Of a stretch of 64,000 nt of DNA, positions 1 to 64,000 are shown piece by piece; positions within the stretch are counted from its first letter, which is position 1, and each line of letters starts with the position of its first letter. The position numbers were made by a program, and so were the translations under genes. The stretch covers positions 17,491,629 to 17,555,628 of the forward strand of contig NC_092384.1 of the NCBI RefSeq assembly GCF_030028105.1. The letters run 5' to 3'. This DNA is from Mobula birostris. Lineage: Eukaryota. Under the pieces are notes generated by a model. The model was given only the letters and a program-made list of their open reading frames with translations. It was not told where the DNA came from and ran no database searches.

Positions 1-200
1 CAAAAAGAACGGGTTACACCTGAACCCGAAGGGGACCAATATCCTGGCGGGAAAGTTTAATAGAGCTGTCAGGGAGGTTTTAAACTAATTTGGCAGGGGG
101 ATGGGAACCGGAATGACAGTGCGGAGGAAGGGGAAAACAGAAATAAATCTAAGATTGTGAGCAGTAAAGATGTCAGGAAAGTCAGGCAGGTGATGGGGCA
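1..200 (+). mobile_element. CR1-type LINE, 3' end of ORF1 (SGNH esterase C-terminus) and inter-ORF region
   Basis: Encodes GLHLNPKGTNILAG; closely matches 31420-31590, which follows an esterase-type ORF1. Confidence 0.75.
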
Positions 201-1159
201 ATGGGAGGTTAGTTAGAAAAATTCAGTCGCCAGGTATACATGGAGAGGTGGTAAATTGGATTAGACATTGGCTCAATGAAAGAAGCCAAAGAGTGGTAGT
301 AGAGAATTGCTTCTCTGAGTGGAGGCCTGTGACTAGTGGTGTGCCACAAGGATCAGTGCTGGGTCCATTGTTATTTGTCATCTATATCAATGATCTGGAT
401 GATAATGTGGTAAATTGGATCAGCAAATTTGCTGATGATACAAAGATTGAGGGTGTAGTAGACAGTGAGGAAGGTTTTCAGAGCCTGCAGAGGGACTTGG
501 ACCAGCTGGAAAAATGGGCTGAAAAATGGCAGATGGAGTTTAATACAGACAAGTGTGAGGTATTGCACGTTGGAAGGACAAACCAAGGTAGAACATACAG
601 GGTTAATGGTAAGGCACTGAGGAGTGCAGTAGAACAGAGGGATCTGGGAATACAGATACAAAATTCCCTAAAAGTGGCGTCACAGGTAGATAGGGTCGTA
701 AAGAGAGCTTTTGGTGCATTGGACATTATTCATCAAAGTATTGTGTATAAGAGCTGGATTGTTATGATGAGGTTGTATAAGGCATTGATGAGGCCGAATC
801 TGGAGTATTGTGTTCAATTTTGGTCGCCAAATTACAGGAAGGATATAAATAAGGTTGAAAGAGTGCAGAGAAGGTTTACAAGGATGTTGCCGGGACTTGA
901 GAAACTCAGTTACAGAGAAAGGTTGAATAGGTTAGGACTTTATTCCCTGGAGCGTAGAAGAATGAGGGGAGATTTGATTGAGGTATATAATATTATGATG
1001 GGTGTAGATAGAGTGAATGCAAGTAGGCTTTTTCCACTGAGGCAAGGGGAGAAAAAAACCAGAGGACATGGGTTAAGGGAGAGGGGGGAAAAGTGTAAAG
1101 GGAATATTAGGGGGGGGGGCTTCTTCACACAGAGAGTGCTGGGAGTATGGAGCCTTTAG
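201..1159 (+). mobile_element. CR1-type LINE ORF2 reverse transcriptase, C-terminal half (ORF 248..1159)
   Basis: SGVPQGSVLGPLLF, KFADDTK, RPNLEYCVQFWSP, LERVQRR-like, FFTQRV motifs typical of CR1 RT; same family as 31771-35785 and 44092-47396. Confidence 0.9.
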
Positions 1160-1465
1160 AGGAAAGATGTGATGCAAAGTGCGAAATCCTGTGGATGATT
1201 GGGTTGGGAATGACGTAAGAAGCAGGGGTTTGACGGGTGGAAAGGATAAACGTTGTAAGAAGGAATCAGAATGGGAGGACAGTGGACCCTGCAAAATGGA
1301 AGAAAAAGGAGCACGGGTGGGGTGGGGTGTGATGGGCTGATGATGAGAAGAGAAGAGGTGAAAGGGAACCGGAATGGGGAATGGAAAAGAGATAGCACGG
1401 AATGATGGGGACATTCCCAATTGTTAGAGAAATCGACTCTTGTGCCTTCCGGTTGAAATAAAATA
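1160..1465 (-). mobile_element. Penelope-like retroelement fragment
   Basis: Purine-rich segment with 'ttgttagagaaatcgac' that recurs at 54990-55270 and 55960-56230; family call from pattern recognition only. Confidence 0.4.
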
Positions 1466-1625
1466 CCATCTTACCATATAAAAGTTACAGCAAGGAAACA
1501 ATCCATCTGGGCCCTTCTCGTCCGTGCCGAACTCTTACTCACCTAGTCCCACCGACCTGCACTCAGTATATAACCATATAACAATTACAGCACATAAAAA
1601 GGCCATCTCGGCCCTTCTAGTCCGA
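1466..1625 (-). repeat. CR1 3' tail fragments
   Basis: 'accatataa..gttacagca..gaaacag/ggcc..tcggcccttctagtcc' resembles the reverse-complement CR1 tails at 14830 and 31771. Confidence 0.5.
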
Positions 1626-1639
1626 AAAATATTATGTTT

Positions 1640-1790
1640 GCACCATAATGTTATGTTCCCTGGGATACTCCGGTTTCCTCCTACACTCCAAAGACTTACG
1701 GGTTAGTAGTTTAGTTCGTCACATGGGCACATGGGTGTGATTAGGCGGTGTGGACTTGTACCGGAAGGCCCTGTAACTGTGTTCTATTGC
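1640..1790. repeat. SINE fragment (V-SINE/HE1-like central domain)
   Basis: 'tactccggtttcctcc..ccaaagactta..ggttag' motif, also at 56335-56460. Confidence 0.45.
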
Positions 1791-2756
1791 TAAAGTAAAT
1801 CTATTTCATAAGCACGCTGATCTCTCTGCTTTACCAGATAATAGCTAATGCACTCTTCCTGCTATCGATCTTTGCGAAATGCTTTGCTCTCCCTCTGGTT
1901 TAGTGAAGCAAAGGCAGTGGTGTGCTCAAACGGGGCTTGTTCAACCTTTTGGAAAATTATATTTAATATAGCTAACTGATAGAGAGGTCAGCGATCATAC
2001 ACTAAATTATGTAAAATCCAAACAATAAGGATAAAAAAAAAATGTTGGAGTAACATTTTGTCTGCGCACAATCATACTGTCCATACATCAAACCAGAGGT
2101 GGGATATCGACCGTTTCAGGCTGGAAGTCGCTATGTTTACTTCAGATTTTCAAACCACCGGCTGTAAGAATCGTACGGATAGGATGGGGTTCTCAGTTCT
2201 GGCCATCTCTTTTATTTCATCTACTAATTCCTATACCTTACGCCCCACGACGTTATGTACATGGGGATCATACGATGTTCCACCTCTTATGCATGCGTCG
2301 AATTATTATAATCATTGGCGTGACCAGAATTCGTCCCCGTCGTACAAACTCAAACTGTGACCCTTCCCACTCACATTATTTAAGTTAAGGATATTGGAGC
2401 AAATAAGAAGTCCTGATGGTAAGTCTCGCTTAACGAAGGCAAGCTCGAGCGCGGCATCCTGGTCCTCCATGGATTTGACTGGTTTTGCTGGTAATTCACT
2501 TAAATTACGATCGAAGTACGTACACCAAATGGACGTAGTAGTTACAGTAAATGAATAAAATGGCATTTGTTTGGGCTAAAATTATGTCATAGCGTTTGAT
2601 AGTAAAATGTAATGGTAAAAATTTAATCATGAATGCTTCAGCTTCAACTTGATATCATTCTAAGAGGCACCCCTATATTTCCGGGAGTGTTACGAACACT
2701 GGTAGAAGATTTAGTGGAATTCTATATAATGAAATCGGTGATGTATGTATGACTAC

Positions 2757-2790
2757 CCTGTCTTAGTTACTGCAGTCGCTTCATTTGCAC
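2757..2790 (-). CDS. Receptor copy A, candidate cytoplasmic exon 2 (34 nt; GANEATAVTKT if entered in phase 1, VQMKRLQ* if phase 0)
   Basis: tttAG acceptor and GTAGTC donor are conserved in copy B (57426-57459) although the adjacent intron differs. Confidence 0.4.
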
Positions 2791-3771
2791 CTAAAGACGT
2801 GACGTGAAATTAAAACTAATTGCATCAACCTGGAGAAAGTGACTAATGAAACACAAGAAGAGAAATGTTATCAGGTAGGGAAAATTTAATGAGATTGAAG
2901 TGCTGGAAACCTGAAATAATACAAAGAAATGGAAGACACAAAACTTTAGTTGATCAGGAACCACCAGTTAAAGAGAAGCAGTTAATGTTGCATTCTGGCG
3001 AATGGTCTTCAATCTGGAATGTCAGCTGGTTCCCTTTCCAAAAATACCGTCAGTAGCTACCGATTGTTTACTGTTTGGATTCCAAATGAAAGAAGGCAAT
3101 ACTTTTATCCGTTTTCGGTATTTCTTCCCAAATTGAGGATAATGATCATTCAGCATAGCATCGTGGACCAGAAGATGCCATGTGGAGTTTCATTTAACAT
3201 GTGGTTATCATTGTTCATAACATACTACAGCGTTTTGTTGCAAGTATATTCGATTCCATTGCAGGTTATGCAATGCTGTGTGGATTTTCGTTGCGGATCG
3301 GGGTTAAAACTGCATATAATATTGCAAAGACCAGTTCAACAAAACATTACGTCGTTGCATTTTTTTATCTTTTTTACTATCCGTTGAGATCAAATGTAGC
3401 AGACATTAGGAATTGATTTGAAACGCACTGTACTTTCCCATTGTGCAGTAAACTGTGATTCTCGTAAACCAGCATCTACTAGTTTCTCGCAGTCTCAGAT
3501 GTTTGTTTAATTATTCGCCAAACCATGTTACCTTCCACTGGGAAACATTACCGCTCACCTTCCAATGCAACCGCTTGCGAACTGGTGTGGAATCTTGAAA
3601 GAACACAGGAAGCAGATGCAACGGGTACATGCAAATAAATCATGGATATATACTTGAAAATAGTTTTAAATTTTCCTGCTACGCTCCAAAGTTTTATGGA
3701 ATAAAATAGATTCATAATATCTATGCTATGCGTGTACCCTGCTCTTAAACAAGACGAGTCACGGCATCTAC

Positions 3772-3815
3772 CGGGTCTTCATTCTGACATCCAGCCAAAT
3801 AATTTGTGTTACGCC
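3772..3815 (-). CDS. Receptor copy A, cytoplasmic exon 1 (GRNTNYLAGCQNEDP)
   Basis: Long polypyrimidine tract TTTCTTTTTGTTTTCTTTTCTGAAG; phase 1 matches the TM exon; conserved in B at 58463-58506. The 3' boundary is uncertain. Confidence 0.6.
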
Positions 3816-4395
3816 CTTCAGAAAAGAAAACAAAAAGAAATAATTTGCATTGTAAACACTGAACATTATCCGTTTGATACCCAACGAATTAATCATCTAA
3901 GTGGAACTGCTGAAGTTACAGATCTTTCAGAAATTATTTGCTGGTAACAGTCGTGGTAATATACTCTGTTCTGCATTCATCTGCTGCTATGCTCAAAGGA
4001 TTTTGACTTTCAACGAGGCTGTAAAGTGATCATAGCATTACAGCGACAGTACTGTATTTAAATATTGTAACCAATATGGAAATTAAGACCAATGAGCCGT
4101 ACATAAGTTGGTCAATGTTCTTTACACAATCAGAGAGACTTTAGATCAACGCCAAGTCTTTTATGTTTCAAAATACGGATCTGCCATTTTACTGAAAAGG
4201 ACATTTGAAGAACTCCAAAGGGATATAGCAGCAATCGTGAATGAGATATGAAATACTTCCAGTGGACTGGTGAAATAGTTGAATTTTAAAATCCAGCTTG
4301 TATTGTGCCGGAATATTATCACTGAAATCCGGCTTCGAAAATCACGATCCATGTCCAATCATGCTGTAAATGTCATTTGCTGTTTTAAAGTTAAA

Positions 4396-4741
4396 GATCA
4401 TAATAGGAATCCTTAGTTTCATGAGACCATGGATTTGCCATTCGCTTGAACAACATCGGTGGTGTGTTAGAAAGTTTCCTTGGTAAGTTTCCAGGGCGCA
4501 GGCCTAAGCAAGTTTGTATGGAAGACCAGCAGTTGCCCATGCTGCCAGTCTCCCCTCTCCACGCCACGGATGTTGACCAAGGGAATGCCATTAGGACCCA
4601 TACAGCTTGGCACCGGTGTTGTCGCTATGTGTGGTTAAGTGCCTTCCTGAAGGACACACATGCTGCCTCAGTCAAGATCAATTAGCGACCTTCAAATCAC
4701 TGGACGAACTCCTTAACCACTTGGCCACGGGCCAACACTAA
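4396..4741 (-). mobile_element. tRNA-derived SINE, present in copy A only
   Basis: Reverse strand begins GTGGCCAAGTGGTTAAGG (A-box-like); absent from the aligned position in copy B (~59080). Confidence 0.7.
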
Positions 4742-4805
4742 ATATCATTAAAGCTTCTATTTTGTACGAATATACGTGATGTTTCTCAGCGATCTCAGTT
4801 CTTAC

Positions 4806-4910
4806 CGTGCGATCTCTTTCTCTTCAGCGAAATTATTATCAGAACTAAAATTGCCAATCCGCCGACTGCACATGTAAAAATTAATCTAAGAACAGCGCCT
4901 TGCAGATGTA
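4806..4910 (-). CDS. Receptor copy A, transmembrane exon VHLQGAVLRLIFTCAVGGLAILVLIIISLKRKRSH
   Basis: tttcctcCAG acceptor, G|GTAAG donor, 105 nt, phase 1-1; hydrophobic segment with an N-terminal Arg followed by a basic stop-transfer KRKR. Confidence 0.85.
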
Positions 4911-6161
4911 CTGGAGGAAACAAAGAAACCGTGAAGCATTTATACATCTGAAAACCAATCGACACGTGAGAATCAAAAATGCAGATCATTTTATAAGCTC
5001 CCTTCAAATTTCCCTACACAACGATGGGAAAACAGAACATATTAATGACAGAATATACAATATAGAACAAAGAAATCTGGTTTTTATTTTCTCCAGACAC
5101 ACGCGAGAAATTTACTAAGACTATGAATAGACTCGGCTGCATCTTCCTTTACTTCCCTTGACAATAGTTATCAGCACAACTATTGAACGTGTAAACATCA
5201 ATCCAAATACGATTCTAATCACGATTCAAATGGTTAAATCATGTCTGTCAAGAAGATTTCTCAGTACGATCAAAACCTAAAGATAACTCGTAGGAGTCCC
5301 GGTGCAGCAACAATTCGCTTCCGCATTACATGCTGAAATTCCTCGCTATGAGTTTAACACTGTATCCTCTAAGCCTCCTGAATGTGTATCGAGCATATTA
5401 AACATATTTTCCCACTGTTATGGTTTCCACAGGTTTAGGAGTGACAAACCCGAATTCATAGAAAACTGTTTTAATGAAAACATAGACCAAATTCGAGTCA
5501 TCCATTTGAATTGTGTTGCCTACTATTATTGGAAGGTAATTACGCAGAGACTAAATTTTGACAAAGTCTGTCCACAGTTTCGCTCCCTATGCATTCGGTC
5601 CAGGTGGCAATTAAGTGTCACTCCTCAGTGTTCAGGAATTCCTATTTTGATTCTGACTTTGCCCCAAAAAACTATGTCAATGAAATACACCTTTGCTCAA
5701 CAGCAGGTGGTTTCCCCCCATTGTTACATCATCATGCGATTCAGAGTTTACGTGTAGCTTTGCCTCATCTTTGACCAATGTCCAGAATTTTGTTACCTTA
5801 CACGTACAACACGAATTTAATTTCTTAATTCATCCTACACGATTTAAACTGAGGGTAAAAGAAATTTGATTTAAAAACCATTCACATTAAATGTTCACTG
5901 CAAACAAGTAATCTTAAAATTTCTCTCTTCTTCCGTGTTCGGATAGCTGTTCAGTTCCTGTTCTTAAGCAGATTTGATCTACCCAGCTATATCATTTGGG
6001 AACGTTTCCAACTTGCCCGGAACGCTAGAGTTTCTGAAAGTGTTGAAAATTCAGAGTAGCACACAAAGTACTGAAGGTACGCAGCAGATCAGGAGAGGAA
6101 TAAAGTAACGAGGTTTCGGTCCGAGATCTGATATCGGGACGCAATCAAGATACCATCTTAC

Positions 6162-6455
6162 CTTGCTCCAGGATGTGGCTGAAACAGGCAGGCACCGTGA
6201 GGGAGACATGCAACACCAGACAGATGTAAACATCTTTTCCCCAAGCAGACTGATTAATTTCCAATAAACTGTAAGCCTCATATAAACCCTCCGCCGTCCG
6301 GTTAATATCTGTTTTTATTCCAGTGAGAATTTGCCTGTTATTCTTTTGCCAGACGATTTGTAATTCCTTCGGGTAGAAGGCAGCTGTTTTACAGAGGAGC
6401 TTCCGAGGAGACGAAAACTCTGCAATAGGAACGATTTCCAATGGAGTTGGGGGAG
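6162..6455 (-). CDS. Receptor copy A, C1-set Ig domain exon
   Basis: LLCKTAAFYPKELQIVW...GLYEAYSLL...YICLVLHVSL fits the C1 pattern (C-x4-FYP-x4-W, YxCxVxH); ttcAAG acceptor, G|GTAAG donor, 294 nt, phase 1-1. Confidence 0.92.
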
Positions 6456-7789
6456 CTTGAATAAAAAGAGTTATATTGGGTGTTACCATCCATTTAGTTC
6501 AAGTAAATTCCTTTATCTTCCCGTCAATTACAATGACATCTCACTATCAAATTAGTTACCCGCCATAGGTTCCCAGCATTTTATAAATTATTTTAAGTTC
6601 AAATTCAAGTTCATAGTTAATAAACCACACAGATGTACATGGCTAAATGAAACATCCTTCTTTATACTTTATACTTTATACTATATACTTTATTGTCTTC
6701 TGGGGTCAACTGCAAAATGCAGTCCATGTATTCACACACAGCACGTGCAGTCACCATCCGGCAGATCCAGTGAAAAATAAACAAAGCAAAATCGAGGCAC
6801 CGTGCAGAGACAGATGAAAGGAAGTATTCGAAGAAGGCACAGAGCAGGCGAATCTAAGGGGTGAGAAGTGAAAAAGACATTCTGTTTTGAATGGTCTTTC
6901 AGCTTTATCACATGATTCTGTTTGCGGCAGTGCGTAGGTTTTGGAAAATATTCCTTTCTGTATTTTTTTCATTTCCAATTAAAACTGAACGATAAAACCT
7001 AAAATATTACAGATGTCCACACTCCGAACGCAAGAAGCTCTTGCACATTGGCAACTCATTTGCTCAGGTTGTTTTTCAGAGCTTACGTTGGAGCTTTCCA
7101 GTCATCAACATTCACTGATAGAGCTTTCCTCGGAATGTATATCATTGCTAGAAAATTTCTCCCGCATTTAATGTGTTGAATGTGGCAAATCCTACCCTCC
7201 ATGAAACAACTAGGAACGGAAAAGCGGAGATGATATTAACCGCATTTATTCTACATTTCTGTTCTTTCATAAACCTGTCGGCCTGCAGCAAAATGGTCGA
7301 AAATGACCTGGCACTGCTATACGAACGACGGTGCCCTGCAGAGAGGCAACCGAGGAGCTGAACGAACTCCGCTTCTCCCTACAGAGATTTCACTGAAAGG
7401 TAAGCCCAAAATTCACGATTTTCTAAACTTGGACTGCTTCCGCTGCAACTATGGTCCGTATTTAACTTAGGAAAGGCTATTTTCAGATTGCTTTATCAAT
7501 ATGTCACAACATTTAGCATTTTGCCCTGCCTACAATGGCCATCCTGAGCTCACGGTTGCCCGCACAGTACTGCCATGGCCCATATATAGATGACAGATGT
7601 TAACGTGCTTGTTGTCGTGAGGCAAATTAGTTTGTATAAATCCTCATGGCTCGAGATGGAGTCCCATCCGAAGTCTTGGGAGGCTCATGCATAATTTGAA
7701 GGTGCCTTGATAGGGGTATTCAAAATATCCTGACCCACGGGTGAGAAGCCGGAAGACTGGATATGACTAATGTTTTGTAGTTGTTCAAG

Positions 7790-8210
7790 AAAAGATCTAA
7801 GAAGACTCCGGGATCTTTTAGGCTGGTGAGACTGACGATTGTAAATTGTAATTTGTTGGCAATATTACAAGTGACAGGATGCGTAACTATTCAGATAGAA
7901 GTTCGAATAGCCATCAGGATTTTGTGCATGGTAAGTAATGTCTGGCTTATCTTAAAGAGTTTTTCGAGGAGTTTACCAGAGATCGTGTTGAAGGAAATGC
8001 AGTGGATGTTATTTACATGGCAATCCCTTGGGCAAAGTCCGTAATGAGAGGCTGATCAAGAAGGTCCGGTTGGAATTCAGGATGAATTAGTAAACTGCAT
8101 TTAACATTGGCTTGGCGGGAAAGCCAGGGAGTGGTTGTAGACGGCTTCCCTCTGACTGGAGGCCTATAACTAGAGGTGTGCCGCGGGGATCGGTGCTGGC
8201 TACGTTGATA
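7790..8210 (+). mobile_element. Degraded CR1 RT fragment in the V-C1 intron, shared with copy B
   Basis: Remnants of YRPVSL, SQHGF and SGVPQGSVL motifs; homologue at ~62100-62530, so it predates the duplication. Confidence 0.7.
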
Positions 8211-9081
8211 GTTCTTAAATAATTTTTTATGACAATGGATTAAACTGGTTCAGAATTTTTTTCAGATCTGCACAGTGGGTAACGAATGCAGACAGCTGTA
8301 AAATGGGCTGTAAAATGACAGCTGGAATTCATTCGCTTTCGAATTACATTCGTGCTCAGCTCTCTACCCTTTGCATTCTAACCCTATCAAAATTCATCTC
8401 GATATTACGATTTCTATTTCTCTCCCTATTTTGAATGGGGAAAGAGGTATAGATAGAAGTTTTGCAAAGCACATTTGGATTGATAATTTGCTGCGCGTGC
8501 GACAAATAGATACATTATATTACTATTAATTCTTTTGGATCTGGGTGAGTTTGTAACGTTGACATATCCTATAAGAGAGTAGATAAAATTGTTCATGATT
8601 TGCCTCATGTGTGATGGGAAATCGAGCTTTCCAACTACAGCCACTCACATTAGTAACAATATTATTTTAACATCTTGCTTGCAAAGCAAATATTACTTCA
8701 CTTGAAAATTAATTCCTTGTTTTTGAAGCACCTTCACGATGATAATGCTAAAATCGAAGGGCATCACTAACCTTGGACATTAGCTTTAAATAGGAGATTG
8801 CCGATCGATAGGTCTGCACTAACAGCAGTTGTAAGGAGTACGATACAGCAAACAGAATCAGCGTTATTTCTCGTCCAATTGACGTTGCCTAAAATGTAAT
8901 TATTTTGTTCTGTTCTTTTTAACTCTACAATTGGAGCTTGTAGAATGGGGTTTGCTTTAACGCGTGAAACAAATCCACTCTCGCTGTTTGTTTTATCAAA
9001 TAGTAACATTACATATTAATCTCATCATTAGCTTTAATTTATATTGCACAAAAGCGAAAATCTCCTCGCAGCCGCACTAAC

Positions 9082-9384
9082 CGAACACAGTGAGCTTGGA
9101 GCCACTTCCATTCCAGAAAGATCGTTCCCGATACTTTGTTCCACAGTAGTAAATTCCGGAATCGGCGAATTTCACATCCATAAGAATAAGCGTTCCTCTT
9201 GACTTTTCGAAACTAAATTGTTTTCTGCTGTCACTTTCTAAAAATGCATTCTCGCCTTCCCTCCACCAAAGAAAGTTAACAGTATCTTTTGATATTGGAG
9301 TATTGCAGTGCAAGGTAACATTCGTTCCGCCCGGAACGTCCAAGTCCGTAGGGAATTGATATACTCTGAACGCAGGCACTTCGA
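9082..9384 (-). CDS. Receptor copy A, V-set (germline-joined VJ-type) Ig domain exon
   Basis: VTLHC...FLWW...DSGIYYC plus a J-like WNGSGSKLTV in the same exon; CAG acceptor, G|GTTAGT donor, 303 nt, phase 1-1. Confidence 0.93.
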
Positions 9385-9598
9385 CTGTTGCCGGCGGAAA
9401 AAAAACAAGAGCATTAATAACAGCTACACACAGGGAATAAATAAGAACCTAAAGACGTACTGTATGTTACCGGATAACGAAGAGACAAAGACGACCGAAT
9501 TGCTCAACCGCTGAAACTAGGTATGCAGCGGGAAACCAGGTTTAAATTTTCTAAAATAGAATACTCAGTTGAGAAACGGAACATTTAACTTAGCATAC

Positions 9599-9653
9599 AT
9601 AGACAGGTAATAGCCAGGAGCGCCATGTACGAAACCGTAAATTTCTCTGACAT
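9599..9653 (-). CDS. Receptor copy A, leader (signal peptide) exon MSEKFTVSYMALLAITCL
   Basis: ATG, hydrophobic core, T|GTATGC phase-1 donor joining in frame to (F)EVPA-FRVYQ; conserved in B with one change. Confidence 0.75.
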
Positions 9654-9697
9654 ATTACAGAAACCGAACCCAGCAATATTGGGATACAAGTGATATT

Positions 9698-9815
9698 CTG
9701 AAGAGTTTGTGGAAGGAATAGAAATTCAAGGGTAAATATATGAACCGTGTAATCATGACGTAGGATGACGCCTCACCAAGACAGAAGCAGGTGTTTCAAA
9801 GATCCTTATACTGGG
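9698..9815 (-). promoter_or_regulatory. Possible short 5'UTR intron (9698-9776) and upstream TATA-like TATAAGG for copy A
   Basis: G|GTGAGG donor at 9776, CTCTTCAG acceptor at ~9698, TATAAGG near 9806-9812; motif evidence only. Confidence 0.2.
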
Positions 9816-10599
9816 CAGACAGGGCAGTGAGAGCTCTTCCCTTTTCAATTGTTAAAGGGCTATCTAGTGCTTTCAAAATTATGTTCGGATTTTGTGCACT
9901 ACGCTGAGTTCAGGAATTATCCATTTCTTTATTTCGAACTAAATTCAAATCTGTGCTCTGCCAAGTAATTCCAAATATGGAAATCCGCACTGCAGTCATA
10001 AATATCTAATAAAATTTGCGGTTTTGAATTGGATGGGTAAGATGGCACTAGCGACCAATGCGACTAACGGCCAATTCTTGAAAACGTCCATGATTTTTTT
10101 CTTCTTCTTTTCCTTCTTTTAAAAAGCATTTTAAATGTTATTAATGTGTGCGCGATTGGAGCCTGTAATAACCAATTTGATAATGTGTCTTTGGGCCGAC
10201 TGAGGGATCTGGCGCTTTTGGTCTTTCCGACTGGATTCGGCATGTTTGAGAACGTAGTATGCGGCTTACTAGTGGAAAGTGGATCCAATCGGCTCAGTTA
10301 TTCCCACATCTCGTAATAAAAGCGTCGAGCAAGATTAAAAGTCAAGAAGGACAATAGCGCAAAGCGAACGAGTTTTCAGAGCATCTGCCCGCGTTTGACT
10401 TGTATCGCTCTCCATCTCGGTTGCCCGAAGAAGATCATGGAGTCTTGGATCATGGGCAAGATTTGTAGATTGGAGTCATTTTCAGAGGTCTGTTAGTACA
10501 TGTTATGTGTATTTTTGGTTACACCGTTTATATTGCTATTTAGCACGATTTTGATGGAGCACTTCGACGCGAATTGGTCCTACGGCCTGCAGCGAAATT

Positions 10600-10860
10600 T
10601 TACACCGAACTCAAAGACACTGAACGTTCCGAGAGTGTTTCAAGGACTCTGCTTTGAAGGTTGCTAGTCTGTTGGTTATTCGTTCCTTTTCGCCGTCTGC
10701 ACGATCTGCTCTTTCATTCTCGTTGGATGTTTGATACATATTTTTTTTAAGTGTCCATGATGTTTCTTTTTTTCTTGGCTGCCTGCGGGAAAACAAAACT
10801 CAGGGTTGTATATTGCTTACATAATTGATAGCAAATGTACGTTGATGTTGAATCGGACAA
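10600..10860 (+). repeat. Degraded LINE 3' tail
   Basis: 'ggctgcctg..aaa..tcagggttgtatat...aaatgtac.ttga' resembles a common retroelement 3' end; family unresolved. Confidence 0.3.
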
Positions 10861-12511
10861 AAATAGTAACAACCTTCCTTCACTAGTTAACTTCGTTGTG
10901 TTGTTCCGTTTCAATCATATACCTTCGGTCAATTATCATACCGCTGGTTCCAAACCACAAACGCAAACCCCCACTTCACGTCCTCTACATTCTCTTGATT
11001 ATGTTTTAGCTCGTCTCCCTCTCTTGTTCGAACTCTAGTCGCTCCTGCAAAGACATTCTGGACCTCCAAACTGAAATTTCATAGCTATGAATTCTATTGT
11101 TCTTACAATCACCATTGCAGTAAGATTTGCAGAAAAGCGGGAGAGCAGGTGCGCTTGTACGGCAAGAAAGGCTGTAACGCTTTTTTTTTCTCCTGATAAT
11201 TTCCTTTTGGGTTTGTTTATAAAAGTCCGACTGATAAACTACTGTTTAATAGCTGGAAAACAAAACCGAAAAGAAACTGATGAACGAGACTGGTCTGAAC
11301 AGTAAGTACATTCCCTCGGACACCGTCATTCACACGTCTCCGGTACAATGTGTGATTTTGGATTCTGAGCATTCATGAAACTGCACAAGGGAAGCGACAT
11401 ATGGTCGAGGAGTAGGCCTGTTACTTCAGCAATTCTCATCTATTTTAAATGCTTGATCATTTCGAGGCTGCATACCTTTTATGAAATAAAAAACATAAAA
11501 CGAAATTTTACTTCATAAATTTACTCCAGCGATGGATTTGTCGTTTTGTTTTTGTACAAAGTCGCCCCCATAGTACTCAGGTTCCAGGCTTGCTGCTCTG
11601 GCTAGTTCGCACGCAGAACTCAGCGAGAAGTAACAACAAGTGTTGTCTCTGACAGAAAACTATACCGGATAAAGGATGATAATCACAATGAAGGGAGCAC
11701 TTAGAGTTGAAACTATACGTTATTCAGTTTAATGATTATAGTAACACAGAGATTTAGGAGGCATTGCGAGAAAATCTATAAAGCGAGCATGGGGGACACC
11801 TCAACTGATAGAATGCAGTTCCGAGGCTCCATTTTAAGTCCAATCAGCACTAGCGGAACTGGGGGTAATGCTGCTATGTCAAATATCTCTTAAATTTGCA
11901 CAAAATAAAAGGAAGACAGATGCAGAATCAATCTGAGCTAATGCTTAACTCGGTATTGACAAAACAGGCATCGGGATGATAACCGTTTTTCTGACTTGGC
12001 AGCGCATACACGCTTTCTCGTTTCGAAATTTAGAATATTGAATATTCTTCAAATCATCGTGGTTGGCGGTGAAACTATACTGAATTTATCGCGAAAGCAG
12101 TAAAGACTCTGAATACCATGCCGATCACCGCCCTATTTTGAGTAGTTATGCATCTGGAATTGCCACGATTCGGCGAGGACGTTGCGCGGTTTTCATTGGC
12201 ACGTTATCGCCATCATATAATTGCATCTCCTGCCCTCTCAGAAATGAAATCTTTTATGTGTATCGAGCGTGAGGTTGTTCACAGTAACACGCATTAGTCC
12301 ATTGGATCCCACTGGATGTAATTAAGTTCGGGTTGTTGAGGAGTTTGTCGAGGAGAGTATGAATCAATGCTCAGCTTCCATGTGCTTCCGACGTTCAGAG
12401 ACAATATTCTGATTTCCATGCGAATCACCACGCCATTTTGCCCAGTTATGTATTGGGAATTTCCACGAATCGTTTGGGATGTTATGCTACTTTCATGGAC
12501 ACATTGCGCCA

Positions 12512-12666
12512 TCATTGAATTCCATCTGATGTCCTCTCAGAATTGAAATCGATCGCAGAAACACATATTTTGTCCATTGGTACAGCTGGATGTAATTGAG
12601 TTGGGGAAGTTGAGGAGGTTGGCCGGATGAGGACACCGCCGTAGTTAATTTTATCCCGCTGCGGAT
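12512..12666 (-). CDS. Orphan terminal cytoplasmic exon with ITIM-like INYGGV (DPQRDKINYGGVLIR...DKICVSAIDF...GIQ*)
   Basis: Strong acceptor TTTTTCCCCCTTACACTTCATTCAG; phase compatible with the two upstream small exons. Confidence 0.55.
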
Positions 12667-13015
12667 CTGAATGAAGTGTAAGGGGGAAAAAGCTAATAAG
12701 AGCCAGTTCAATTTTACCTTTCAAGTGATTTGAGATGCCTGACACAGAAATGCGACTGTGGCTTAAAACACCGCTTCCAGTAGGTAAGTTTTCTGCCAAG
12801 ACGCGGTGGGGGTGGGAGGAGGTGGAGGACTGGTCTTAATCTTCAGATATTCCTTTTTTCGACACATAACTACCAAAGGTGACAGGACTGTGATTAATTT
12901 CCCATGAACCACCGTCTGTTCTCTATTAGTCGATTCTTCATGGGGTGTAGGAATTGAACAGTAACTTGGACAGATCATTAAACGTTTAAAAATAAACTGT
13001 CTGAAAATAACTTAC

Positions 13016-13048
13016 CTGTTTTGAGCACTTGTGAGATTGCCTTGGTTG
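13016..13048 (-). CDS. Orphan 33-nt cytoplasmic exon (ATKAISQVLKT)
   Basis: CACCTAACAG acceptor, CAG|GTAAG donor, symmetric phase. Confidence 0.5.
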
Positions 13049-13408
13049 CTGTTAGGTGACAATTAATTAAGACAGCACATTCATCATTAATTGTAAATGC
13101 TTTGGAAATAGTCCCTGTATCTCTTCAGTTTCGTTTCCATATATATTGCTCATTGTTAACTGGCGTGGAAAAGCACAGGACACTATAAGGAAAAAAATGT
13201 GTTTATAAGTATTTAATTTATCAGTTTATTAATTCAAATGCTTGAATATTTCTGATAATGTCAGAAAAATCAAGAGGTTTCCAACTGTTAAGCACAGCTC
13301 TGGTTATGTCTACGAGCTGACTGTGCATCTAGATTTGTAATTTCTGAGACACTTTTGTCCACTTCACGACGAAATCCATTGTAACGTCGCGCCTTTAAAT
13401 GTCTTTAC

Positions 13409-13451
13409 CTTCATTGGAAACATAATCCCAGATGTTCTCAACAATGTCTTT
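13409..13451 (-). CDS. Orphan 43-nt cytoplasmic exon (KDIVENIWDYVSNE)
   Basis: cacttaTAG acceptor, AAG|GTAAAG donor; chains in frame to the next two exons. Confidence 0.45.
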
Positions 13452-13459
13452 CTATAAGT

Positions 13460-13860
13460 GAACAGAACAGGAACAGGCCGCCGACCCACAATGCTGCGCC
13501 AAACCAGCTAAAAAGCGAATCAAAACACACAAACACTAATCACATCCACCTGACCCATGTTAATCCTTACATCCATATGCCTATCCAGATGTCTGTTGAA
13601 ATCCTCTATTGTACTTGCCGCTACGAGCATACAAGTCATCCACAACTCTCTAAGTACAAGACTCGCCCCCCTTGAACCTACCCCCTGTCACCGTCAATGT
13701 GTGTCCTCTGGTATTAGACATTTCAACTCTGGGTAACAGATGCTCTTTGTACACTTTATCTATGCCTCTCATAACCTTGTAAATCTCTATTAGATCTCCC
13801 TTCAGCCTGCAACGCGCCAAAGAAAACGACCCAAGTTTATCCTGCCTCTCGTGATAGCAT
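13460..13860 (-). mobile_element. CR1 3' end fragment
   Basis: (AGAAC)n-like tail at 13460 followed by the reverse-complement of the RT C-terminus. Confidence 0.7.
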
Positions 13861-14829
13861 TAATATTTCAACTGAATTTTCATTATTATTTTGGTAAAAT
13901 AATAGGGAGCTGTGTTGGAGTACTCTGACTGCAAAATTAAAGCTATTGTTTTATACTCTTGGGCCAGGTGACGGGAATATCCCAGAACGCTAGGCTCCAT
14001 CGTCTGAGAGAGAAATCGTGATACCACTTCCTTGATAGTTTTCCCCTCTTCAGAGAACGTTCCTGACGGGCCTAGGATTTCCAGAGTTTTCTGCTTAATT
14101 TCGGCTTACAAACAACGGCAGTGCTAGTTCCCGTTATTACCCTTCTTTTCATGAACGATCTATCTAGATATAAGCTGAACACATGAAGGCATGACCTTCC
14201 TTCCACTTTCATTCGTCTTTAAATGCATAGTGGAAATATTTTGGTTCAAAGACAGCTCTCGACATTGTCTCATCATACTATTTGTCAACCTGCTCCTTAC
14301 CCCATTAACAATGCTTTTAATATAAGATGGACGAGTACAGCACAGGATTATGACCTTCGTCAAATCAAACTAATGCTTACTAGCTGCGTATGATCTGCAG
14401 CTCTGAAGTCACTGCGCATTCATGTCTGTATTCAAAAGCCTCTTAATTACGATATCTTCTTCTGATTTCATTTTCTTCAATGTACAAGGAGTTTTGTTCA
14501 TTCCTGAGGGTAAGGTCAGTCTATTTCCCGGCGCCCTGCGAATTAAAGTCTTTGTAACAATTTCTCACATTTTTCTGCGAGTCCGTAGGGAAAAAAAAAA
14601 TCATTCCGGTTAAGTGAAGGGACAGGACTTTCCACTACTTCTCAAATGTATTTTCCAACTCGTCTTAGTCTGGAACACGTTAAAGTCATCAAATAACAAT
14701 CTAATACTCAGTGACCCGAAACGGATATTATTTCATGTAATGTAAGAATTCTGACATGACTTACACCACCGTCACTTTGGAAAGATATTGTCTAATACAC
14801 TTAAAAGTAATACCAACATCCTATATAAT

Positions 14830-17190
14830 CATATAACTATATAACAGTTACAGCACGGAAGCAGGCTATCTCGGCCCTTTTAGTCCGTGCCGAAATCTTA
14901 CCTAATCCCACCGACCTGCCCTCATCCTCTATTACTTTCCTGGCCATATAGCTGTCCAATTTAACTTTAAACGACAACGTCGAACCTGCCTCAACCACTT
15001 CTGCTGGAAGCGCGTTCCACAGAGCTACCATTCTCTGAGTAAGAAGCTTCCCCTCATGTCACCCCTAAACTTTTGTCCTTTAACTCTCAACTCATGTCCA
15101 CTTGTTTGCATTTCTCCCACTCTCCACGTCAACTCTATCTATCCCCCTCACAATTTTAAATACCTCTGTCAAGCCCCCTCTCAACTTTCTACATTCCAAA
15201 CAATAAAGACCCAACTTGTTCAACCTTTTTCTGTAACTTAGATGATGAAACACACGTAACATTCTAGTAAATATTCTCTGTACTCTCTCTATTTTGTTGA
15301 CATCTTTCCTATAATTCAGTGACCAAAACTGTACACAATGCTCCAAATTTGGCCTCACCAATGCCTTGTACAATTTCAACCTTACATCCCAACTCCTATA
15401 CTCAATGCTCTGAATTATAAAGGCCAACATATCAAAAGCTTTCTTCACCACTCTATCCATATAAGATTCCACCTTCAGTGAACTATGCACCATTATTCCT
15501 ACATCCCTCTGTTCTCAACATTCTTCAATGCCTTACCGTTTACCAAGTATGTCCTATTTTGATTAGTCCTACCAAAATGTAGCACCTCACATTTATCAGC
15601 ATTAAACTCCATCTGCCATCTTTCAGCCCACTCTTCTTACGGGCCTAAATCTCTCTGCAAGCTTTGAAAACCTACTTCATTATTTACAACTCCACCTGTC
15701 TAAGTATCATATGCATACTTACTCATCCAATTTACCACTCCATCATCTAGATCCTTAATGTATATGACAAATAACATTGGACCAGTACAGGTCCCTGAGG
15801 CACACCACTAGACACCGGCCTTCATTTTCACAAACCGTTATCCACCAAGACTCTTTGGCGTCACCCATCCAGCTACTGCTGAATTCATTTTACCACTTCA
15901 ATATTAATACCTAACGATTGAAACTTCCTAACCAGCCTTCCGTGTGGCAACTTGTCAAAGGCCTTACTGAAATCCATATAGACAACATGCACCACTTTAC
16001 CCTCGTCAGCTTTCCCAGCAACCTCTTCAAAAAATTCAATAAGATTTGTCAAACATGACCTTCCACGCACAAATCCATGTTGAGTGTTTCTAATCAGACT
16101 CTGTCTATCCAGATAATTATATATACCATCTCTAAGAATACTTTCCAACAATTTACCCACCACTGCCATCAAACTCACAGGCCGATTATTGCTAGGTTTA
16201 CTCTTAGAACCCTCTGTAAACAGTGGAACAACATGAGCAAAACGCATATCCTCCGGCACCATCCCCGTTTCTAATGACATTTGAAATATTTCTGTCAGAG
16301 CCCCTGTTATTTCCATACTAACTTCCCTCAAGGTCCTAGGGAATATCCTGTCAGGACCCGGAGATTTATCCACTTTAATATGCCTTAAATGTTCCAATAC
16401 TTCCTCTTCTTTAATCATCATAGTTTCCATAATTCCCTACCTGTTACCCTTATCTTACACAACTCAATATCCTTCTCCTCAGTGAATACCGAAGAAAAGA
16501 AATTGTTCAGAATTTTTCCCATCTCTTATGGCTCTACACATAGCTGTCCACGCTGATTCTCTAAGGGACCAATTTTATTCCTCACTATCCTTTTGCTCTT
16601 AATATAAAGGTAGAAACCCTTGGGATTTATTTTCACCTTACTTTCCAAAGCAACCTCAAATCTTATTTTAGCTTTACTAATTTTAATTCTTAAGATTATT
16701 TTACATTCTTTATATTCCTCTACCGCCTCATTTACTCCATGCTGCCTTTATTAATTGTAGATATCTCTGTTTTTCTAAACCAAGCTTCCAATATCCCTTG
16801 AAAACCATGGCTCCCTCAAACTTTTAATCTTTCCTTTCAACCTACCAGGAACATAAATATTCTGTACTCTCAAAATTTCACCTTTAAATGACCTCCATTT
16901 CTTTATTATATTCTTCCCATAAAACAAATTGTCACAATCCACTCCTTCTAAATCCTTTCGCATCTCCTCAAAGGTAGCCTTTCTCCAATCAAAAATCTCA
17001 ACCCTGTGTCCAGACCTATCCTTCTCCATAATTTGTATTGAAACTAATAGCATTGTGATCACTGGACCCGAAGTGCTCCCCAACACAAACCTCCTCCACC
17101 TGACCAGTCTCACTCTCTAGCAGCAGATCCAACACTGCCCCTTCTCTCGTTGGTACCTCTATGTATTGCTGCAAAAAATTATCCTGAGTG
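14830..17190 (-). mobile_element. 5'-truncated CR1 LINE ORF2 (end of endonuclease, linker, RT), frameshifted
   Basis: ORFs 16775..17113, 15885..16430 (KSPGPD, RPVSL, QHGF, YMDFSKAFDK) and 15092..15493; tail at ~14830. Confidence 0.9.
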
Positions 17191-18439
17191 TTAAATTATC
17201 CAGATGAGCGATTTTTTTTGCACAACCTTACTGTCCCTTTTCTATTTTCTATTTACGATTTATAATTTAAATTTGTAATGTATACTATGGATTTGTGATC
17301 CAGGGGGCGCGAAGCGCCGGGTCAGATATCACTGTGATGATTGTACGCTCTAATATCAATTGTTTGCGACAATAAAGTAAAATTATTGTCCATTTTTACA
17401 TTTAGTTTCTCATTTAAGTAATCAGAAAGGAAAAGGTGTTACCCCACTACCGAGATCAAGTTCACATTGCCTTTTAATGTGTAAAGTAAGTTGTTCACTA
17501 TTCAATTTTCTCAGAGAATGAGTCACACATGAATAGCAACTATTTAGCTATTCTTAAAAACATTGCTTCGTGTAGTTATCTCCAGATTGAACATGTCGTA
17601 GAATCAGGAAGCAAATACACCGCTGCACAGCTTCAGAAATATTTAACTGACAGAAGCAGGTTTTCAAAAAAGTGTTATTTTCAACTTATTGTCCTAATGT
17701 TAAACGCAAACCAGCAGTCCGCAAAATACGTGTTTCAGAGAGGCGCAATCATTGACCACAGATCTTCCATGATGTCACCAACAGATTCGCGCGTGCAGTT
17801 CTGTTCTCAGACAGTGTGTTACTTCCCGTAAAGGCAAATTATAATCACCTTCTTGGTAAACTGATACTTAATTAAAACCTCTATTCCGAACATCTTTTTA
17901 TAGAAAACTTGCACCAGCTCGCATGCAAACATTCACATTTGCGAATTACGAACAGGAAGTTAGCATATATTTGCTTTGAGTGGATACGAAAACTCATCGG
18001 AATGGAACATAGTAATATATCCTGATTGCATTTCAAATGGGCAGTGAAAATAGAAAAGGAAAGTACCAAGGTACACACGGATACACTTATTTAAATATTT
18101 TAATATGTTAACGTAAATGCTTCGATTCATGACTCACGGATGTGGAGTTTGAATTTGGGTTTCCAGAAACTGAATTCCTTGCACATATTCCTAGCATTCC
18201 ATATTCAATAGTCAGCAAGCTGAACCGTTACTCTATTTACTTATCTATTTTGATAGGCCACTTAATATTCATTGAATATGGAATTTTAATCTCGGTTTCT
18301 GACTCTACCGTAATCCATAAAGCTCCTGATCTCCGAAGGTTGAAATGATCCGCGAGTTAAGTACGCCATTTGTGAGAACATTCATCTGCTGAGGCACATG
18401 GCGTGAAACGATGGTTGGGTTGCTCGATACAGATTACGG

Positions 18440-19612
18440 AGGGTGATGAACAGAAACACCACGGCTATCAGTGCTGGAATCTAACAAATAAAGGAAAGGG
18501 ATAATGGGAGCCATTAGAGGAGAAGTGAAAACCAGATGAAACCAGGGGCAGATGGGGACGGGGAAGACTTTGTGTGAAATATATGTGCGGTGAATGGATG
18601 GAACTAGGAGGGGGAAATAACGAAAACGAGTACGTAGACACTGAGGTAAGAAAGTGTTAATAGCAATTAACCTTCAACAGCAAACACGGTGTGTAATTTT
18701 GTGGTTTGCAGAATATATAGGTGGAATATGAAGCGAGATATAAGCCACAGAATGGTAACCTTCATTGAAAAGGACTTGGTGTATGACCAGAAAGACATGC
18801 TGCAGCATGATACAATGAATTGGCTAAGCCACACATACAAACTATTTTGAAAATTTTCTTGGAAGTAGTACAGCGAAGTCTCTCTAAATTGGGTCAAGCA
18901 GCATCTATGTAGCGAAGTGGAAGGTCGACTTTTCTGGACTAGACTCGATCAGGACTGAAAGGAAAGAAGAGAGCTAGTATTATAAGGTCATGAAAGAGCT
19001 GGAGCAAGAGTTGGAGATTAATAGGTGGATCCAGGTGAGGGAGTGACAGCCAGTAAAAGGGGGGAGATTTAGTGTGATCCATGAGGCTGATAGTGATAGA
19101 CGGAAGCAACAAAGACTGAAGAAGTCAGACGACTTCAGCAGTGAAGAATTCCATTCTTTTACACGCGTGAACAAACAACTCTTGACCATGTGATATATTG
19201 CAGGTGTATCCCGCATTTCACAAGTTCCCCCGCGTCAGCGGCCCACTTACAAATATTTAGAATGTTATTTGCACGTATACTCCAAGATCAGGAGCTTCGA
19301 ACGGTAGAATGCACAATATTGACTATTCTAAGCAGTTTACAGAAGACCATAAAACTTCGTTTTTTTTTTTCACCTCTCTCCTAAATCGCTATGATCGTCA
19401 TTTTTTTCTTCATTCGTTCTTCTGCATACTCACAAGTAACAGGGAAGCTTCACAGCACGAAGATCCTCCCCATCGATTATGGCCGATGCAATCACATTCT
19501 CAGGCGACGCTTTCTTTTTCATCTGATGCTCATATCGGTATTGTGAAATTCCTCCATTACTTTGTGTGTATTGCTTCGATTTCCAGCATCTGAAGATTTT
19601 CTCTTGTTCAGA
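18440..19612. mobile_element. Penelope-like fragments (several pieces)
   Basis: Segments resembling 1160-1465 and 54990-55270, ending 'gatttccagcatctgaagattttctcttgtt'; pattern recognition only. Confidence 0.4.
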
Positions 19613-19739
19613 TCGGTATTAGTCAGCTTTACATTGTTTTCGAAAATTCTCCAGCGAATTATTGTTATGAGTTTGGCCTTGTAAGTTAACAGTCTGGATC
19701 AATGACGAAAATCATTTCTTCAAATTATTACTTACGATA

Positions 19740-21425
19740 GGTTCAAAAAACTAGGTAATGATCAATAACTGGAAGATTATGAGGCTAGCAGGAAGGAGTT
19801 TAGGAATCAATTAGGAGAGGCAGAAGGGGCCATGAGAAGGCCTTGGCGAGCAGGGTTAAAGAAAATCCCAAGGCATTCTACAAGTATGTGAAGAGCAAGA
19901 GGATAAGACGTCAGAGGATAGAACTAAACAAGTGTGACAATGGAAAAGTGTGTATGGAACTGGAAAAGAAAGCAAAGGTAGTTAATGAATACTTTGCTTC
20001 GGAAAAGTATCATGACGATTGTGGGGATGACTTCAGCGGATTGAAAGGCTTGAGCATATAGACATTAAGAAAAAGGATGTGCTGGAGCTTTTGGAAAGTG
20101 TCAGGTCTCCGGAACTGGACGAGATGCACTCCAGGATACTGTGGGAGGCGAGGGAGGAGATTGATGAGCCTCTGGCAATGACCTTTGGATCATCAGTCGG
20201 GACGGGAGAGACTCTAGAGGATTGGAGGGTTGTAGATGTTGTTCCATTATTCAAGAAAGAGAGTAGACCAGTCAATCTTACTTCTGTGGTTGGTAAATTG
20301 ATGGAAAAGATTCTGAGAGGCAGGATTTATGAACATCTGGAGAGGCACAATATGATTAACAATAGTCAACATGGCTTTCTCAAACGCAGTTCGTGCTTTA
20401 CGGGCCTGATTTAATTTTTTGGAGGATGTGACTAAACACGTTGATGAAGGCAGAGTAGTAGATGTAGCGTACATGAATTTCAGAAAAGCATTTGATAAGG
20501 TATCTCATGCGAGGCTTATTGAGAAAGTGCGAAGGCATGGGATCCAAAGGACCTTGCTTTGTCGATCCAGAACTGGCTTGCCCACAGAAGGCAGAGTAGT
20601 TGTAGACGGGTCATACTCTGCATGAAGGTCTGTGACCAGTGCTGTGCCTCAGGGATCTATTCTGCGTCCCCGTCTCTTCGTAATTTTTGTAAATGACCTG
20701 GATGAGGAAGTGGAGGGATGGGTTAAAAAATTTGCTGATGATACCAAGGTCGGGGGTGTTGTCGATAGTGTTGAGGGCTATCAGAGGTTAGAGCAGGACA
20801 TCGATATGGTAAAAAAAAACTGGGCTGAGAAGTTCCAGATGGAGTTCAAAACAGATAAGTCTGAGGTGATTCATTTTGGAAGGTCAAATATGATGGCAGA
20901 ATAAAGTATTAATATCAGGCTCTTGGCAGTGTGGGATATCAGTGTAATCCTGGGGTGCGAGTCTATTGGACACTCAAAGGTGTTCCGCAGGTTGACTCTG
21001 TTCATAAGAAGGCATATGGTGTATTGACCGTCATCAACCATGGAATTGAGTTTAAGAGCCGAAAGGTAATGTTACAACTTTATTCAACCCTTGTCAGACC
21101 CCACTTGGAATACTGTGCTCTGTTCTGGTCATCTCACTACATGCGAGGAAGGATGTGGAAACTATAGAAAGGGTGCAGAGGAGATTTACAAGGATGTGGC
21201 CTAGAGTGGGGAGCATGCCTTATGAGAATAGGTTGAGTGAATTCGTCCTTTTCTCCTTAGAGCAGAGGAGAATGAGAGATGACCTGAATGAGGTGTATAA
21301 GATGATGGGAGGAATTGATCGTGTGGATAGTCAGAGGCTTTTTCCTAGGCCTGAAATGATTCGAGAGGGCACAGTTTTAGGTGTCTGGATGTAGGTACAG
21401 AGGAGATGTCAGCGGTATTTTTTTT
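19740..21425 (+). mobile_element. Degraded CR1 ORF2 (RT), multiple frameshifts
   Basis: ORFs 19843-21394 carry SQHGF, MNFRKAFDKV, SAVPQGSIL, KFADDTK, RPHLEYC and ERVQRRF. Confidence 0.9.
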
Positions 21426-23147
21426 TACGTGTAACGCTCAGTTATATTGGCTCGTAAATGTCTAGCGGAAATCCCGCCCAGCACCTGCCTGAACGCTTCC
21501 CACTGAGTCGATTGCTGCACCAATAACGCCCGAATCAATCCCAAACATCAATCATCAGCCAGCACACACATTATGTGTGTATGAGAAAGACTTGTCCTTA
21601 TCGAGGAAGGAATTTACAGAGGAGCAAAATAAATATCCTGAAATTGTGGCTTTAAAAGAGACAGCTGTCTCTGAGGAAGAAATTCAGAATTAGTCAGTAG
21701 GATACTACCTAAAGGCTGGGGTGATACTGAGGAAGTTGAGATCAGCCATTGTGCCTGCAAGTGAGGATTGGGCCGTTGAACATAAAGTAGTGGTTCCAAA
21801 AGTTTACAGGGCTGAAATGTTAAACATGGCTCACAGTATGCCTTTAGGTAGACAGTATGCCTTTAGTAAAGAAGACAGTTCACAGCATTATGAAGGAATT
21901 CTATTGGCCTAATTTAAGAACGAATGTTGTGAATTATTGCAGAGGTTGCCATACCTGCCAGGGTGTGGGGAAACCTAATCAGGTTATTCAAGTAGCACCT
22001 ATTAAATTGATACCTGTTTTTGGTGAACCTTTTTCCAGGGTCATAGTGGATTGTTTAGGCCCACTACCAAAGACTGCAGCTGGTCATCCGTATTTGTTAA
22101 CAATTATGTGTGCTGCACCTAGGTTTCCTGAAGCCGTGCCTCTCAGAAGCATCCAGGCCAAGACTGTGGTAAGACATTCATGAAGTTTTTCATACTGGTA
22201 GGTCTGCCAAAGGAAATTCAATCTGACCAGGGTAGTAACTTTACTTCGGGAACATTCCAGCTCATAATTTATGAACTGTGGGCTAAACAAATTGTGTCAC
22301 CTGCCTACCACACAGCGTCTCAAGGTGCTTTGCAGCGATTTCATTCTACTTTAAAGACCATGATTAAAACCTACTGTCATGAGAATGACAGGGACTGGGA
22401 TGAAGGGATACACTTATTACTTTTTGGCGTGTCCATTTCAGAATCCCTGGGGTTTATTCCATTCGAGCTCATTTTCGGCCATAGGCCCAAAGGATCTTTG
22501 ACCTAGAAGTGTCTAACACAAAAGTGTGTGTCAGTGTGTTAGATTATGTTTTGAAATTCCAGAAAAGACTTAACAAGGCTTGTGACCTTGCAAAACAGAA
22601 TTTACAAAACTCCCAAATTAAAATGAAGCAGTGGTATGATAAAAGAACGAGGGAACGGATGTTCGAGGTTGGAGATAAAGTATTGGTCTTGTTCCCCCTG
22701 TTGACCAACCCCGTCCAAGCGCAAATTCATGGACCATGTGAAATAATTAAGAAAATTGATTCTTTGAATTATGTTATTCAAACTCCTGACAGGAGAAAGG
22801 CTACCCAATTAGTGCATGTACATATGGTGAAGCCTTATTATGACTCTGAGATGGTACCAGGAAGTGCTGTTATGAAAACAAATGTAGTAATGAGGTGCAA
22901 GATCATTTTAACAAGCTGAATATCATAACAACCAGACATGAGAATTACAATATTCTGACAGACCTTACTGATAAAGTCAGTCATCTGGAGCCTGCACAGA
23001 GAAAACAATTGAAAGAATTAATTAGCAAGCATAAGGATTTATGTTCTGACATTCCAAGACGGTGTACAGCTGCAGAGCAAGACGTCATTGTAAATTCAGG
23101 GCAGCCGATCAAAGAGCATCCTTACAGAATGATTTTAGAGAAAAGTG

Positions 23148-23997
23148 TGTTATGTACCCTGTAACTGGGTTGCCAAACCAGCAGAAATGGACCATTTAGT
23201 TGGAGTCTGGTTTAACAGAACTAATACTTTATTAAAGAAATAAGTAACACAGTACTCTAAACGCAAGGATATAAATGCAACAGGTTAGCAATGATAAAAC
23301 ACACATGTGCACAGAACTAGGGTAATAGGAATCAATCAAGTTCTATCGCAGTCTAGGGGTAAAATGATCAGTCTCAAGTAACGCAGAGTTCAGTTCAGCT
23401 TAGTACAGTTCGCAGTAATCGCTGTTCTGCCGTTGGAGAGAGAGAGACAGAGACAGAGAGAGAGAGAGAAAGATATGCAAATCTGATTCAGCAGACCTTG
23501 ATGTTCTTCGCAGTTAGCTTTCGGGGTGAATCTTTTATGTCTTCCGTGGTCACCGACTGCGACCCCTCCGTTCCGGATACGACCGTTCTTCCGCGGTGAA
23601 CCCGGCACCCAGGCAAGGACGGACACACACACCAGGTCCCGCCGATTGTACCTTTTCACCCTGCGCGTCTATGGTCGGTTCCCGGGACCAGACCTCCAAA
23701 CTTTCAGCAATTTGTGGGGGCACACCGTTTTTCCAGGGTCTCGTTATCTCGTGATCTCGTGGTGTCCCTTGCCTTAGCGAACCTGTTCTTTTTATCCCCC
23801 TGCTGGGGTATCGCCTGTCCATCAAACTTCAAACAGTTCAGGTTCAAAGCAACCGGTCTGTCAATATTCTGAAATGTGTCTCTTTCTCGTTAATCTCTCT
23901 CTCACTTCTCTCTCATTAGCATTTTGAATGTTTCTGCATTGTCTCTCTTATCTCTCTCATTTGCATCAATCTTCGGATAACTTGGTTTGTCGTCCCA
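23148..23997 (-). repeat. 3' LTR of the nested element (850 bp, TG...CA, internal (GA)n)
   Basis: Direct repeat of 27239-28077; purine tract GAAGGATAAGGG adjacent on the minus strand (PPT-like). Confidence 0.92.
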
Positions 23998-26900
23998 CCC
24001 TTATCCTTCAAAGGATTTTTACCGGCATAAAAATTATAGGCATGAATGCATTATTCGATACACACATATACAGGGTCATCAGCTATTCGGCTAATACAGA
24101 GAACTTTAATTTGTCTACACCTTGACAAACAGTCAGCAATCACATTTTCCGTTCCTTTTATATGTTTTATTTTAATATCCTCTAAGACCAGGCTCCAACT
24201 TAGCAATTTTTGTTTTTTATCCCTCATAGTGGCCAAAAACACTAATGGGTTGTGATCAGTGTAAATTCTCAGTGGTTTCCGTCCTGGACAGATATAACAA
24301 AGATCGTCCCACACCGATTTAGAATTCTTTGGCAAGAGCTTAGTAAGAGGCAGGGTAATATTCGCAAAGTTTTTGCAAAACTCCCGATAGTACCCCACCA
24401 TCCCCAAGAACCTTCTCAGGGCTCTCTTGTCTGTCGGGGTGGGGACTTCAGAGATAGCCCGCACCTTAGCCTGCATCGGTGCCAGCTGCCCCTGTCTTAC
24501 CACAAATCCCAGATAAGTGATCTTTCCGTGGCCGAATTCACTTTTTGCGTGGTTCACTGTCAGGCTGGCTTCAAACAGCTTTTTAGACAGCACCTCTACT
24601 GCCACAATGTGCTCCTCCCACGTGTCACTCCAGACCACTAAATCGCCAATATACGCTTCTGCGTTCTTTAGCCCTTTTGTCACTGAATTAATCATCCTAT
24701 AGGGGTGTTGCTTACAAGGCTGACCTGATGTGACAACAACACCATGTACCGGCTCTTTGCATCGCCTCGGGACATCCGGACATACGTGTGCGTGTCGGTT
24801 AATTATCTTTCTCAGCGGCTCGTTCTGTTCAGGGGTTAAGTGAGAGAACTCATCAGCAAAGTTGGCCAAAACAATAGAGTTCTCCCATCTGGTCGGCACC
24901 ATACTTACCTTTTCAAAATGGGTTTTCCCCTTATCAGGTGGCACCCTAGCCTCAATAATTTTCGTGATAACACCGACTAGGTCTGCTCGCCTATCGTGGC
25001 AAGCTGTTGCATATCAATAGCCTGTAATTGTGTTAGCTCACGTCTACAATAGTCAATAGCATCCATCCTCCTGTGCGGCAAGTAAAACTCTTTCATGATT
25101 CTATCGACTATCCTCCTTACACCAAAATGTTCACCATGGGGTATTTTGTGGGCCAGGTTAAAAATCTCATCCCCATAAATTTTCGGCACCACCCCCATTC
25201 CTCATCTGCGGCCACGGTAGTTGGTCTCCATTTCCTCCTTAGTACTCCCTCCTTCACATAATAGCCCACTGGCTCCCTTTTTAATTCTGCTTCGGAGAGA
25301 GCTGTCTCCGTCAAAACCATTAGCTCCTCGTCTCGTTCCTGTGCCTGTATAAATTCCTTCCTTGCTAATGATAAGTCTAACTCAACTCCCTTACTTTCTT
25401 CCGTTTCACTACGCCCCTTCTTTTCACTTTCTTACCCCTCCTGGTACAAGGCTGGTAAAAACGTCTCAGCTAAATCTACATTCGCTTCGGCAGCCTTTCT
25501 GGAGATGCGCCGAGTCACTGCGCAAACGGGATAAGCCTGTGAGTCCATGGGCAGGTTGGCTTGTCAGTTTTACTGCTGGGTACACCTCTCCGTCGGCGAG
25601 GTCATTACCGAGTAACATCTCCACGTCCTCCATCGGTAGTTCGGGCCTCACCCCGATCGTTACCGGTCCGGAGATCAAGTCGCTTTTTAGGTGTATCTGG
25701 TGCAAAGGTACCGCTTCAGTCTCTTTCCCAATGCCTCTTATCACACTGACCTCCCCAGTCTCGGTCTTTGAACTAAAGTCTAAAACACTCCTCAACATCA
25801 GTGACTGACAAGCTCCAGCGTCTCTCCAGATCCGCACTGGAACTGCGTTTGACCCCTCCTTCACCGACACCAATCCGGCCGAAATAAACTTCTCGCGCCC
25901 TTCCTGAACTCTATCAGACCTCTTCTCCCCTAGCGGTTTGTTTGCCGGCTCAATACAGCCAGTCGGAGTCGTTTTCCTTTCCCCGTCTCCTTCTTTGGGG
26001 CAAAGCACCTGGACGCAAAGTGACCGGCCTTCCCACAATTATAGCATACGACCCCAGGAGACTTCCTACCAAACTGCTTCCCGTCTTCCTTATCCTTCTC
26101 ACTAGTGCCTGGCTTACTTTTTGGCTTTTCCAGCGAACTCTCTCCGCCCTCTCGACTACCCCTGTTGTAGCTTTTACTCGGGGTAAACTTCACTGTGTGT
26201 GCCAACGCGTACTCATCCGCTAACTTAGCAGTTGCGACTAAGGTTTCTGCCTCTTTCTCATCTAGATAAGGCCTCATACCTTCAGGGACACAACCTTTAA
26301 ACTGCTCAATCAGTATTACCTGTAGCAGTCTGTCATAATCCCCACTGACCCCTTTCCAGGCGCACCAACGCTCACAATACATCTGCATCTCACGGGCTAA
26401 CTCTAAATACGTGCGGCCCCACTGCTTCCTCGCATTCCGGAACCTCTGCTGGTATGCCTCCAGGACCAACTCGTAAATCCTGAGTATCGCCTCTTTCACC
26501 ACATCATACCTCTGGGCATCTTCTGCGGACAATGCCGAGTAAGCTTGCTGGGCTTTTCCTTTAAGCACGCTGTGAAGCAAAACAGCCCACTTATCCCTCG
26601 GCCAGTCCTGACTTGCAGCGACCTTTTCAAAATGTAGAAAGTACCGATCAACATCAGCCTCCTCAAATTGGGGAACCAGCCTAACCTCCTGAGTAGCCCT
26701 GAACCCTCCACCTTGGTTCGGCATGGGCCCCTGTGCTAACCTCATCCTTAACTTCCCCAGCTCAAATTCCCTTCCTCTCTGTTTCTCCCTCTCTTCTCGT
26801 TCGAACTGCCTGTCCCTCTCTTCTCGCTCTAACTGCCAGTCCCTCTATTCTCGCTCCAGCTGTTTTACCCGGAACTTGTGTTCGAGTCTCAATTTTTCAA

Positions 26901-27211
26901 TCTGCAGCTGTACTGCTTCTCCACCAGGTTTGCCCATAGATACCACCTCCAGCTCCCCTTGTGGAAACACACCTTTAGATACATAATACTCTATGATAGC
27001 TCTGTGCATCTCCGCTCTCCTCATTATCGACTTCCCCTTAAAAAAGATTCAACCGTTTGGCCACAGTTGCCAATTCTGAATTCCTGGCATCGTCTAATGC
27101 CTCCAAGGTTGGTGCCTTCAGAAATTCCTCAATTTCCATTTCTGCTGTTTGCCCTTTCTTTCTTTCGGGAATTGTAACCCAATCAATTTACCCATTTCCA
27201 AATTTGGCGTT

Positions 27212-27238
27212 CGAAATCGCGGACGAGATCCCCTCTTA
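27212..27238 (-). promoter_or_regulatory. Degenerate primer-binding site, tRNA-Pro-like
   Basis: GAGGGGATCTCGTCCGCGATTTCGAAC next to the 5' LTR resembles the tRNA-Pro PBS TGGGGGCTCGTCCGGGAT. Confidence 0.55.
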
Positions 27239-27537
27239 TGTTACGTACCCCGTAACTGGGTTGCCAAACCAGCAGAAATGGACAACTTAGTTGGAGTCTG
27301 GTTTGACAGAACTAATAAAGTTTTATTTAAAAAAAATAAGTAACACAGTACTCTAATCGTAAGGATATAAATGCAACAGGTTAGCAATGATAAAACATAC
27401 ATGTACACAGAACTAGGGTAATAAGAATCAACCAAGCTCTATCGCAGTCTAGGGGTAAAATGATCAGTCTCAAGTGACGCAGACTTCAGTTCAGTTTAGT
27501 ATAGTTCGCAGTAATCGCTGTTCTGCCGTTGGAGAGA

Positions 27538-27569
<32 letters not shown>

Positions 27570-28077
27570 TATGCAAATCTGATTCAGCAGACCTTGATGT
27601 TCTTTGCAGTTAGCTTTCGGGGTAACCCTTTTATATCTTCCGTGTCACCGACTGTGACCCCTCCGTTCCGGACACAACCGTTCTTCCGCGGTGAACCCGG
27701 CACCCAGGCAAGGGCGGACACACACACCAGGTTCCCGCCGATCGCACCCTTTGCGTCAATGGTCGGTTCCCGCGACCGGACCTCCAAACCTTCACCAACT
27801 TTTGGGGGCATACCGCTTTTCCAGGGTCTCGTGATCTCGTGGTGTCTCGTGCCTTAGCGAACTTGTTCTTATTACCCCCCTGCTGGGGTATCGCCTGCCC
27901 ATCAAACTTCAAACAGTTCAGGTTCAAAGCAACCGGTCTGTCAATATTCTGAAATATGTCTCTTTCTCGTTAATCTCTCTCTCTCTTCTCTCTTATTAGC
28001 ATTTTGAATGTTTCTCCATTGTTTCTCTTATCTCTCTCCTCAGCATCAATCTTCTGATAATTTGGTTTGTCTTCTCA
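27239..28077 (-). repeat. 5' LTR of the nested element (839 bp)
   Basis: TGTTACGTACC...CTTCTCA; colinear with 23148-23997. Confidence 0.92.
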
Positions 28078-29284
28078 AGTGAAATGGTTGAACAAGAAAT
28101 TTGAAACAACAAAGAACAAGGAAAGAGAGTTGATGACTGTATTGCTAGAATGAGAATGGCTAAATACCCTACAAAGATTGACCTGGTAAAAGGATACTGG
28201 GATGTTCCTGTAACAGAGAGGGCTAGAGAAATATCTATACTTGTGACACCATCTGAAATGTATGAGTACCATGCATTACCCTCCAGGATGAAAAATGCTC
28301 CAGGGACATTTCAAGGAATGATCAACTCTATGATTAGAGGTCTAGAAAACACAGGGGCTTATATTGATGATTTACTGGTCTGTAATGACACGTGGGAAGG
28401 GCATATTGCAGCAGTCGAAAAACTGTTTGAAAGGCTCTCCAAGGCCAATGTTACTGTGAACCAGATAAAAGTGAGTTTGGTCATGCCACAGTTACATATC
28501 TGGGCTATGTAGTAGGCCAGAGCCAACTGGTTCCTGTACAGGCCAAGGTTCAAGCTATTGCTGAGGTTCCTGTTCCACCGGTCAAGAAAGCTTTAAGAAT
28601 TTTTTGGGAATGGTTGGATATTACCAAAAGTTTTGTAGGACCTTCACAGATATCGCTCTCCCCCTTACGAAACTCCTAGGAAAGACTGAAAGATTTGTAT
28701 GTAGTGATTGTAGTGTAGTGTATGTAGGAGACTTTTTAACGCCGGATAACCATCCTGTATTATCATCCTGTGCTCAAAGCACCTGATTTTTCCAAGCCAT
28801 TTTCTATAGCGAGAGACGCTATTGACGAAACTTCTGGGGTAGTACTGTTACAGAGGGGTGAGGAAGACATTGAACACTCAGTAGCTTATTTCTCAAAGAA
28901 ATTTAATATGCATCATAAAAAATTATTCCACTGTTGATATCACTAATTTTGGCTTTACAACATTTTGAAGTCTATGTTTCTCCTGCCCAGAAATCACTTG
29001 TGCTTTACACGGATCACAATCCGTTAGTGTTTCTAACTAAGATGAAGGATAAGAATAGAAGGTTATTAAACTGGAGTCTGATGTTGCATGAATATGACGG
29101 GCAAATAAAACATGTGAAAGGTACTGACAACATTATGACTGATTGTTTATCGAGATGTTAAGTTCGAAACTGTACACATTTTTGCTGTTATCTGATGATT
29201 ATACGGATATTGTTGAAGCTTTGCAATCTATAGTTAATGAAAAATTTTGCCTTCGTCAGGTTTTCTTTCCTAAAAGGAAGGAAG

Positions 29285-30096
29285 TGTAACGGGATCCTGA
29301 ATAATCCCTATGAACTGTGTTTTTAAAAAAGAGAGAGCGAGAGAGGTGTCCAACACAGACACCTTGTTATTAAGAGAGAGAACGAATTATGCTTGAGATG
29401 GTGTTCTCTCTGCAGCATGATTATACTTCTGCAAGGATATTGGCTGCTTCTAAGTTCTTATAGACAGAGAAGAGAGGAGCTACTTGATGGACAGCTGGTG
29501 TTCAAAATGGTAAGATAAAGAGAAGGTCAGATGATAGACTTAAAGACACATGATTTTGGACGCTGGCTGAGCTTTGTTGTGCCCACAGAAAGGATGGGTT
29601 TTTGGAATATCGATCAGGAGAATCGATCAGTAGTTCTCGCAGTGTGGAAAAGGTGTGACCGGTGGGGAGTTGTTCGTGTGTCCAACCCCGCCTGGGTTGA
29701 TAATTCCACCACATAAGAACGGTCCCCTTTGTTGTGGTCGCATTCGGTGAATTCTGGAGGATTTCGGTGGACAACGGGAAGATCGACAGCATTAGGTCAC
29801 TGGAAGACTCAAACCTCTCTCTCACTCTCCAACTCTAATCAACTCAATACCACGAACTGAAATGAACTTTACTCATCACCGTAAGACTGCATCCATTTAC
29901 CCCTAGGCTTGAAGAAGGTTGTTTTTTATATTTCCACACTTATATTTATATAATCATTGCTAACCTGTGGATTTATCTGATTTTATATTCCTGTTTTGCG
30001 GAGTTACTAATAAATACCATTAGTTGTTACCATTACCAGACTCAAAAGTGTTTTCCATTTTTGCTGGATCTTTAACCCGTCACGGGGTACGTGACA
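29285..30096 (+). repeat. 3' LTR of the host Gypsy element
   Basis: TGTAAC...GTGACA termini; preceded by the PPT aaaaggaaggaag; the end resembles the nested element's LTR end. Confidence 0.8.
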
Positions 30097-31770
30097 GGGG
30101 CTATTCATCCCTAGAGCACAGGTGGTTGCGCGACAACCATACATAGGTAATGTCAGGAAGGGTTCTCTAAATTACAGTCTTTTACCCAGAATTGGTTAAC
30201 TGACAATGAGAATACTTCGATTCCAGGCGAGAGAGAAAATATTCAAAAGGAGTCTCGGGAAAGTTTTTCAACAAAAGAGGTTTGTAAATGCTGTCAGAGC
30301 GGGCAGCGAATTGAGTGGCAGCAGAGTGCAGGGCTCTGGCTTCAACGGGCTTCGGCGGTAACGGGAAGAGGCGAGAGCGAAGCACCAGCTCTTTTTTTTC
30401 CACCTTGGCAAATCGGCCCTGACAGTAAAGACCAGCAGAGCTCACGCAGCTAACGGTACGAGCTAACGGTTTAAGAAGTACGTCTGTTTGACGAGGTAAG
30501 TGGGTGAGTAGACTTTTTTTCCTGTTTCATTCCTGTAGAATTAGATCGCATGCCTGCAGAGTTAGTGCTTTGTTCACGGTGTCAGATGTGGGAATCCTGG
30601 GAGACCTCCTGCCTACCTGATAGCCACATCTGCGCCAGGTGCACCGAGATGCAACTCCTCAGAGACCGTGTTAGGGATCTGGAGCTGCAGCTTGATGACC
30701 TACTGCTTATCAGGGAAAGTAAAGAGGTGATAGACAGGAGCTACAGGGAGGTAGTCATCCCTAGGCTACAGGGGTCAGAAAACTGGGTGACTGCCAGGAG
30801 AGGGAAGGAAAATGCCCGGATAGTGGAGAGCACACCTGTGGCTGTCCTCCTCAGCAACAAATATCTTGTTCTGGATGCTGTTGAGCGGGATGACCTTACA
30901 GGGGACGCCCACTGTGACCTGATGTCTGGCACTGAGCCTGGTGCTGTTGTGCAGGAGGGAAGGAGGGAGAAGAGGAATGCGGTAGTCATAGGGGATTCCA
31001 TAGTCAGGGGAACAGACAGGAGATTATGTGAGCCTGATAAAGATACCCTCATGGTGTGTTGCCTCCCAGGTACCAGTGTACGGGATGTCTCGGGTTGGGT
31101 CCAGAATATTCTGAACGGAGGGGCCGAGCAGACAGCTGTCTTGGTGCATGCTGGAACCAATGACATAGATAGGAGAAGGGAGGAGGTCCTGAAGAGAGCT
31201 TTCCGGGAGTGAGGAAGAAAGCTGAAAAGCAGGACCTCCAGGATAGTAATCTCGGGACTGCTACCTGTGCCACGTGCTAGTGAGGGCAAGAACAGTAGGA
31301 TCAGGCAGATGAATGCGTGGCTCAGAGACTGGTGCAGGGGGCAGGGCTTTAGATTCTTGGATCATTGGGATCTCTTCTGGGGAAAGTATGACCTGTTGAA
31401 AATGGACAGATTACACCTGAACCAGAAGCGCACCAATATCCTGGCGGGAAGGTTAACTAGAGCTGTTAGGGAGGGATTAAACGAATTTGGTATGGGCATG
31501 GAAACTGGAATGATAGAGCGGAGAAAGGGGAAAACAGAAATAAATCTAAGATAGTGAGCAGTGAAGATGTCAGGAAAGACAGGCAGGTGATGGGGCAAAT
31601 TTGTAGCCATTGGAATGAGTTGCAGCGCAATAAAGCTTCACAGAAATCAAACCGAAAAGTACCAAATACTGGTCCTATGGTGTTGTGCTTAAGTGCAGGC
31701 AGCATAAGGAAAACAGTGGATGTCGTACAGCTACAGATTGGCAGGTATGATATTGTGGCCATCACTGAGA

Positions 31771-34700
31771 CCATAGAACCATAGAAACTACAGCACAGAA
31801 ACAGGCCTTTTGGCCCTTCTTGGCGGTGCCGAACCATTTTCTGCCTAGTCCCACTGACCTACACACGGACCACATCCCTCCATACACCTCCCATCCATGT
31901 ATCTGTCCAATTTATTCTTAAATGTTAAAAAAGAACCCGCATCTACCACCTCATCTGGCAGCTCATTCCATACTCCCACCACTCTCTGTGTGAAGAAACC
32001 CCCCCCCCAATGCTCCCTTTAAACTTTCCCCCCCTCTCCCTTAACCCATGTCGTCTGGTTTTTTTCTCCCCTTGCCTCAGTGGAAAAAGCCTGCTTGCAT
32101 TCATTCTGTCTATATCCATCATAATTTTATATACCTCTATCAAATCTCCACTCATTCTTCTACGGTCCAGGGAATAAAGTCCTAACCTAGTCAACCTTTC
32201 TCTGTAACTGAGTTTCTCAAGTCCCGGCAACATCCTTGTAAACTTTCTCTGCACTCTTTCAACCTTATTTATATCCTTCCTGTAATTTGGTGACAAACAC
32301 TGAACACAATACTCCAGATTTGGCCTCACCAATCCCTTATACAACGACATCATAACATTCCAGCTCTTATACTCAATACTTTGATTAATAAAGGCCAATG
32401 TACCAAAAGCTCTCTTTACGACCCTATCTACCTGTGACGCTACTTTTGGGAATTTTGTATCTGTAGTCCCAGATCCGTCTGTTCTACTGCACTCCTCAGT
32501 GCCTTACGATTAACCCTGTATGTTCTACCTTGGTTTCTCCTTCCAACGTGCAATACCTCACCCTTGTCTGTATTAAACTCCATCTGCCATCTTTCAGCCC
32601 ATTTTTCCAGCTGGTCCAAGTCCCTCTGCAGGCTCTGAAAACCTTCCTCGCTGTCTACTACACCTCCAATCTTTGTATCATCAGCAAATTTGCTGATCCA
32701 ATTTACCACATTATCATCCAGATCATTGATACAGCTGACAAGTAACAATGGACCCAGCGCTGATCCCTGTGGCACACCACTAGTCACAGGCCTCCACTCA
32801 GAGAAGCAATTCTCTACTACCACTCTTTGGCTTCTTCCATTGAGCCAATGTCTAATACAATTTACCAGCTCTCCATGTATACCTAGCGACTGAATTTTCC
32901 TAACTAACCTCCCATGCGGGACCTTGTCTAAAAATCCATGTAGACAATATCCACTGCCTTCCCTTCATCCACTTTCCTGGTAACCTCCTTGAAAAACTCC
33001 AATAGATTGGTCAAACATGACCTACCACGCACAAACCCATGTTGACTTTTCCTAATAAGTCCCTGTCTATCCAAATGCTTGTAGATTCTGTCTCTCAGTA
33101 CTCCTCCAATAACTTACCTACTACCGACGTTAAATTTACCGGCCTATAATTTCCTGGATTACTTTTCGATCCTTTTTTAAACAACGGAACAACTTGAGCC
33201 ACTCTCCAATCCTCTGGCACCTCACCTGTAGACAGCGACATTTTAAATATTTCTTCCAGGGTCCCCGCAATTTTAACACTAGTCTACTTCAAGGTCCGAG
33301 GGAACACCCTGTCAGGTCCCAGGGATTTATCCAATTTAATTTTCCTCAAGACAGCAAGCACCTCCTCCATTTCAATCTGTACAGTTTCCATGATCTCACT
33401 ACTTGATTCCCTTCATTCCATAGACTTCATGCCAGTTTCCTTAGTAAATACAGACGCAAAAAAACCTATTTAAGATCTCCCCCATTTCCTTTGGTTCTGC
33501 ACATAGCTGACCACTCTGATCTTCAAGAGGACCAATTTTATCCCTTACAATCCTTTTGCTCTTAATATACCTGTAAAAGCTCTTTGGATTATCCTTCATT
33601 TTGGCTGCCAAGGCAACCTCATGTCTTCTTTTAGCCCTCCTGATTATTTCTTAAGTATTTTCTTGCACTTCTTATACTCCTCAAGCACCTGATTTACTCC
33701 CTGTTTCCTACACATTTCATACAACTCCTTCTTCTTCTTTATCAGAGTTGCAATGTCCCTTGAAAACCAAGGTTCCTTATTCCTATTCACTTTGCTTTTA
33801 ATCCTGACTGGAACATCCAAACTCTGCACTCTCAAAATTTCTCCTTTGAAGGCTTCCCACCTACCAATCACATCTTTACCAGAGAACAACCTGTCCCAAT
33901 GCACGCTCTTTAGATCCTTTCTCATTTCCTCAAATTTGGCCTTCTTCCAGTTCAGAATCTCGACCCTAGGACCAGATCGTACCTTGTCCATGATCAAATT
34001 GAAACTAGTGGTGTGATGATCATTGGAACCAAAGTGCTCCCCTACACAGATTTTCGTCTCTTGTCCTAACTCATTTCCTAACAGGAGATCCAATATTTCA
34101 TCCCCTCTAGTTGGTCCCTCTATATATTGAATTAGAAAACTTCCCTGAACACATTTTACAAACTCTGAACCATCTAGATCCCTAACAGTATGGGAGTCCC
34201 AATCAATATATGGAAAATTAAAATCCCCCACCACAACTTTATTTTTTTTGCAGTTGCCTGCTATCTCTCTGCAGATTTGCTCTTCCAAGTCTCTTTGACT
34301 ATTGGGTGGTCTGTAATACAATCCCAATAATGTGGCCATACCTTTCCTGTTTCTCAGCTCCACCCATAAGGACTCCGTAGCCAAACCCTCTAATCTGTCC
34401 TGGCTAAGCACTGCTGTAATATTTTCCCTAACAAGCACTGCTACTCCCCCACTTTTCATTCCTCTGCCTCGATCACATCTGAAACATCGGAACCCTGGAA
34501 TATTAAACTGCCAGTCCTGCCCCTCCTGTAGCCAAGATTCACTAATTGCTATAACGTCATATTTCCACGTGTCAATCCACGCCCTCAACTCATCCGCCTT
34601 CCCCGCAATACTCCTAGCATTGAAATATATACACCTCAGAAGATGTTTACCTCCACTCTCAACCTTTCTATTAGCGGATTTGCTTGAACTTTTAATATCA

Positions 34701-35785
34701 TTTATTTTCCCCCCAGCCACACGGTCAGCTCTGGCACTCTGGTTCCCATCCCCCTGCAAATCTAGTTTAACGCCTCCCCAATAGCACTAACAAACCTCCC
34801 TGAAAGGATATTGGTCCCCCTGTGGTTCAAGTGTAACCCGTCTCTCTTGTACAGGTCCCACCTGCTCCAGAAGAGGTCCCAATTATCCTGAAATCTGCTA
34901 CCCTGCCCCCTACACCCGTTCCTCAGCCACTTGTTCATCCTCCAGAGCATCCTATTCCTACCCTCACTGGCATGTAGCACAAGTAGCAATCCTGAGATTA
35001 CCACAATTGAGGTCCTGCTTTTCAACTTCCTACCAAGCTCTCTATACTCCAGGACCTCCTCACTCTTCCTGCTATGTCATTGGTACCGATGTGCACCACG
35101 ACATCTGGCTGGTCACCCTTCCACTTCAGAATGTCATGCAAGCGATCAGAGACATCCTTGACCCTGGCATCCGGGAGGCACCAAACCATCCTGGATTCTC
35201 TGTCACGACCACAGAACCTCCTATCTGCATCTCTAACTATCGAGTTCCCTATCACTACCGCTCTCCTCTTTTTCCACCCTCCCTTCTGCACTGCAGAACC
35301 CGACTCAGTGTCAGAGATCCGGCTACTGCAGCTTGTCCCAGGTAAGTCATTCCCCGCAACAGTATCCAATGCGGTATACTTGTTGTTGAGGGGAATGTCC
35401 ACAGGGGTACCCTGCTCTGCCTGCCCTTTCCTCTTCCCTCGCCTGACAGTGATCCAATTTCCTGTCCTCTGCTCCTTTGGCGTAAATCTCCTCTATAATC
35501 TTCTCATTCTCCCGAATGATCCGCAGGTCATCCAGCTCCTGCTCCAGTTCTCTAACGCGGTTTGTCATGAGCTGCAGCTGGATGCACTTCTTGCAGGTGT
35601 CGTTGTCAGGGACACCGGAGGGCTCCCTGACTTCCCACATCCTGCAAGAGGAGCATTCCAACATCCTGCCTGGCATTCTCTCTGCACTAAACAATCTGAA
35701 CAAAAAACTTACCGGAACCTACCCTGGGCTCTGCCTGTTCTCGCCGAAGCCTGTTGAGCCAAAGCCGTCCCACTCTGACTCAGTC
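31771..35785 (-). mobile_element. Near full-length antisense CR1 LINE nested in the previous element
   Basis: ORF1 remnants 35347..35703, 35022..35402, 34762..35025; endonuclease 33644..34759 (YFNARS, SESW, GDFN, SNDH); RT 32440..32823 and 31943..32398; (CATAGAA) tail at 31771. Confidence 0.92.
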
Positions 35786-37898
35786 CACTCTGACGATGGT
35801 TAAAGGATGCATTACTCTGGGAGCTGAACGTCCAGGGATACACGGTGTATCGGAAGGATAGGAAGGTAGGCAGAGGGGGTGGCGTGGCTCTATTGGTAAG
35901 AAATGATATTAAATCATTAGAAAGAGATGACAGGATCGGAAGGTGCACAATCTTTATGGGCTGAGCTAAGAAATCGCAGGGATAAAAGGATCCTGATGGC
36001 AGTTATATACAGGCTTCCAAACAGTTGCAGTGATGTGGACGACAAATTACAGCAGGAAATAGAAAAGTCTTGTCAGAAAGTCAGTATTATGATAATTGTG
36101 GGGGATTTTAACCTATAGTGGATCGGGCAAACCAGGTCGGCACTGGATCTCAGGAGAGAGAATTTGTAGAATGTCTGCGCGATGGCTTTTTAGCACAGCT
36201 TGTTGTTGAGCCCACTAGGGGATCGGCTGTACTGGATTGGGCATTATGTAATTAACTGGAGGTGAATAGAGAGACTGAGGTGAAGTAACCCTTAGGAGTC
36301 AGTGATCATAACATGATTGAGTTCACTGTGAAATTTGAAAGCGAGAAGCCGAAATCTGATGTGTTGGTAATTCAGTGGAGTAAAGGAAATTATCGTGGCA
36401 TGAGAGATGAACTGGCCAAAGTTGACTGGAAAGGGACACCGGCGGGAAGGACGGCAGAGCAGCAGTGGCTGGAATTTATGCTAGAAGTGATGAAGGTGCA
36501 AGACTGGTATATTCCAAAAAAGAAGAAAGTTTCGAATGGATATAGGATGCAACCGTGGCTGACAAGAGAAATCAAAGCCAAAGTTAAAGCAAAGGAGAGG
36601 GCATACAAGGAAGCAAAAATTAGTGGGAAAACAGAGGATTAGGAAGTTTTTAAAAGCTTACTAAAGGAAACTAAGAAGGTCATTAAGAGGGAGAAGAAGC
36701 TATGAGAGGAAGCTAGCGAATAATTTCAAAGAGGATACTAAAAGCTTTTTCAAGTGCATAAAGAGTAAAAGGCAGGTGAGAGTAGATAAGGGATCGATAG
36801 AAAATGACGCTGGAGAAATTGTAATTGGAGATAAGGAGATGGCGGAGGAACTGAACGGGTATTTTGCATCAGTCTTCACTGAGGAAGACATCAGCAGTAT
36901 ACCGGACACTGAAGGGTGGCAGGGAAGAGAGGTGTGCGCAGTCATAATTACGACAGAGAAAGTATTCAGGAAGCTGAATAGTCTAAAGGCAGATTAATCT
37001 CCCGGATCAGATGGAATGCACCCTCGTGTTCTGAAGGAAGTAGCTGTGGAGATTGCTGAGGCATGAGCGATGATCTTTCAGAAGTCGATAGATTCTGGCA
37101 TGGTTCAGGAGGACTGGAAGATTGCAACTATCACTCCGCTATTTAAGAAGGGGGCAAGGAAGCAAAAAAGAAATTATAGACCTGTTAGCTTGACATCGGA
37201 GGTTGGGAAGTTGTTGGAGTCGATTGTCAAGCATGAGGTTACGGTGTACCTGGGGGCATACGACAAGATAGGCAGAATTCAGTATGGATTCCTTAAAGGA
37301 AAATCCTGCCTTACAAACATATTACAAATTTTTGAGGAAATTACAAGTAGGCTACACAAGGGAGATGCAGCGGATGTTGTATATTTAGAATTTCAGAAGT
37401 CCTTTGACAAGATGCCGTACATGAGGCTACTTAACAAGATAAGAACCAATCGAATTACGGGAAAATTGCATACGTGGATGGAGCGTTGGCTGATTAGCAG
37501 GAAACGAAGAGTGGGAATAAAGGCATCCTATTCTAGTTGGCTGCCGGTTACTAGTGGTGTTCCACAGGGATCCATGTTGGGGCCGCCTCTTTTTACGCTG
37601 TACATCAACGATTTGGATTGTGGAATAGATGGCTTAGTGGCTAAGTTTGCTGATGATAAGAAGATATGTGGAGGGGCTGGTAGTGCTGAGGAAACGCAGT
37701 CTTCAGAGAGACTTGGATAGATTGGAAGAATGGGCAAAGAAGTGGCAAATGAAGTACAATGTTGGAAAGTGTATGGTTATGCACTTTGACAGAAGAAATA
37801 AAAGGTAGACTATTATTTAAATGGGGAGATAATTCAAAGTTCTGAGATGCAACGGGTGTTGGGAGTCCTCGTACAGGATACCCTTAAGATTAACCACC

Positions 37899-38680
37899 TG
37901 TCATAAGGTGGTGGCTGGGACGGGCCCAAGTGCAAGACACAGATGCTGAAGTACTAGGGACAGGACGAGGATACAGAGCGAGGGCTAGGACATGGACATG
38001 AATACCGGGAACCCGGAACAGGAGTGGACAAGAGAGCTAGAAGCCAGGGCTTGGACTCCGAGCCAGAGACTGGACAAGGACCCGGAACCTTGGTCTTGCC
38101 TCTGGCTCGGACCCGAGAACTAGGCAAGGACGTGACTTAGCTGACAGGCAGGACGAGACTGGAGTCTTCAGGCTTGAGGCGAGGCTTGGGACCAGAGACT
38201 TGGGGCGAGGCTTGGGGCGAGGCTTGGGACCAGAGACTTGGGGCTTAGGGTCTTGAAGTTAGCTCGAGGCGACGCTGGGCTAGACACTTGTGCTGAGGAT
38301 TGGCGAGAGACTTGAGGCCAGGCTTGGCTAGACATTTGAGGCTTGCGGGCTTGAAGCTCTTCCTGGGCAGGACAATGCTTCAGGCAATGCAAGGCGAGAC
38401 AAGAACTTCAAGGCGAGGTGAGAGTTACCGGCAAGACAAGGCAAGGCTTCAGGCAAGGAAACAGAAGGCAGGTGATGGGATACGAGGAGTAAGGACAAGA
38501 ACAATCCAGCACCCCGCCCTGGTCTCTGGAGGCATTTATGCAGCCAGCCCGAACGACAAACTGCTGCCTCAATTAGTACTCAAACAGGAACAGAAACAGG
38601 GTAGACAAGAAAAGCTGGAGCAAGGGTCGATGGACTGGACCGTGAACCGGAATGCGTACTTCACGGACCGGACCATGACG
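37899..38680 (-). mobile_element. Solo-LTR-like element (782 bp) with 5-bp TSD CCACC/CCTCC; same family as 39754-43265
   Basis: TGTCAT...ATGACG termini; the flanking CR1 RT rejoins when it is removed; its ends are reverse complements of the ends of 39754-43265. Confidence 0.8.
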
Positions 38681-39753
38681 CCTCCAGGTTGAATCGTTGG
38701 TGAAGAAGGCGAATACAATATTGGCATTCATTTCTAGAGGAATAGAGTATAGGAGCAGGATGTGATGTTGAGGCTCTATAAGGCGCTAGTGAGACCTCAC
38801 TTGGAGTGCTGTGGGCAGTTTTGGTCTCCTTATTTAAGAAAAGATGTGCTGACATTGAGAGGGTACAGAGAAGATTCACTAGCATGATTCTGGGAATGAG
38901 AAGTTTAACATATGAGGAACGTTTGTCCGCTCTTGGACTGTAGTCCTTGTAGTTTAGAAGGATGAGGGGAGAACTCATAGACACATTTCGAATGTTGAAA
39001 TGCATGGACAGAGTGGATGTGGCAAAGTTGTTTCCCATGATGGGGGAGTCTAGTACGAGAGAGCATGACTTAAGGATTGAACGGCGCCCATTCAGAACAG
39101 AAATGCGAAGTATTTTTTTTAGCCAGAGGGTGGTGAATCTATGGAATTTGTTGCCACAGGCCGCAGTGGAGGTCAAGTCACTGGGTGTATTTAAGGCAGA
39201 GATTGATAGGTATCTGAGTAGCCAGGACATCAAAGGTTATGGTGAGAAGGCTGGGAGTGGGACTAAATGGGAGAATGGATCAGCTCATGATAAAATGGCG
39301 GAGCAGACTTGATGGGCCGAATGACCGACTTCTGCTCCTTTTATGGTCTAAATGCAGCAGAGTACCAAATGAATCTGTAGAACTGGGTAGGATTCCAATG
39401 TGTGAAGTACATTTGGATTGGTACATGGGTAGAAAATTTTATTGTGCTGAGATCCAAACGCAGCCAAATAGGACCAGTTGGGGTTTTCAATAGTGCAATA
39501 TTTCAATAGTTCCAATTTAATATCACTGAATACAAAACAATATAAAACCTGAAATTCTTAGCCTTCGCAGACATCCATGAAATAGGAAAGTACCCCCAAA
39601 CAATCAATGACAGCAGAAACGTTAGAATTGGGGTCATAAACGTTAGAAAACGTTAGAAGGCTTTGAGGAAACTTCTCCTCCCCCTCCCACCCACAAGTAC
39701 AACTTCCTCCAATGTTACTTCTACCCCTACAAGCAAACAATAGCAAACACCCC

Positions 39754-42700
39754 TGTCATGGTCCGGTCCATGAAATCTGCATTCCGGTTCATTGTTCGGG
39801 CTGGGGACGCAGGACTCCGGGTCTTCCAGCTGTCCCTCGTTTGGTTGAGTTAATCATAGGCACCTGATTCCCATCTTTGGGCTTGGAATATAAGTAGTGT
39901 GGGCTTCTGGTTTGTCTTGTCAGTCCCCCTTGGAGCAACCTGCTGATAGATGGCTGGTGAAACTATTCGTGATCTCTAGGCCTGGTTGGAGGACCACCGC
40001 TTCAGAGAGCCTTATTGCCACTCGTTGGTGTAGTCTTGGCGGTATGGATTCGGCTGTTTCCTGGGCCAGCTGAGTGGCTGTCAACCACTCTGAGCTACGT
40101 AGGGATCCGGCTGTTTCTGTAGCCATCGGAGGTTGCTGGCTGTAACTGTGACTCGGAGAAACCCCGAAGCAGAGATGGCACTGTCTGTCGTTCTTTGGTG
40201 TTTGTCTCTTCTTGTCCTCGCCTCCGTGAACGGCATTCTGCCGTTGCCCAACAGGTGGACCTGTCCCACGTTGGTGTGGAGAAGTTGAGTCCCGGCTTGT
40301 CTTACTAGAAGCCCCGGCTCTATGTCTATGTACTCTCCTGTCTCATGTTGGTGTCGTGTTAACGATGAGTCCTGGCTTTTCGAAGGACAATTCTCGGGTC
40401 TATGTTGATGTTCAGTTTCCAGTCGGTATCTCAGCTCCAGCCTCCGAGTTATCAGCCTTCGCATTTCAAGACGAAGATACTGCAGCCAAGCTCCGAGAAC
40501 CCAAACCTCCCAGATCCCGTCGCCAAGCTCCGAGAACCCAAGCCTCCAAGATCCCGTCGCCAAGCTCCGAGAACCCAAGCCTCCAAGATCCCGTCGCCAA
40601 GGTCCGAGAACCCAAGCCTCCAAGATCCCGTCGCCAAGCTCCGAGAACCCAAGCCTCCAAGATCCCGTCGCCAAGCTCCGAGAACCCAAGCCTCCAAGAT
40701 CCCGTCGCCAAGGTCCGAGAACCCAAGCCTCCAAGATCCCGTCGCCAAGGTCCGAGAACCCAAGCCTCCAAGATCCCGTCGCCAAGGTCCGAGAACCCAA
40801 GCCTCCAAGATCCCGTCGCCAAGGTCCGAGAACCCAAGCCACCAAGATCCCGTCGCCAAGCTCCGAGAACCCAAGCCTCCAAGATCCCGTCGCCAGGCTC
40901 CGAGAACCCAAGCCTCCAAGATCCCGTCGCCAAGCTCCGAGAACCCAAGCCTCCAAGATCCCGTCGCCAAGCTCCGAGAACCCAAGCCTCCAAGATCCCG
41001 TCGCCAAGCTCCGAGAACCCAAGCCTCCAAGATCCCGTCGCCAAGCTCCGAGAACCCAAGCCTCCAAGATCCCGTCGCCAAGCTCCGAGAACCCAAGCCT
41101 CCAAGATCCCGTCGCCAAGCTCCGAGAACCCAAGCCTCCAAGATCCCGTCGCCAAGCTCCGAGAACCCAAGCCTCCAAGATCCCGCCGCCAAGCTCCGAG
41201 AACCCAAGCCTCCAAGATCCCGCCGCCAAGCTCCGAGAACCCAAGCCTCCAAGATCCCGCCGCCAAGCTCCGAGAACCCAAGCCTCCAAGATCCCGCCGC
41301 CAAGCTCCGAGAACCCAAGCCTCCAAGATCCCGCCGCCAAGCTCCGAGAACCCAAGCCTCCAAGATCCCGCCGCCAAGCTCCGAGAACCCAAGCCTCCAA
41401 GATCCCGCCGCCAAGCTCCGAGAACCCAAGCCTCCAAGATCCCGCCGCCAAGCTCCGAGAACCCAAGCCTCCAAGATCCCGCCGCCAAGCTCCGAGAACC
41501 CAAGCCTCCAAGATCCCGCCGCCAAGCTCCGAGAACCCAAGCCTCCAAGATCCCGCCGCCAAGCTCCGAGAACCCAAGCCTCCAAGATCCCGCCGCCAAG
41601 CTCCGAGAACCCAAGCCTCCAAGATCCCGCCGCCAAGCTCCGAGAACCCAAGCCTCCAAGATCCCGCCGCCAAGCTCCGAGAACCCAAGCCTCCAAGATC
41701 CCGCCGCCAAGCTCCGAGAACCCAAGCCTCCAAGATCCCGCCGCCAAGCTCCGAGAACCCAAGCCTCCAAGATCCCGCCGCCAAGCTCCGAGAACCCAAG
41801 CCTCCAAGATCCCGCCGCCAAGCTCCGAGAACCCAAGCCTCCAAGATCCCGCCGCCAAGCTCCGAGAACCCAAGCCTCCAAGATCCCGCCGCCAAGCTCC
41901 GAGAACCCAAGCCTCCAAGATCCCGCCGCCAAGCTCCGAGAACCCAAGCCTCCAAGATCCCGCCGCCAAGCTCCGAGAACCCAAGCCTCCAAGATCCCGC
42001 CGCCAAGCTCCGAGAACCCAAGCCTCCAAGATCCCGCCGCCAAGCTCCGAGAACCCAAGCCTCCAAGATCCCGCCGCCAAGCTCCGAGAACCCAAGCCTC
42101 GAAGATCCCGCCGCCAAGCTCCGAGAACCCAAGCCTCGAAGATCCCGCCGCCAAGCTGCGAGAACCCAAGCCTCGAAGATCCCGCCGCCAAGCTGCGAGA
42201 ACCCAAGCCTCGAAGATCCCGCCGCCAAGCTGCGAGAACCCAAGCCTCGAAGATCCCGCCGCCAAGCTGCGAGAACCCAAGCCTCGAAGATCCCGCCGCC
42301 AAGCTGCGAGAACCCAAGCCTCGAAGATCCCGCCGCCAAGCTGCGAGAACCCAAGCCTCGAAGATCCCGCCGCCAAGCTGCGAGAACCCAAGCCTCGAAG
42401 ATCCCGCCGCCAAGCTGCGAGAACCCAAGCCTCGAAGATCCCGCCGCCAAGCTGCGAGAACCCAAGCCTCGAAGATCCCGCCGCCAAGCTGCGAGAACCC
42501 AAGCCTCGAAGATCCCGCCGCCAAGCTGCGAGAACCCAAGCCTCGAAGATCCCGCCGCCAAGCTGCGAGAACCCAAGCCTCGAAGATCCCGCCGCCAAGC
42601 TGCGAGAACCCAAGCCTCGAAGATCCCGCCGCCAAGCTGCGAGAACCCAAGCCTCGAAGATCCCGCCGCCAAGCTGCGAGAACCCAAGCCTCGAAGATCC

Positions 42701-43265
42701 CGCCGCCAAGCTGCGAGAACCCAAGCCTCGAAGATCCCGCCGCCAAGCTGCGAGAACCCAAGCCTCGAAGATCCCGCCGCCAAGCTGCGAGAACCCAAGC
42801 CTCGAAGATCCCGCCGCCAAGCTGCGAGAACCCAAGCCTCGAAGATCCCGCCGCCAAGCTGCGAGAACCCAAGCCTCGAAGATCCCGCCGCCAAGCTGCG
42901 AGAACCCAAGCCCCCAGCCTGCAGCCTCAAGAGTAAAGATCCCAGCCTGTCTCCAAGCTCAGGCCTCTAGACCCCAGACACGTCCTGTCCTGAAGCTATG
43001 TTATGTCTTTGCCTGGTTCTGGGGTCGGAGCCCGCGGCAAGACCCAGGTTCTGGGTCCTTGTCCAATCTTGGGCTCGGAGTCGAAGCCTTTTCTCCTAAT
43101 CCCTGGTTTCTCGTCCTGGTCCCGCTTTCACGAGCCCAAGTCTGCATTCTTGTCCCTGCTCCCTGCCTGTATCCTGTCACGTCCCTTGTCTAGTCAAGTC
43201 CTGTTCCTTGTACTTCATTGTCTATGTCTCGTATTTAGGATCGTTCACAGCACCCTAGTGTGACA
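39754..43265 (+). mobile_element. LTR-like element inflated to 3.5 kb by an internal minisatellite
   Basis: Begins TGTCATGGTCCGGTCC and ends GTGTGACA; TSD only partial (ACCCC/ACCGA). Confidence 0.7.
40486..42912. repeat. 37-bp minisatellite, about 65-66 tandem copies (CCAAGCTCCGAGAACCCAAGCCTCCAAGATCCCGYCG)
   Basis: Unit read directly; the 37-aa periodicity of the translated ORFs equals 3 x 37 nt. Confidence 0.97.
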
Positions 43266-43532
43266 ACCGAATAAAGACCATGACTTGCAGTACAGAAAAA
43301 CTAATCGCCCTGCCAACGAATTCAACGTGCCCCATCTCCCTCTGTCCCTAATAAAGGGACAGAGATTTGTCACACATCGACAGAGGGGAACAATAAAGCA
43401 AACAATTCGAAGAGTTACGGTGTTAAAGTCTGCTCTACTGCTCTTATTCGAGAGAAAGAGAGAGGGAGTCCAGTGAATAAGTAAAAAGTGGACCCCCACC
43501 TATGAAATCAATTTGAGTGCAAAACTACCTAC

Positions 43533-43565
43533 CTGGAGTTCAGAACTGCAAGGTATGTTCTTAGA
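43533..43565 (-). other. Candidate 33-nt micro-exon (SKNIPCSSELQ in phase 0)
   Basis: CATTTCCTTCCAG acceptor and CAG|GTAGGT donor in non-repeat sequence. Confidence 0.35.
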
Positions 43566-44091
43566 CTGGAAGGAAATGATGAGAATCACATTCAAGGGGA
43601 AAATAGAGTACAGATTCCTTACCAGTTTCAAATACACTGTACAAATATTGACCAGATTTTTTTAATTCAACAGATGCTTGTTAATTGAAACTGGTACTGG
43701 AAAAAATGTATTTTGGTCTTTGAAAGTAGGGATAACAAAAAAAAATCTATTTGCCTGTTGGGATGAAAAATTTTGGAAGCTTTTAATTTAGCCCCCCCCC
43801 CCCAAAAAAAAAGAATCACCCGTTTAAATCGATTTCGATTTGACAGCCCGAGTTAACACTGGAGATAACTGAACTAATCTTAAGATTCGTATCGGACTAT
43901 TGATGTAAGCCCATGAATTATGCAATATTATTCATGTGCATGGTTTTATCACATAAAATCTTTCCCTGGCTATCGGGATCGATGACATAGTTGAAGCCTT
44001 TTTTTTTTACAAACCTCTTGCAATTACTGCAAATTCTACGGTACTTTTGGTTATAACTTAAAAGCTTCTAGGGAGAAACAAGGTCAAAACA

Positions 44092-47000
44092 AAGGTTTAA
44101 AAAGAGAAATTTTCAATGGTTCTTGTTTCAGTCGAAGCAAGCAGCAGAGAAGGGAGTAAATGAATCGGGTACACAAAGTATATTTTAAACACTGTTCGTG
44201 GAGAAGGGTCTGCACTGCGCAGGCGCGTGACGTAGGGCGCCAAGGTTTAAAAAGAGAAATTTTCAACGGTTCTTGTTTCAGTCGAAGCAAGCAGCTGTGA
44301 AAAAAGGAGTGAAGAAATCGGGTACAAAAAGAGTTTTTTTAAACAGAAGGACGGGTTATACTTGAACTACAAGGGGACCAATATCCTTTCAGGGAGGTTT
44401 TTTACTGCTGTTGGGGAGGCTTTAAACTAGATTTGCAGGAGGATGAGAACCAGAGTGCCAGAGCTGACAATGGGGCTGGGGTGAAAATAAATGATGTTAA
44501 AAGTTCAAGCAAAGCCGCAAATAGAAAGGTTGAGTGGTGGTAAAAATCTTTTGAGGTGTATATATTTCAATGCTCGGAGTATTGCGGGGAAGGCAAACGA
44601 GTTGAGGGTGTGGATTGACACGTGGAATAATGACGTTATAGCAATTAGTGAAACTTGACTACAGGAGGGGCAGGACTGGCAGCTTAATATTCCAGAGTTC
44701 CAATGTTTCATATGTGATAGAGGCAGAGGAATGAAAAGTGTGGGCGGGAGGGGTAGCATTGCTTATCAGCGAAAATGTTACAGCAGTGCTCAGACAGGAC
44801 AGATTAGAGGGCTTGTCTATTGAGTCCTTATGGGTGGAGCTGACAAACAGGAAAGGTATGGCTACATTAGTGGGTTTGTATTATAGACCACCAAACAGTC
44901 AGCGAGAATTGGAGGAGCAAATCTGCAGAGATATAGCAGGCAACTGCAAGAAACATAAAGTGGTGGTGGAGGGGGATTTTAATTTTCTACATAATGATTG
45001 GGACTCCCATACAGTTAGGAGTCTAAATGGGTTAAAGATTGTAAAACATGTTCAGTAAAGTTTTCTAAATCTATATATAGAGGTACCAACTAGAGGGGAT
45101 GCAATATCAGATCTACAATTAGGAAACGAGTTAGGACAAGTGACGGAAGTGTGTGTAGGGGAGCACTTTGTTTCCAGTGATCAAAACACCATTAGTTTCA
45201 ACTTGATCATGGATAAAAATAGATCTGGTCCTAGGGTTGAGGTTCTAAACTGGAAGAAAGCGAAATTTGAAGAAATGAAACAGTACCTAAAAAGCATGGA
45301 TTAGGACAGGTTGTTCTCTGACAAGGATGTGATCGATAAGAGAGAAGACTTCAAAGGAGCCACTTTGAGAGTGCAGAGCTTGTATGTTCCTGTCAGGATT
45401 AAAGGCAAAGTGAATAGGAATAAGGAGCCTTGGTTCTCAAGGGATATTGCAACTCTGATAAAGAATAAGAGAGAGTTGTATGACATGTATAGAAAACAGG
45501 GAGTAAATAAGGTGCTTGAGGAGGATAAAAAGTGCAAGAAGATACTTAAGGAGGAAAACAGCAGACATGAGGTTGAATTGGCAGTCAAAGTGAAGGATAA
45601 TCTAAAGAGCTTTTACAGGTATATTAAGAGTAAAAGGATTGTAAGGGATAAAATTGGTCCTCTTGAAGGTCAGAGTGGTCAGCTATGTGCGGAACCAAAG
45701 GAAATGGGGGAGATCTTAAATAGGTTTTTTTGCGTCTGTATTTACTAAAGAAACTGGCATGAAGTCTATGGAATTAACGGGAACAAGTACTGAGATCATG
45801 GAAACTGTACAGATTGAAAAGGATAAGGAGCTTGCTATCTTGAGGCAAAGTTAAGTGGATAAATCCCCAACACCTGACAGGGTATTCCCTCGGACCTTGA
45901 AGGAGACTGGTGAAATTGCAGGGGCTCTAGCAGATATATTTAAAATGTCAGTGTCTACGTGTGAGGTGCCGGAGAACTGGAGAATGTCTCATGTTGTTCC
46001 GTTGTTTAAAAAAGGATCGAAAAGTAATCCGGGAATTTATAGGCCGGGTAAATTTGAAGTCAGTAGTGGGTAAGTTATTGGAGGGAGTACAAAGAGACAG
46101 AATCTACAAGCATTTGGATAGACAGGGACTTATCAGGGAGAGGCAACATGGCTTTGTTCGTGGTAGGTCATGTTTGACCAATCTGTTGGAGTTTTTCGAG
46201 GATGTTACCGGGACAGTGGATGCTGTCTACATATACTTCAGTAAGGCCTTTTGACAAGGTCCCGCATGGGAGGTTAGTTAAGAAAATTCAGTCTCTAGGT
46301 ATACATGGAGAAGTGGCAAATTGGATTAGACATTGGCTCAATGGAAGGAGCCAAAGAGTGGCAGTGGAGGATTGCTTCTCAGAGTGACGACCTGTGATTA
46401 GTGGTCTGCCACAGGGATCAGTGCTGGGTCCATTTTATTTGTCATCTATTTCAATGATCTGTATGATAACGTGGTAAATTGGATCAGCAAATTTGCTGAT
46501 GATACACAGATTGGAGGTGTAATGAACAGTGAGGAAGGTTTTTAAAGCTTGCACAGGGGTTTGGACCAGCTGGAAAAATGGGCTGAAAAATGGCAGATGG
46601 AGTTCAATACAGGCAGGTGTAAGGTATTGCACTTTAGAAGGGCAAACCAAGGTAGAACATACAGGGTAAATTGTAAGGCACTGAGGAGTGCAGTAGAACA
46701 GAGGGATCTGGGAATGCAGATACAAAATTCCCTGAATGTGGCGTCACAGGTAGATAGGGTCGTAAAGAGAGCTTTTGGTACATTGGCCTTTATTAGTCAA
46801 AGAACTGGAATGTTATGATGAGGTTGTATAAGGCATTGGTGAGGCCGAATCTGGAGTATTGTGTTCAGTTTTGGTCACCAAATAACAGGAAGGATATTAA
46901 TAAGGGTGAAAGAGTGCAGAGAAGGTTTACAAGGATGTTGCCGGGACTTGAGAAACTCAGTTACAGAGAATGGTTGAATAGGTTAGGACTTTATTCCCTG

Positions 47001-47396
47001 GAGTGTAGAAGAATGAGGGAGATTTAATAGAGGTATATAAAATTATGATGGGTATAGATAGTGAATGCAAGCAGGCTTTTTCCACTGAGGCAAGGGGAGA
47101 AAAAAAAACAGAGGACATGGGTTAAGGGTGAAGGGGGAAAGATTTAAAGGGAAAATTGGAGGGGGGGGTTCTTCACACAGAGGTGGGAGTGTGGAATGAG
47201 CTGCCAGACGAGGTGGTAAATGCTGGTTCTTTTTTCACACTTAAGAACAAATTGGACAGATACATGGATGGGAGGAATATGGAGGGATATGGTCCGTGTG
47301 CATGTCAGTGGGACTAGGCAGAATATGGTTTGGCACAGCCAAGAAGGGCCAAAAGGCCTGTTTCTGTGCTGTAATTTTTCTATGGTTTTCTATGGT
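44092..47396 (+). mobile_element. CR1 LINE with tandem 5'UTR units, most of ORF1 deleted and a frameshifted ORF2
   Basis: Endonuclease 44505-45058, RT 45855-47027, tail 'tttctatggttttctatggt' at ~47378-47396. Confidence 0.9.
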
Positions 47397-49916
47397 TTTA
47401 TCTAAAACCTTAGATTTATCATCTTTACTGTGTTACTAATCATAAATCTGTTATCTTTCCTGCTCCATCAAAATTCAGACAGAGAAGTGTTGTCACGAGA
47501 ACGCGTTGCGAATATTCGAATATCGTCCAATCTATATTTCCCTGGGTTGAACGCTGACATTAGTGTGCAAGAATTTTTTTTAATTGGCGGGTTTTCCCTG
47601 TCAAAAACTTTTTTTTTTTTTTTATTCTCGCCGGTGGTGGCGAATCTCTGGATTTATTTTTTTCATTCTGTGGGGGCAAAACTATTGGGACATTCGAGGG
47701 GAAGTAAGTTTTTTTTTTCTTTGAATGATCGGGTCTGTGGGGAGGACTTCAGGGTCACCAAGAGAATAGTAGCGTAGGGAAAATCTCTCGACAAAAAAGA
47801 ACGTGAACTGCTCCAAAGTGGAAATTAGACAAATATTTAGCATTGTATAACTATATCAATCAAAGGGGCATGGATGGAGTCTAAGTACTAGAATAAAAAG
47901 TCCGCTCAGTAGGCTAATAATATATTGTAAACAGACGCAGCAAGACGAGGGGCCTACGTCCCCTCAAGGCTAGCCAGGACGGAGATAATGTGAAAGAATC
48001 GGTGAATCTGACTTTGATTCTCAGAGATTCGTGATTTCCGACAAGATATCAGCAAACAGCTGGAAGATATTAAAGGATAAATAGGGAAAACCAATCTGAG
48101 TTTAGATGAATCTGAAGCGAGGGTTGTAGGGACTGTGGAGAGGCTACAAAACGCAGAGGAGGTGATAGGAGAAATGCTGAAGCTACAAGAGCAGCTCCAG
48201 TGGAAGCTAATTGACCAAGGGAGCCACCCGAGAAGGGAAAATGTGAGGATCTAAGGAGTTCCCGAAGGAGTTGAAGGTAAACCCGGATTGGTGATTCCAT
48301 TCGTGGAGAAGCTGCTTCGAGAGAACCTTGAAATACCAGACGCAAAAGACCTACAGGGACAAAGGGCCCACCGCGCCTTGGCACCAGAACCCCCGGCTGA
48401 TGCCCAGCCCAGATCGATTTTAGTCAGATTTCTCAGTTACAGAACGACGGAAGAAGTGCTTAAACTGCATGACAAAAGAAAGGCTTTATGTGGAACATCT
48501 GTAAAATCAGTTTAGAGCACGTTTACACATCGGGCATCCTTGCCAGACGGAAGGGATACCCGGAAACACGGAGGATCCTGAAGGAAAACAACATCAGATA
48601 TCAGGCCCTATATCCAGCTCGGCTAAGAGTCTTTAACGACGAAGGGACAAAAAGCTACGCTGCAGTGGAGGAGGCAACGATGGATTTGGCGGTTCGGGAC
48701 TACCCATAGAATTTATCACCCAAGCGGAGTCGTTACTGGAGTAGATTCCGCGGTGGACATGGCAGCCAGTGCGGCGAGGACGGTCCATTCGAACCACAGT
48801 GCCAAGCTATAAGGAAAAGCTGCAAGTATTCAGACGCGAACCTACAGAGTGCAGAATATTTCAGAAAAGTCTGAAAAGAGTAAATCGCCCTTAAAGGTAA
48901 AATGAAAGCTGATAGTTGAAAATAATCTAGACTGAATAAATTGAATGATAGCAATATGGCCGAGACATGAAAAGGAGAGAGTTCTCTGACTGTTCACACT
49001 GCGGAGGGCCCTCTCACACAGATTGGAGATAGGGGTTATCCCTCTGAACTGAGGCGAGTCGGTGCTCAGGCCTCAACGTTGGAAGTCGGGAGAAATGTTC
49101 AAATGTTCTATGTTCAAAAATGCCTCGGGTTTGGTTTTCTTTTCTGGTTTACTGTTGAGAATGGTCTGCTTACTGTGGGTTTAGAAAAGGTGCGTGTTTT
49201 TTTTCTATTGGAGAAAAATACAAATTGAACTGGTAAAAATAATTTCCTCTAATGTAAATGGTATTTTGAAAAAAGGGATGACACAAATAACTTTCCTTAG
49301 GGAAACGCACATGAGCCAATCTGAACTTGCAAATTTTTAAAAAATGGTATTTAAGCATGTATTTTACTCATCATATAAATTGTGCCACAAAGGAGGAGTA
49401 GCTACTTTAATATCAAGTGCTCTTAATTGTGAACATATTTCAGAGACTAAAGACAAAGATGGATGATTTGTAAAAAATTACAAGAAGAATAAAACGTACC
49501 GAAATAACCCTGTTGAATGTTTATGCTCCACCAGGTTGTGAATGATCAGTCTTTTGACACATTTTTATCCTAATGGTCAGCACTCAAGGGGTAGTAATCT
49601 GCGGAGGGGATTTTAATATTAGGTTAAACCCTGTACTAGATTCTTCAAGAACAGCTATTCAGAATAAACTTGACTAGGAAAGTGAATCCATTGATGGAGG
49701 AGCTGTGTGGAATTATAGATATGTGGAGGGAATTACAGCCCACTAGTAAAGACTATACGCATTATTCTTTCCCTCATTCAGCTTATTCAAGGATAGACTC
49801 CTTTTATATTTAACAAGGATAGATTAAGGAGGAAACAGTATAATATTGCAACAATTTACCTGTCGGACCATAGTCCAGTCTCTATGACTCTAATTCTGGA
49901 AAAGAAAATAAGAAAC

Positions 49917-50050
49917 TCTGAAGGAAGTAGCTGTGGAGATTGCGGAGGTGTTAGCAATGTTCTTTCAAAAGTCGATAGATTCTGGCATGGTTCCAGAGGA
50001 GTGGAAGATTGCATTTATCTCTCTGCTTTTTAAGAAGGGGGCAAGGAAGC
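49917..50050 (+). mobile_element. 134-bp internal CR1 RT fragment inserted in L1 ORF2
   Basis: Aligns to 37030-37163; no CR1 3' tail. Confidence 0.8.
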
Positions 50051-52753
50051 TTGGACGTTAAATTCACATATACACAATAACGTGAAAGTAATGGAGAAAT
50101 TCAGGACAGAAGTCAAAGAATACTTAGACCATAATGACACAGGAGAAACATCACCAGTGATCTTATGAGATATACTGATGGCTGTACTGAGAGGGAAAAT
50201 TATTTCCATTTCTACCTACATGAAAAATTCGATGCACAAAAGTTCGCAGACCTTCAAGGAAAATTAAAACAACTTCAAGTTGTAGATAGCAACAAAATTA
50301 TTTCTAATTTAAAACAGGAAATTTAGAAAGTGCAAAGTGAAATTGATGATATATACATATTGGAAACTCAAAGAAACTTTATTTGCCTGAGACAAAAGAA
50401 TTATGAAGTAGGAGGAAAATCGGCATATAAGTTACGTAAATAACTATCAGACAATACAATTCATGGAATAAAGAATCCAAAAACAAAGTTTGTGCAGAAT
50501 ACAATAGGGAAAATTTCAGAGAGTTTTGAAACATATTATCGAGCACTGTACTCTCAACCCCGGGCCTCCAATGACCCCCATACAGACACTTCCCTGAAGT
50601 CTTTAGATCTACCCAAGCTCACGGATTTACAAAATGAATGCCTATTAGAAGCAACAACTGCCAAAGAACTGAAAGTGGCCGTCTCTAGATTAAAGGCTGG
50701 AGAATCTCCAGGCTCAGGCTCAGATGGGTTTACCTCAGAGTGGTACAAGTCGCTGAAGACACAGCTAGTTCAATTATTACTCAACACCTTTAATTGGATC
50801 TTGCAGAGAGGAGAAATTCCAGATGATTCACCGGGGGGGGGGGGGTAAACTGCTTGGTGCGAAACGGGTTAATACAATTAAGGTGCCCAATATATAAGTG
50901 TGTATTGATTAGTTGGGAGGGGTGAAATGTTGACTGGCATGTGGTGTGCCTACCGACCAGGTAGAGGGCGGTGCTGAGCCGTGACAGGCACGGCTCTCTG
51001 GAAACAAACTACAAATTATTTACATCTATATTAGCGCATAGGCTGTACAAGCTTCTACCTGGTCTCATCCACTTAGACCAGACTGGATTCATTCAGCAAT
51101 ACAAAATCAGGACAACATAAGGAGAACGTTACACAAACTGGAACAGGTTTTTAAGAACGGGACAGAGAAAGTGATATTGGGATTAGACGCTGAGAAAGCT
51201 TTTGATTCAGTTAGTTGGGTATTGCTTTAGAGAATGTTAGGAAGATTCGGCTTTCAGGAAAGTTTATTAAAGTAATCCACACTTTATATGACAGCCCTGC
51301 AGCTCTAATTAAGATAAATGGGGACCTCTCTGACTCTTTTATTTTAGAGAGAGGAACTAGACAGGATGCCCAATTTCGCATCTCATTTTTGTATTAAACA
51401 TTGAACCTCTTGCCCAACTAGTAAGACAGAGCGAAATTGTGAAAGGTAACAAGGTGGCAGGAATTGAAATGAAGATGGGGCTATTCGCAGATGGAGTTTT
51501 AGTCTATTTGAGTGAACCAGAAAAATCATTTAGAGGATTGATTACACTGTTGGACGAGTTCGGGAAAATATCAAGTTATACAATTAATGTAAAGAAAACA
51601 CAGGTTTTGTCCTTAAATTATACAGCATCAAAAAACTGCAGGATACATATGATCTTAAGTGGGAAGCTAAATCATTAAAATATTTAGGAATAACCCTGCC
51701 AAAAGATCTTTCAACATTGTCACAGGTAAATTAATTTCAGAGATAAATGCAGGTATACATAGGTGGAAGCTTATCCCCTTTTTAAGTTTAAATTCAAGGA
51801 TAAATACCATAAAAATTAATATTCTCCCTCGTTTACTTAACCTTTTCCGGGTTTTACCTGTGGAGGTGGACGATAATCAATTCAAAGAATGGGACAAATG
51901 GATTTCCCGCTTTTTCTGGCAAGGGAAAAAAAAACCTAGAATCCGATTTAACACCTTACAGTTAGGAAAGGAAGGAAGAGGTATGGCATTTTCTTGTTTG
52001 AGAAATTATTTTTGTGCTTCACGGATAACCCCTCTGTTATATTGGTGCAATAGTGTATATAAGGCTAGATGGAAGGAAATAGAATTTGGATTGATTGACA
52101 GTTTTTCTCTACAGGCCTCCATAGCAAACAAAGGATTGATGGCCCAATTGGAAAAGATTAAAAACAGCTGCATAAATCTCATATTGAAAGTATGGCAGAA
52201 GGTGGCTAATTCATGTGGAATTAATAGCATACAAAGCTTTTCAGATGGTGTGGTTATGATACCGAATTTCCTCCCAGCAGAGGAGACAAAAGATTTGAAC
52301 TGTGGATCAGGAAAGGACTTACAACCTACCTCTCACTCACACATAAAAGTGTATTACAAAGTTTCCAATCCCTGCAGGACAAACATGGCCTAGAAAAGAA
52401 TGACTTTTCAGGTACCTTCAAGTACGACATCATGTTAACCAGAGTTGTAGATATACAGACTTATCAACAGTAGGATTAGAATTTTTTCAAAATTCACAAT
52501 TCGACTTACAGTTCAATACTAAGTAAATCAGTTTCTCGATTATATAATGCCCTCTCACATGCCAAAAAGAAAGGGAAACACATTGTATATTAAAGAGAAG
52601 TGGGAGAAAATGGCAGGGTTGGTACTTTCAGAGGAGGCTGGGGAAAAACTATGCAGCTTCCAGTGGTCTTCGACTAACTCTTTGATTTGGAGAGAACCTG
52701 GTTGGAAAAATATTATAAGATACTTCAAGACGGCATACCAGGAAAAAATATAA

Positions 52754-53056
52754 TGTATTGGGTGGGCACAGGAGTACACTCAGCCAGAGACTCATTCTAC
52801 CGAGATGCAGCACAGAGAGTCATAGGAAGTCATTCCTCCCTGTGGCCATCAAACTTTACAACTCCTCCCTTGGAAGGTCAGACACCCTGAGCCAATAGCC
52901 AATAAGTCCTGTACTTATTTCATAATTTACTGGCATAATTTACATATTACTATTTACCTATTTATTGTTCTATTACTATTTATTATTTATGGTGCAACTG
53001 TAAGGAAAACCAATTTTCCCCGGGATCAATAAAGTATGACTACGACTACTATGACT
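52754..53056 (+). mobile_element. 5'-truncated non-LTR element (Rex/Babar-like 3' end) inserted in L1, TSD AATATAA
   Basis: AATATAA at 52747-52753 and 53057-53063; short-repeat tail tatgactacgactactatgact. Confidence 0.7.
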
Positions 53057-54202
53057 AATATAAAGACACAAACGTGTCGTGTTGGAGAAGCTGTGCCTCC
53101 AAGGAGGCAAATCATTTCCATATTTTTTAGGATTGCCCTAAATTACGTTTATATTGTGAAGGTATTCACAGAACATTAATTAAGGTATTTAAGACTCAGA
53201 TAACTCTGAACTTTGAGGCATGTATTCTTTTTGAAACACAAGAAAGATATAAAGCTGCTGCAGGTCCTTTTAAAGGCAAGTAAGAAATCAATCGCCAGAA
53301 AGTGGTTAAGTCCAACATCACCTACAGCAGAAGATTGGCATGAAATCATTTTGGAAATACTTAACATGGAAAATATGACCTAATCCCTGAGAATTCAAAA
53401 GAAAAACAATCAAATTTGCAATAAATGGATTGAATTTATAACCACAGAGCGAGCAGACTTTAGATGACTCTCCTAAGGGTTTATACTGTTTAACTCAGCA
53501 ACAAAGTCATAATGTTAACGTAAGGACCCTTCGCTCAAATGTCTACCGATTTTTTTTTTGGAAAATGTGGAATTAACACAAGTAAAGAAAAGATCTGTGG
53601 AAATTTTGGACCAGAAGAAACACATGGAAATTAATATTCAACCTCTATTATTAATATTTTATAACAACTATTATCATTATTTAGTTTAATAAACTGGAAT
53701 TACGATTGCACATAAACATCTATTTGATTGCCTAATTATTTTCTCATTGATCTCAATGTGCACTTGTGAATGTACAAATTAATATAGATTTACTCACATA
53801 AAAAATAGAAAAGGTTATGTATGAAAAAAAGTTTGTGTATTACTTGTGAATACCTTATCCAAATAAAGATAAAAGAAAAAAATAAGAAAAAAAAAGGAAT
53901 AATCGGGTCTGTGCAATAGACCGGAAGAGGAGATTCCGACTGAGCATATCAGACATTATCACCTTGAACGGCCGGGCAGTAGACAGGTACGAAATGGCTT
54001 ATTGCTGTTCTTTTCTTAATTTTCTTTCTTTTATTTTATTTTATGACAATTGTCTCTAATGAATCGGAAAAATAACCATTTATCTTGCCAATTGTTACAT
54101 GTGATATCCATCTTTGATGAATGCAAGAAACGAAACGCAGCGATGCTCTGGCCTGCACTCATTGATAATCTATAGCTCTGAACCGCAATGGGATTCTCAG
54201 CT

Positions 54203-54334
54203 TCACAGCTTCTTTGATGTATTTACATCTGCGTATAATGTATGTTTGCTTTGATCTTTGGATGCCGGTGCGCATTTCGAATCGGGAATCTGCAGAGTGG
54301 CGTTAGTCAGTTTGTCAGCTCCACTTCCAGTAGT
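54203..54334 (-). CDS. Receptor copy B, probable terminal cytoplasmic exon TTGSGADKLTNATLQIPDSKCAPASKDQSKHTLYADVNTSKKL* (ITSM TLYADV)
   Basis: TTGCATTACTTTCACAG acceptor, 43 codons plus TGA, AATAAA about 165 nt downstream (~54030-54040). Confidence 0.65.
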   Translation of the reverse strand, partial: TTGSGADKLTNATLQIPDSKCAPASKDQSKHTLYADVNTSKKL

Positions 54335-54697
54335 CTGTGAAAGTAATGCAAGATCAGTGGTCAGTCGAGCACCTAGTGACTAATTGAATCACACGATTGT
54401 AAAATAATTTAGAGATGTACTCATAAGTAATGAACTTTAGGTTGCTTACGCTTTGTGCGCAATTTATGTCAATGTTGTTTCAAGATTTCACTTTATGATT
54501 TATATATTAGAGTTTCTTTCCTTACTTAAAAAGAACTTTAACCAAATCAAGTTAGGAGAGCAAAGAAATTCTTGAAGTAGCAGTAATGGTACAAACTAAC
54601 TGGCTAACTTATAATAACATCGCATTTTCTGTCATTTGAGTCTGATTACCGCATCCTATTTCGTCTCTAGAGATCACAGGTGTTTACTCAGCTACAC

Positions 54698-54752
54698 CTG
54701 CCAACGCAGTTCCAAATGCACATGGGCTTTGTCGTCAGTGGACAGCGCAGAA
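54698..54752 (-). CDS. Receptor copy B, candidate cytoplasmic exon 3 (SALSTDDKAHVHLELRWQ; phase 2 to 0)
   Basis: CTCTGTCAG acceptor; weak CAG|GTGTAG donor; it supplies the phase needed between 57426 and 54334. Confidence 0.3.
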
Positions 54753-54989
54753 CTGACAGAGTGAACGTTGGCACTTTGTTCAGTCAGGTTCTCTGATTAC
54801 AGTTTTGTAACAATTCGGTATTTCCGGTAGTTCAGTTCTCTTCGGTTATTATCAGACACTCGTCTTTGTTATGCAGCTGATAATGGACGTTGGGATAGAC
54901 GACATTCCCAGTTTCGTGCTATTTGGCGTTTCCTCGCGTGAAAATTACATGTGAAATTAAATTCGTAAAGGCAAGGAAAAAGTAATCTC

Positions 54990-56230
54990 TAGAGATTCTG
55001 CAGATGCTGGAAATCCTGAAGACTGCAAACAACATACTGAAGGAAATCTTAGGTAAGACAACATGCAAGTAGGTAAATAAACTGCCGGTTGTTTATGGCA
55101 AAGACGCTTTATCGGGATTGGAAAAGAGGGGCCAGAATCTAGAATATAAACGATGGTGGGGGTGCGGGAAAAATAGCAGGTGACAGGTGAAACCAGGTAA
55201 ATGCTAAGGTATGTGCATGATTGGTGAAAGAATGACGTAAGAAGCTGGGAGGTGACGGGTGGAAAAGGTAAACCGTGTGTAATGGGTTTCTCCTTTATGA
55301 TACTGTTTAGGCTAATCAAAATGGTTTCTTTGTTATGTTACTGCTGAGAAAGTGCTTCTCTCTCTCGCAGTTTGCGTTATAAAGAAAATTGTATTCATTT
55401 GCTAACCAATTGGAATATATGCTATTCTTTCTTGTGTGTACGTAAGCTACTGTTTTCGCGGGCTTTGGGCGAGAATGCGCGGTGGGGACAGAGACAGGAG
55501 ACGCGATATTGTAAATTGGGCGGCGGGACGGACCCCGAGTGGGAGTCCGAGGCCCAGGGTCTTCGGCGAGGAGAGGAGACGAAGACAGACTCGTGTGTAG
55601 CGTCTGGTCGCCACCGTGGTTAGTTCCAGGCGGCGGTTCGAGGAGGTCGGAGAGGATCGAATGGTGGAAAGAAGACTACCTTAGCTGATCTCCAACTGTT
55701 GAGTACGAAGTAGTTGAGCTTTGAGAGGTTTGGCGCCTTTTACTTTCATTTTCTTTATTTCTATTAATTACATAGTTCCAGTAACATCTATAAAGTGTAA
55801 TCAATTAATCACATATGGTGTATGGTCTGTTATTTGGCGGGGTGGGGTACATCACACAGCATCCACACAAACTTGATTACCCAGCTTGGCGGGGCCGAAG
55901 GCTGCTCCCCCTAGACGAAAGCGAGCTGAGCGAGCCTGAGGCTTAGCAGGAGGCTACACGTGTCTGAAGGAATCTGATACGGGAGGACTGTAGTCCCTGC
56001 CAAATAGAAGGAGGAGCCCGAGGTTGGGCACAGCCTGATGAGCAGATGACGAGAAGAGAAAATGTGAAATGCAGAATGAAAGAAAAAGAACGGAATGATA
56101 GGGAAATTCCCATAGGTTAGAGAAATCGAAGTGTATGCCTTCAGGTTGGAGTTTCCCGAGATGGAAGAAAATATTATGCTTTTACCAGAATATTAAATTG
56201 TATGAGGAGATAGGCTACTTTTCACTGAAA
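54990..56230 (-). mobile_element. Penelope-like fragment interrupted by a solo LTR
   Basis: Similar to 1160-1465; the flanks rejoin across the LTR. Confidence 0.45.
55278..55958. repeat. Solo LTR (681 bp), TGTA...TACA, 4-bp TSD CGTG
   Basis: CGTG at 55274-55277 and 55959-55962. Confidence 0.8.
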
Positions 56231-57425
56231 GGGGATTATCTATGACGTGTTTTATATTTTGTTACAGTGTCAATGGTATGCTTAAGTTTGTAAAATTAAC
56301 TTCCTCTTGGATGATGATTTTATATATGAACCCTTTGGGGTACTCCGGTTTCCTCCCAGATTCCAAAGACTTAGAGGTTAGGATGTCAATTGATCACGTG
56401 GGTGTTACTGAGCTGCATGGGCTAAGTGTACCGGAAGAGCCTATAACCGTGCTACATCTCTGATGCAAGTCTATATCATAATCATGCTGATCTCCCTGCT
56501 TTACCTGGGAATAGATAACGCGCTCCTCCGGTTGGCGATCTTTGCGAAATCGTTTGCTGACGCTGTGGTTTAGTGAAGCGTAGGCAGTGGTGTGCTCAAC
56601 CGGTGCTTGTGCAGCCTGTTAGAAAAACATATTTAATACAGCTAACTGATACAGAACTCAGTGATCATAAACTAAATTAGAGTTGTAAAACCTAACACCG
56701 AGGATAAAAAAATATGTTGGAATAACATTTTGTCTGTGCACAATGATACTGTCCATACATTATACCGGAGGTGGGATCTCGAACGTTTCAGGCTGGAAAT
56801 CGCTATGTTTAGATTTTCAGAACACCGCTTATAACAGTCCTAGGGAGAGGATGGTGTTCTCAGTTCTGGCCATCTCTGTTTTCTTCAGCTCCTAAATCCT
56901 ATCTCTTACGTCGCTCTAAATTCTGTGCATGGGCACAGGCCTATCTTGGCACAGGATCTATCTTTTACGCATGCGTCGCATTATTGTATTCATTGTCCTG
57001 ATCAGAATTCGTCTGAAACTCTGATCCTTACAGTTCATATTATTTAAGTTAAGAATATTGGAGCAAATGGCAAGTCCTGATGCTAAGTGTCGCTTAACTC
57101 AAGCCCGTAACACGGGAGCGGCATCCTGGGCTTTCGTTGATATGATTGGTTTTCCTGGTGAATCACTTAAATTGCGATCGAAGTAGGTAGAGTCAATCGA
57201 CTTGGTCGTTGCAGTAAATCATAAAAATGGTAATTGTATTGCTGAAATAATGGCATAGCATTCCAGAGTAATAAAGTAATAGTAAAAATGTAATCATGAA
57301 TGCTTCAGCTTCAACTTAAATATTGCTGTAAGAAGTAGCCCTAAATTTCTGGAAGTTTTACAAACACTGCTGGAAATTTTAGCGGTATTCTACCATTATG
57401 AAATTAGTGATGTGTGCATGACTAC

Positions 57426-57459
57426 CTTATCTTAGCTGCTGCAGTCGCTTCATTTGCAC
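57426..57459 (-). CDS. Receptor copy B, candidate cytoplasmic exon 2 (GANEATAAAKI)
   Basis: taCAG acceptor and AAG|GTAGTC donor; homologue of 2757-2790. Confidence 0.45.
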
Positions 57460-58462
57460 CTGTAGTCTTTAGGTAAAATTAAAACGAAATTTGTTGTACT
57501 GGGGAAAGTGATTAATGAAACACTAGAAGACAAATGTTATCAGGAGAATGAATCCAGGCGGAAAAAAAAACATTGAAGTGCGGGAAACATGAAGTAAAAC
57601 AGAGAAATAGAATACAGAAAATTTTTGTAGATCATGAACCACCAGTTAAACAGAGATAGTTAACGTTCACTTTGCATTCTGCGGTCGTCAATCTAGAGTG
57701 TCAACTGGTTCCCTTTCCAAAATCGGTCAGTAGCTACAGATTATTTTCTGCTTTGAATCCAAATGGGAGAGGACAATACTTTTATCCGTTTTAGGCTTTG
57801 TTTCCCAAATTGAGGATGATAATCATTCAGCGTAGCATCGTGGACTAGAAGGCGTCATGTGGGATTTCGTTTAACATGCGGTTATTATTGTTCACCACAT
57901 ACTACAAGGTCTTGTTGCAAGTATATTCGATACCATTGCAGGTTACGCACTGCTGTGCGTATCTTTTTGCAGATCGGGGTTAAAACTGCATTTAATATTG
58001 CAAGAACCATTTCAATAAAACAAGATTCCGTTACATTTTTACCTTGATGCTGTCCGTCAGTCAAATATAGTATACATTACGAATTGATTCGTGCACCTAC
58101 GGTAATTTCCCATTGTCCAGTCAACTGCGATTCTCGTAAACTAGCATTAAGTAGTTTCTCACACTCTCAGATATGTGTTGAATTACTCGTCAAAACAACT
58201 CACAATCCAATGGTAAATATTACCGTTCACCTGGCAATCCAACCGGTTATGAACCGGTCAGGAACCTTGAAAGGTTACAGGAAGCAGATGCAAGGAGAAT
58301 ATTCAAATAAATCTTGGATGCATACTTGAAAATAAATAATTGACGTGGAAAATTGTTTTATTTTCCCTACCACGCTCCAAAGTGTTATGCAATAAAATAC
58401 ATTCATAATATCTTTGCTTTGCAAATATCCCGCTCTGAAACAAGACGAGTCACTTCACCTAC

Positions 58463-58506
58463 CGGGTCTTCATTCTGACATCCCTCCAAAGAATTTGTGT
58501 TACCCC
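58463..58506 (-). CDS. Receptor copy B, cytoplasmic exon 1 (GGNTNSLEGCQNEDP; may extend 4 nt to 58459)
   Basis: Same acceptor as A; two overlapping donors, CCG|GTAGGT and TAG|GTGAAG. Confidence 0.6.
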
Positions 58507-59145
58507 CTTCAGAAAAGAGAACAAAAATAAATGATTTGCATTGTAAACATTGAACATTTTTCATTTGATACCAATCGAATTAATAGTGTAAGTGGAACTG
58601 CTGAAGGTACGGATCTTGCAGAAAATACTTGTTGGTAACAGTCGTGCTAATATAGTGTTCGCATTAAGTTGGTGCTAAGCTCAGAAGGCATTGACTTCCA
58701 ACGAGGTTGTAAAGTTATCATAGCATAACAGCGGCGGTGCTGTACTTAAGTATGGCAAACAAAATGGAAATTAAAAGCAATGAGACGTGCGTAAGTTGGT
58801 CAATGTTCTTTGCACAATCAGAGGGAGTTTAGATATACGCCAAGACGTTTATGTTTCAAAATACGGATCTACCATTGTATGGAAAAGACATTTGAAGAAC
58901 TCCAAAGGGATATAACGGCATTCGTAAATGAGATATGAAATAATTCCAGTGGAATGGTGAAATAATTAAATTTTAAGATCAGGGATGTATTGTGACAGAA
59001 TATTATCACAGAGATCCGACTTCGAAAATCGTGACCCATGTCCAATCATTCTGTAAATGTCATTTACTGTTTTGAAGTTAAATAACATTAAAGCTTCTAT
59101 TTTATACGAATAGAGGTGATGTTTAGAAGCGATCAGTTTCCTTAC

Positions 59146-59244
59146 CGTGTGATCTCTTTAACTTCAGTCTCAGCAAAAGTATTATCAGAATTAAAATTGC
59201 CGATCCGCCCGCTGCACGTTCGAGAATCAATCTGGTATCAGCGC
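59146..59244 (-). CDS. Receptor copy B, TM exon GADTRLILERAAGGSAILILIILLLRLKLKRSH
   Basis: TTTCTTTTTCAAG acceptor, G|GTAAG donor, 99 nt, phase 1-1, in frame. Confidence 0.75.
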
Positions 59245-60500
59245 CTTGAAAAAGAAACCGTGAACCATTGATACAACTAAACACAAATCCACACATGACA
59301 AATAATAGTGCAAACTATTCTTTAGGCTCCTTTCATATCTCACCACACAATGATTGGAAAATGCACAGAATATACAATATAAAACAAAGATATCCGAATT
59401 TAGTTTCTCCAGACACATACGAGCTATTTTCTGAGACTAAGAATAGGCTCGGCTGCATCTTCCTATACTTCTCTTGACAATAGATATCAGCAAAACTATA
59501 GAACGTGTAAACATCAAACCAGATACGATTCTGATCTCGATTCAACCGGTTAAATCATGTCTGTCAAGAAGATTCTTTCGTACGATCAAAACCTAAAGGT
59601 AACTCGTTGACTCGCCACAGGAGTCCCGGTGCAGCAACAATTCGCTTCCGCATTACATGCTGAAATTACTCGTTAACTTCATGAGTTTATAACACTGTAC
59701 TCTCTAAGCCTCCTGAATGTGCATCGAGCATATTAAACGTATATTCCCACTGTTATGGTTTCCACAGGTTTAGGAGTGACAAACCCGAGTTCATGGAAAA
59801 CTGCGTAATGAAAACATAGACCAAACTCGAGTCACCTATTTGAATTGTGTTGCCTACTATTATTGGAAGGTAATTACGCGGAGACTAAATTTTGACAAAG
59901 TCTGTCCACAGTTTCGCTCCCTATGCATTCGTTTCAGGTGGCAATTAAGTGTCACGCCTCAGTGTTCAGGAATTCCTATCTTGATTCAGATTTTGCCCCG
60001 TCTCCACATTTTTTTCCGGTAAAACTATGTCAATTAAGTACACCTTCGCTCATCAGCAGATGGTTTCCCCTGTTGTTACATCACCATGAGTTTCAGAATT
60101 AGTTTTACTTTGTCTCATCTTTGACTAATATCCAGAATTTTGTTACCTTACAAGTACTACACGAATTTAATTTCTTAATTCATCCTACACGATTTAAACT
60201 GAGGGTATGAGAAATGTGTTTGTAACACCATTCACATTGAATGTTCACTGCAAACAAGTAATCTTCAAATTTCGCCCTTCTTCTCTGTTTGGTTAGCTAT
60301 TCCGCCCCTGTTCTTAACCAGGTTTGATCTACCCACCTGTATCGTTTCAAACTTCTCGGAACGCTAGAGATTCTGAACGTGTTGAAAACTCAGAGCAGCA
60401 CACAAAATACCAAAGGTACGCAGCAGATCAGGAGAGGAATAAAGTAACGACGTTTAGATCCGAGACCTGATGTCAGGACGCAATCAAGACAGCATCTTAC

Positions 60501-60794
60501 CTTGCTCCAGGACGTGGCTGAAACAGGCAGGCACCGTGAGGGAGACATGCAACACCAGGCAGATGTAAACATCTTTTCCCCAAGCAGACTGATTAGTTTC
60601 CAATAAACTGTAAGCCTCATATAAACCCTCCGCCGTCCGGTTAATATCTGTTTTTATTCCAGTGAGAATTTGCCTGTTATTCGTTTGCCAGACGATTTGT
60701 AATTCCTTCGGGTAGAAGGCAGCTGTTTTACAGAGGAGCTTCCGAGGAGCCGAAAACTCTGCAATAGGAACGATTTCCAATGGAGTTGGGGGAG
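60501..60794 (-). CDS. Receptor copy B, C1-set Ig exon
   Basis: 5 nt differences from 6162-6455; splice sites intact. Confidence 0.92.
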
Positions 60795-62099
60795 CTTGAA
60801 TAAAAAGAGAGTTATATTGGGTGTTACCATCCATTTAGTTCAACTAAATTCCTTTATCTTCCCGTCAATTACAATGACATCTCACTATCAAATTAGTTAC
60901 CCGCCATAGGTTCACAGCATTTTATAAATTATTTTAATTTCAAGTTCATGTTCATAGTTAATAAAACACACAGATGTACATGGCTAAATGAAACATGATT
61001 CATCTGGGGTCAACTGCAAAATGCAGTCCATGTATTCACACACAGCACGTCCAGTCACCATCCAGCACATACAGTGCAAACTAAACGAAGCAAAATTGAG
61101 TCACCGTGCAGAGACAGATGAAAGGAAAAATTCGAAGAAGGCACCGAGAAGGCGAATCTAAGGGGTGAGAGGTGAGAAAGACATTCTGTTTTGAATGGTC
61201 TTTCAGCTTTATCACATGATACTGTTTGCGGCGGCGTGTTGGCTTTGGAAAATATTCCTTTCTGCATTTTTTTTTTATTTCCAATAAAAACTGAACTATA
61301 AAACCCAAAATATACAGATGTCCACACTACGAACGCAAGAAGCTCTTGCACATTGGTTTAATATGCTGGCAACTCATTTGTTCAGGTAGCTTTTCAGAGC
61401 TTACGTTGGAGTTTTCCAGTTATAAACATTCACTGATAGAGCTTTCCTCGGAATGTATATCATTGCTAGAAAATTTCTCCCGCATTTAATGTGTTGAATG
61501 TGGCAAATCCTACCCTCCATGAAACAACTAGGAACGGGAAAGAGAGATGATATTAAGCGCATTTATTCTACATTTCTATTCTTTCATAAACCTGTCGGCC
61601 TGCAGCAAAATGGTCGAAAATGACCTGACACTGCTATACGAACGATGGTGCCCTGCAGAGAGGCAACCCAGGAGCTGAACGAACTCCGCTTCTCTCTGCA
61701 GAGATTTCACTGAAAGGTAAGCCCAAAATTCACGATTTTGTAAACGTGAACTGCTTCCGCTTCAACTATGGTCCGTATCTAACTTAGGAAAGGCTATTTT
61801 CAGATTGCTTTATCAATATGTCACAACATTTAGCATTTTTCCCTGCCTACAATTGCCATCCTGAGTTCACGGTTGCCCCCACAGCACTGCCATGGCCCAT
61901 ATACAGATGACAGATGTTAACGTGCTTGTTGCCGTGAGGCAAATTACTTTGTATAAATCCTCAAGGCCCGAGGTGGAGTCCCATCCGAAGTCTTGGGAGG
62001 CTCGTGCATAATTTGAAGGTGCCTTGATAGAGGTATTCAAAATATCCTGACCCACGGGTGAGAAGCCAGAGGACTGGATATGACTAATGTTTTTTAGGT

Positions 62100-62530
62100 G
62101 TTCAAGAAAAGTTCTAAGAAGACGCAGGGATCTTTTAGGCTGGTAAGACTGACGATTGTAAATGATAACTTGTTACAAATATTCCAAGTGACAAGATACA
62201 TAACTATTTAGATAGAAGTTGGAATAGCCATCAGGATTTTGTGCATGGTAAGTAGTGTCTGGCTTATCTTGAATAGCTTATCGAGGAGTTTACCAGAGAT
62301 CATGTTGAAGGAAATGCAGTGGATGTTGTCTACATGGCAATCCCTTGGGCAAAGTCCGTAATGAGAGGCTGATCAAGAAGGTTCGGTTGGCATTCAGGAT
62401 GTAGTAGTAAACTGCATTTCACATTGGCTTGGGGGGAAAGCCAGGGGGTGGCTGTCGACGGCTTCTCTCTGACTGGAGGCCTATAACTAGAGGTGTGCCG
62501 CGGGGATCGGTGCTGGCTACGTTGATAGTT
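62100..62530 (+). mobile_element. Degraded CR1 RT fragment, homologue of 7790-8210
   Basis: Colinear match within the duplicated intron. Confidence 0.7.
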
Positions 62531-63392
62531 CTTAATTAATTTTTTATGACAATGGATTAAACTGGTTGAGAATTATTTTCAGATCTGCACAATGGGTAAC
62601 GAATGCAGACAGCTGTAAAATGGGCTGTAAAATGACAGCTGGAATTCATTCGCTTTCGAATTCCATTCGTGCTCAGCTCTCTACCCTTTACATTATAACC
62701 CTATCAAAATTCATCTCGATATTACGATTTCTATTTCTCTCCCTATTTTGAATGGGGAAAGAGGTATAGATATTCAGAAATTTTGCAAAGCACATTTGGA
62801 TTGATAATTTGCAACAAATTGGTACATTATATTGCTATTAATTCTTTTGGATCTGGGTGAGTTTGTAACCTTGTCATATCCTATAAGAGAGTTGATAAAA
62901 TTGTTCATGATTTGCCTCATGTGTGATGGGAAATCGAGCTTTCCAACTACAGCCACTCACATTAGTAACAATATTATTTCAACATCTTGCCTGCAATGCA
63001 AACATTACTTCACTTGCAAATAATTCCTTGTTTTTGAAGCACCTTCTCGATAATAATGCTAAAATCGAAGGGCATCACTAACCTTGGACATTAGCTTTAA
63101 ATAGGAGATTGTCGATCGATAGGTCTGCACTGACAGCAGTTGTAAGGAGTACGATACAGCAAACAGAATCAGCGTTATTTCTCGTCCAATTGACGCTGCC
63201 TAAAATGTGATTATTTTATTCTGTTCTTTTTAACTCTACAATTGGAGCTTGTAGAATGGGGTTTGCTTTGACGCGTGAAACAAATCCGCTCTCGCTGTTT
63301 GTTTTATCAAATAGTAACATTACATATTAATCTCATCATTAGCTTTAATTTAAATTGCACAAAAGCGAAAATCTCCTCGTAGCCGCACTAAC

Positions 63393-63695
63393 CGAACACA
63401 GTGAGCTTGGAGCCACTTCCATTCCAGAAAGATTGTTCCCGATACTTTGCTCCACAGTAGTAAATTCCGGAATCGGCGAATTTCACATCCAGAAGAACAA
63501 GCGTTCCTCTTGTCTTTTCGAGACTAAATCGTTTTCTGCTGTCACTTTCTAAAAATGCATTCTCGCCTTCCCTCCACCAAAGAAAGCTAACAGTATCTTT
63601 TGATATTTGAGTATTGCAGTGCAAGGTAACACTCGTCCCGCCCGGAACGTCCAAGTCCGTAGGGAATTGATATACTCTGAACGCAGGCACTTCGA
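63393..63695 (-). CDS. Receptor copy B, VJ-type V-set Ig exon
   Basis: 11 nt differences from 9082-9384; canonical Cys/Trp/Cys and WNGSGSKLTV intact. Confidence 0.93.
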
Positions 63696-63907
63696 CTACT
63701 GCCGGAAAAATAAACAAGAGCATTAATAACAGCTACACACAGGGAATAAATAAGAACCTAAAGACCTGCTGGATGTTACTGGATAATGAAGAGACAAAGA
63801 CGACCGAATTGCTCAACCGCTGAAACTAGGTATGCAGCGCGAACCCAGGTTTAAGTTTTCTAAAATAGAATACTCAGTTGAGAAACGGAACATTTAACTT
63901 AGCATAC

Positions 63908-63962
63908 ATAGACAGGTAATAGCCAGGAGCGCCATGTACGAAACCGTAAGTTTCTCTGACAT
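63908..63962 (-). CDS. Receptor copy B, leader exon MSEKLTVSYMALLAITCL
   Basis: Homologue of 9599-9653 with the same T|GTATGC donor. Confidence 0.75.
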
Positions 63963-64000
63963 ATTACAGAAACCGAACCCAGCAATTTTGGGATACAAGT

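Follow-up and report, generated by a model that had tools for sequence, protein, structure and literature searches.

We identified two minus-strand paralogues, A (9653-~3511) and B (63962-54203), in the 64,000-nucleotide stretch of Mobula DNA analysed here (the window). They lie in a segmental duplication that blastn of A against B delimits at A 1661-9691 and B 56336-64000, and they have in common a leader exon, a single-exon VJ domain, one C1-set domain and a transmembrane (TM) exon. Four RNA runs were used, including X3 from the same species and X1 from a related organism. The features are as follows.

Gene A
9599..9653, minus strand: exon 1, leader; ATG at 9653, hydrophobic leader MSEKFTVSYMALLAITCL, GT donor, tblastn match of RefSeq P0160
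9082..9384, minus strand: V exon, germline-joined VJ (…YYCGTKYRERSFWNGSGSKLTVF); Pfam V-set E 3e-10, AG/GT borders, no RSS, identical to P0160
6162..6455, minus strand: C1-set exon; Pfam C1-set E 2e-10, AG/GT borders, RNA contig joint at 6162
4806..4910, minus strand: TM exon GAVLRLIFTCAVGGLAILVLIIISLKRKRSH; main acceptor gives start 4898, donor CACG/GTAAGA conserved
4395..4739, no strand assigned: high-copy repeat in intron 4, absent from B; gap in the blastn A/B alignment, RNA-contig depth in the thousands in 4/4 runs
3745..3815, minus strand: cyt1 exon GRNTNYLAGCQNEDP (3815-3772) with read-through to a stop at 3745 (…VDAVTRLV, stop); X1 joint 4805>3814, GT..AG, 271-aa ORF model
3511..3593, minus strand: alternative terminal exon DSTPVRKRLHWKVSGNVSQWKVTWFGE, then stop; used by P0160, tblastn 27/28 identity, AG acceptor, 275-aa ORF
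1835..1945, minus strand: relic of a tyrosine-motif exon; alignment with the B exon, translation, tblastn with P0152 and P0031

Gene B
63908..63962, minus strand: exon 1, leader
63393..63698, minus strand: V exon, VJ (…YYCGAKYREQSFWNGSGSKLTVF); Pfam V-set E 1.5e-10, the downstream acceptor CCGGCAG/ alone in frame
60501..60794, minus strand: C1-set exon; Pfam C1-set E 1e-9, AG/GT borders
59146..59244, minus strand: TM exon GADTRLILERAAGGSAILILIILLLRLKLKRSH; X3 RNA contig with 0 mismatches, joined to C1 and to 58506
58463..58506, minus strand: cyt1 exon GGNTNSLEGCQNEDP; joint 59146>58506, GT..AG, collinear with P0152
56505..56615, minus strand: exon 6 AAQAPVEHTTAYASLNHSVSKRFRKDRQPEERVIYSQ; phase-0 acceptor, donor CAG/GTAAAG, RNA joint 56505>54334, 34/37 identical to P0152
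54203..54334, minus strand: last coding exon (…LTNATL…KHTLYADVNTSKKL, stop), containing TLYADV

In-frame alternatives were also seen in A, namely a donor at 9590 for exon 1 and acceptors giving starts at 4907 and 4910 for the TM exon.

Both the V-set and the C1-set domains score above the Pfam curated cut-offs in A and in B. V and J are contiguous and germline-joined within one open exon, where the J-like motif FWNGSGSKLTVF accompanies YYC, and a search for RSS (heptamer-spacer-nonamer) at the VJ exons of A and B found none. On these grounds a rearranging antigen receptor was rejected, and the proposal of a sequence-only reading of this DNA, that a non-rearranging VJ-C1 chain of a cartilaginous fish is encoded here, holds. 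No additional family exon was found between 10 kb and 54 kb of the window by tblastn with 21 family proteins, nor did tblastn with family proteins find a second Ig/C1 exon, leaving one C1 exon per gene. The flanks of A and B within the window hold repeats only, with no neighbouring genes.

In gene A, all five exons are open and have canonical splice sites. The TM peptide GAVLRLIFTCAVGGLAILVLIIISL is located at 4825-4899 (minus strand), and the protein ends early, at 271-275 aa and without a tyrosine motif, which confirms the short tail previously held likely. RNA contigs past cyt1 (3293-3732, 2960-3124 and 3006-3202) probably represent 3'UTR extending from the stop to ~2960; among the RNA contigs mapped here no spliced contig was seen for the alternative terminal exon. 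The RefSeq model of A is P0160 ("Ig lambda-like"): V, C1 and TM are the same in both, and the 6143 bp spanned by the P0160 gene equal 9653-3511. Further downstream, the relic exon carries TAFASL in place of TAYASL (Y>F), and a TAG stop at 1864-1862 precedes the ITIM-like ISYYL. Because this dead motif exon is still present, A must have had an ITIM-bearing ancestor.

Gene B is an intact seven-exon, 346-aa gene in which every intron is GT-AG. Its V exon is 97% identical to M. hypostoma XP_062923618, its TM is identical in P0152 and P0151, and its 3'UTR extends to AATAAA at 54040. The exon with TLYADV (54224-54241, minus strand) that had been placed downstream in B is exactly its last coding exon. 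The supposed third ITIM tail between the two genes, on the other hand, is no separate entity: the exon at 56615-56505 is the sixth of B, with fitting phases, GT-AG borders and collinearity with the 346-aa P0152. It is the sole other tyrosine-motif exon, and with the tblastn by 21 family proteins giving no family exon from 10 kb to 54 kb, a further tail gene between A and B finds no support.

The B tail contains TAYASL, VIYSQT and TLYADV, of which only the last, an ITSM, is canonical. B reads LTNATL for the family's LTYAAL and has so lost the canonical ITIM tyrosine, and in the spliced product T, not V, comes after VIYSQ. P0152, P0031 and P0159 are B-type proteins of 346-350 aa; their exons come in the same order as those of B, and their motifs are TAYASL / IIYSQT / LTYAAL / TLYADV. 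There is a contrast between B, with its tyrosine-motif (ITSM/ITIM-like) tail, and A, whose tail is short and motif-free.

The exon joins proposed from sequence were checked against RNA contigs, and C1-TM-cyt1 splicing was confirmed for both TM types: that of B in X3 and an A-type TM in X1, where a contig with joints 6162>4907 and 4805>3814 has 4/103 mismatches (96% identical). In X3, A is covered by unspliced pieces only. The contig with joint 56505>54334 shows the F and Y variants found in the paralogue P0152 and therefore gives no direct proof that B's own full tail is transcribed.

Paired activating and inhibitory receptors had been proposed, with emphasis on an Arg in the TM of A. The contrast between an inhibitory-type and a non-inhibitory tail stands, but the activating assignment of A does not follow from this Arg, which lies at the membrane edge and is common to ITIM-bearing relatives. 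The hydrophobic core spans 20 residues, with this Arg at its outer edge; the best 19-residue core leaves the Arg out, and its column holds R or K in the ITIM-bearing B, P0152, P0159 and P0031. The remodelled TM reported for B is real (ADTRLILER…), although the Arg emphasised for A recurs in B in the same column. The B segment holds a Glu-Arg pair and is only marginally hydrophobic, with a Hessa sum for the best TM window of +1.6 versus -3.2 for A. The LILER Arg shares an alignment column with the mid-TM Arg of P0169/P0172, P0059, P0087 and P0194, all short-tailed; a mid-TM Arg is typical of short-tailed family members, in a column that matches B's Arg and not A's.

The abrupt change from near-identical leader, V and C1 exons to sharp divergence from the TM onward was also as described. 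At the nucleotide level the leader is 98.4% identical between A and B, V 96.4% and C1 98.3%, versus 79.6% for the TM exon and ~80% downstream. Identity runs at 95-98% from the 5' flank through C1; taken over everything 5' of ~A 5150 / B 59466 it is 94-98%, and 3' of there ~80%, which places the step ~250 bp before the TM exon. This pattern fits gene conversion that homogenised the ectodomain half, a process also known from SIRP, Siglec-11/16 and KIR pairs. Of the differences between A and B in V and C1, 14/16 are nonsynonymous.

Sequence searches returned relatives at E<1e-8 from elasmobranchs only, and AFDB clusters outside the family are ≤21% identical. Long motif-bearing members and short-tailed members with a TM Arg occur in several shark and ray species and are interleaved on the ectodomain tree; Mobula has a second such pair, P0163 versus P0169/P0172. 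P0003 of M. hypostoma groups with B on this tree and is probably its orthologue. The A/B subclade has a membrane-proximal Cys (VPACFSH).

Among mammalian systems, the SIRP family (SIRP-alpha/beta) is the closest match. Among solved structures other than Ig, the strongest collinear hit across V-C1 was SIRP-alpha (2wng; E 4e-16 with a single sequence, 3e-29 with a profile), which also came out on top in Foldseek against Swiss-Prot, and a SIRP-beta-like Atlas cluster reached TM 0.82, at a sequence identity to SIRP of only ~18%. In both systems the N-terminal V domain bears a J-like G-x-G motif and precedes a C1-set domain, and both comprise linked genes with similar ectodomains and opposite or absent signalling. 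SIRP-alpha is inhibitory, with tail ITIMs binding SHP-1/2, SIRP-beta1 has a basic TM residue and a short tail and is DAP12-coupled, and SIRP-gamma is non-signalling; the four ordered tyrosine motifs of the SIRP-alpha tail are resembled by those of the elasmobranch family. SIRPs differ in having two C1 domains (V-C1-C1), whereas A and B have one, spliced directly to the TM exon, and in having a mid-TM Lys rather than the Arg at the TM edge in A.

PRARP, reportedly found in chicken, bony fish, amphibians and reptiles, is said to combine a non-rearranging VJ, a C1, a TM and a cytoplasmic ITIM, a layout matching B and its relatives. NKp30/NCR3 and a reportedly described shark NCR3 family share the germline VJ with a J motif of the type N-G-[ST]-G-x-x-L-x-V, and NKp30 also has an outer-leaflet TM Arg. 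However, NKp30 is a single VJ domain without C1, while A and B have a spliced-in C1-set exon, and NKp30 was absent among the 60 best PDB matches. UrIg and UrIg2 are likewise elasmobranch non-rearranging VJ-C1 chains, and UrIg2 was the second-best PDB profile match (9dmx, E 8e-32). As described in the structural account (PMC12227049), the UrIg2 construct that was solved comprises V-C1-C2-C3 and homodimerises through its N-terminal domains. UrIg2 does not have the design of a two-domain TM receptor carrying tyrosine-motif tails. The Ig lambda light chain and TCR beta chain show the same V-J-C1 order, the top-scoring individual V-C stretch of the profile search against PDB was a lambda chain (64.7 bits) and Foldseek against PDB matched light chains, but these chains have separate V and J with RSS where the family has a fused germline VJ, a TM and a signalling tail. 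Foldseek matches to CD276, PD-L1 and B7-H6 (E 1e-14 to 1e-16) were no better than that to SIRP-alpha, and the J motif, together with the tyrosine-motif tails, speaks against membership in B7 / NCR3LG1.

Taken as a whole, the locus is likely to hold a tandem SIRP-like pair, belonging to a multigene family that spans sharks and rays, in which A lost its tail and the ectodomains were converted. Its gene structures, splice joints, homology, conversion step and relic exon were observed, whereas each signalling step is inferred. B would be the ancestral, inhibitory-type form. Once its V domain bound a ligand, the tail tyrosines in TAYASL, VIYSQT and the ITSM TLYADV would become phosphorylated, and these, judging by their motifs, may then serve as docking sites for SH2 phosphatases or adaptors such as SHP-1/2. 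A would be a duplicate of a B-like gene that lost the tail and ends after the short cyt1 exon. Gene conversion would keep its ectodomain 96-98% identical to that of B while the TM and tail modules stay ~20% diverged, so A would show nearly the binding surface of B without inhibitory signalling. It is a real possibility, held at somewhat under even chance, that A couples to an acidic-TM adaptor via its outer-leaflet Arg and is activating; perhaps it is instead a non-signalling counterpart like SIRP-gamma.

The foremost rival holds that A is a decaying duplicate, a pseudogene-to-be, so that the pair would amount to one working inhibitory gene plus debris. The dead motif exon, the repeat in intron 4, a weakened cyt1 donor (GTAGAT versus GTAGGT) and the purely unspliced coverage in X3 would agree with this, and the excess of nonsynonymous V and C1 differences would fit relaxed constraint. 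We nevertheless consider it unlikely, as its five exons have open frames and canonical splice sites, A is a coding gene in RefSeq, the near-identical A-type TM exon is spliced C1-TM-cyt1 in the RNA of another organism, short-tailed members recur across the family and the ectodomain has been kept intact by conversion. Improbable, too, is an origin of the contrast mainly in alternative 3' processing of single genes, with cyt1 read-through yielding a tail-less form and onward splicing a motif tail. P0003 is modelled with a cyt1 read-through end (…NEDPVGEVTRLVSERDICKAKIL, stop) in a frame that is also open in B at 58462-58406, P0165, P0167, P0170 and P0171 end just past cyt1, and A itself uses the read-through; yet the separately kept, ~20%-diverged TM exons would be left unexplained, as would the dead motif exon of A, which makes its tail loss genetic rather than regulatory, and the RNA contigs here include no read-through contig for B. 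That B is adaptor-coupled or dual-function through its intramembrane Arg and an acidic adaptor, A being a plain non-signalling form, would accord with the alignment of the LILER Arg, the Hessa sums and the TM conserved in P0152 and P0151, but is highly improbable given the neighbouring Glu, which may neutralise the Arg, the C that P0003 has in its place and the long tyrosine-motif tail retained in B.

The suggestion that the system is possibly undescribed needs qualifying. We found no description of the present elasmobranch family in the literature searched, where coverage of key papers was incomplete, but A and many of its relatives already exist as RefSeq predictions, and the paired VJ-C1 idea is known from SIRP and the VJ-C1-ITIM layout from PRARP. 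Many members, B-type paralogues among them, are called "SIRP-alpha-like" in RefSeq, several are NCR3LG1-like, and the family also appears there as Ig-lambda-like and tapasin-related-like. Since its members are scattered under at least six unrelated names overall, a proper description would be useful to comparative immunology.

In conclusion, the tandem SIRP-like pair introduces no new principle, and its family is already predicted in databases under inconsistent names. A bolder and distinctly unlikely idea is that the shark-and-ray family is the surviving minimal VJ-C1 form ancestral to SIRP-type paired receptors, maybe a disulfide-linked dimer via the VPACFSH Cys; if true, a TCR-like dimeric receptor that is germline-encoded and does not rearrange would exist in inhibitory and adaptor-coupled versions, with direct relevance to pre-RAG antigen-receptor precursors. 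On the likelier reading as a SIRP-like pair, a single window displays a route to a paired receptor in a cartilaginous fish, through duplication, loss of the inhibitory tail with a fossil exon left behind, and gene conversion. It would also be a further sign that the oldest jawed vertebrates employ germline VJ-C1 chains as ordinary receptors of the innate type.

We identified A and B as real genes on the minus strand, and the core observation of the sequence-only reading, two real paralogues with a shared ectodomain, was correct, with 96.4% identity in the V exon and 98.3% in the C1 exon compared with 79.6% in the transmembrane (TM) exon. Two large minus-strand open reading frames in each copy encode V-set and C1-set domains that score over the curated Pfam cut-offs and, after exact boundary mapping, the introns of both genes are GT-AG throughout and all models are open. 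B is intact, with seven exons encoding 346 aa (63962-54203, minus strand).

Exons of A and B, all on the minus strand
B 63962-63908; A 9653-9599: leader exon
B 63698-63393; A 9384-9082: V exon
B 60794-60501; A 6455-6162: C1 exon
B 59244-59146; A 4898-4806: TM exon
B 58506-58463; A 3815-3772: short first cytoplasmic exon (cyt1)
B 56615-56505; A 1945-1835, relic only: exon with tyrosine motifs (motif exon)
B 54334-54203; A, not found within the window: last coding exon

A has two possible endings. In one (271 aa) the cyt1 donor is read through as far as a stop codon at 3745, and in the other (275 aa), the RefSeq model, the TM exon is spliced to 3593-3511. The TM exon of A has three in-frame acceptors at 4898, 4907 and 4910 (minus strand), which would add 0, 3 or 4 residues, and a 17-bp stretch with the two upstream acceptors (4907 and 4910) is deleted in B. 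Both genes also encode a membrane-proximal cysteine in VPACFSH (A approximately 6190-6170, B approximately 60530-60510, minus strand) that could form an interchain disulfide; it is shared with the RefSeq-predicted family proteins P0152 and P0162, and most family members have serine. The V exon is unbroken between the first beta strand and a J-like motif, FWNGSGSKLTVF, with YYC in between, and a GT donor follows. A search there for recombination signal sequences found just one heptamer-like string, within the LTVF codons, with no spacer-nonamer after it. Thus, V and J are germline-joined.

A third ITIM-bearing tail had been proposed between A and B, but the exon concerned (56615-56505) is B's own. 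It encodes AAQAPVEHTTAYASLNHSVSKRFRKDRQPEERVIYSQ, its phase-0 start fits the end of cyt1, it ends at CAG|GTAAAG, and it aligns collinearly with positions 267-303 of P0152, a 346-aa RefSeq protein; the tail of a separate third gene is thereby ruled out. No further family exons turned up when 21 family proteins were searched (tblastn) against the stretch separating A from B, and the only ITIM-like strings that a motif scan in all frames gave outside the exons of B were chance ones. In A, the relic at 1945-1835 has lost the first tyrosine to phenylalanine (TAFASL) and carries a TAG at 1864-1862 ahead of the ITIM-like ISYYL. Since this relic is homologous to B's motif exon, A derives from a motif-bearing gene.

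Transcript evidence came from assembled contigs of four RNA runs, in which the joins from C1 through TM to cyt1 were seen for both the B TM exon and an A-type TM exon. A 215-nt contig from a run of the same species (X3) contains the B TM exon with 0 mismatches, joined to a C1 exon and to 58506, both by GT..AG introns. For A, a 189-nt contig from a related, slightly diverged organism (X1) runs from C1 (6162) through an A-type TM exon to cyt1 (3814), with 4 mismatches to A over the 103 positions of the TM exon; A and B differ there by 19 substitutions and 6 gaps. Other contigs at 3293-3732, 2960-3124 and 3006-3202 fit a long 3'UTR of A following read-through, and the TM-to-3593 join of A was in no contig of the four runs. 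The join of 56505 to 54334 occurs in a 305-nt X3 contig that has T>A at 54236 and 54304, changing TLYADV to TFYADV and LTNATL to LTYATL, which is the sequence of P0152. Because it carries the sequence of this paralogue, the contig demonstrates how the subfamily is spliced but does not do so for B itself.

The window contains no N runs and a single large direct duplication that pairs A 1661-9691 with B 56336-64000 (local blastn), in three successive blocks of 94%, 86.5% and 79% identity. The B copy runs off the window end, and homology on the A side stops at 1661 in high-copy repeats, close to the window start. The approximately 45 kb between the genes consist of retroelement-like open reading frames and a 37-bp GC-rich minisatellite. 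The latter, at 40363-42966, has more than 65 copies at approximately 95% identity, and the long frames at 15095-17195 (-), 24054-26844 (-), 28105-29158 (+), 31946-34786 (-) and 36289-37717 (+) were judged by eye to be LINE reverse transcriptase/endonuclease-like and retrovirus-like gag-pol. A 345-bp repeat insertion (4395-4739) is found only in intron 4 of A, and in each of the four runs its RNA-contig depth reaches thousands. Scanning the whole window, this repeat included, for Rfam families and tRNAs gave no match.

Identity between A and B by segment
Leader: 98.4%
Intron 1: 94.5%
V: 96.4%
Intron 2: 94.6%
C1: 98.3%
Intron 3: 87.9%
TM exon: 79.6%
Intron 4: 82.8%
cyt1: 90.9%
Next 1.8 kb after cyt1: 79.5%
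Motif exon: 79.6%

Measured over windows of 200 columns, identity steps from approximately 92% to approximately 79% at a point close to A 5150 / B 59466, which lies 250 bp 5' of the TM exon. Since the introns show the same step, it reflects later homogenisation of the 5' half, which fits gene conversion, rather than selection on the TM segment. Of the differences in the converted part, 10 of 11 in V and 4 of 5 in C1 are nonsynonymous, in keeping with selection on the binding domain that is relaxed or diversifying, with counts too small for significance. The V exon (9082-9384 against 63393-63698) has a pN/pS of approximately 2.7, and one change abolishes an N-glycosylation site in B.

The ectodomain is a generic antigen-receptor-like V-C1 unit, as follows from comparisons with known structures. 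Searched as a single sequence, its best solved-structure match was SIRP-alpha (2wng, E 4e-16), in which V and the first C1 align collinearly; SIRP-gamma, UrIg2, and chains of Ig and TCR came next. A 29-sequence profile ranked a lambda-containing chain first, UrIg2 second and SIRP-alpha (3e-29) third. In the AlphaFold model, pLDDT is >90 over the greater part of the two Ig domains, and the tail is disordered. With this model, Foldseek placed SIRP-alpha first in Swiss-Prot, then B7-H3, PD-L1, TCR-beta, B7-H6, butyrophilins and TAPBPL, and it returned antibody light chains in the PDB and a 'SIRBL' cluster in the Atlas (TM 0.82); NKp30 was not among the matches listed in these comparisons. SIRP is the nearest named mammalian relative, although at just ~18% identity.

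An exhaustive phmmer search with the B V exon gave P0003, 97% identical, and a run of single-domain matches at 35-57%, and a cluster look-up placed RefSeq models matching B V in Mobula hypostoma, M. birostris, Scyliorhinus, Carcharodon, Heterodontus, Heptranchias and Narcine. These models go under inconsistent names (SIRP-alpha-like, NCR3LG1-like, Ig lambda-1-like, tapasin-related-like, HLA-DO-beta-like and PD-L1-like). The M. birostris protein P0160 ('Ig lambda-1 light chain-like', 276 aa) equals A in V, C1 and TM, and its gene span of 6143 bp corresponds to 9653-3511. P0152, with a gene span of 10220 bp and a V only 77% identical to B, is on these grounds another paralogue and not B. Among the RefSeq-derived matches A's protein appeared and B's did not, so the manta assembly may lack an annotation for B. 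Word-index protein searches, including the 29-sequence profile, found no non-elasmobranch relatives at E<1e-8, and AFDB clusters outside the family reached at most 21% identity. Regarding a link to nurse-shark NCR3, a carpet-shark query gave no match named NCR3. No relevant paper on shark SIRP or paired receptors came out of a literature search. The genes appear undescribed in the literature searched and are already modelled in RefSeq.

The A TM peptide (4825-4899, minus strand) and TLYADV (54224-54241, minus strand) lie where the sequence-only reading had put them, and its pair with differing tails was borne out. The B tail has three tyrosines, in a canonical ITSM (TLYADV), an ITSM-like TAYASL, and VIYSQ, which is not a canonical ITIM because T follows after splicing. 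The family's canonical ITIM, LTYAAL/LTYATL in P0031, P0152, P0159 and others, is LTNATL in B (approximately 54310-54293, minus strand). None of the three possible tails of A contains an ITIM/ITSM-type motif. The contrast between a putatively inhibitory B and a non-inhibitory A is thus well supported.

The TM evidence on signalling cuts both ways. The arginine of A lies one position beyond a hydrophobic core of 20 residues and falls outside the best 19-mer (sum -3.2), yet windows of 21-23 residues that take it in remain favourable. In the alignment, B too has this arginine, and ITIM-bearing relatives have R or K in the same column, after polar ADT where A has AVL. In the B TM (ADTRLILERAAGGSAILILIILLL, 59244-59146, minus strand) a Glu-Arg pair is unavoidable, with a hydrophobicity sum of +1.6, and its arginine aligns with the mid-TM arginine of short-tailed members (P0169/P0172 ILIFRSALGG, P0059 IVIPRLVLGF, P0194 and P0087). 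This TM also occurs in RefSeq models of two Mobula species. That A is activating is only a hypothesis. Across the family, both tail types are interleaved in the ectodomain tree, and a second Mobula pair outside the window has near-identical ectodomains, with LTYAVL/ALYADV in the tail of P0163 and a mid-TM arginine with a short tail in P0169/P0172. It is plausible that A and B together form a paired receptor of known kind.

Follow-up and report, generated by a model that had tools for sequence, protein, structure and literature searches.

The V-type exon at positions 9082 to 9384 very probably belongs to a gene that is intact, does not rearrange, encodes a type I membrane receptor and is one of a multigene family of cartilaginous fish with the design of SIRP-type paired immunoreceptors. 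The gene (here called copy A) encodes a leader, a V domain with a J-like strand built in (VJ), a single C1-set domain, a membrane anchor and a short tail, and its V exon would supply the ligand-binding domain. The window, which is the whole stretch of DNA analysed (64 kb, from Mobula birostris), also contains a tandem sister gene (copy B). Within its large family copy A is a recent, short-tailed and ordinary duplicate, whose protein is already predicted by public annotation.

Genes in which V and J occupy one exon beside a C1 exon are material for reasoning about the origins of antibodies and T cell receptors (TCR). A large VJ-C1 family that extends from chimaeras to rays, and of which no published description was found in the literature searched, is a useful addition to the set of genes available for such comparisons. 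The family as a whole may deserve phylogenetic and functional study, while the exon of copy A alone adds little.

Structure of copy A

Five coding exons and the relics of two others were located in copy A:

9599 to 9653, minus strand: leader exon (MSEKFTVSYMALLAITCL), with its ATG at 9653 and donor GTATGC
9082 to 9384, minus strand: V exon, the J-like G strand included, flanked by phase-1 introns, Pfam V-set
6162 to 6455, minus strand: C1-set exon of 294 nt (PPTPLEIV...YICLVLH...ILEQ), Pfam C1-set (E = 2.2e-10)
4806 to 4898, minus strand: membrane-anchor exon (GAVLRLIFTCAVGGLAILVLIIISLKRKRSH), identical to the RefSeq prediction P0172
3511 to 3593, minus strand: terminal coding exon (DSTPVRKRLHWKVSGNVSQWKVTWFGE, then a stop), a 96 to 100% match to the end of P0172
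3739 to 3822, minus strand: relic of the family's first cytoplasmic exon (GRNTNYLAGCQNEDP), bypassed in the matching RefSeq model
1841 to 1942, minus strand: remnant of the long-tail exon, interrupted in frame by a stop (..FRKDR-stop-QEE..) and with Tyr changed to Phe in TAFASL

The V exon is 303 nt long and is read on the minus strand, from 9384 to 9082; the preliminary description of this DNA gave no strand. It is bordered by an acceptor (...caacAG/TCGAAGTG) and a donor (GTGTTCG/GTtagt), and is open throughout, its translation running (F)EVPAFRVYQ...DSGIYYCGTKYRERSFWNGSGSKLTVF with no stop (full peptide EVPAFRVYQFPTDLDVPGGTNVTLHCNTPISKDTVNFLWWREGENAFLESDSRKQFSFEKSRGTLILMDVKFADSGIYYCGTKYRERSFWNGSGSKLTVF). 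The Pfam V-set model matches from end to end (profile positions 1-108 of 109, E = 2.9e-10). A J-like G strand, NGSGSKLTV(F), with a GxG bulge followed by L-T-V, shares the exon with the V core, and the introns on either side are both in phase 1. It had been proposed from the letters alone that a V core and a J-like strand lie in a single exon, and that this exon is joined in phase 1 to a C1-set domain. The open 303-nt frame and the V-set match bear out the first point, and the second holds since the next coding exon is C1-set. The Pfam scan that had been suggested as a check matches copy A with both models. One detail of the proposal needs correction: the Cys-to-Trp motif is present, with nine residues between the two, not eight.

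No recombination signal (RSS) accompanies the V exon. The exact heptamer-spacer-nonamer pattern had no match in the 64-kb window. A relaxed scan of the whole window (at most one heptamer mismatch, at most two nonamer mismatches, spacers of 11-13 or 22-24) gave one weak site, at 40150, where 1.15 would be expected by chance. CACAGTG at 9086-9092 was considered as a heptamer and rejected, as it is the complement of the codons CTC-ACT-GTG (Leu-Thr-Val) and has no nonamer at 12 or 23 bp; these L-T-V codons form the only heptamer near either V exon, in copy A or copy B. Exact and relaxed scans thus agree with the earlier report that no heptamer-nonamer pair is present, and the architecture it described, a non-rearranging VJ exon followed by a C1 exon and lacking an RSS, is correct.

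All five coding exons are open and have canonical splice sites, and splicing them as predicted yields a protein of 275 residues. A Mobula birostris RefSeq prediction, P0172, which bears the name "immunoglobulin lambda-1 light chain-like", is 98.9% identical to this product and departs from it only in the last three residues of the leader. The first 20 residues of relatives are 75 to 80% identical to the copy A leader (tblastn). Just one C1 exon, which carries YICLVLH (the YxCxVxH motif), separates the V exon from the membrane-anchor exon. The anchor exon has a second in-frame acceptor at 4910, use of which would add VHLQ. As to whether the gene might prove to be one already annotated, as the preliminary description had allowed, P0172 exists as an automatic prediction, and no described, named gene matches.

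The tail of copy A has 27 residues and is without tyrosine. The inhibitory tail has been lost, because in the relic of the long-tail exon a stop interrupts the frame and a Tyr has become Phe; copy A would accordingly be classed, on its predicted product, as a short-tailed member with a dead ancestral long-tail exon. In the anchor an Arg follows the hydrophobic A-V-L, at the outer edge. Judged by this residue, an activating role for copy A is possible but not secure, because the Arg aligns with the Lys that flanks the anchor of inhibitory relatives (DTK/FILAC).

An insertion at 4396-4738, in an intron of copy A, is absent from copy B. Contigs matching it have depths of thousands to tens of thousands, which points to a high-copy repeat; a tRNA scan of the insertion detected no tRNA-like gene.

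The tandem sister gene

Positions 1661-9691 of the window align with 56336-64000 at 79 to 94% identity. The second of these segments belongs to copy B (locus 54.2-64.0 kb), in which all seven exons are open, giving a predicted long form of 345 residues:

63908 to 63962, minus strand: leader exon
63393 to 63695, minus strand: V exon with J-like strand
60501 to 60794, minus strand: C1 exon
59146 to 59244, minus strand: membrane-anchor exon (GADTRLILERAAGGSAILILIILLLRLKLKRSH), with Glu-Arg within the hydrophobic stretch (LILERAAGG)
58463 to 58506, minus strand: cytoplasmic exon 5; read-through to 58406 gives a short ..ICKAKIL ending, as in P0001
56505 to 56615, minus strand: cytoplasmic exon 6, intact
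54203 to 54334, minus strand: last exon, with the ITIM tyrosine replaced (KLTNATL) and TLYADV kept

In the V exon, copies A and B differ at 11 of 303 nt (3.6%), ten of the differences being nonsynonymous and one synonymous, too few for a selection test. Between the C1 exons 3 of 215 compared positions differ (about 1%). The surrounding intron differs by about 6%, and the introns about the C1 exons by 6 to 14%, more than the exons do, and the anchor exons are unlike in both length and sequence. This pattern would fit either gene conversion or a strong constraint that acts on the exons of the ectodomain.

Two features of copy B stand out. Four to five residues into the anchor, Glu-Arg or Glu-Cys occurs in copy B and in its Mobula orthologues (LILERAAGG, LILECAAGG), and an acidic residue at that position is unusual for such receptors. 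In addition, the tyrosine of the membrane-proximal ITIM has become Asn in copy B (KLTNATL, compared with KLTYAxL in relatives), and the distal TLYADV is intact.

Apart from copies A and B, the window contains only retroelement debris and a minisatellite. The debris lies at 194-1156, 15095-16436, 20031-21391, 21848-26844 and 31946-37717; between the genes it includes LINE reverse transcriptase and endonuclease, and an LTR-type element represented by gag with a SCAN-like capsid and zinc knuckle and by RT/RNase H and integrase fragments. The minisatellite (40474-42916) is GC-rich, with 66 copies of a 37-bp unit at 99% identity, and creates long spurious open frames on both strands.

Splicing and the state of copy A

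Three small public runs with the same species label, presumed to be RNA, were examined. A contig from run X2 joins 6455 to 9082 and omits the 2626 nt between them, an interval that has GT..AG ends when read on the minus strand. The contig departs from copy A at eight places, all of which translate just as in the paralogue P0152, so that the homologous V-to-C1 junction is used in a sister gene. No contig in the three small runs could be assigned to copy A.

The lack of such a contig raises the alternative that copy A has fallen silent or is decaying, a duplicate whose exons simply happen to have stayed open. The stop in its long-tail exon and the bypassing of the first cytoplasmic exon would be in keeping with this, as would the preponderance of nonsynonymous changes among the V-exon differences between the copies (10 of 11). 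However, copy A has canonical splice sites and no break in any of its five coding exons, which equal those of a RefSeq model; its divergence from copy B is lower in the exons (3.6% for V and about 1% for C1) than in the surrounding intron (about 6%); and the runs sampled were just three, all small. Decay of copy A is consequently considered distinctly unlikely, and the reading of it as an intact, short-tailed receptor gene is preferred.

A receptor family of cartilaginous fish

The V exon of copy A was compared with 1.84 billion representative proteins in an exhaustive HMMER search, which gave 145 matches at E ≤ 1e-10, mostly giant multi-Ig proteins that score through their many domains. Among the single-domain full-length matches, the 20 clusters that were looked up all consist of cartilaginous-fish proteins. 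Three word-index searches, with a full-length relative, with a profile of 12 sequences and with the C1 region alone (E up to 10), returned cartilaginous-fish proteins exclusively. No bird, reptile, amphibian or bony-fish protein occurred among the close relatives found by HMMER, in the word-index searches (the reach of which is limited by their word filter) or in the AlphaFold DB clusters.

Members were found in at least 15 species of rays, sharks and chimaeras (genera Mobula, Hypanus, Hemitrygon, Narcine, Pristis, Amblyraja, Leucoraja, Scyliorhinus, Carcharodon, Mustelus, Heterodontus, Heptranchias, Chiloscyllium, Pristiophorus and Callorhinchus), with profile E-values of 1e-134 to 1e-37. In most species the members retrieved sit on one large contig. 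Most relatives share the V-C1 layout of copy A, and the Pfam V-set and C1-set models match all 23 members scanned. On the strength of these similarities, copy A is assigned to a chondrichthyan family of predicted V-C1 membrane receptors.

The automatic RefSeq names of the members conflict, and include SIRP-alpha-like, NCR3LG1-like (B7-H6), Ig lambda-1-like, tapasin-related-like, PD-L1-like, TCR-beta-like, class II-like and CD276 homologue. Such disagreement is to be expected where none of the reviewed proteins stands out as the nearest.

In a maximum-likelihood tree of 50 family members, built without an outgroup and hence arbitrarily rooted, several old lineages are common to sharks and rays, and one of them includes chimaera sequences. 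Copy A groups with P0172, and copy B is placed beside P0001, within a Mobula-only clade of five (SH-aLRT 100) that is nested in an 18-row expansion of stingray and manta sequences.

Family signature and signalling design

The conserved V block of the family reads V-x-Q-x-P...C...WW[KR]xGExxFL...DSRK...DSGxYYC...N-G-[ST]-G-[ST]-x-L-x-V, and is followed by VPPTPLxI and then by CKTAxFYPE..W...GLYE.SS.L...YTCLVSH. All 13 members that were aligned have GxG. An N-x-S/T sequon is present in 42 of 56 members, chimaera and manta sequences among them, and its Asn takes the position held in rearranging receptors by the Phe or Trp of F/W-G-x-G. In the window this motif occurs twice:

9094 to 9120, minus strand: J-motif sequon of copy A (N-G-[ST]-G-[ST]-x-L-x-V)
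63405 to 63431, minus strand: J-motif sequon of copy B (same motif)

In immunoglobulin and TCR structures, the V-V interface is where the Phe or Trp of the J motif packs, and glycosylation of the J bulge would therefore argue against V pairing of the immunoglobulin type. A homodimer prediction for the copy A ectodomain (two copies of residues 20-222 of P0172) scored 0.07 against a mark of 0.32, a result that gives no verdict either way.

The cytoplasmic tails fall into long and short forms. Long-tailed members have an ITIM (LTYAAL and variants), often together with an ITSM-like TxYA[DE]V; other members have tails of 3 to 40 residues. Several members, for example P0042, P0080 and P0001/P0152, have Arg or Glu inside the hydrophobic anchor. 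Paired layouts of inhibitory and activating forms are known from SIRP, KIR and similar families, and by analogy this family looks like a set of SIRP-type paired inhibitory and activating innate receptors, which would place such receptors in the oldest jawed vertebrates. On this model the proteins would be expressed at the surface of immune cells, where the V domain would bind a putative ligand and the single C1 domain would hold V off the membrane. Long-tailed members would signal through the ITIM (LTYAAL) and the ITSM-like TxYA[DE]V. Such motifs in known receptors recruit SHP-1 and SHP-2, and the polarity of the signal would presumably be inhibitory. Their likely activating or decoy counterparts would be the members that combine a short tail with a basic residue in or at the anchor.

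The label 'proto-antigen-receptor', which the preliminary description attached to the VJ-C1 arrangement, finds no specific support here, as the family resembles paired innate receptors and the aromatic residue of its J motif has mostly given way to the sequon.

Sequence and structure searches against known proteins

Outside the family, similarity is equally weak (15 to 24% identity) to SIRP, B7, immunoglobulin light chain and TCR. By sequence, the best single-domain PDB match of the V domain is CD79b (E = 1.3e-7, residues 7-101), followed by TCR alpha and beta V; SIRP V is absent from the top 60 PDB matches. The C1 domain matches Ig C-mu2 (32.8 bits), UrIg2 (24.8 and 22.7 bits per domain) and C-lambda. 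With the family profile, C-lambda is the best single C1 match in the PDB (48.5 bits), and UrIg2 reaches 110.7 bits summed over three domains. The PDB profile searches were flooded by multi-domain proteins and antibodies, and whole-chain scores from them cannot rank families.

The AlphaFold2 model is confident (pLDDT 88.5, pTM 0.79) and has two beta-sandwich domains. All Foldseek matches to reviewed proteins have E-values of 1e-13 to 1e-11 at 15 to 24% identity, and no family is singled out among PD-L1 (the best), TCR-beta, Ig lambda and kappa, B7-H6, CD276, SIRP-alpha and -beta, CADM, TAPBPL and butyrophilins. Against the PDB, Foldseek places antibody light chains first (E about 1e-15). VIA-align against PDB representatives gives a tie at Z 14-17 among B7-H6 (the best, Z 16.7), Neph/SYG, butyrophilins, PD-L2 and others. 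In the AlphaFold DB clusters the top match is a shark protein (E = 2.6e-21, 33% identity), and the next has E = 2.4e-14. By protein-language-model features, two SIRP clusters are nearest (0.97 and 0.96).

The preliminary description had suggested that the gene could belong to any of several families, among them SIRP, B7-H6, tapasin and the germline-joined immunoglobulin and TCR genes, or form a new lineage. Of these, the germline-joined genes are not favoured, and SIRP, B7-H6 and tapasin are tied at weak identity.

Comparison with immunoglobulin and B7-type genes

Some shark immunoglobulin clusters contain germline-joined genes, and copy A could be taken for a light chain or TCR gene of this sort. 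Its automatic RefSeq name, the antibody light chains at the head of the Foldseek PDB list and the C-lambda match of the family profile all point that way. Copy A nevertheless does not appear, from its sequence, to nest within germline-joined light chain or TCR genes, because it has membrane-anchor and cytoplasmic exons, ITIM-tailed relatives and only about 20% identity to light chains (19 to 24% across comparisons). Light chains are secreted and have no anchor, and TCR chains have a short tail. Furthermore, copy A has WW[KR]xGE for WYQQ and N-G-[ST]-G for F-G-x-G, and belongs to a separate family conserved from chimaeras to rays. An origin among germline-joined light chain or TCR genes is thus exceedingly improbable.

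UrIg and UrIg2 of elasmobranchs are described as non-rearranging antibody genes linked to the MHC or to the Ig/TCR complex, and the solved UrIg2 fragment is a disulfide-linked dimer with the order V-C1-C2-C3 (PMC12227049). They resemble copy A in that a single-exon VJ without rearrangement is followed by C1 in a cartilaginous fish, and the C domains of UrIg2 are among the better matches of its C1. They are a different kind of gene, however, with several C domains, whereas copy A has one C1 domain, a membrane anchor and relatives of signalling type.

B7-H6 (NCR3LG1) and other B7 and butyrophilin proteins share with this family an ectodomain of V plus C, and a ligand of the B7-H6, CD276 or PD-L1 type, rather than a receptor, might be considered. 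B7-H6 has the best VIA-align score, PD-L1 is the best reviewed match in Foldseek, and many members bear the RefSeq name NCR3LG1-like. Yet the Z-scores tie across many two-Ig proteins, and the C domain is C1-set in 23 of 23 members, while models of CD80-type and butyrophilin-type C-sets match only two to three of them, weakly. The GxG bulge of the J-like strand is conserved, and ITIM/ITSM tails and charged anchors are features of receptors. That the family consists of B7-type ligands is highly improbable.

CD79b is similar to copy A in its W-x-W-K/R-x-(G/E) C strand, its D-S/N-G-x-Y-x-C F strand and the GxG bulge, and its V domain superimposes on that of copy A with Z 13.9, 25% identity and an rmsd of 1.8 (VIA-align). 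CD79b has no C1 domain and carries an ITAM, and so differs from the V-C1 ectodomain of copy A.

Comparison with PRARP and SIRP

PRARP1 and PRARP2 reportedly have VJ, C1, a membrane anchor and a tail with tyrosine motifs, so that by description they share with this family a VJ-C1-membrane anchor layout without rearrangement. PRARP is listed with CD79, NITR, SIRP, CD8 and NKp30 as a joined-VJ gene (PMC11599192). A kinship of this family with PRARP1/PRARP2 is very unlikely all the same, as none of the searches found a close relative in a bony vertebrate, and as PRARP is cited as a VJ gene present in the MHC (PMC10751288). PRARP is discussed as a relic of an antigen-receptor precursor (PMC10751288, PMC11599192).

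More tentatively, and with rather low probability, the family may be an independent, undescribed VJ-C1 lineage, kept only in cartilaginous fish and sister to no single bony-vertebrate family. It would descend from a pre-RAG VJ-C1 stock shared with SIRP, PRARP, UrIg and the rearranging receptors, and the J-bulge sequon would then mark an unpaired V domain.

The system closest to this family in working design is SIRP of tetrapods. In both, a type I membrane protein carries a non-rearranging V, complete with a J-like G strand, and after it a C1-set domain, and ITIM-tailed forms are paired with short-tailed forms that have a basic residue in the anchor. The domain arrangement of the predicted model resembles that of SIRP-alpha and SIRP-beta-1, with Foldseek TM values (0.72-0.77) among the highest. 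A true SIRP-family co-orthologue of the bony-vertebrate genes, retaining one C1 domain instead of two, would share this design and would be in line with the nearest language-model clusters, which are of SIRP-alpha, and with the many RefSeq names of the type SIRP-alpha-like. Against such co-orthology, identity to SIRP is 19 to 21%, a level that PD-L1, TCR-beta, Ig-lambda, B7-H6 and CD276 equal. The V domain is matched best by CD79b, and C1 is matched at least as well by Ig C-mu2, C-lambda and UrIg2. According to a survey of 2026, the SIRP family goes back to Tetrapoda (PMC13262535). There are further differences in that the J motif is S-G-A-G in SIRP and the sequon N-G-S/T-G here, and in that the present family was found only in cartilaginous fish. 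Co-orthology with SIRP is therefore regarded as unlikely; there is one C1 domain rather than two, and the searches gave no specific sequence affinity to SIRP. As a nickname for the working design of these genes, in which an intact, non-rearranging VJ-C1 ectodomain is probably carried by paired long- and short-tailed membrane receptors, "SIRP" is nonetheless fair.
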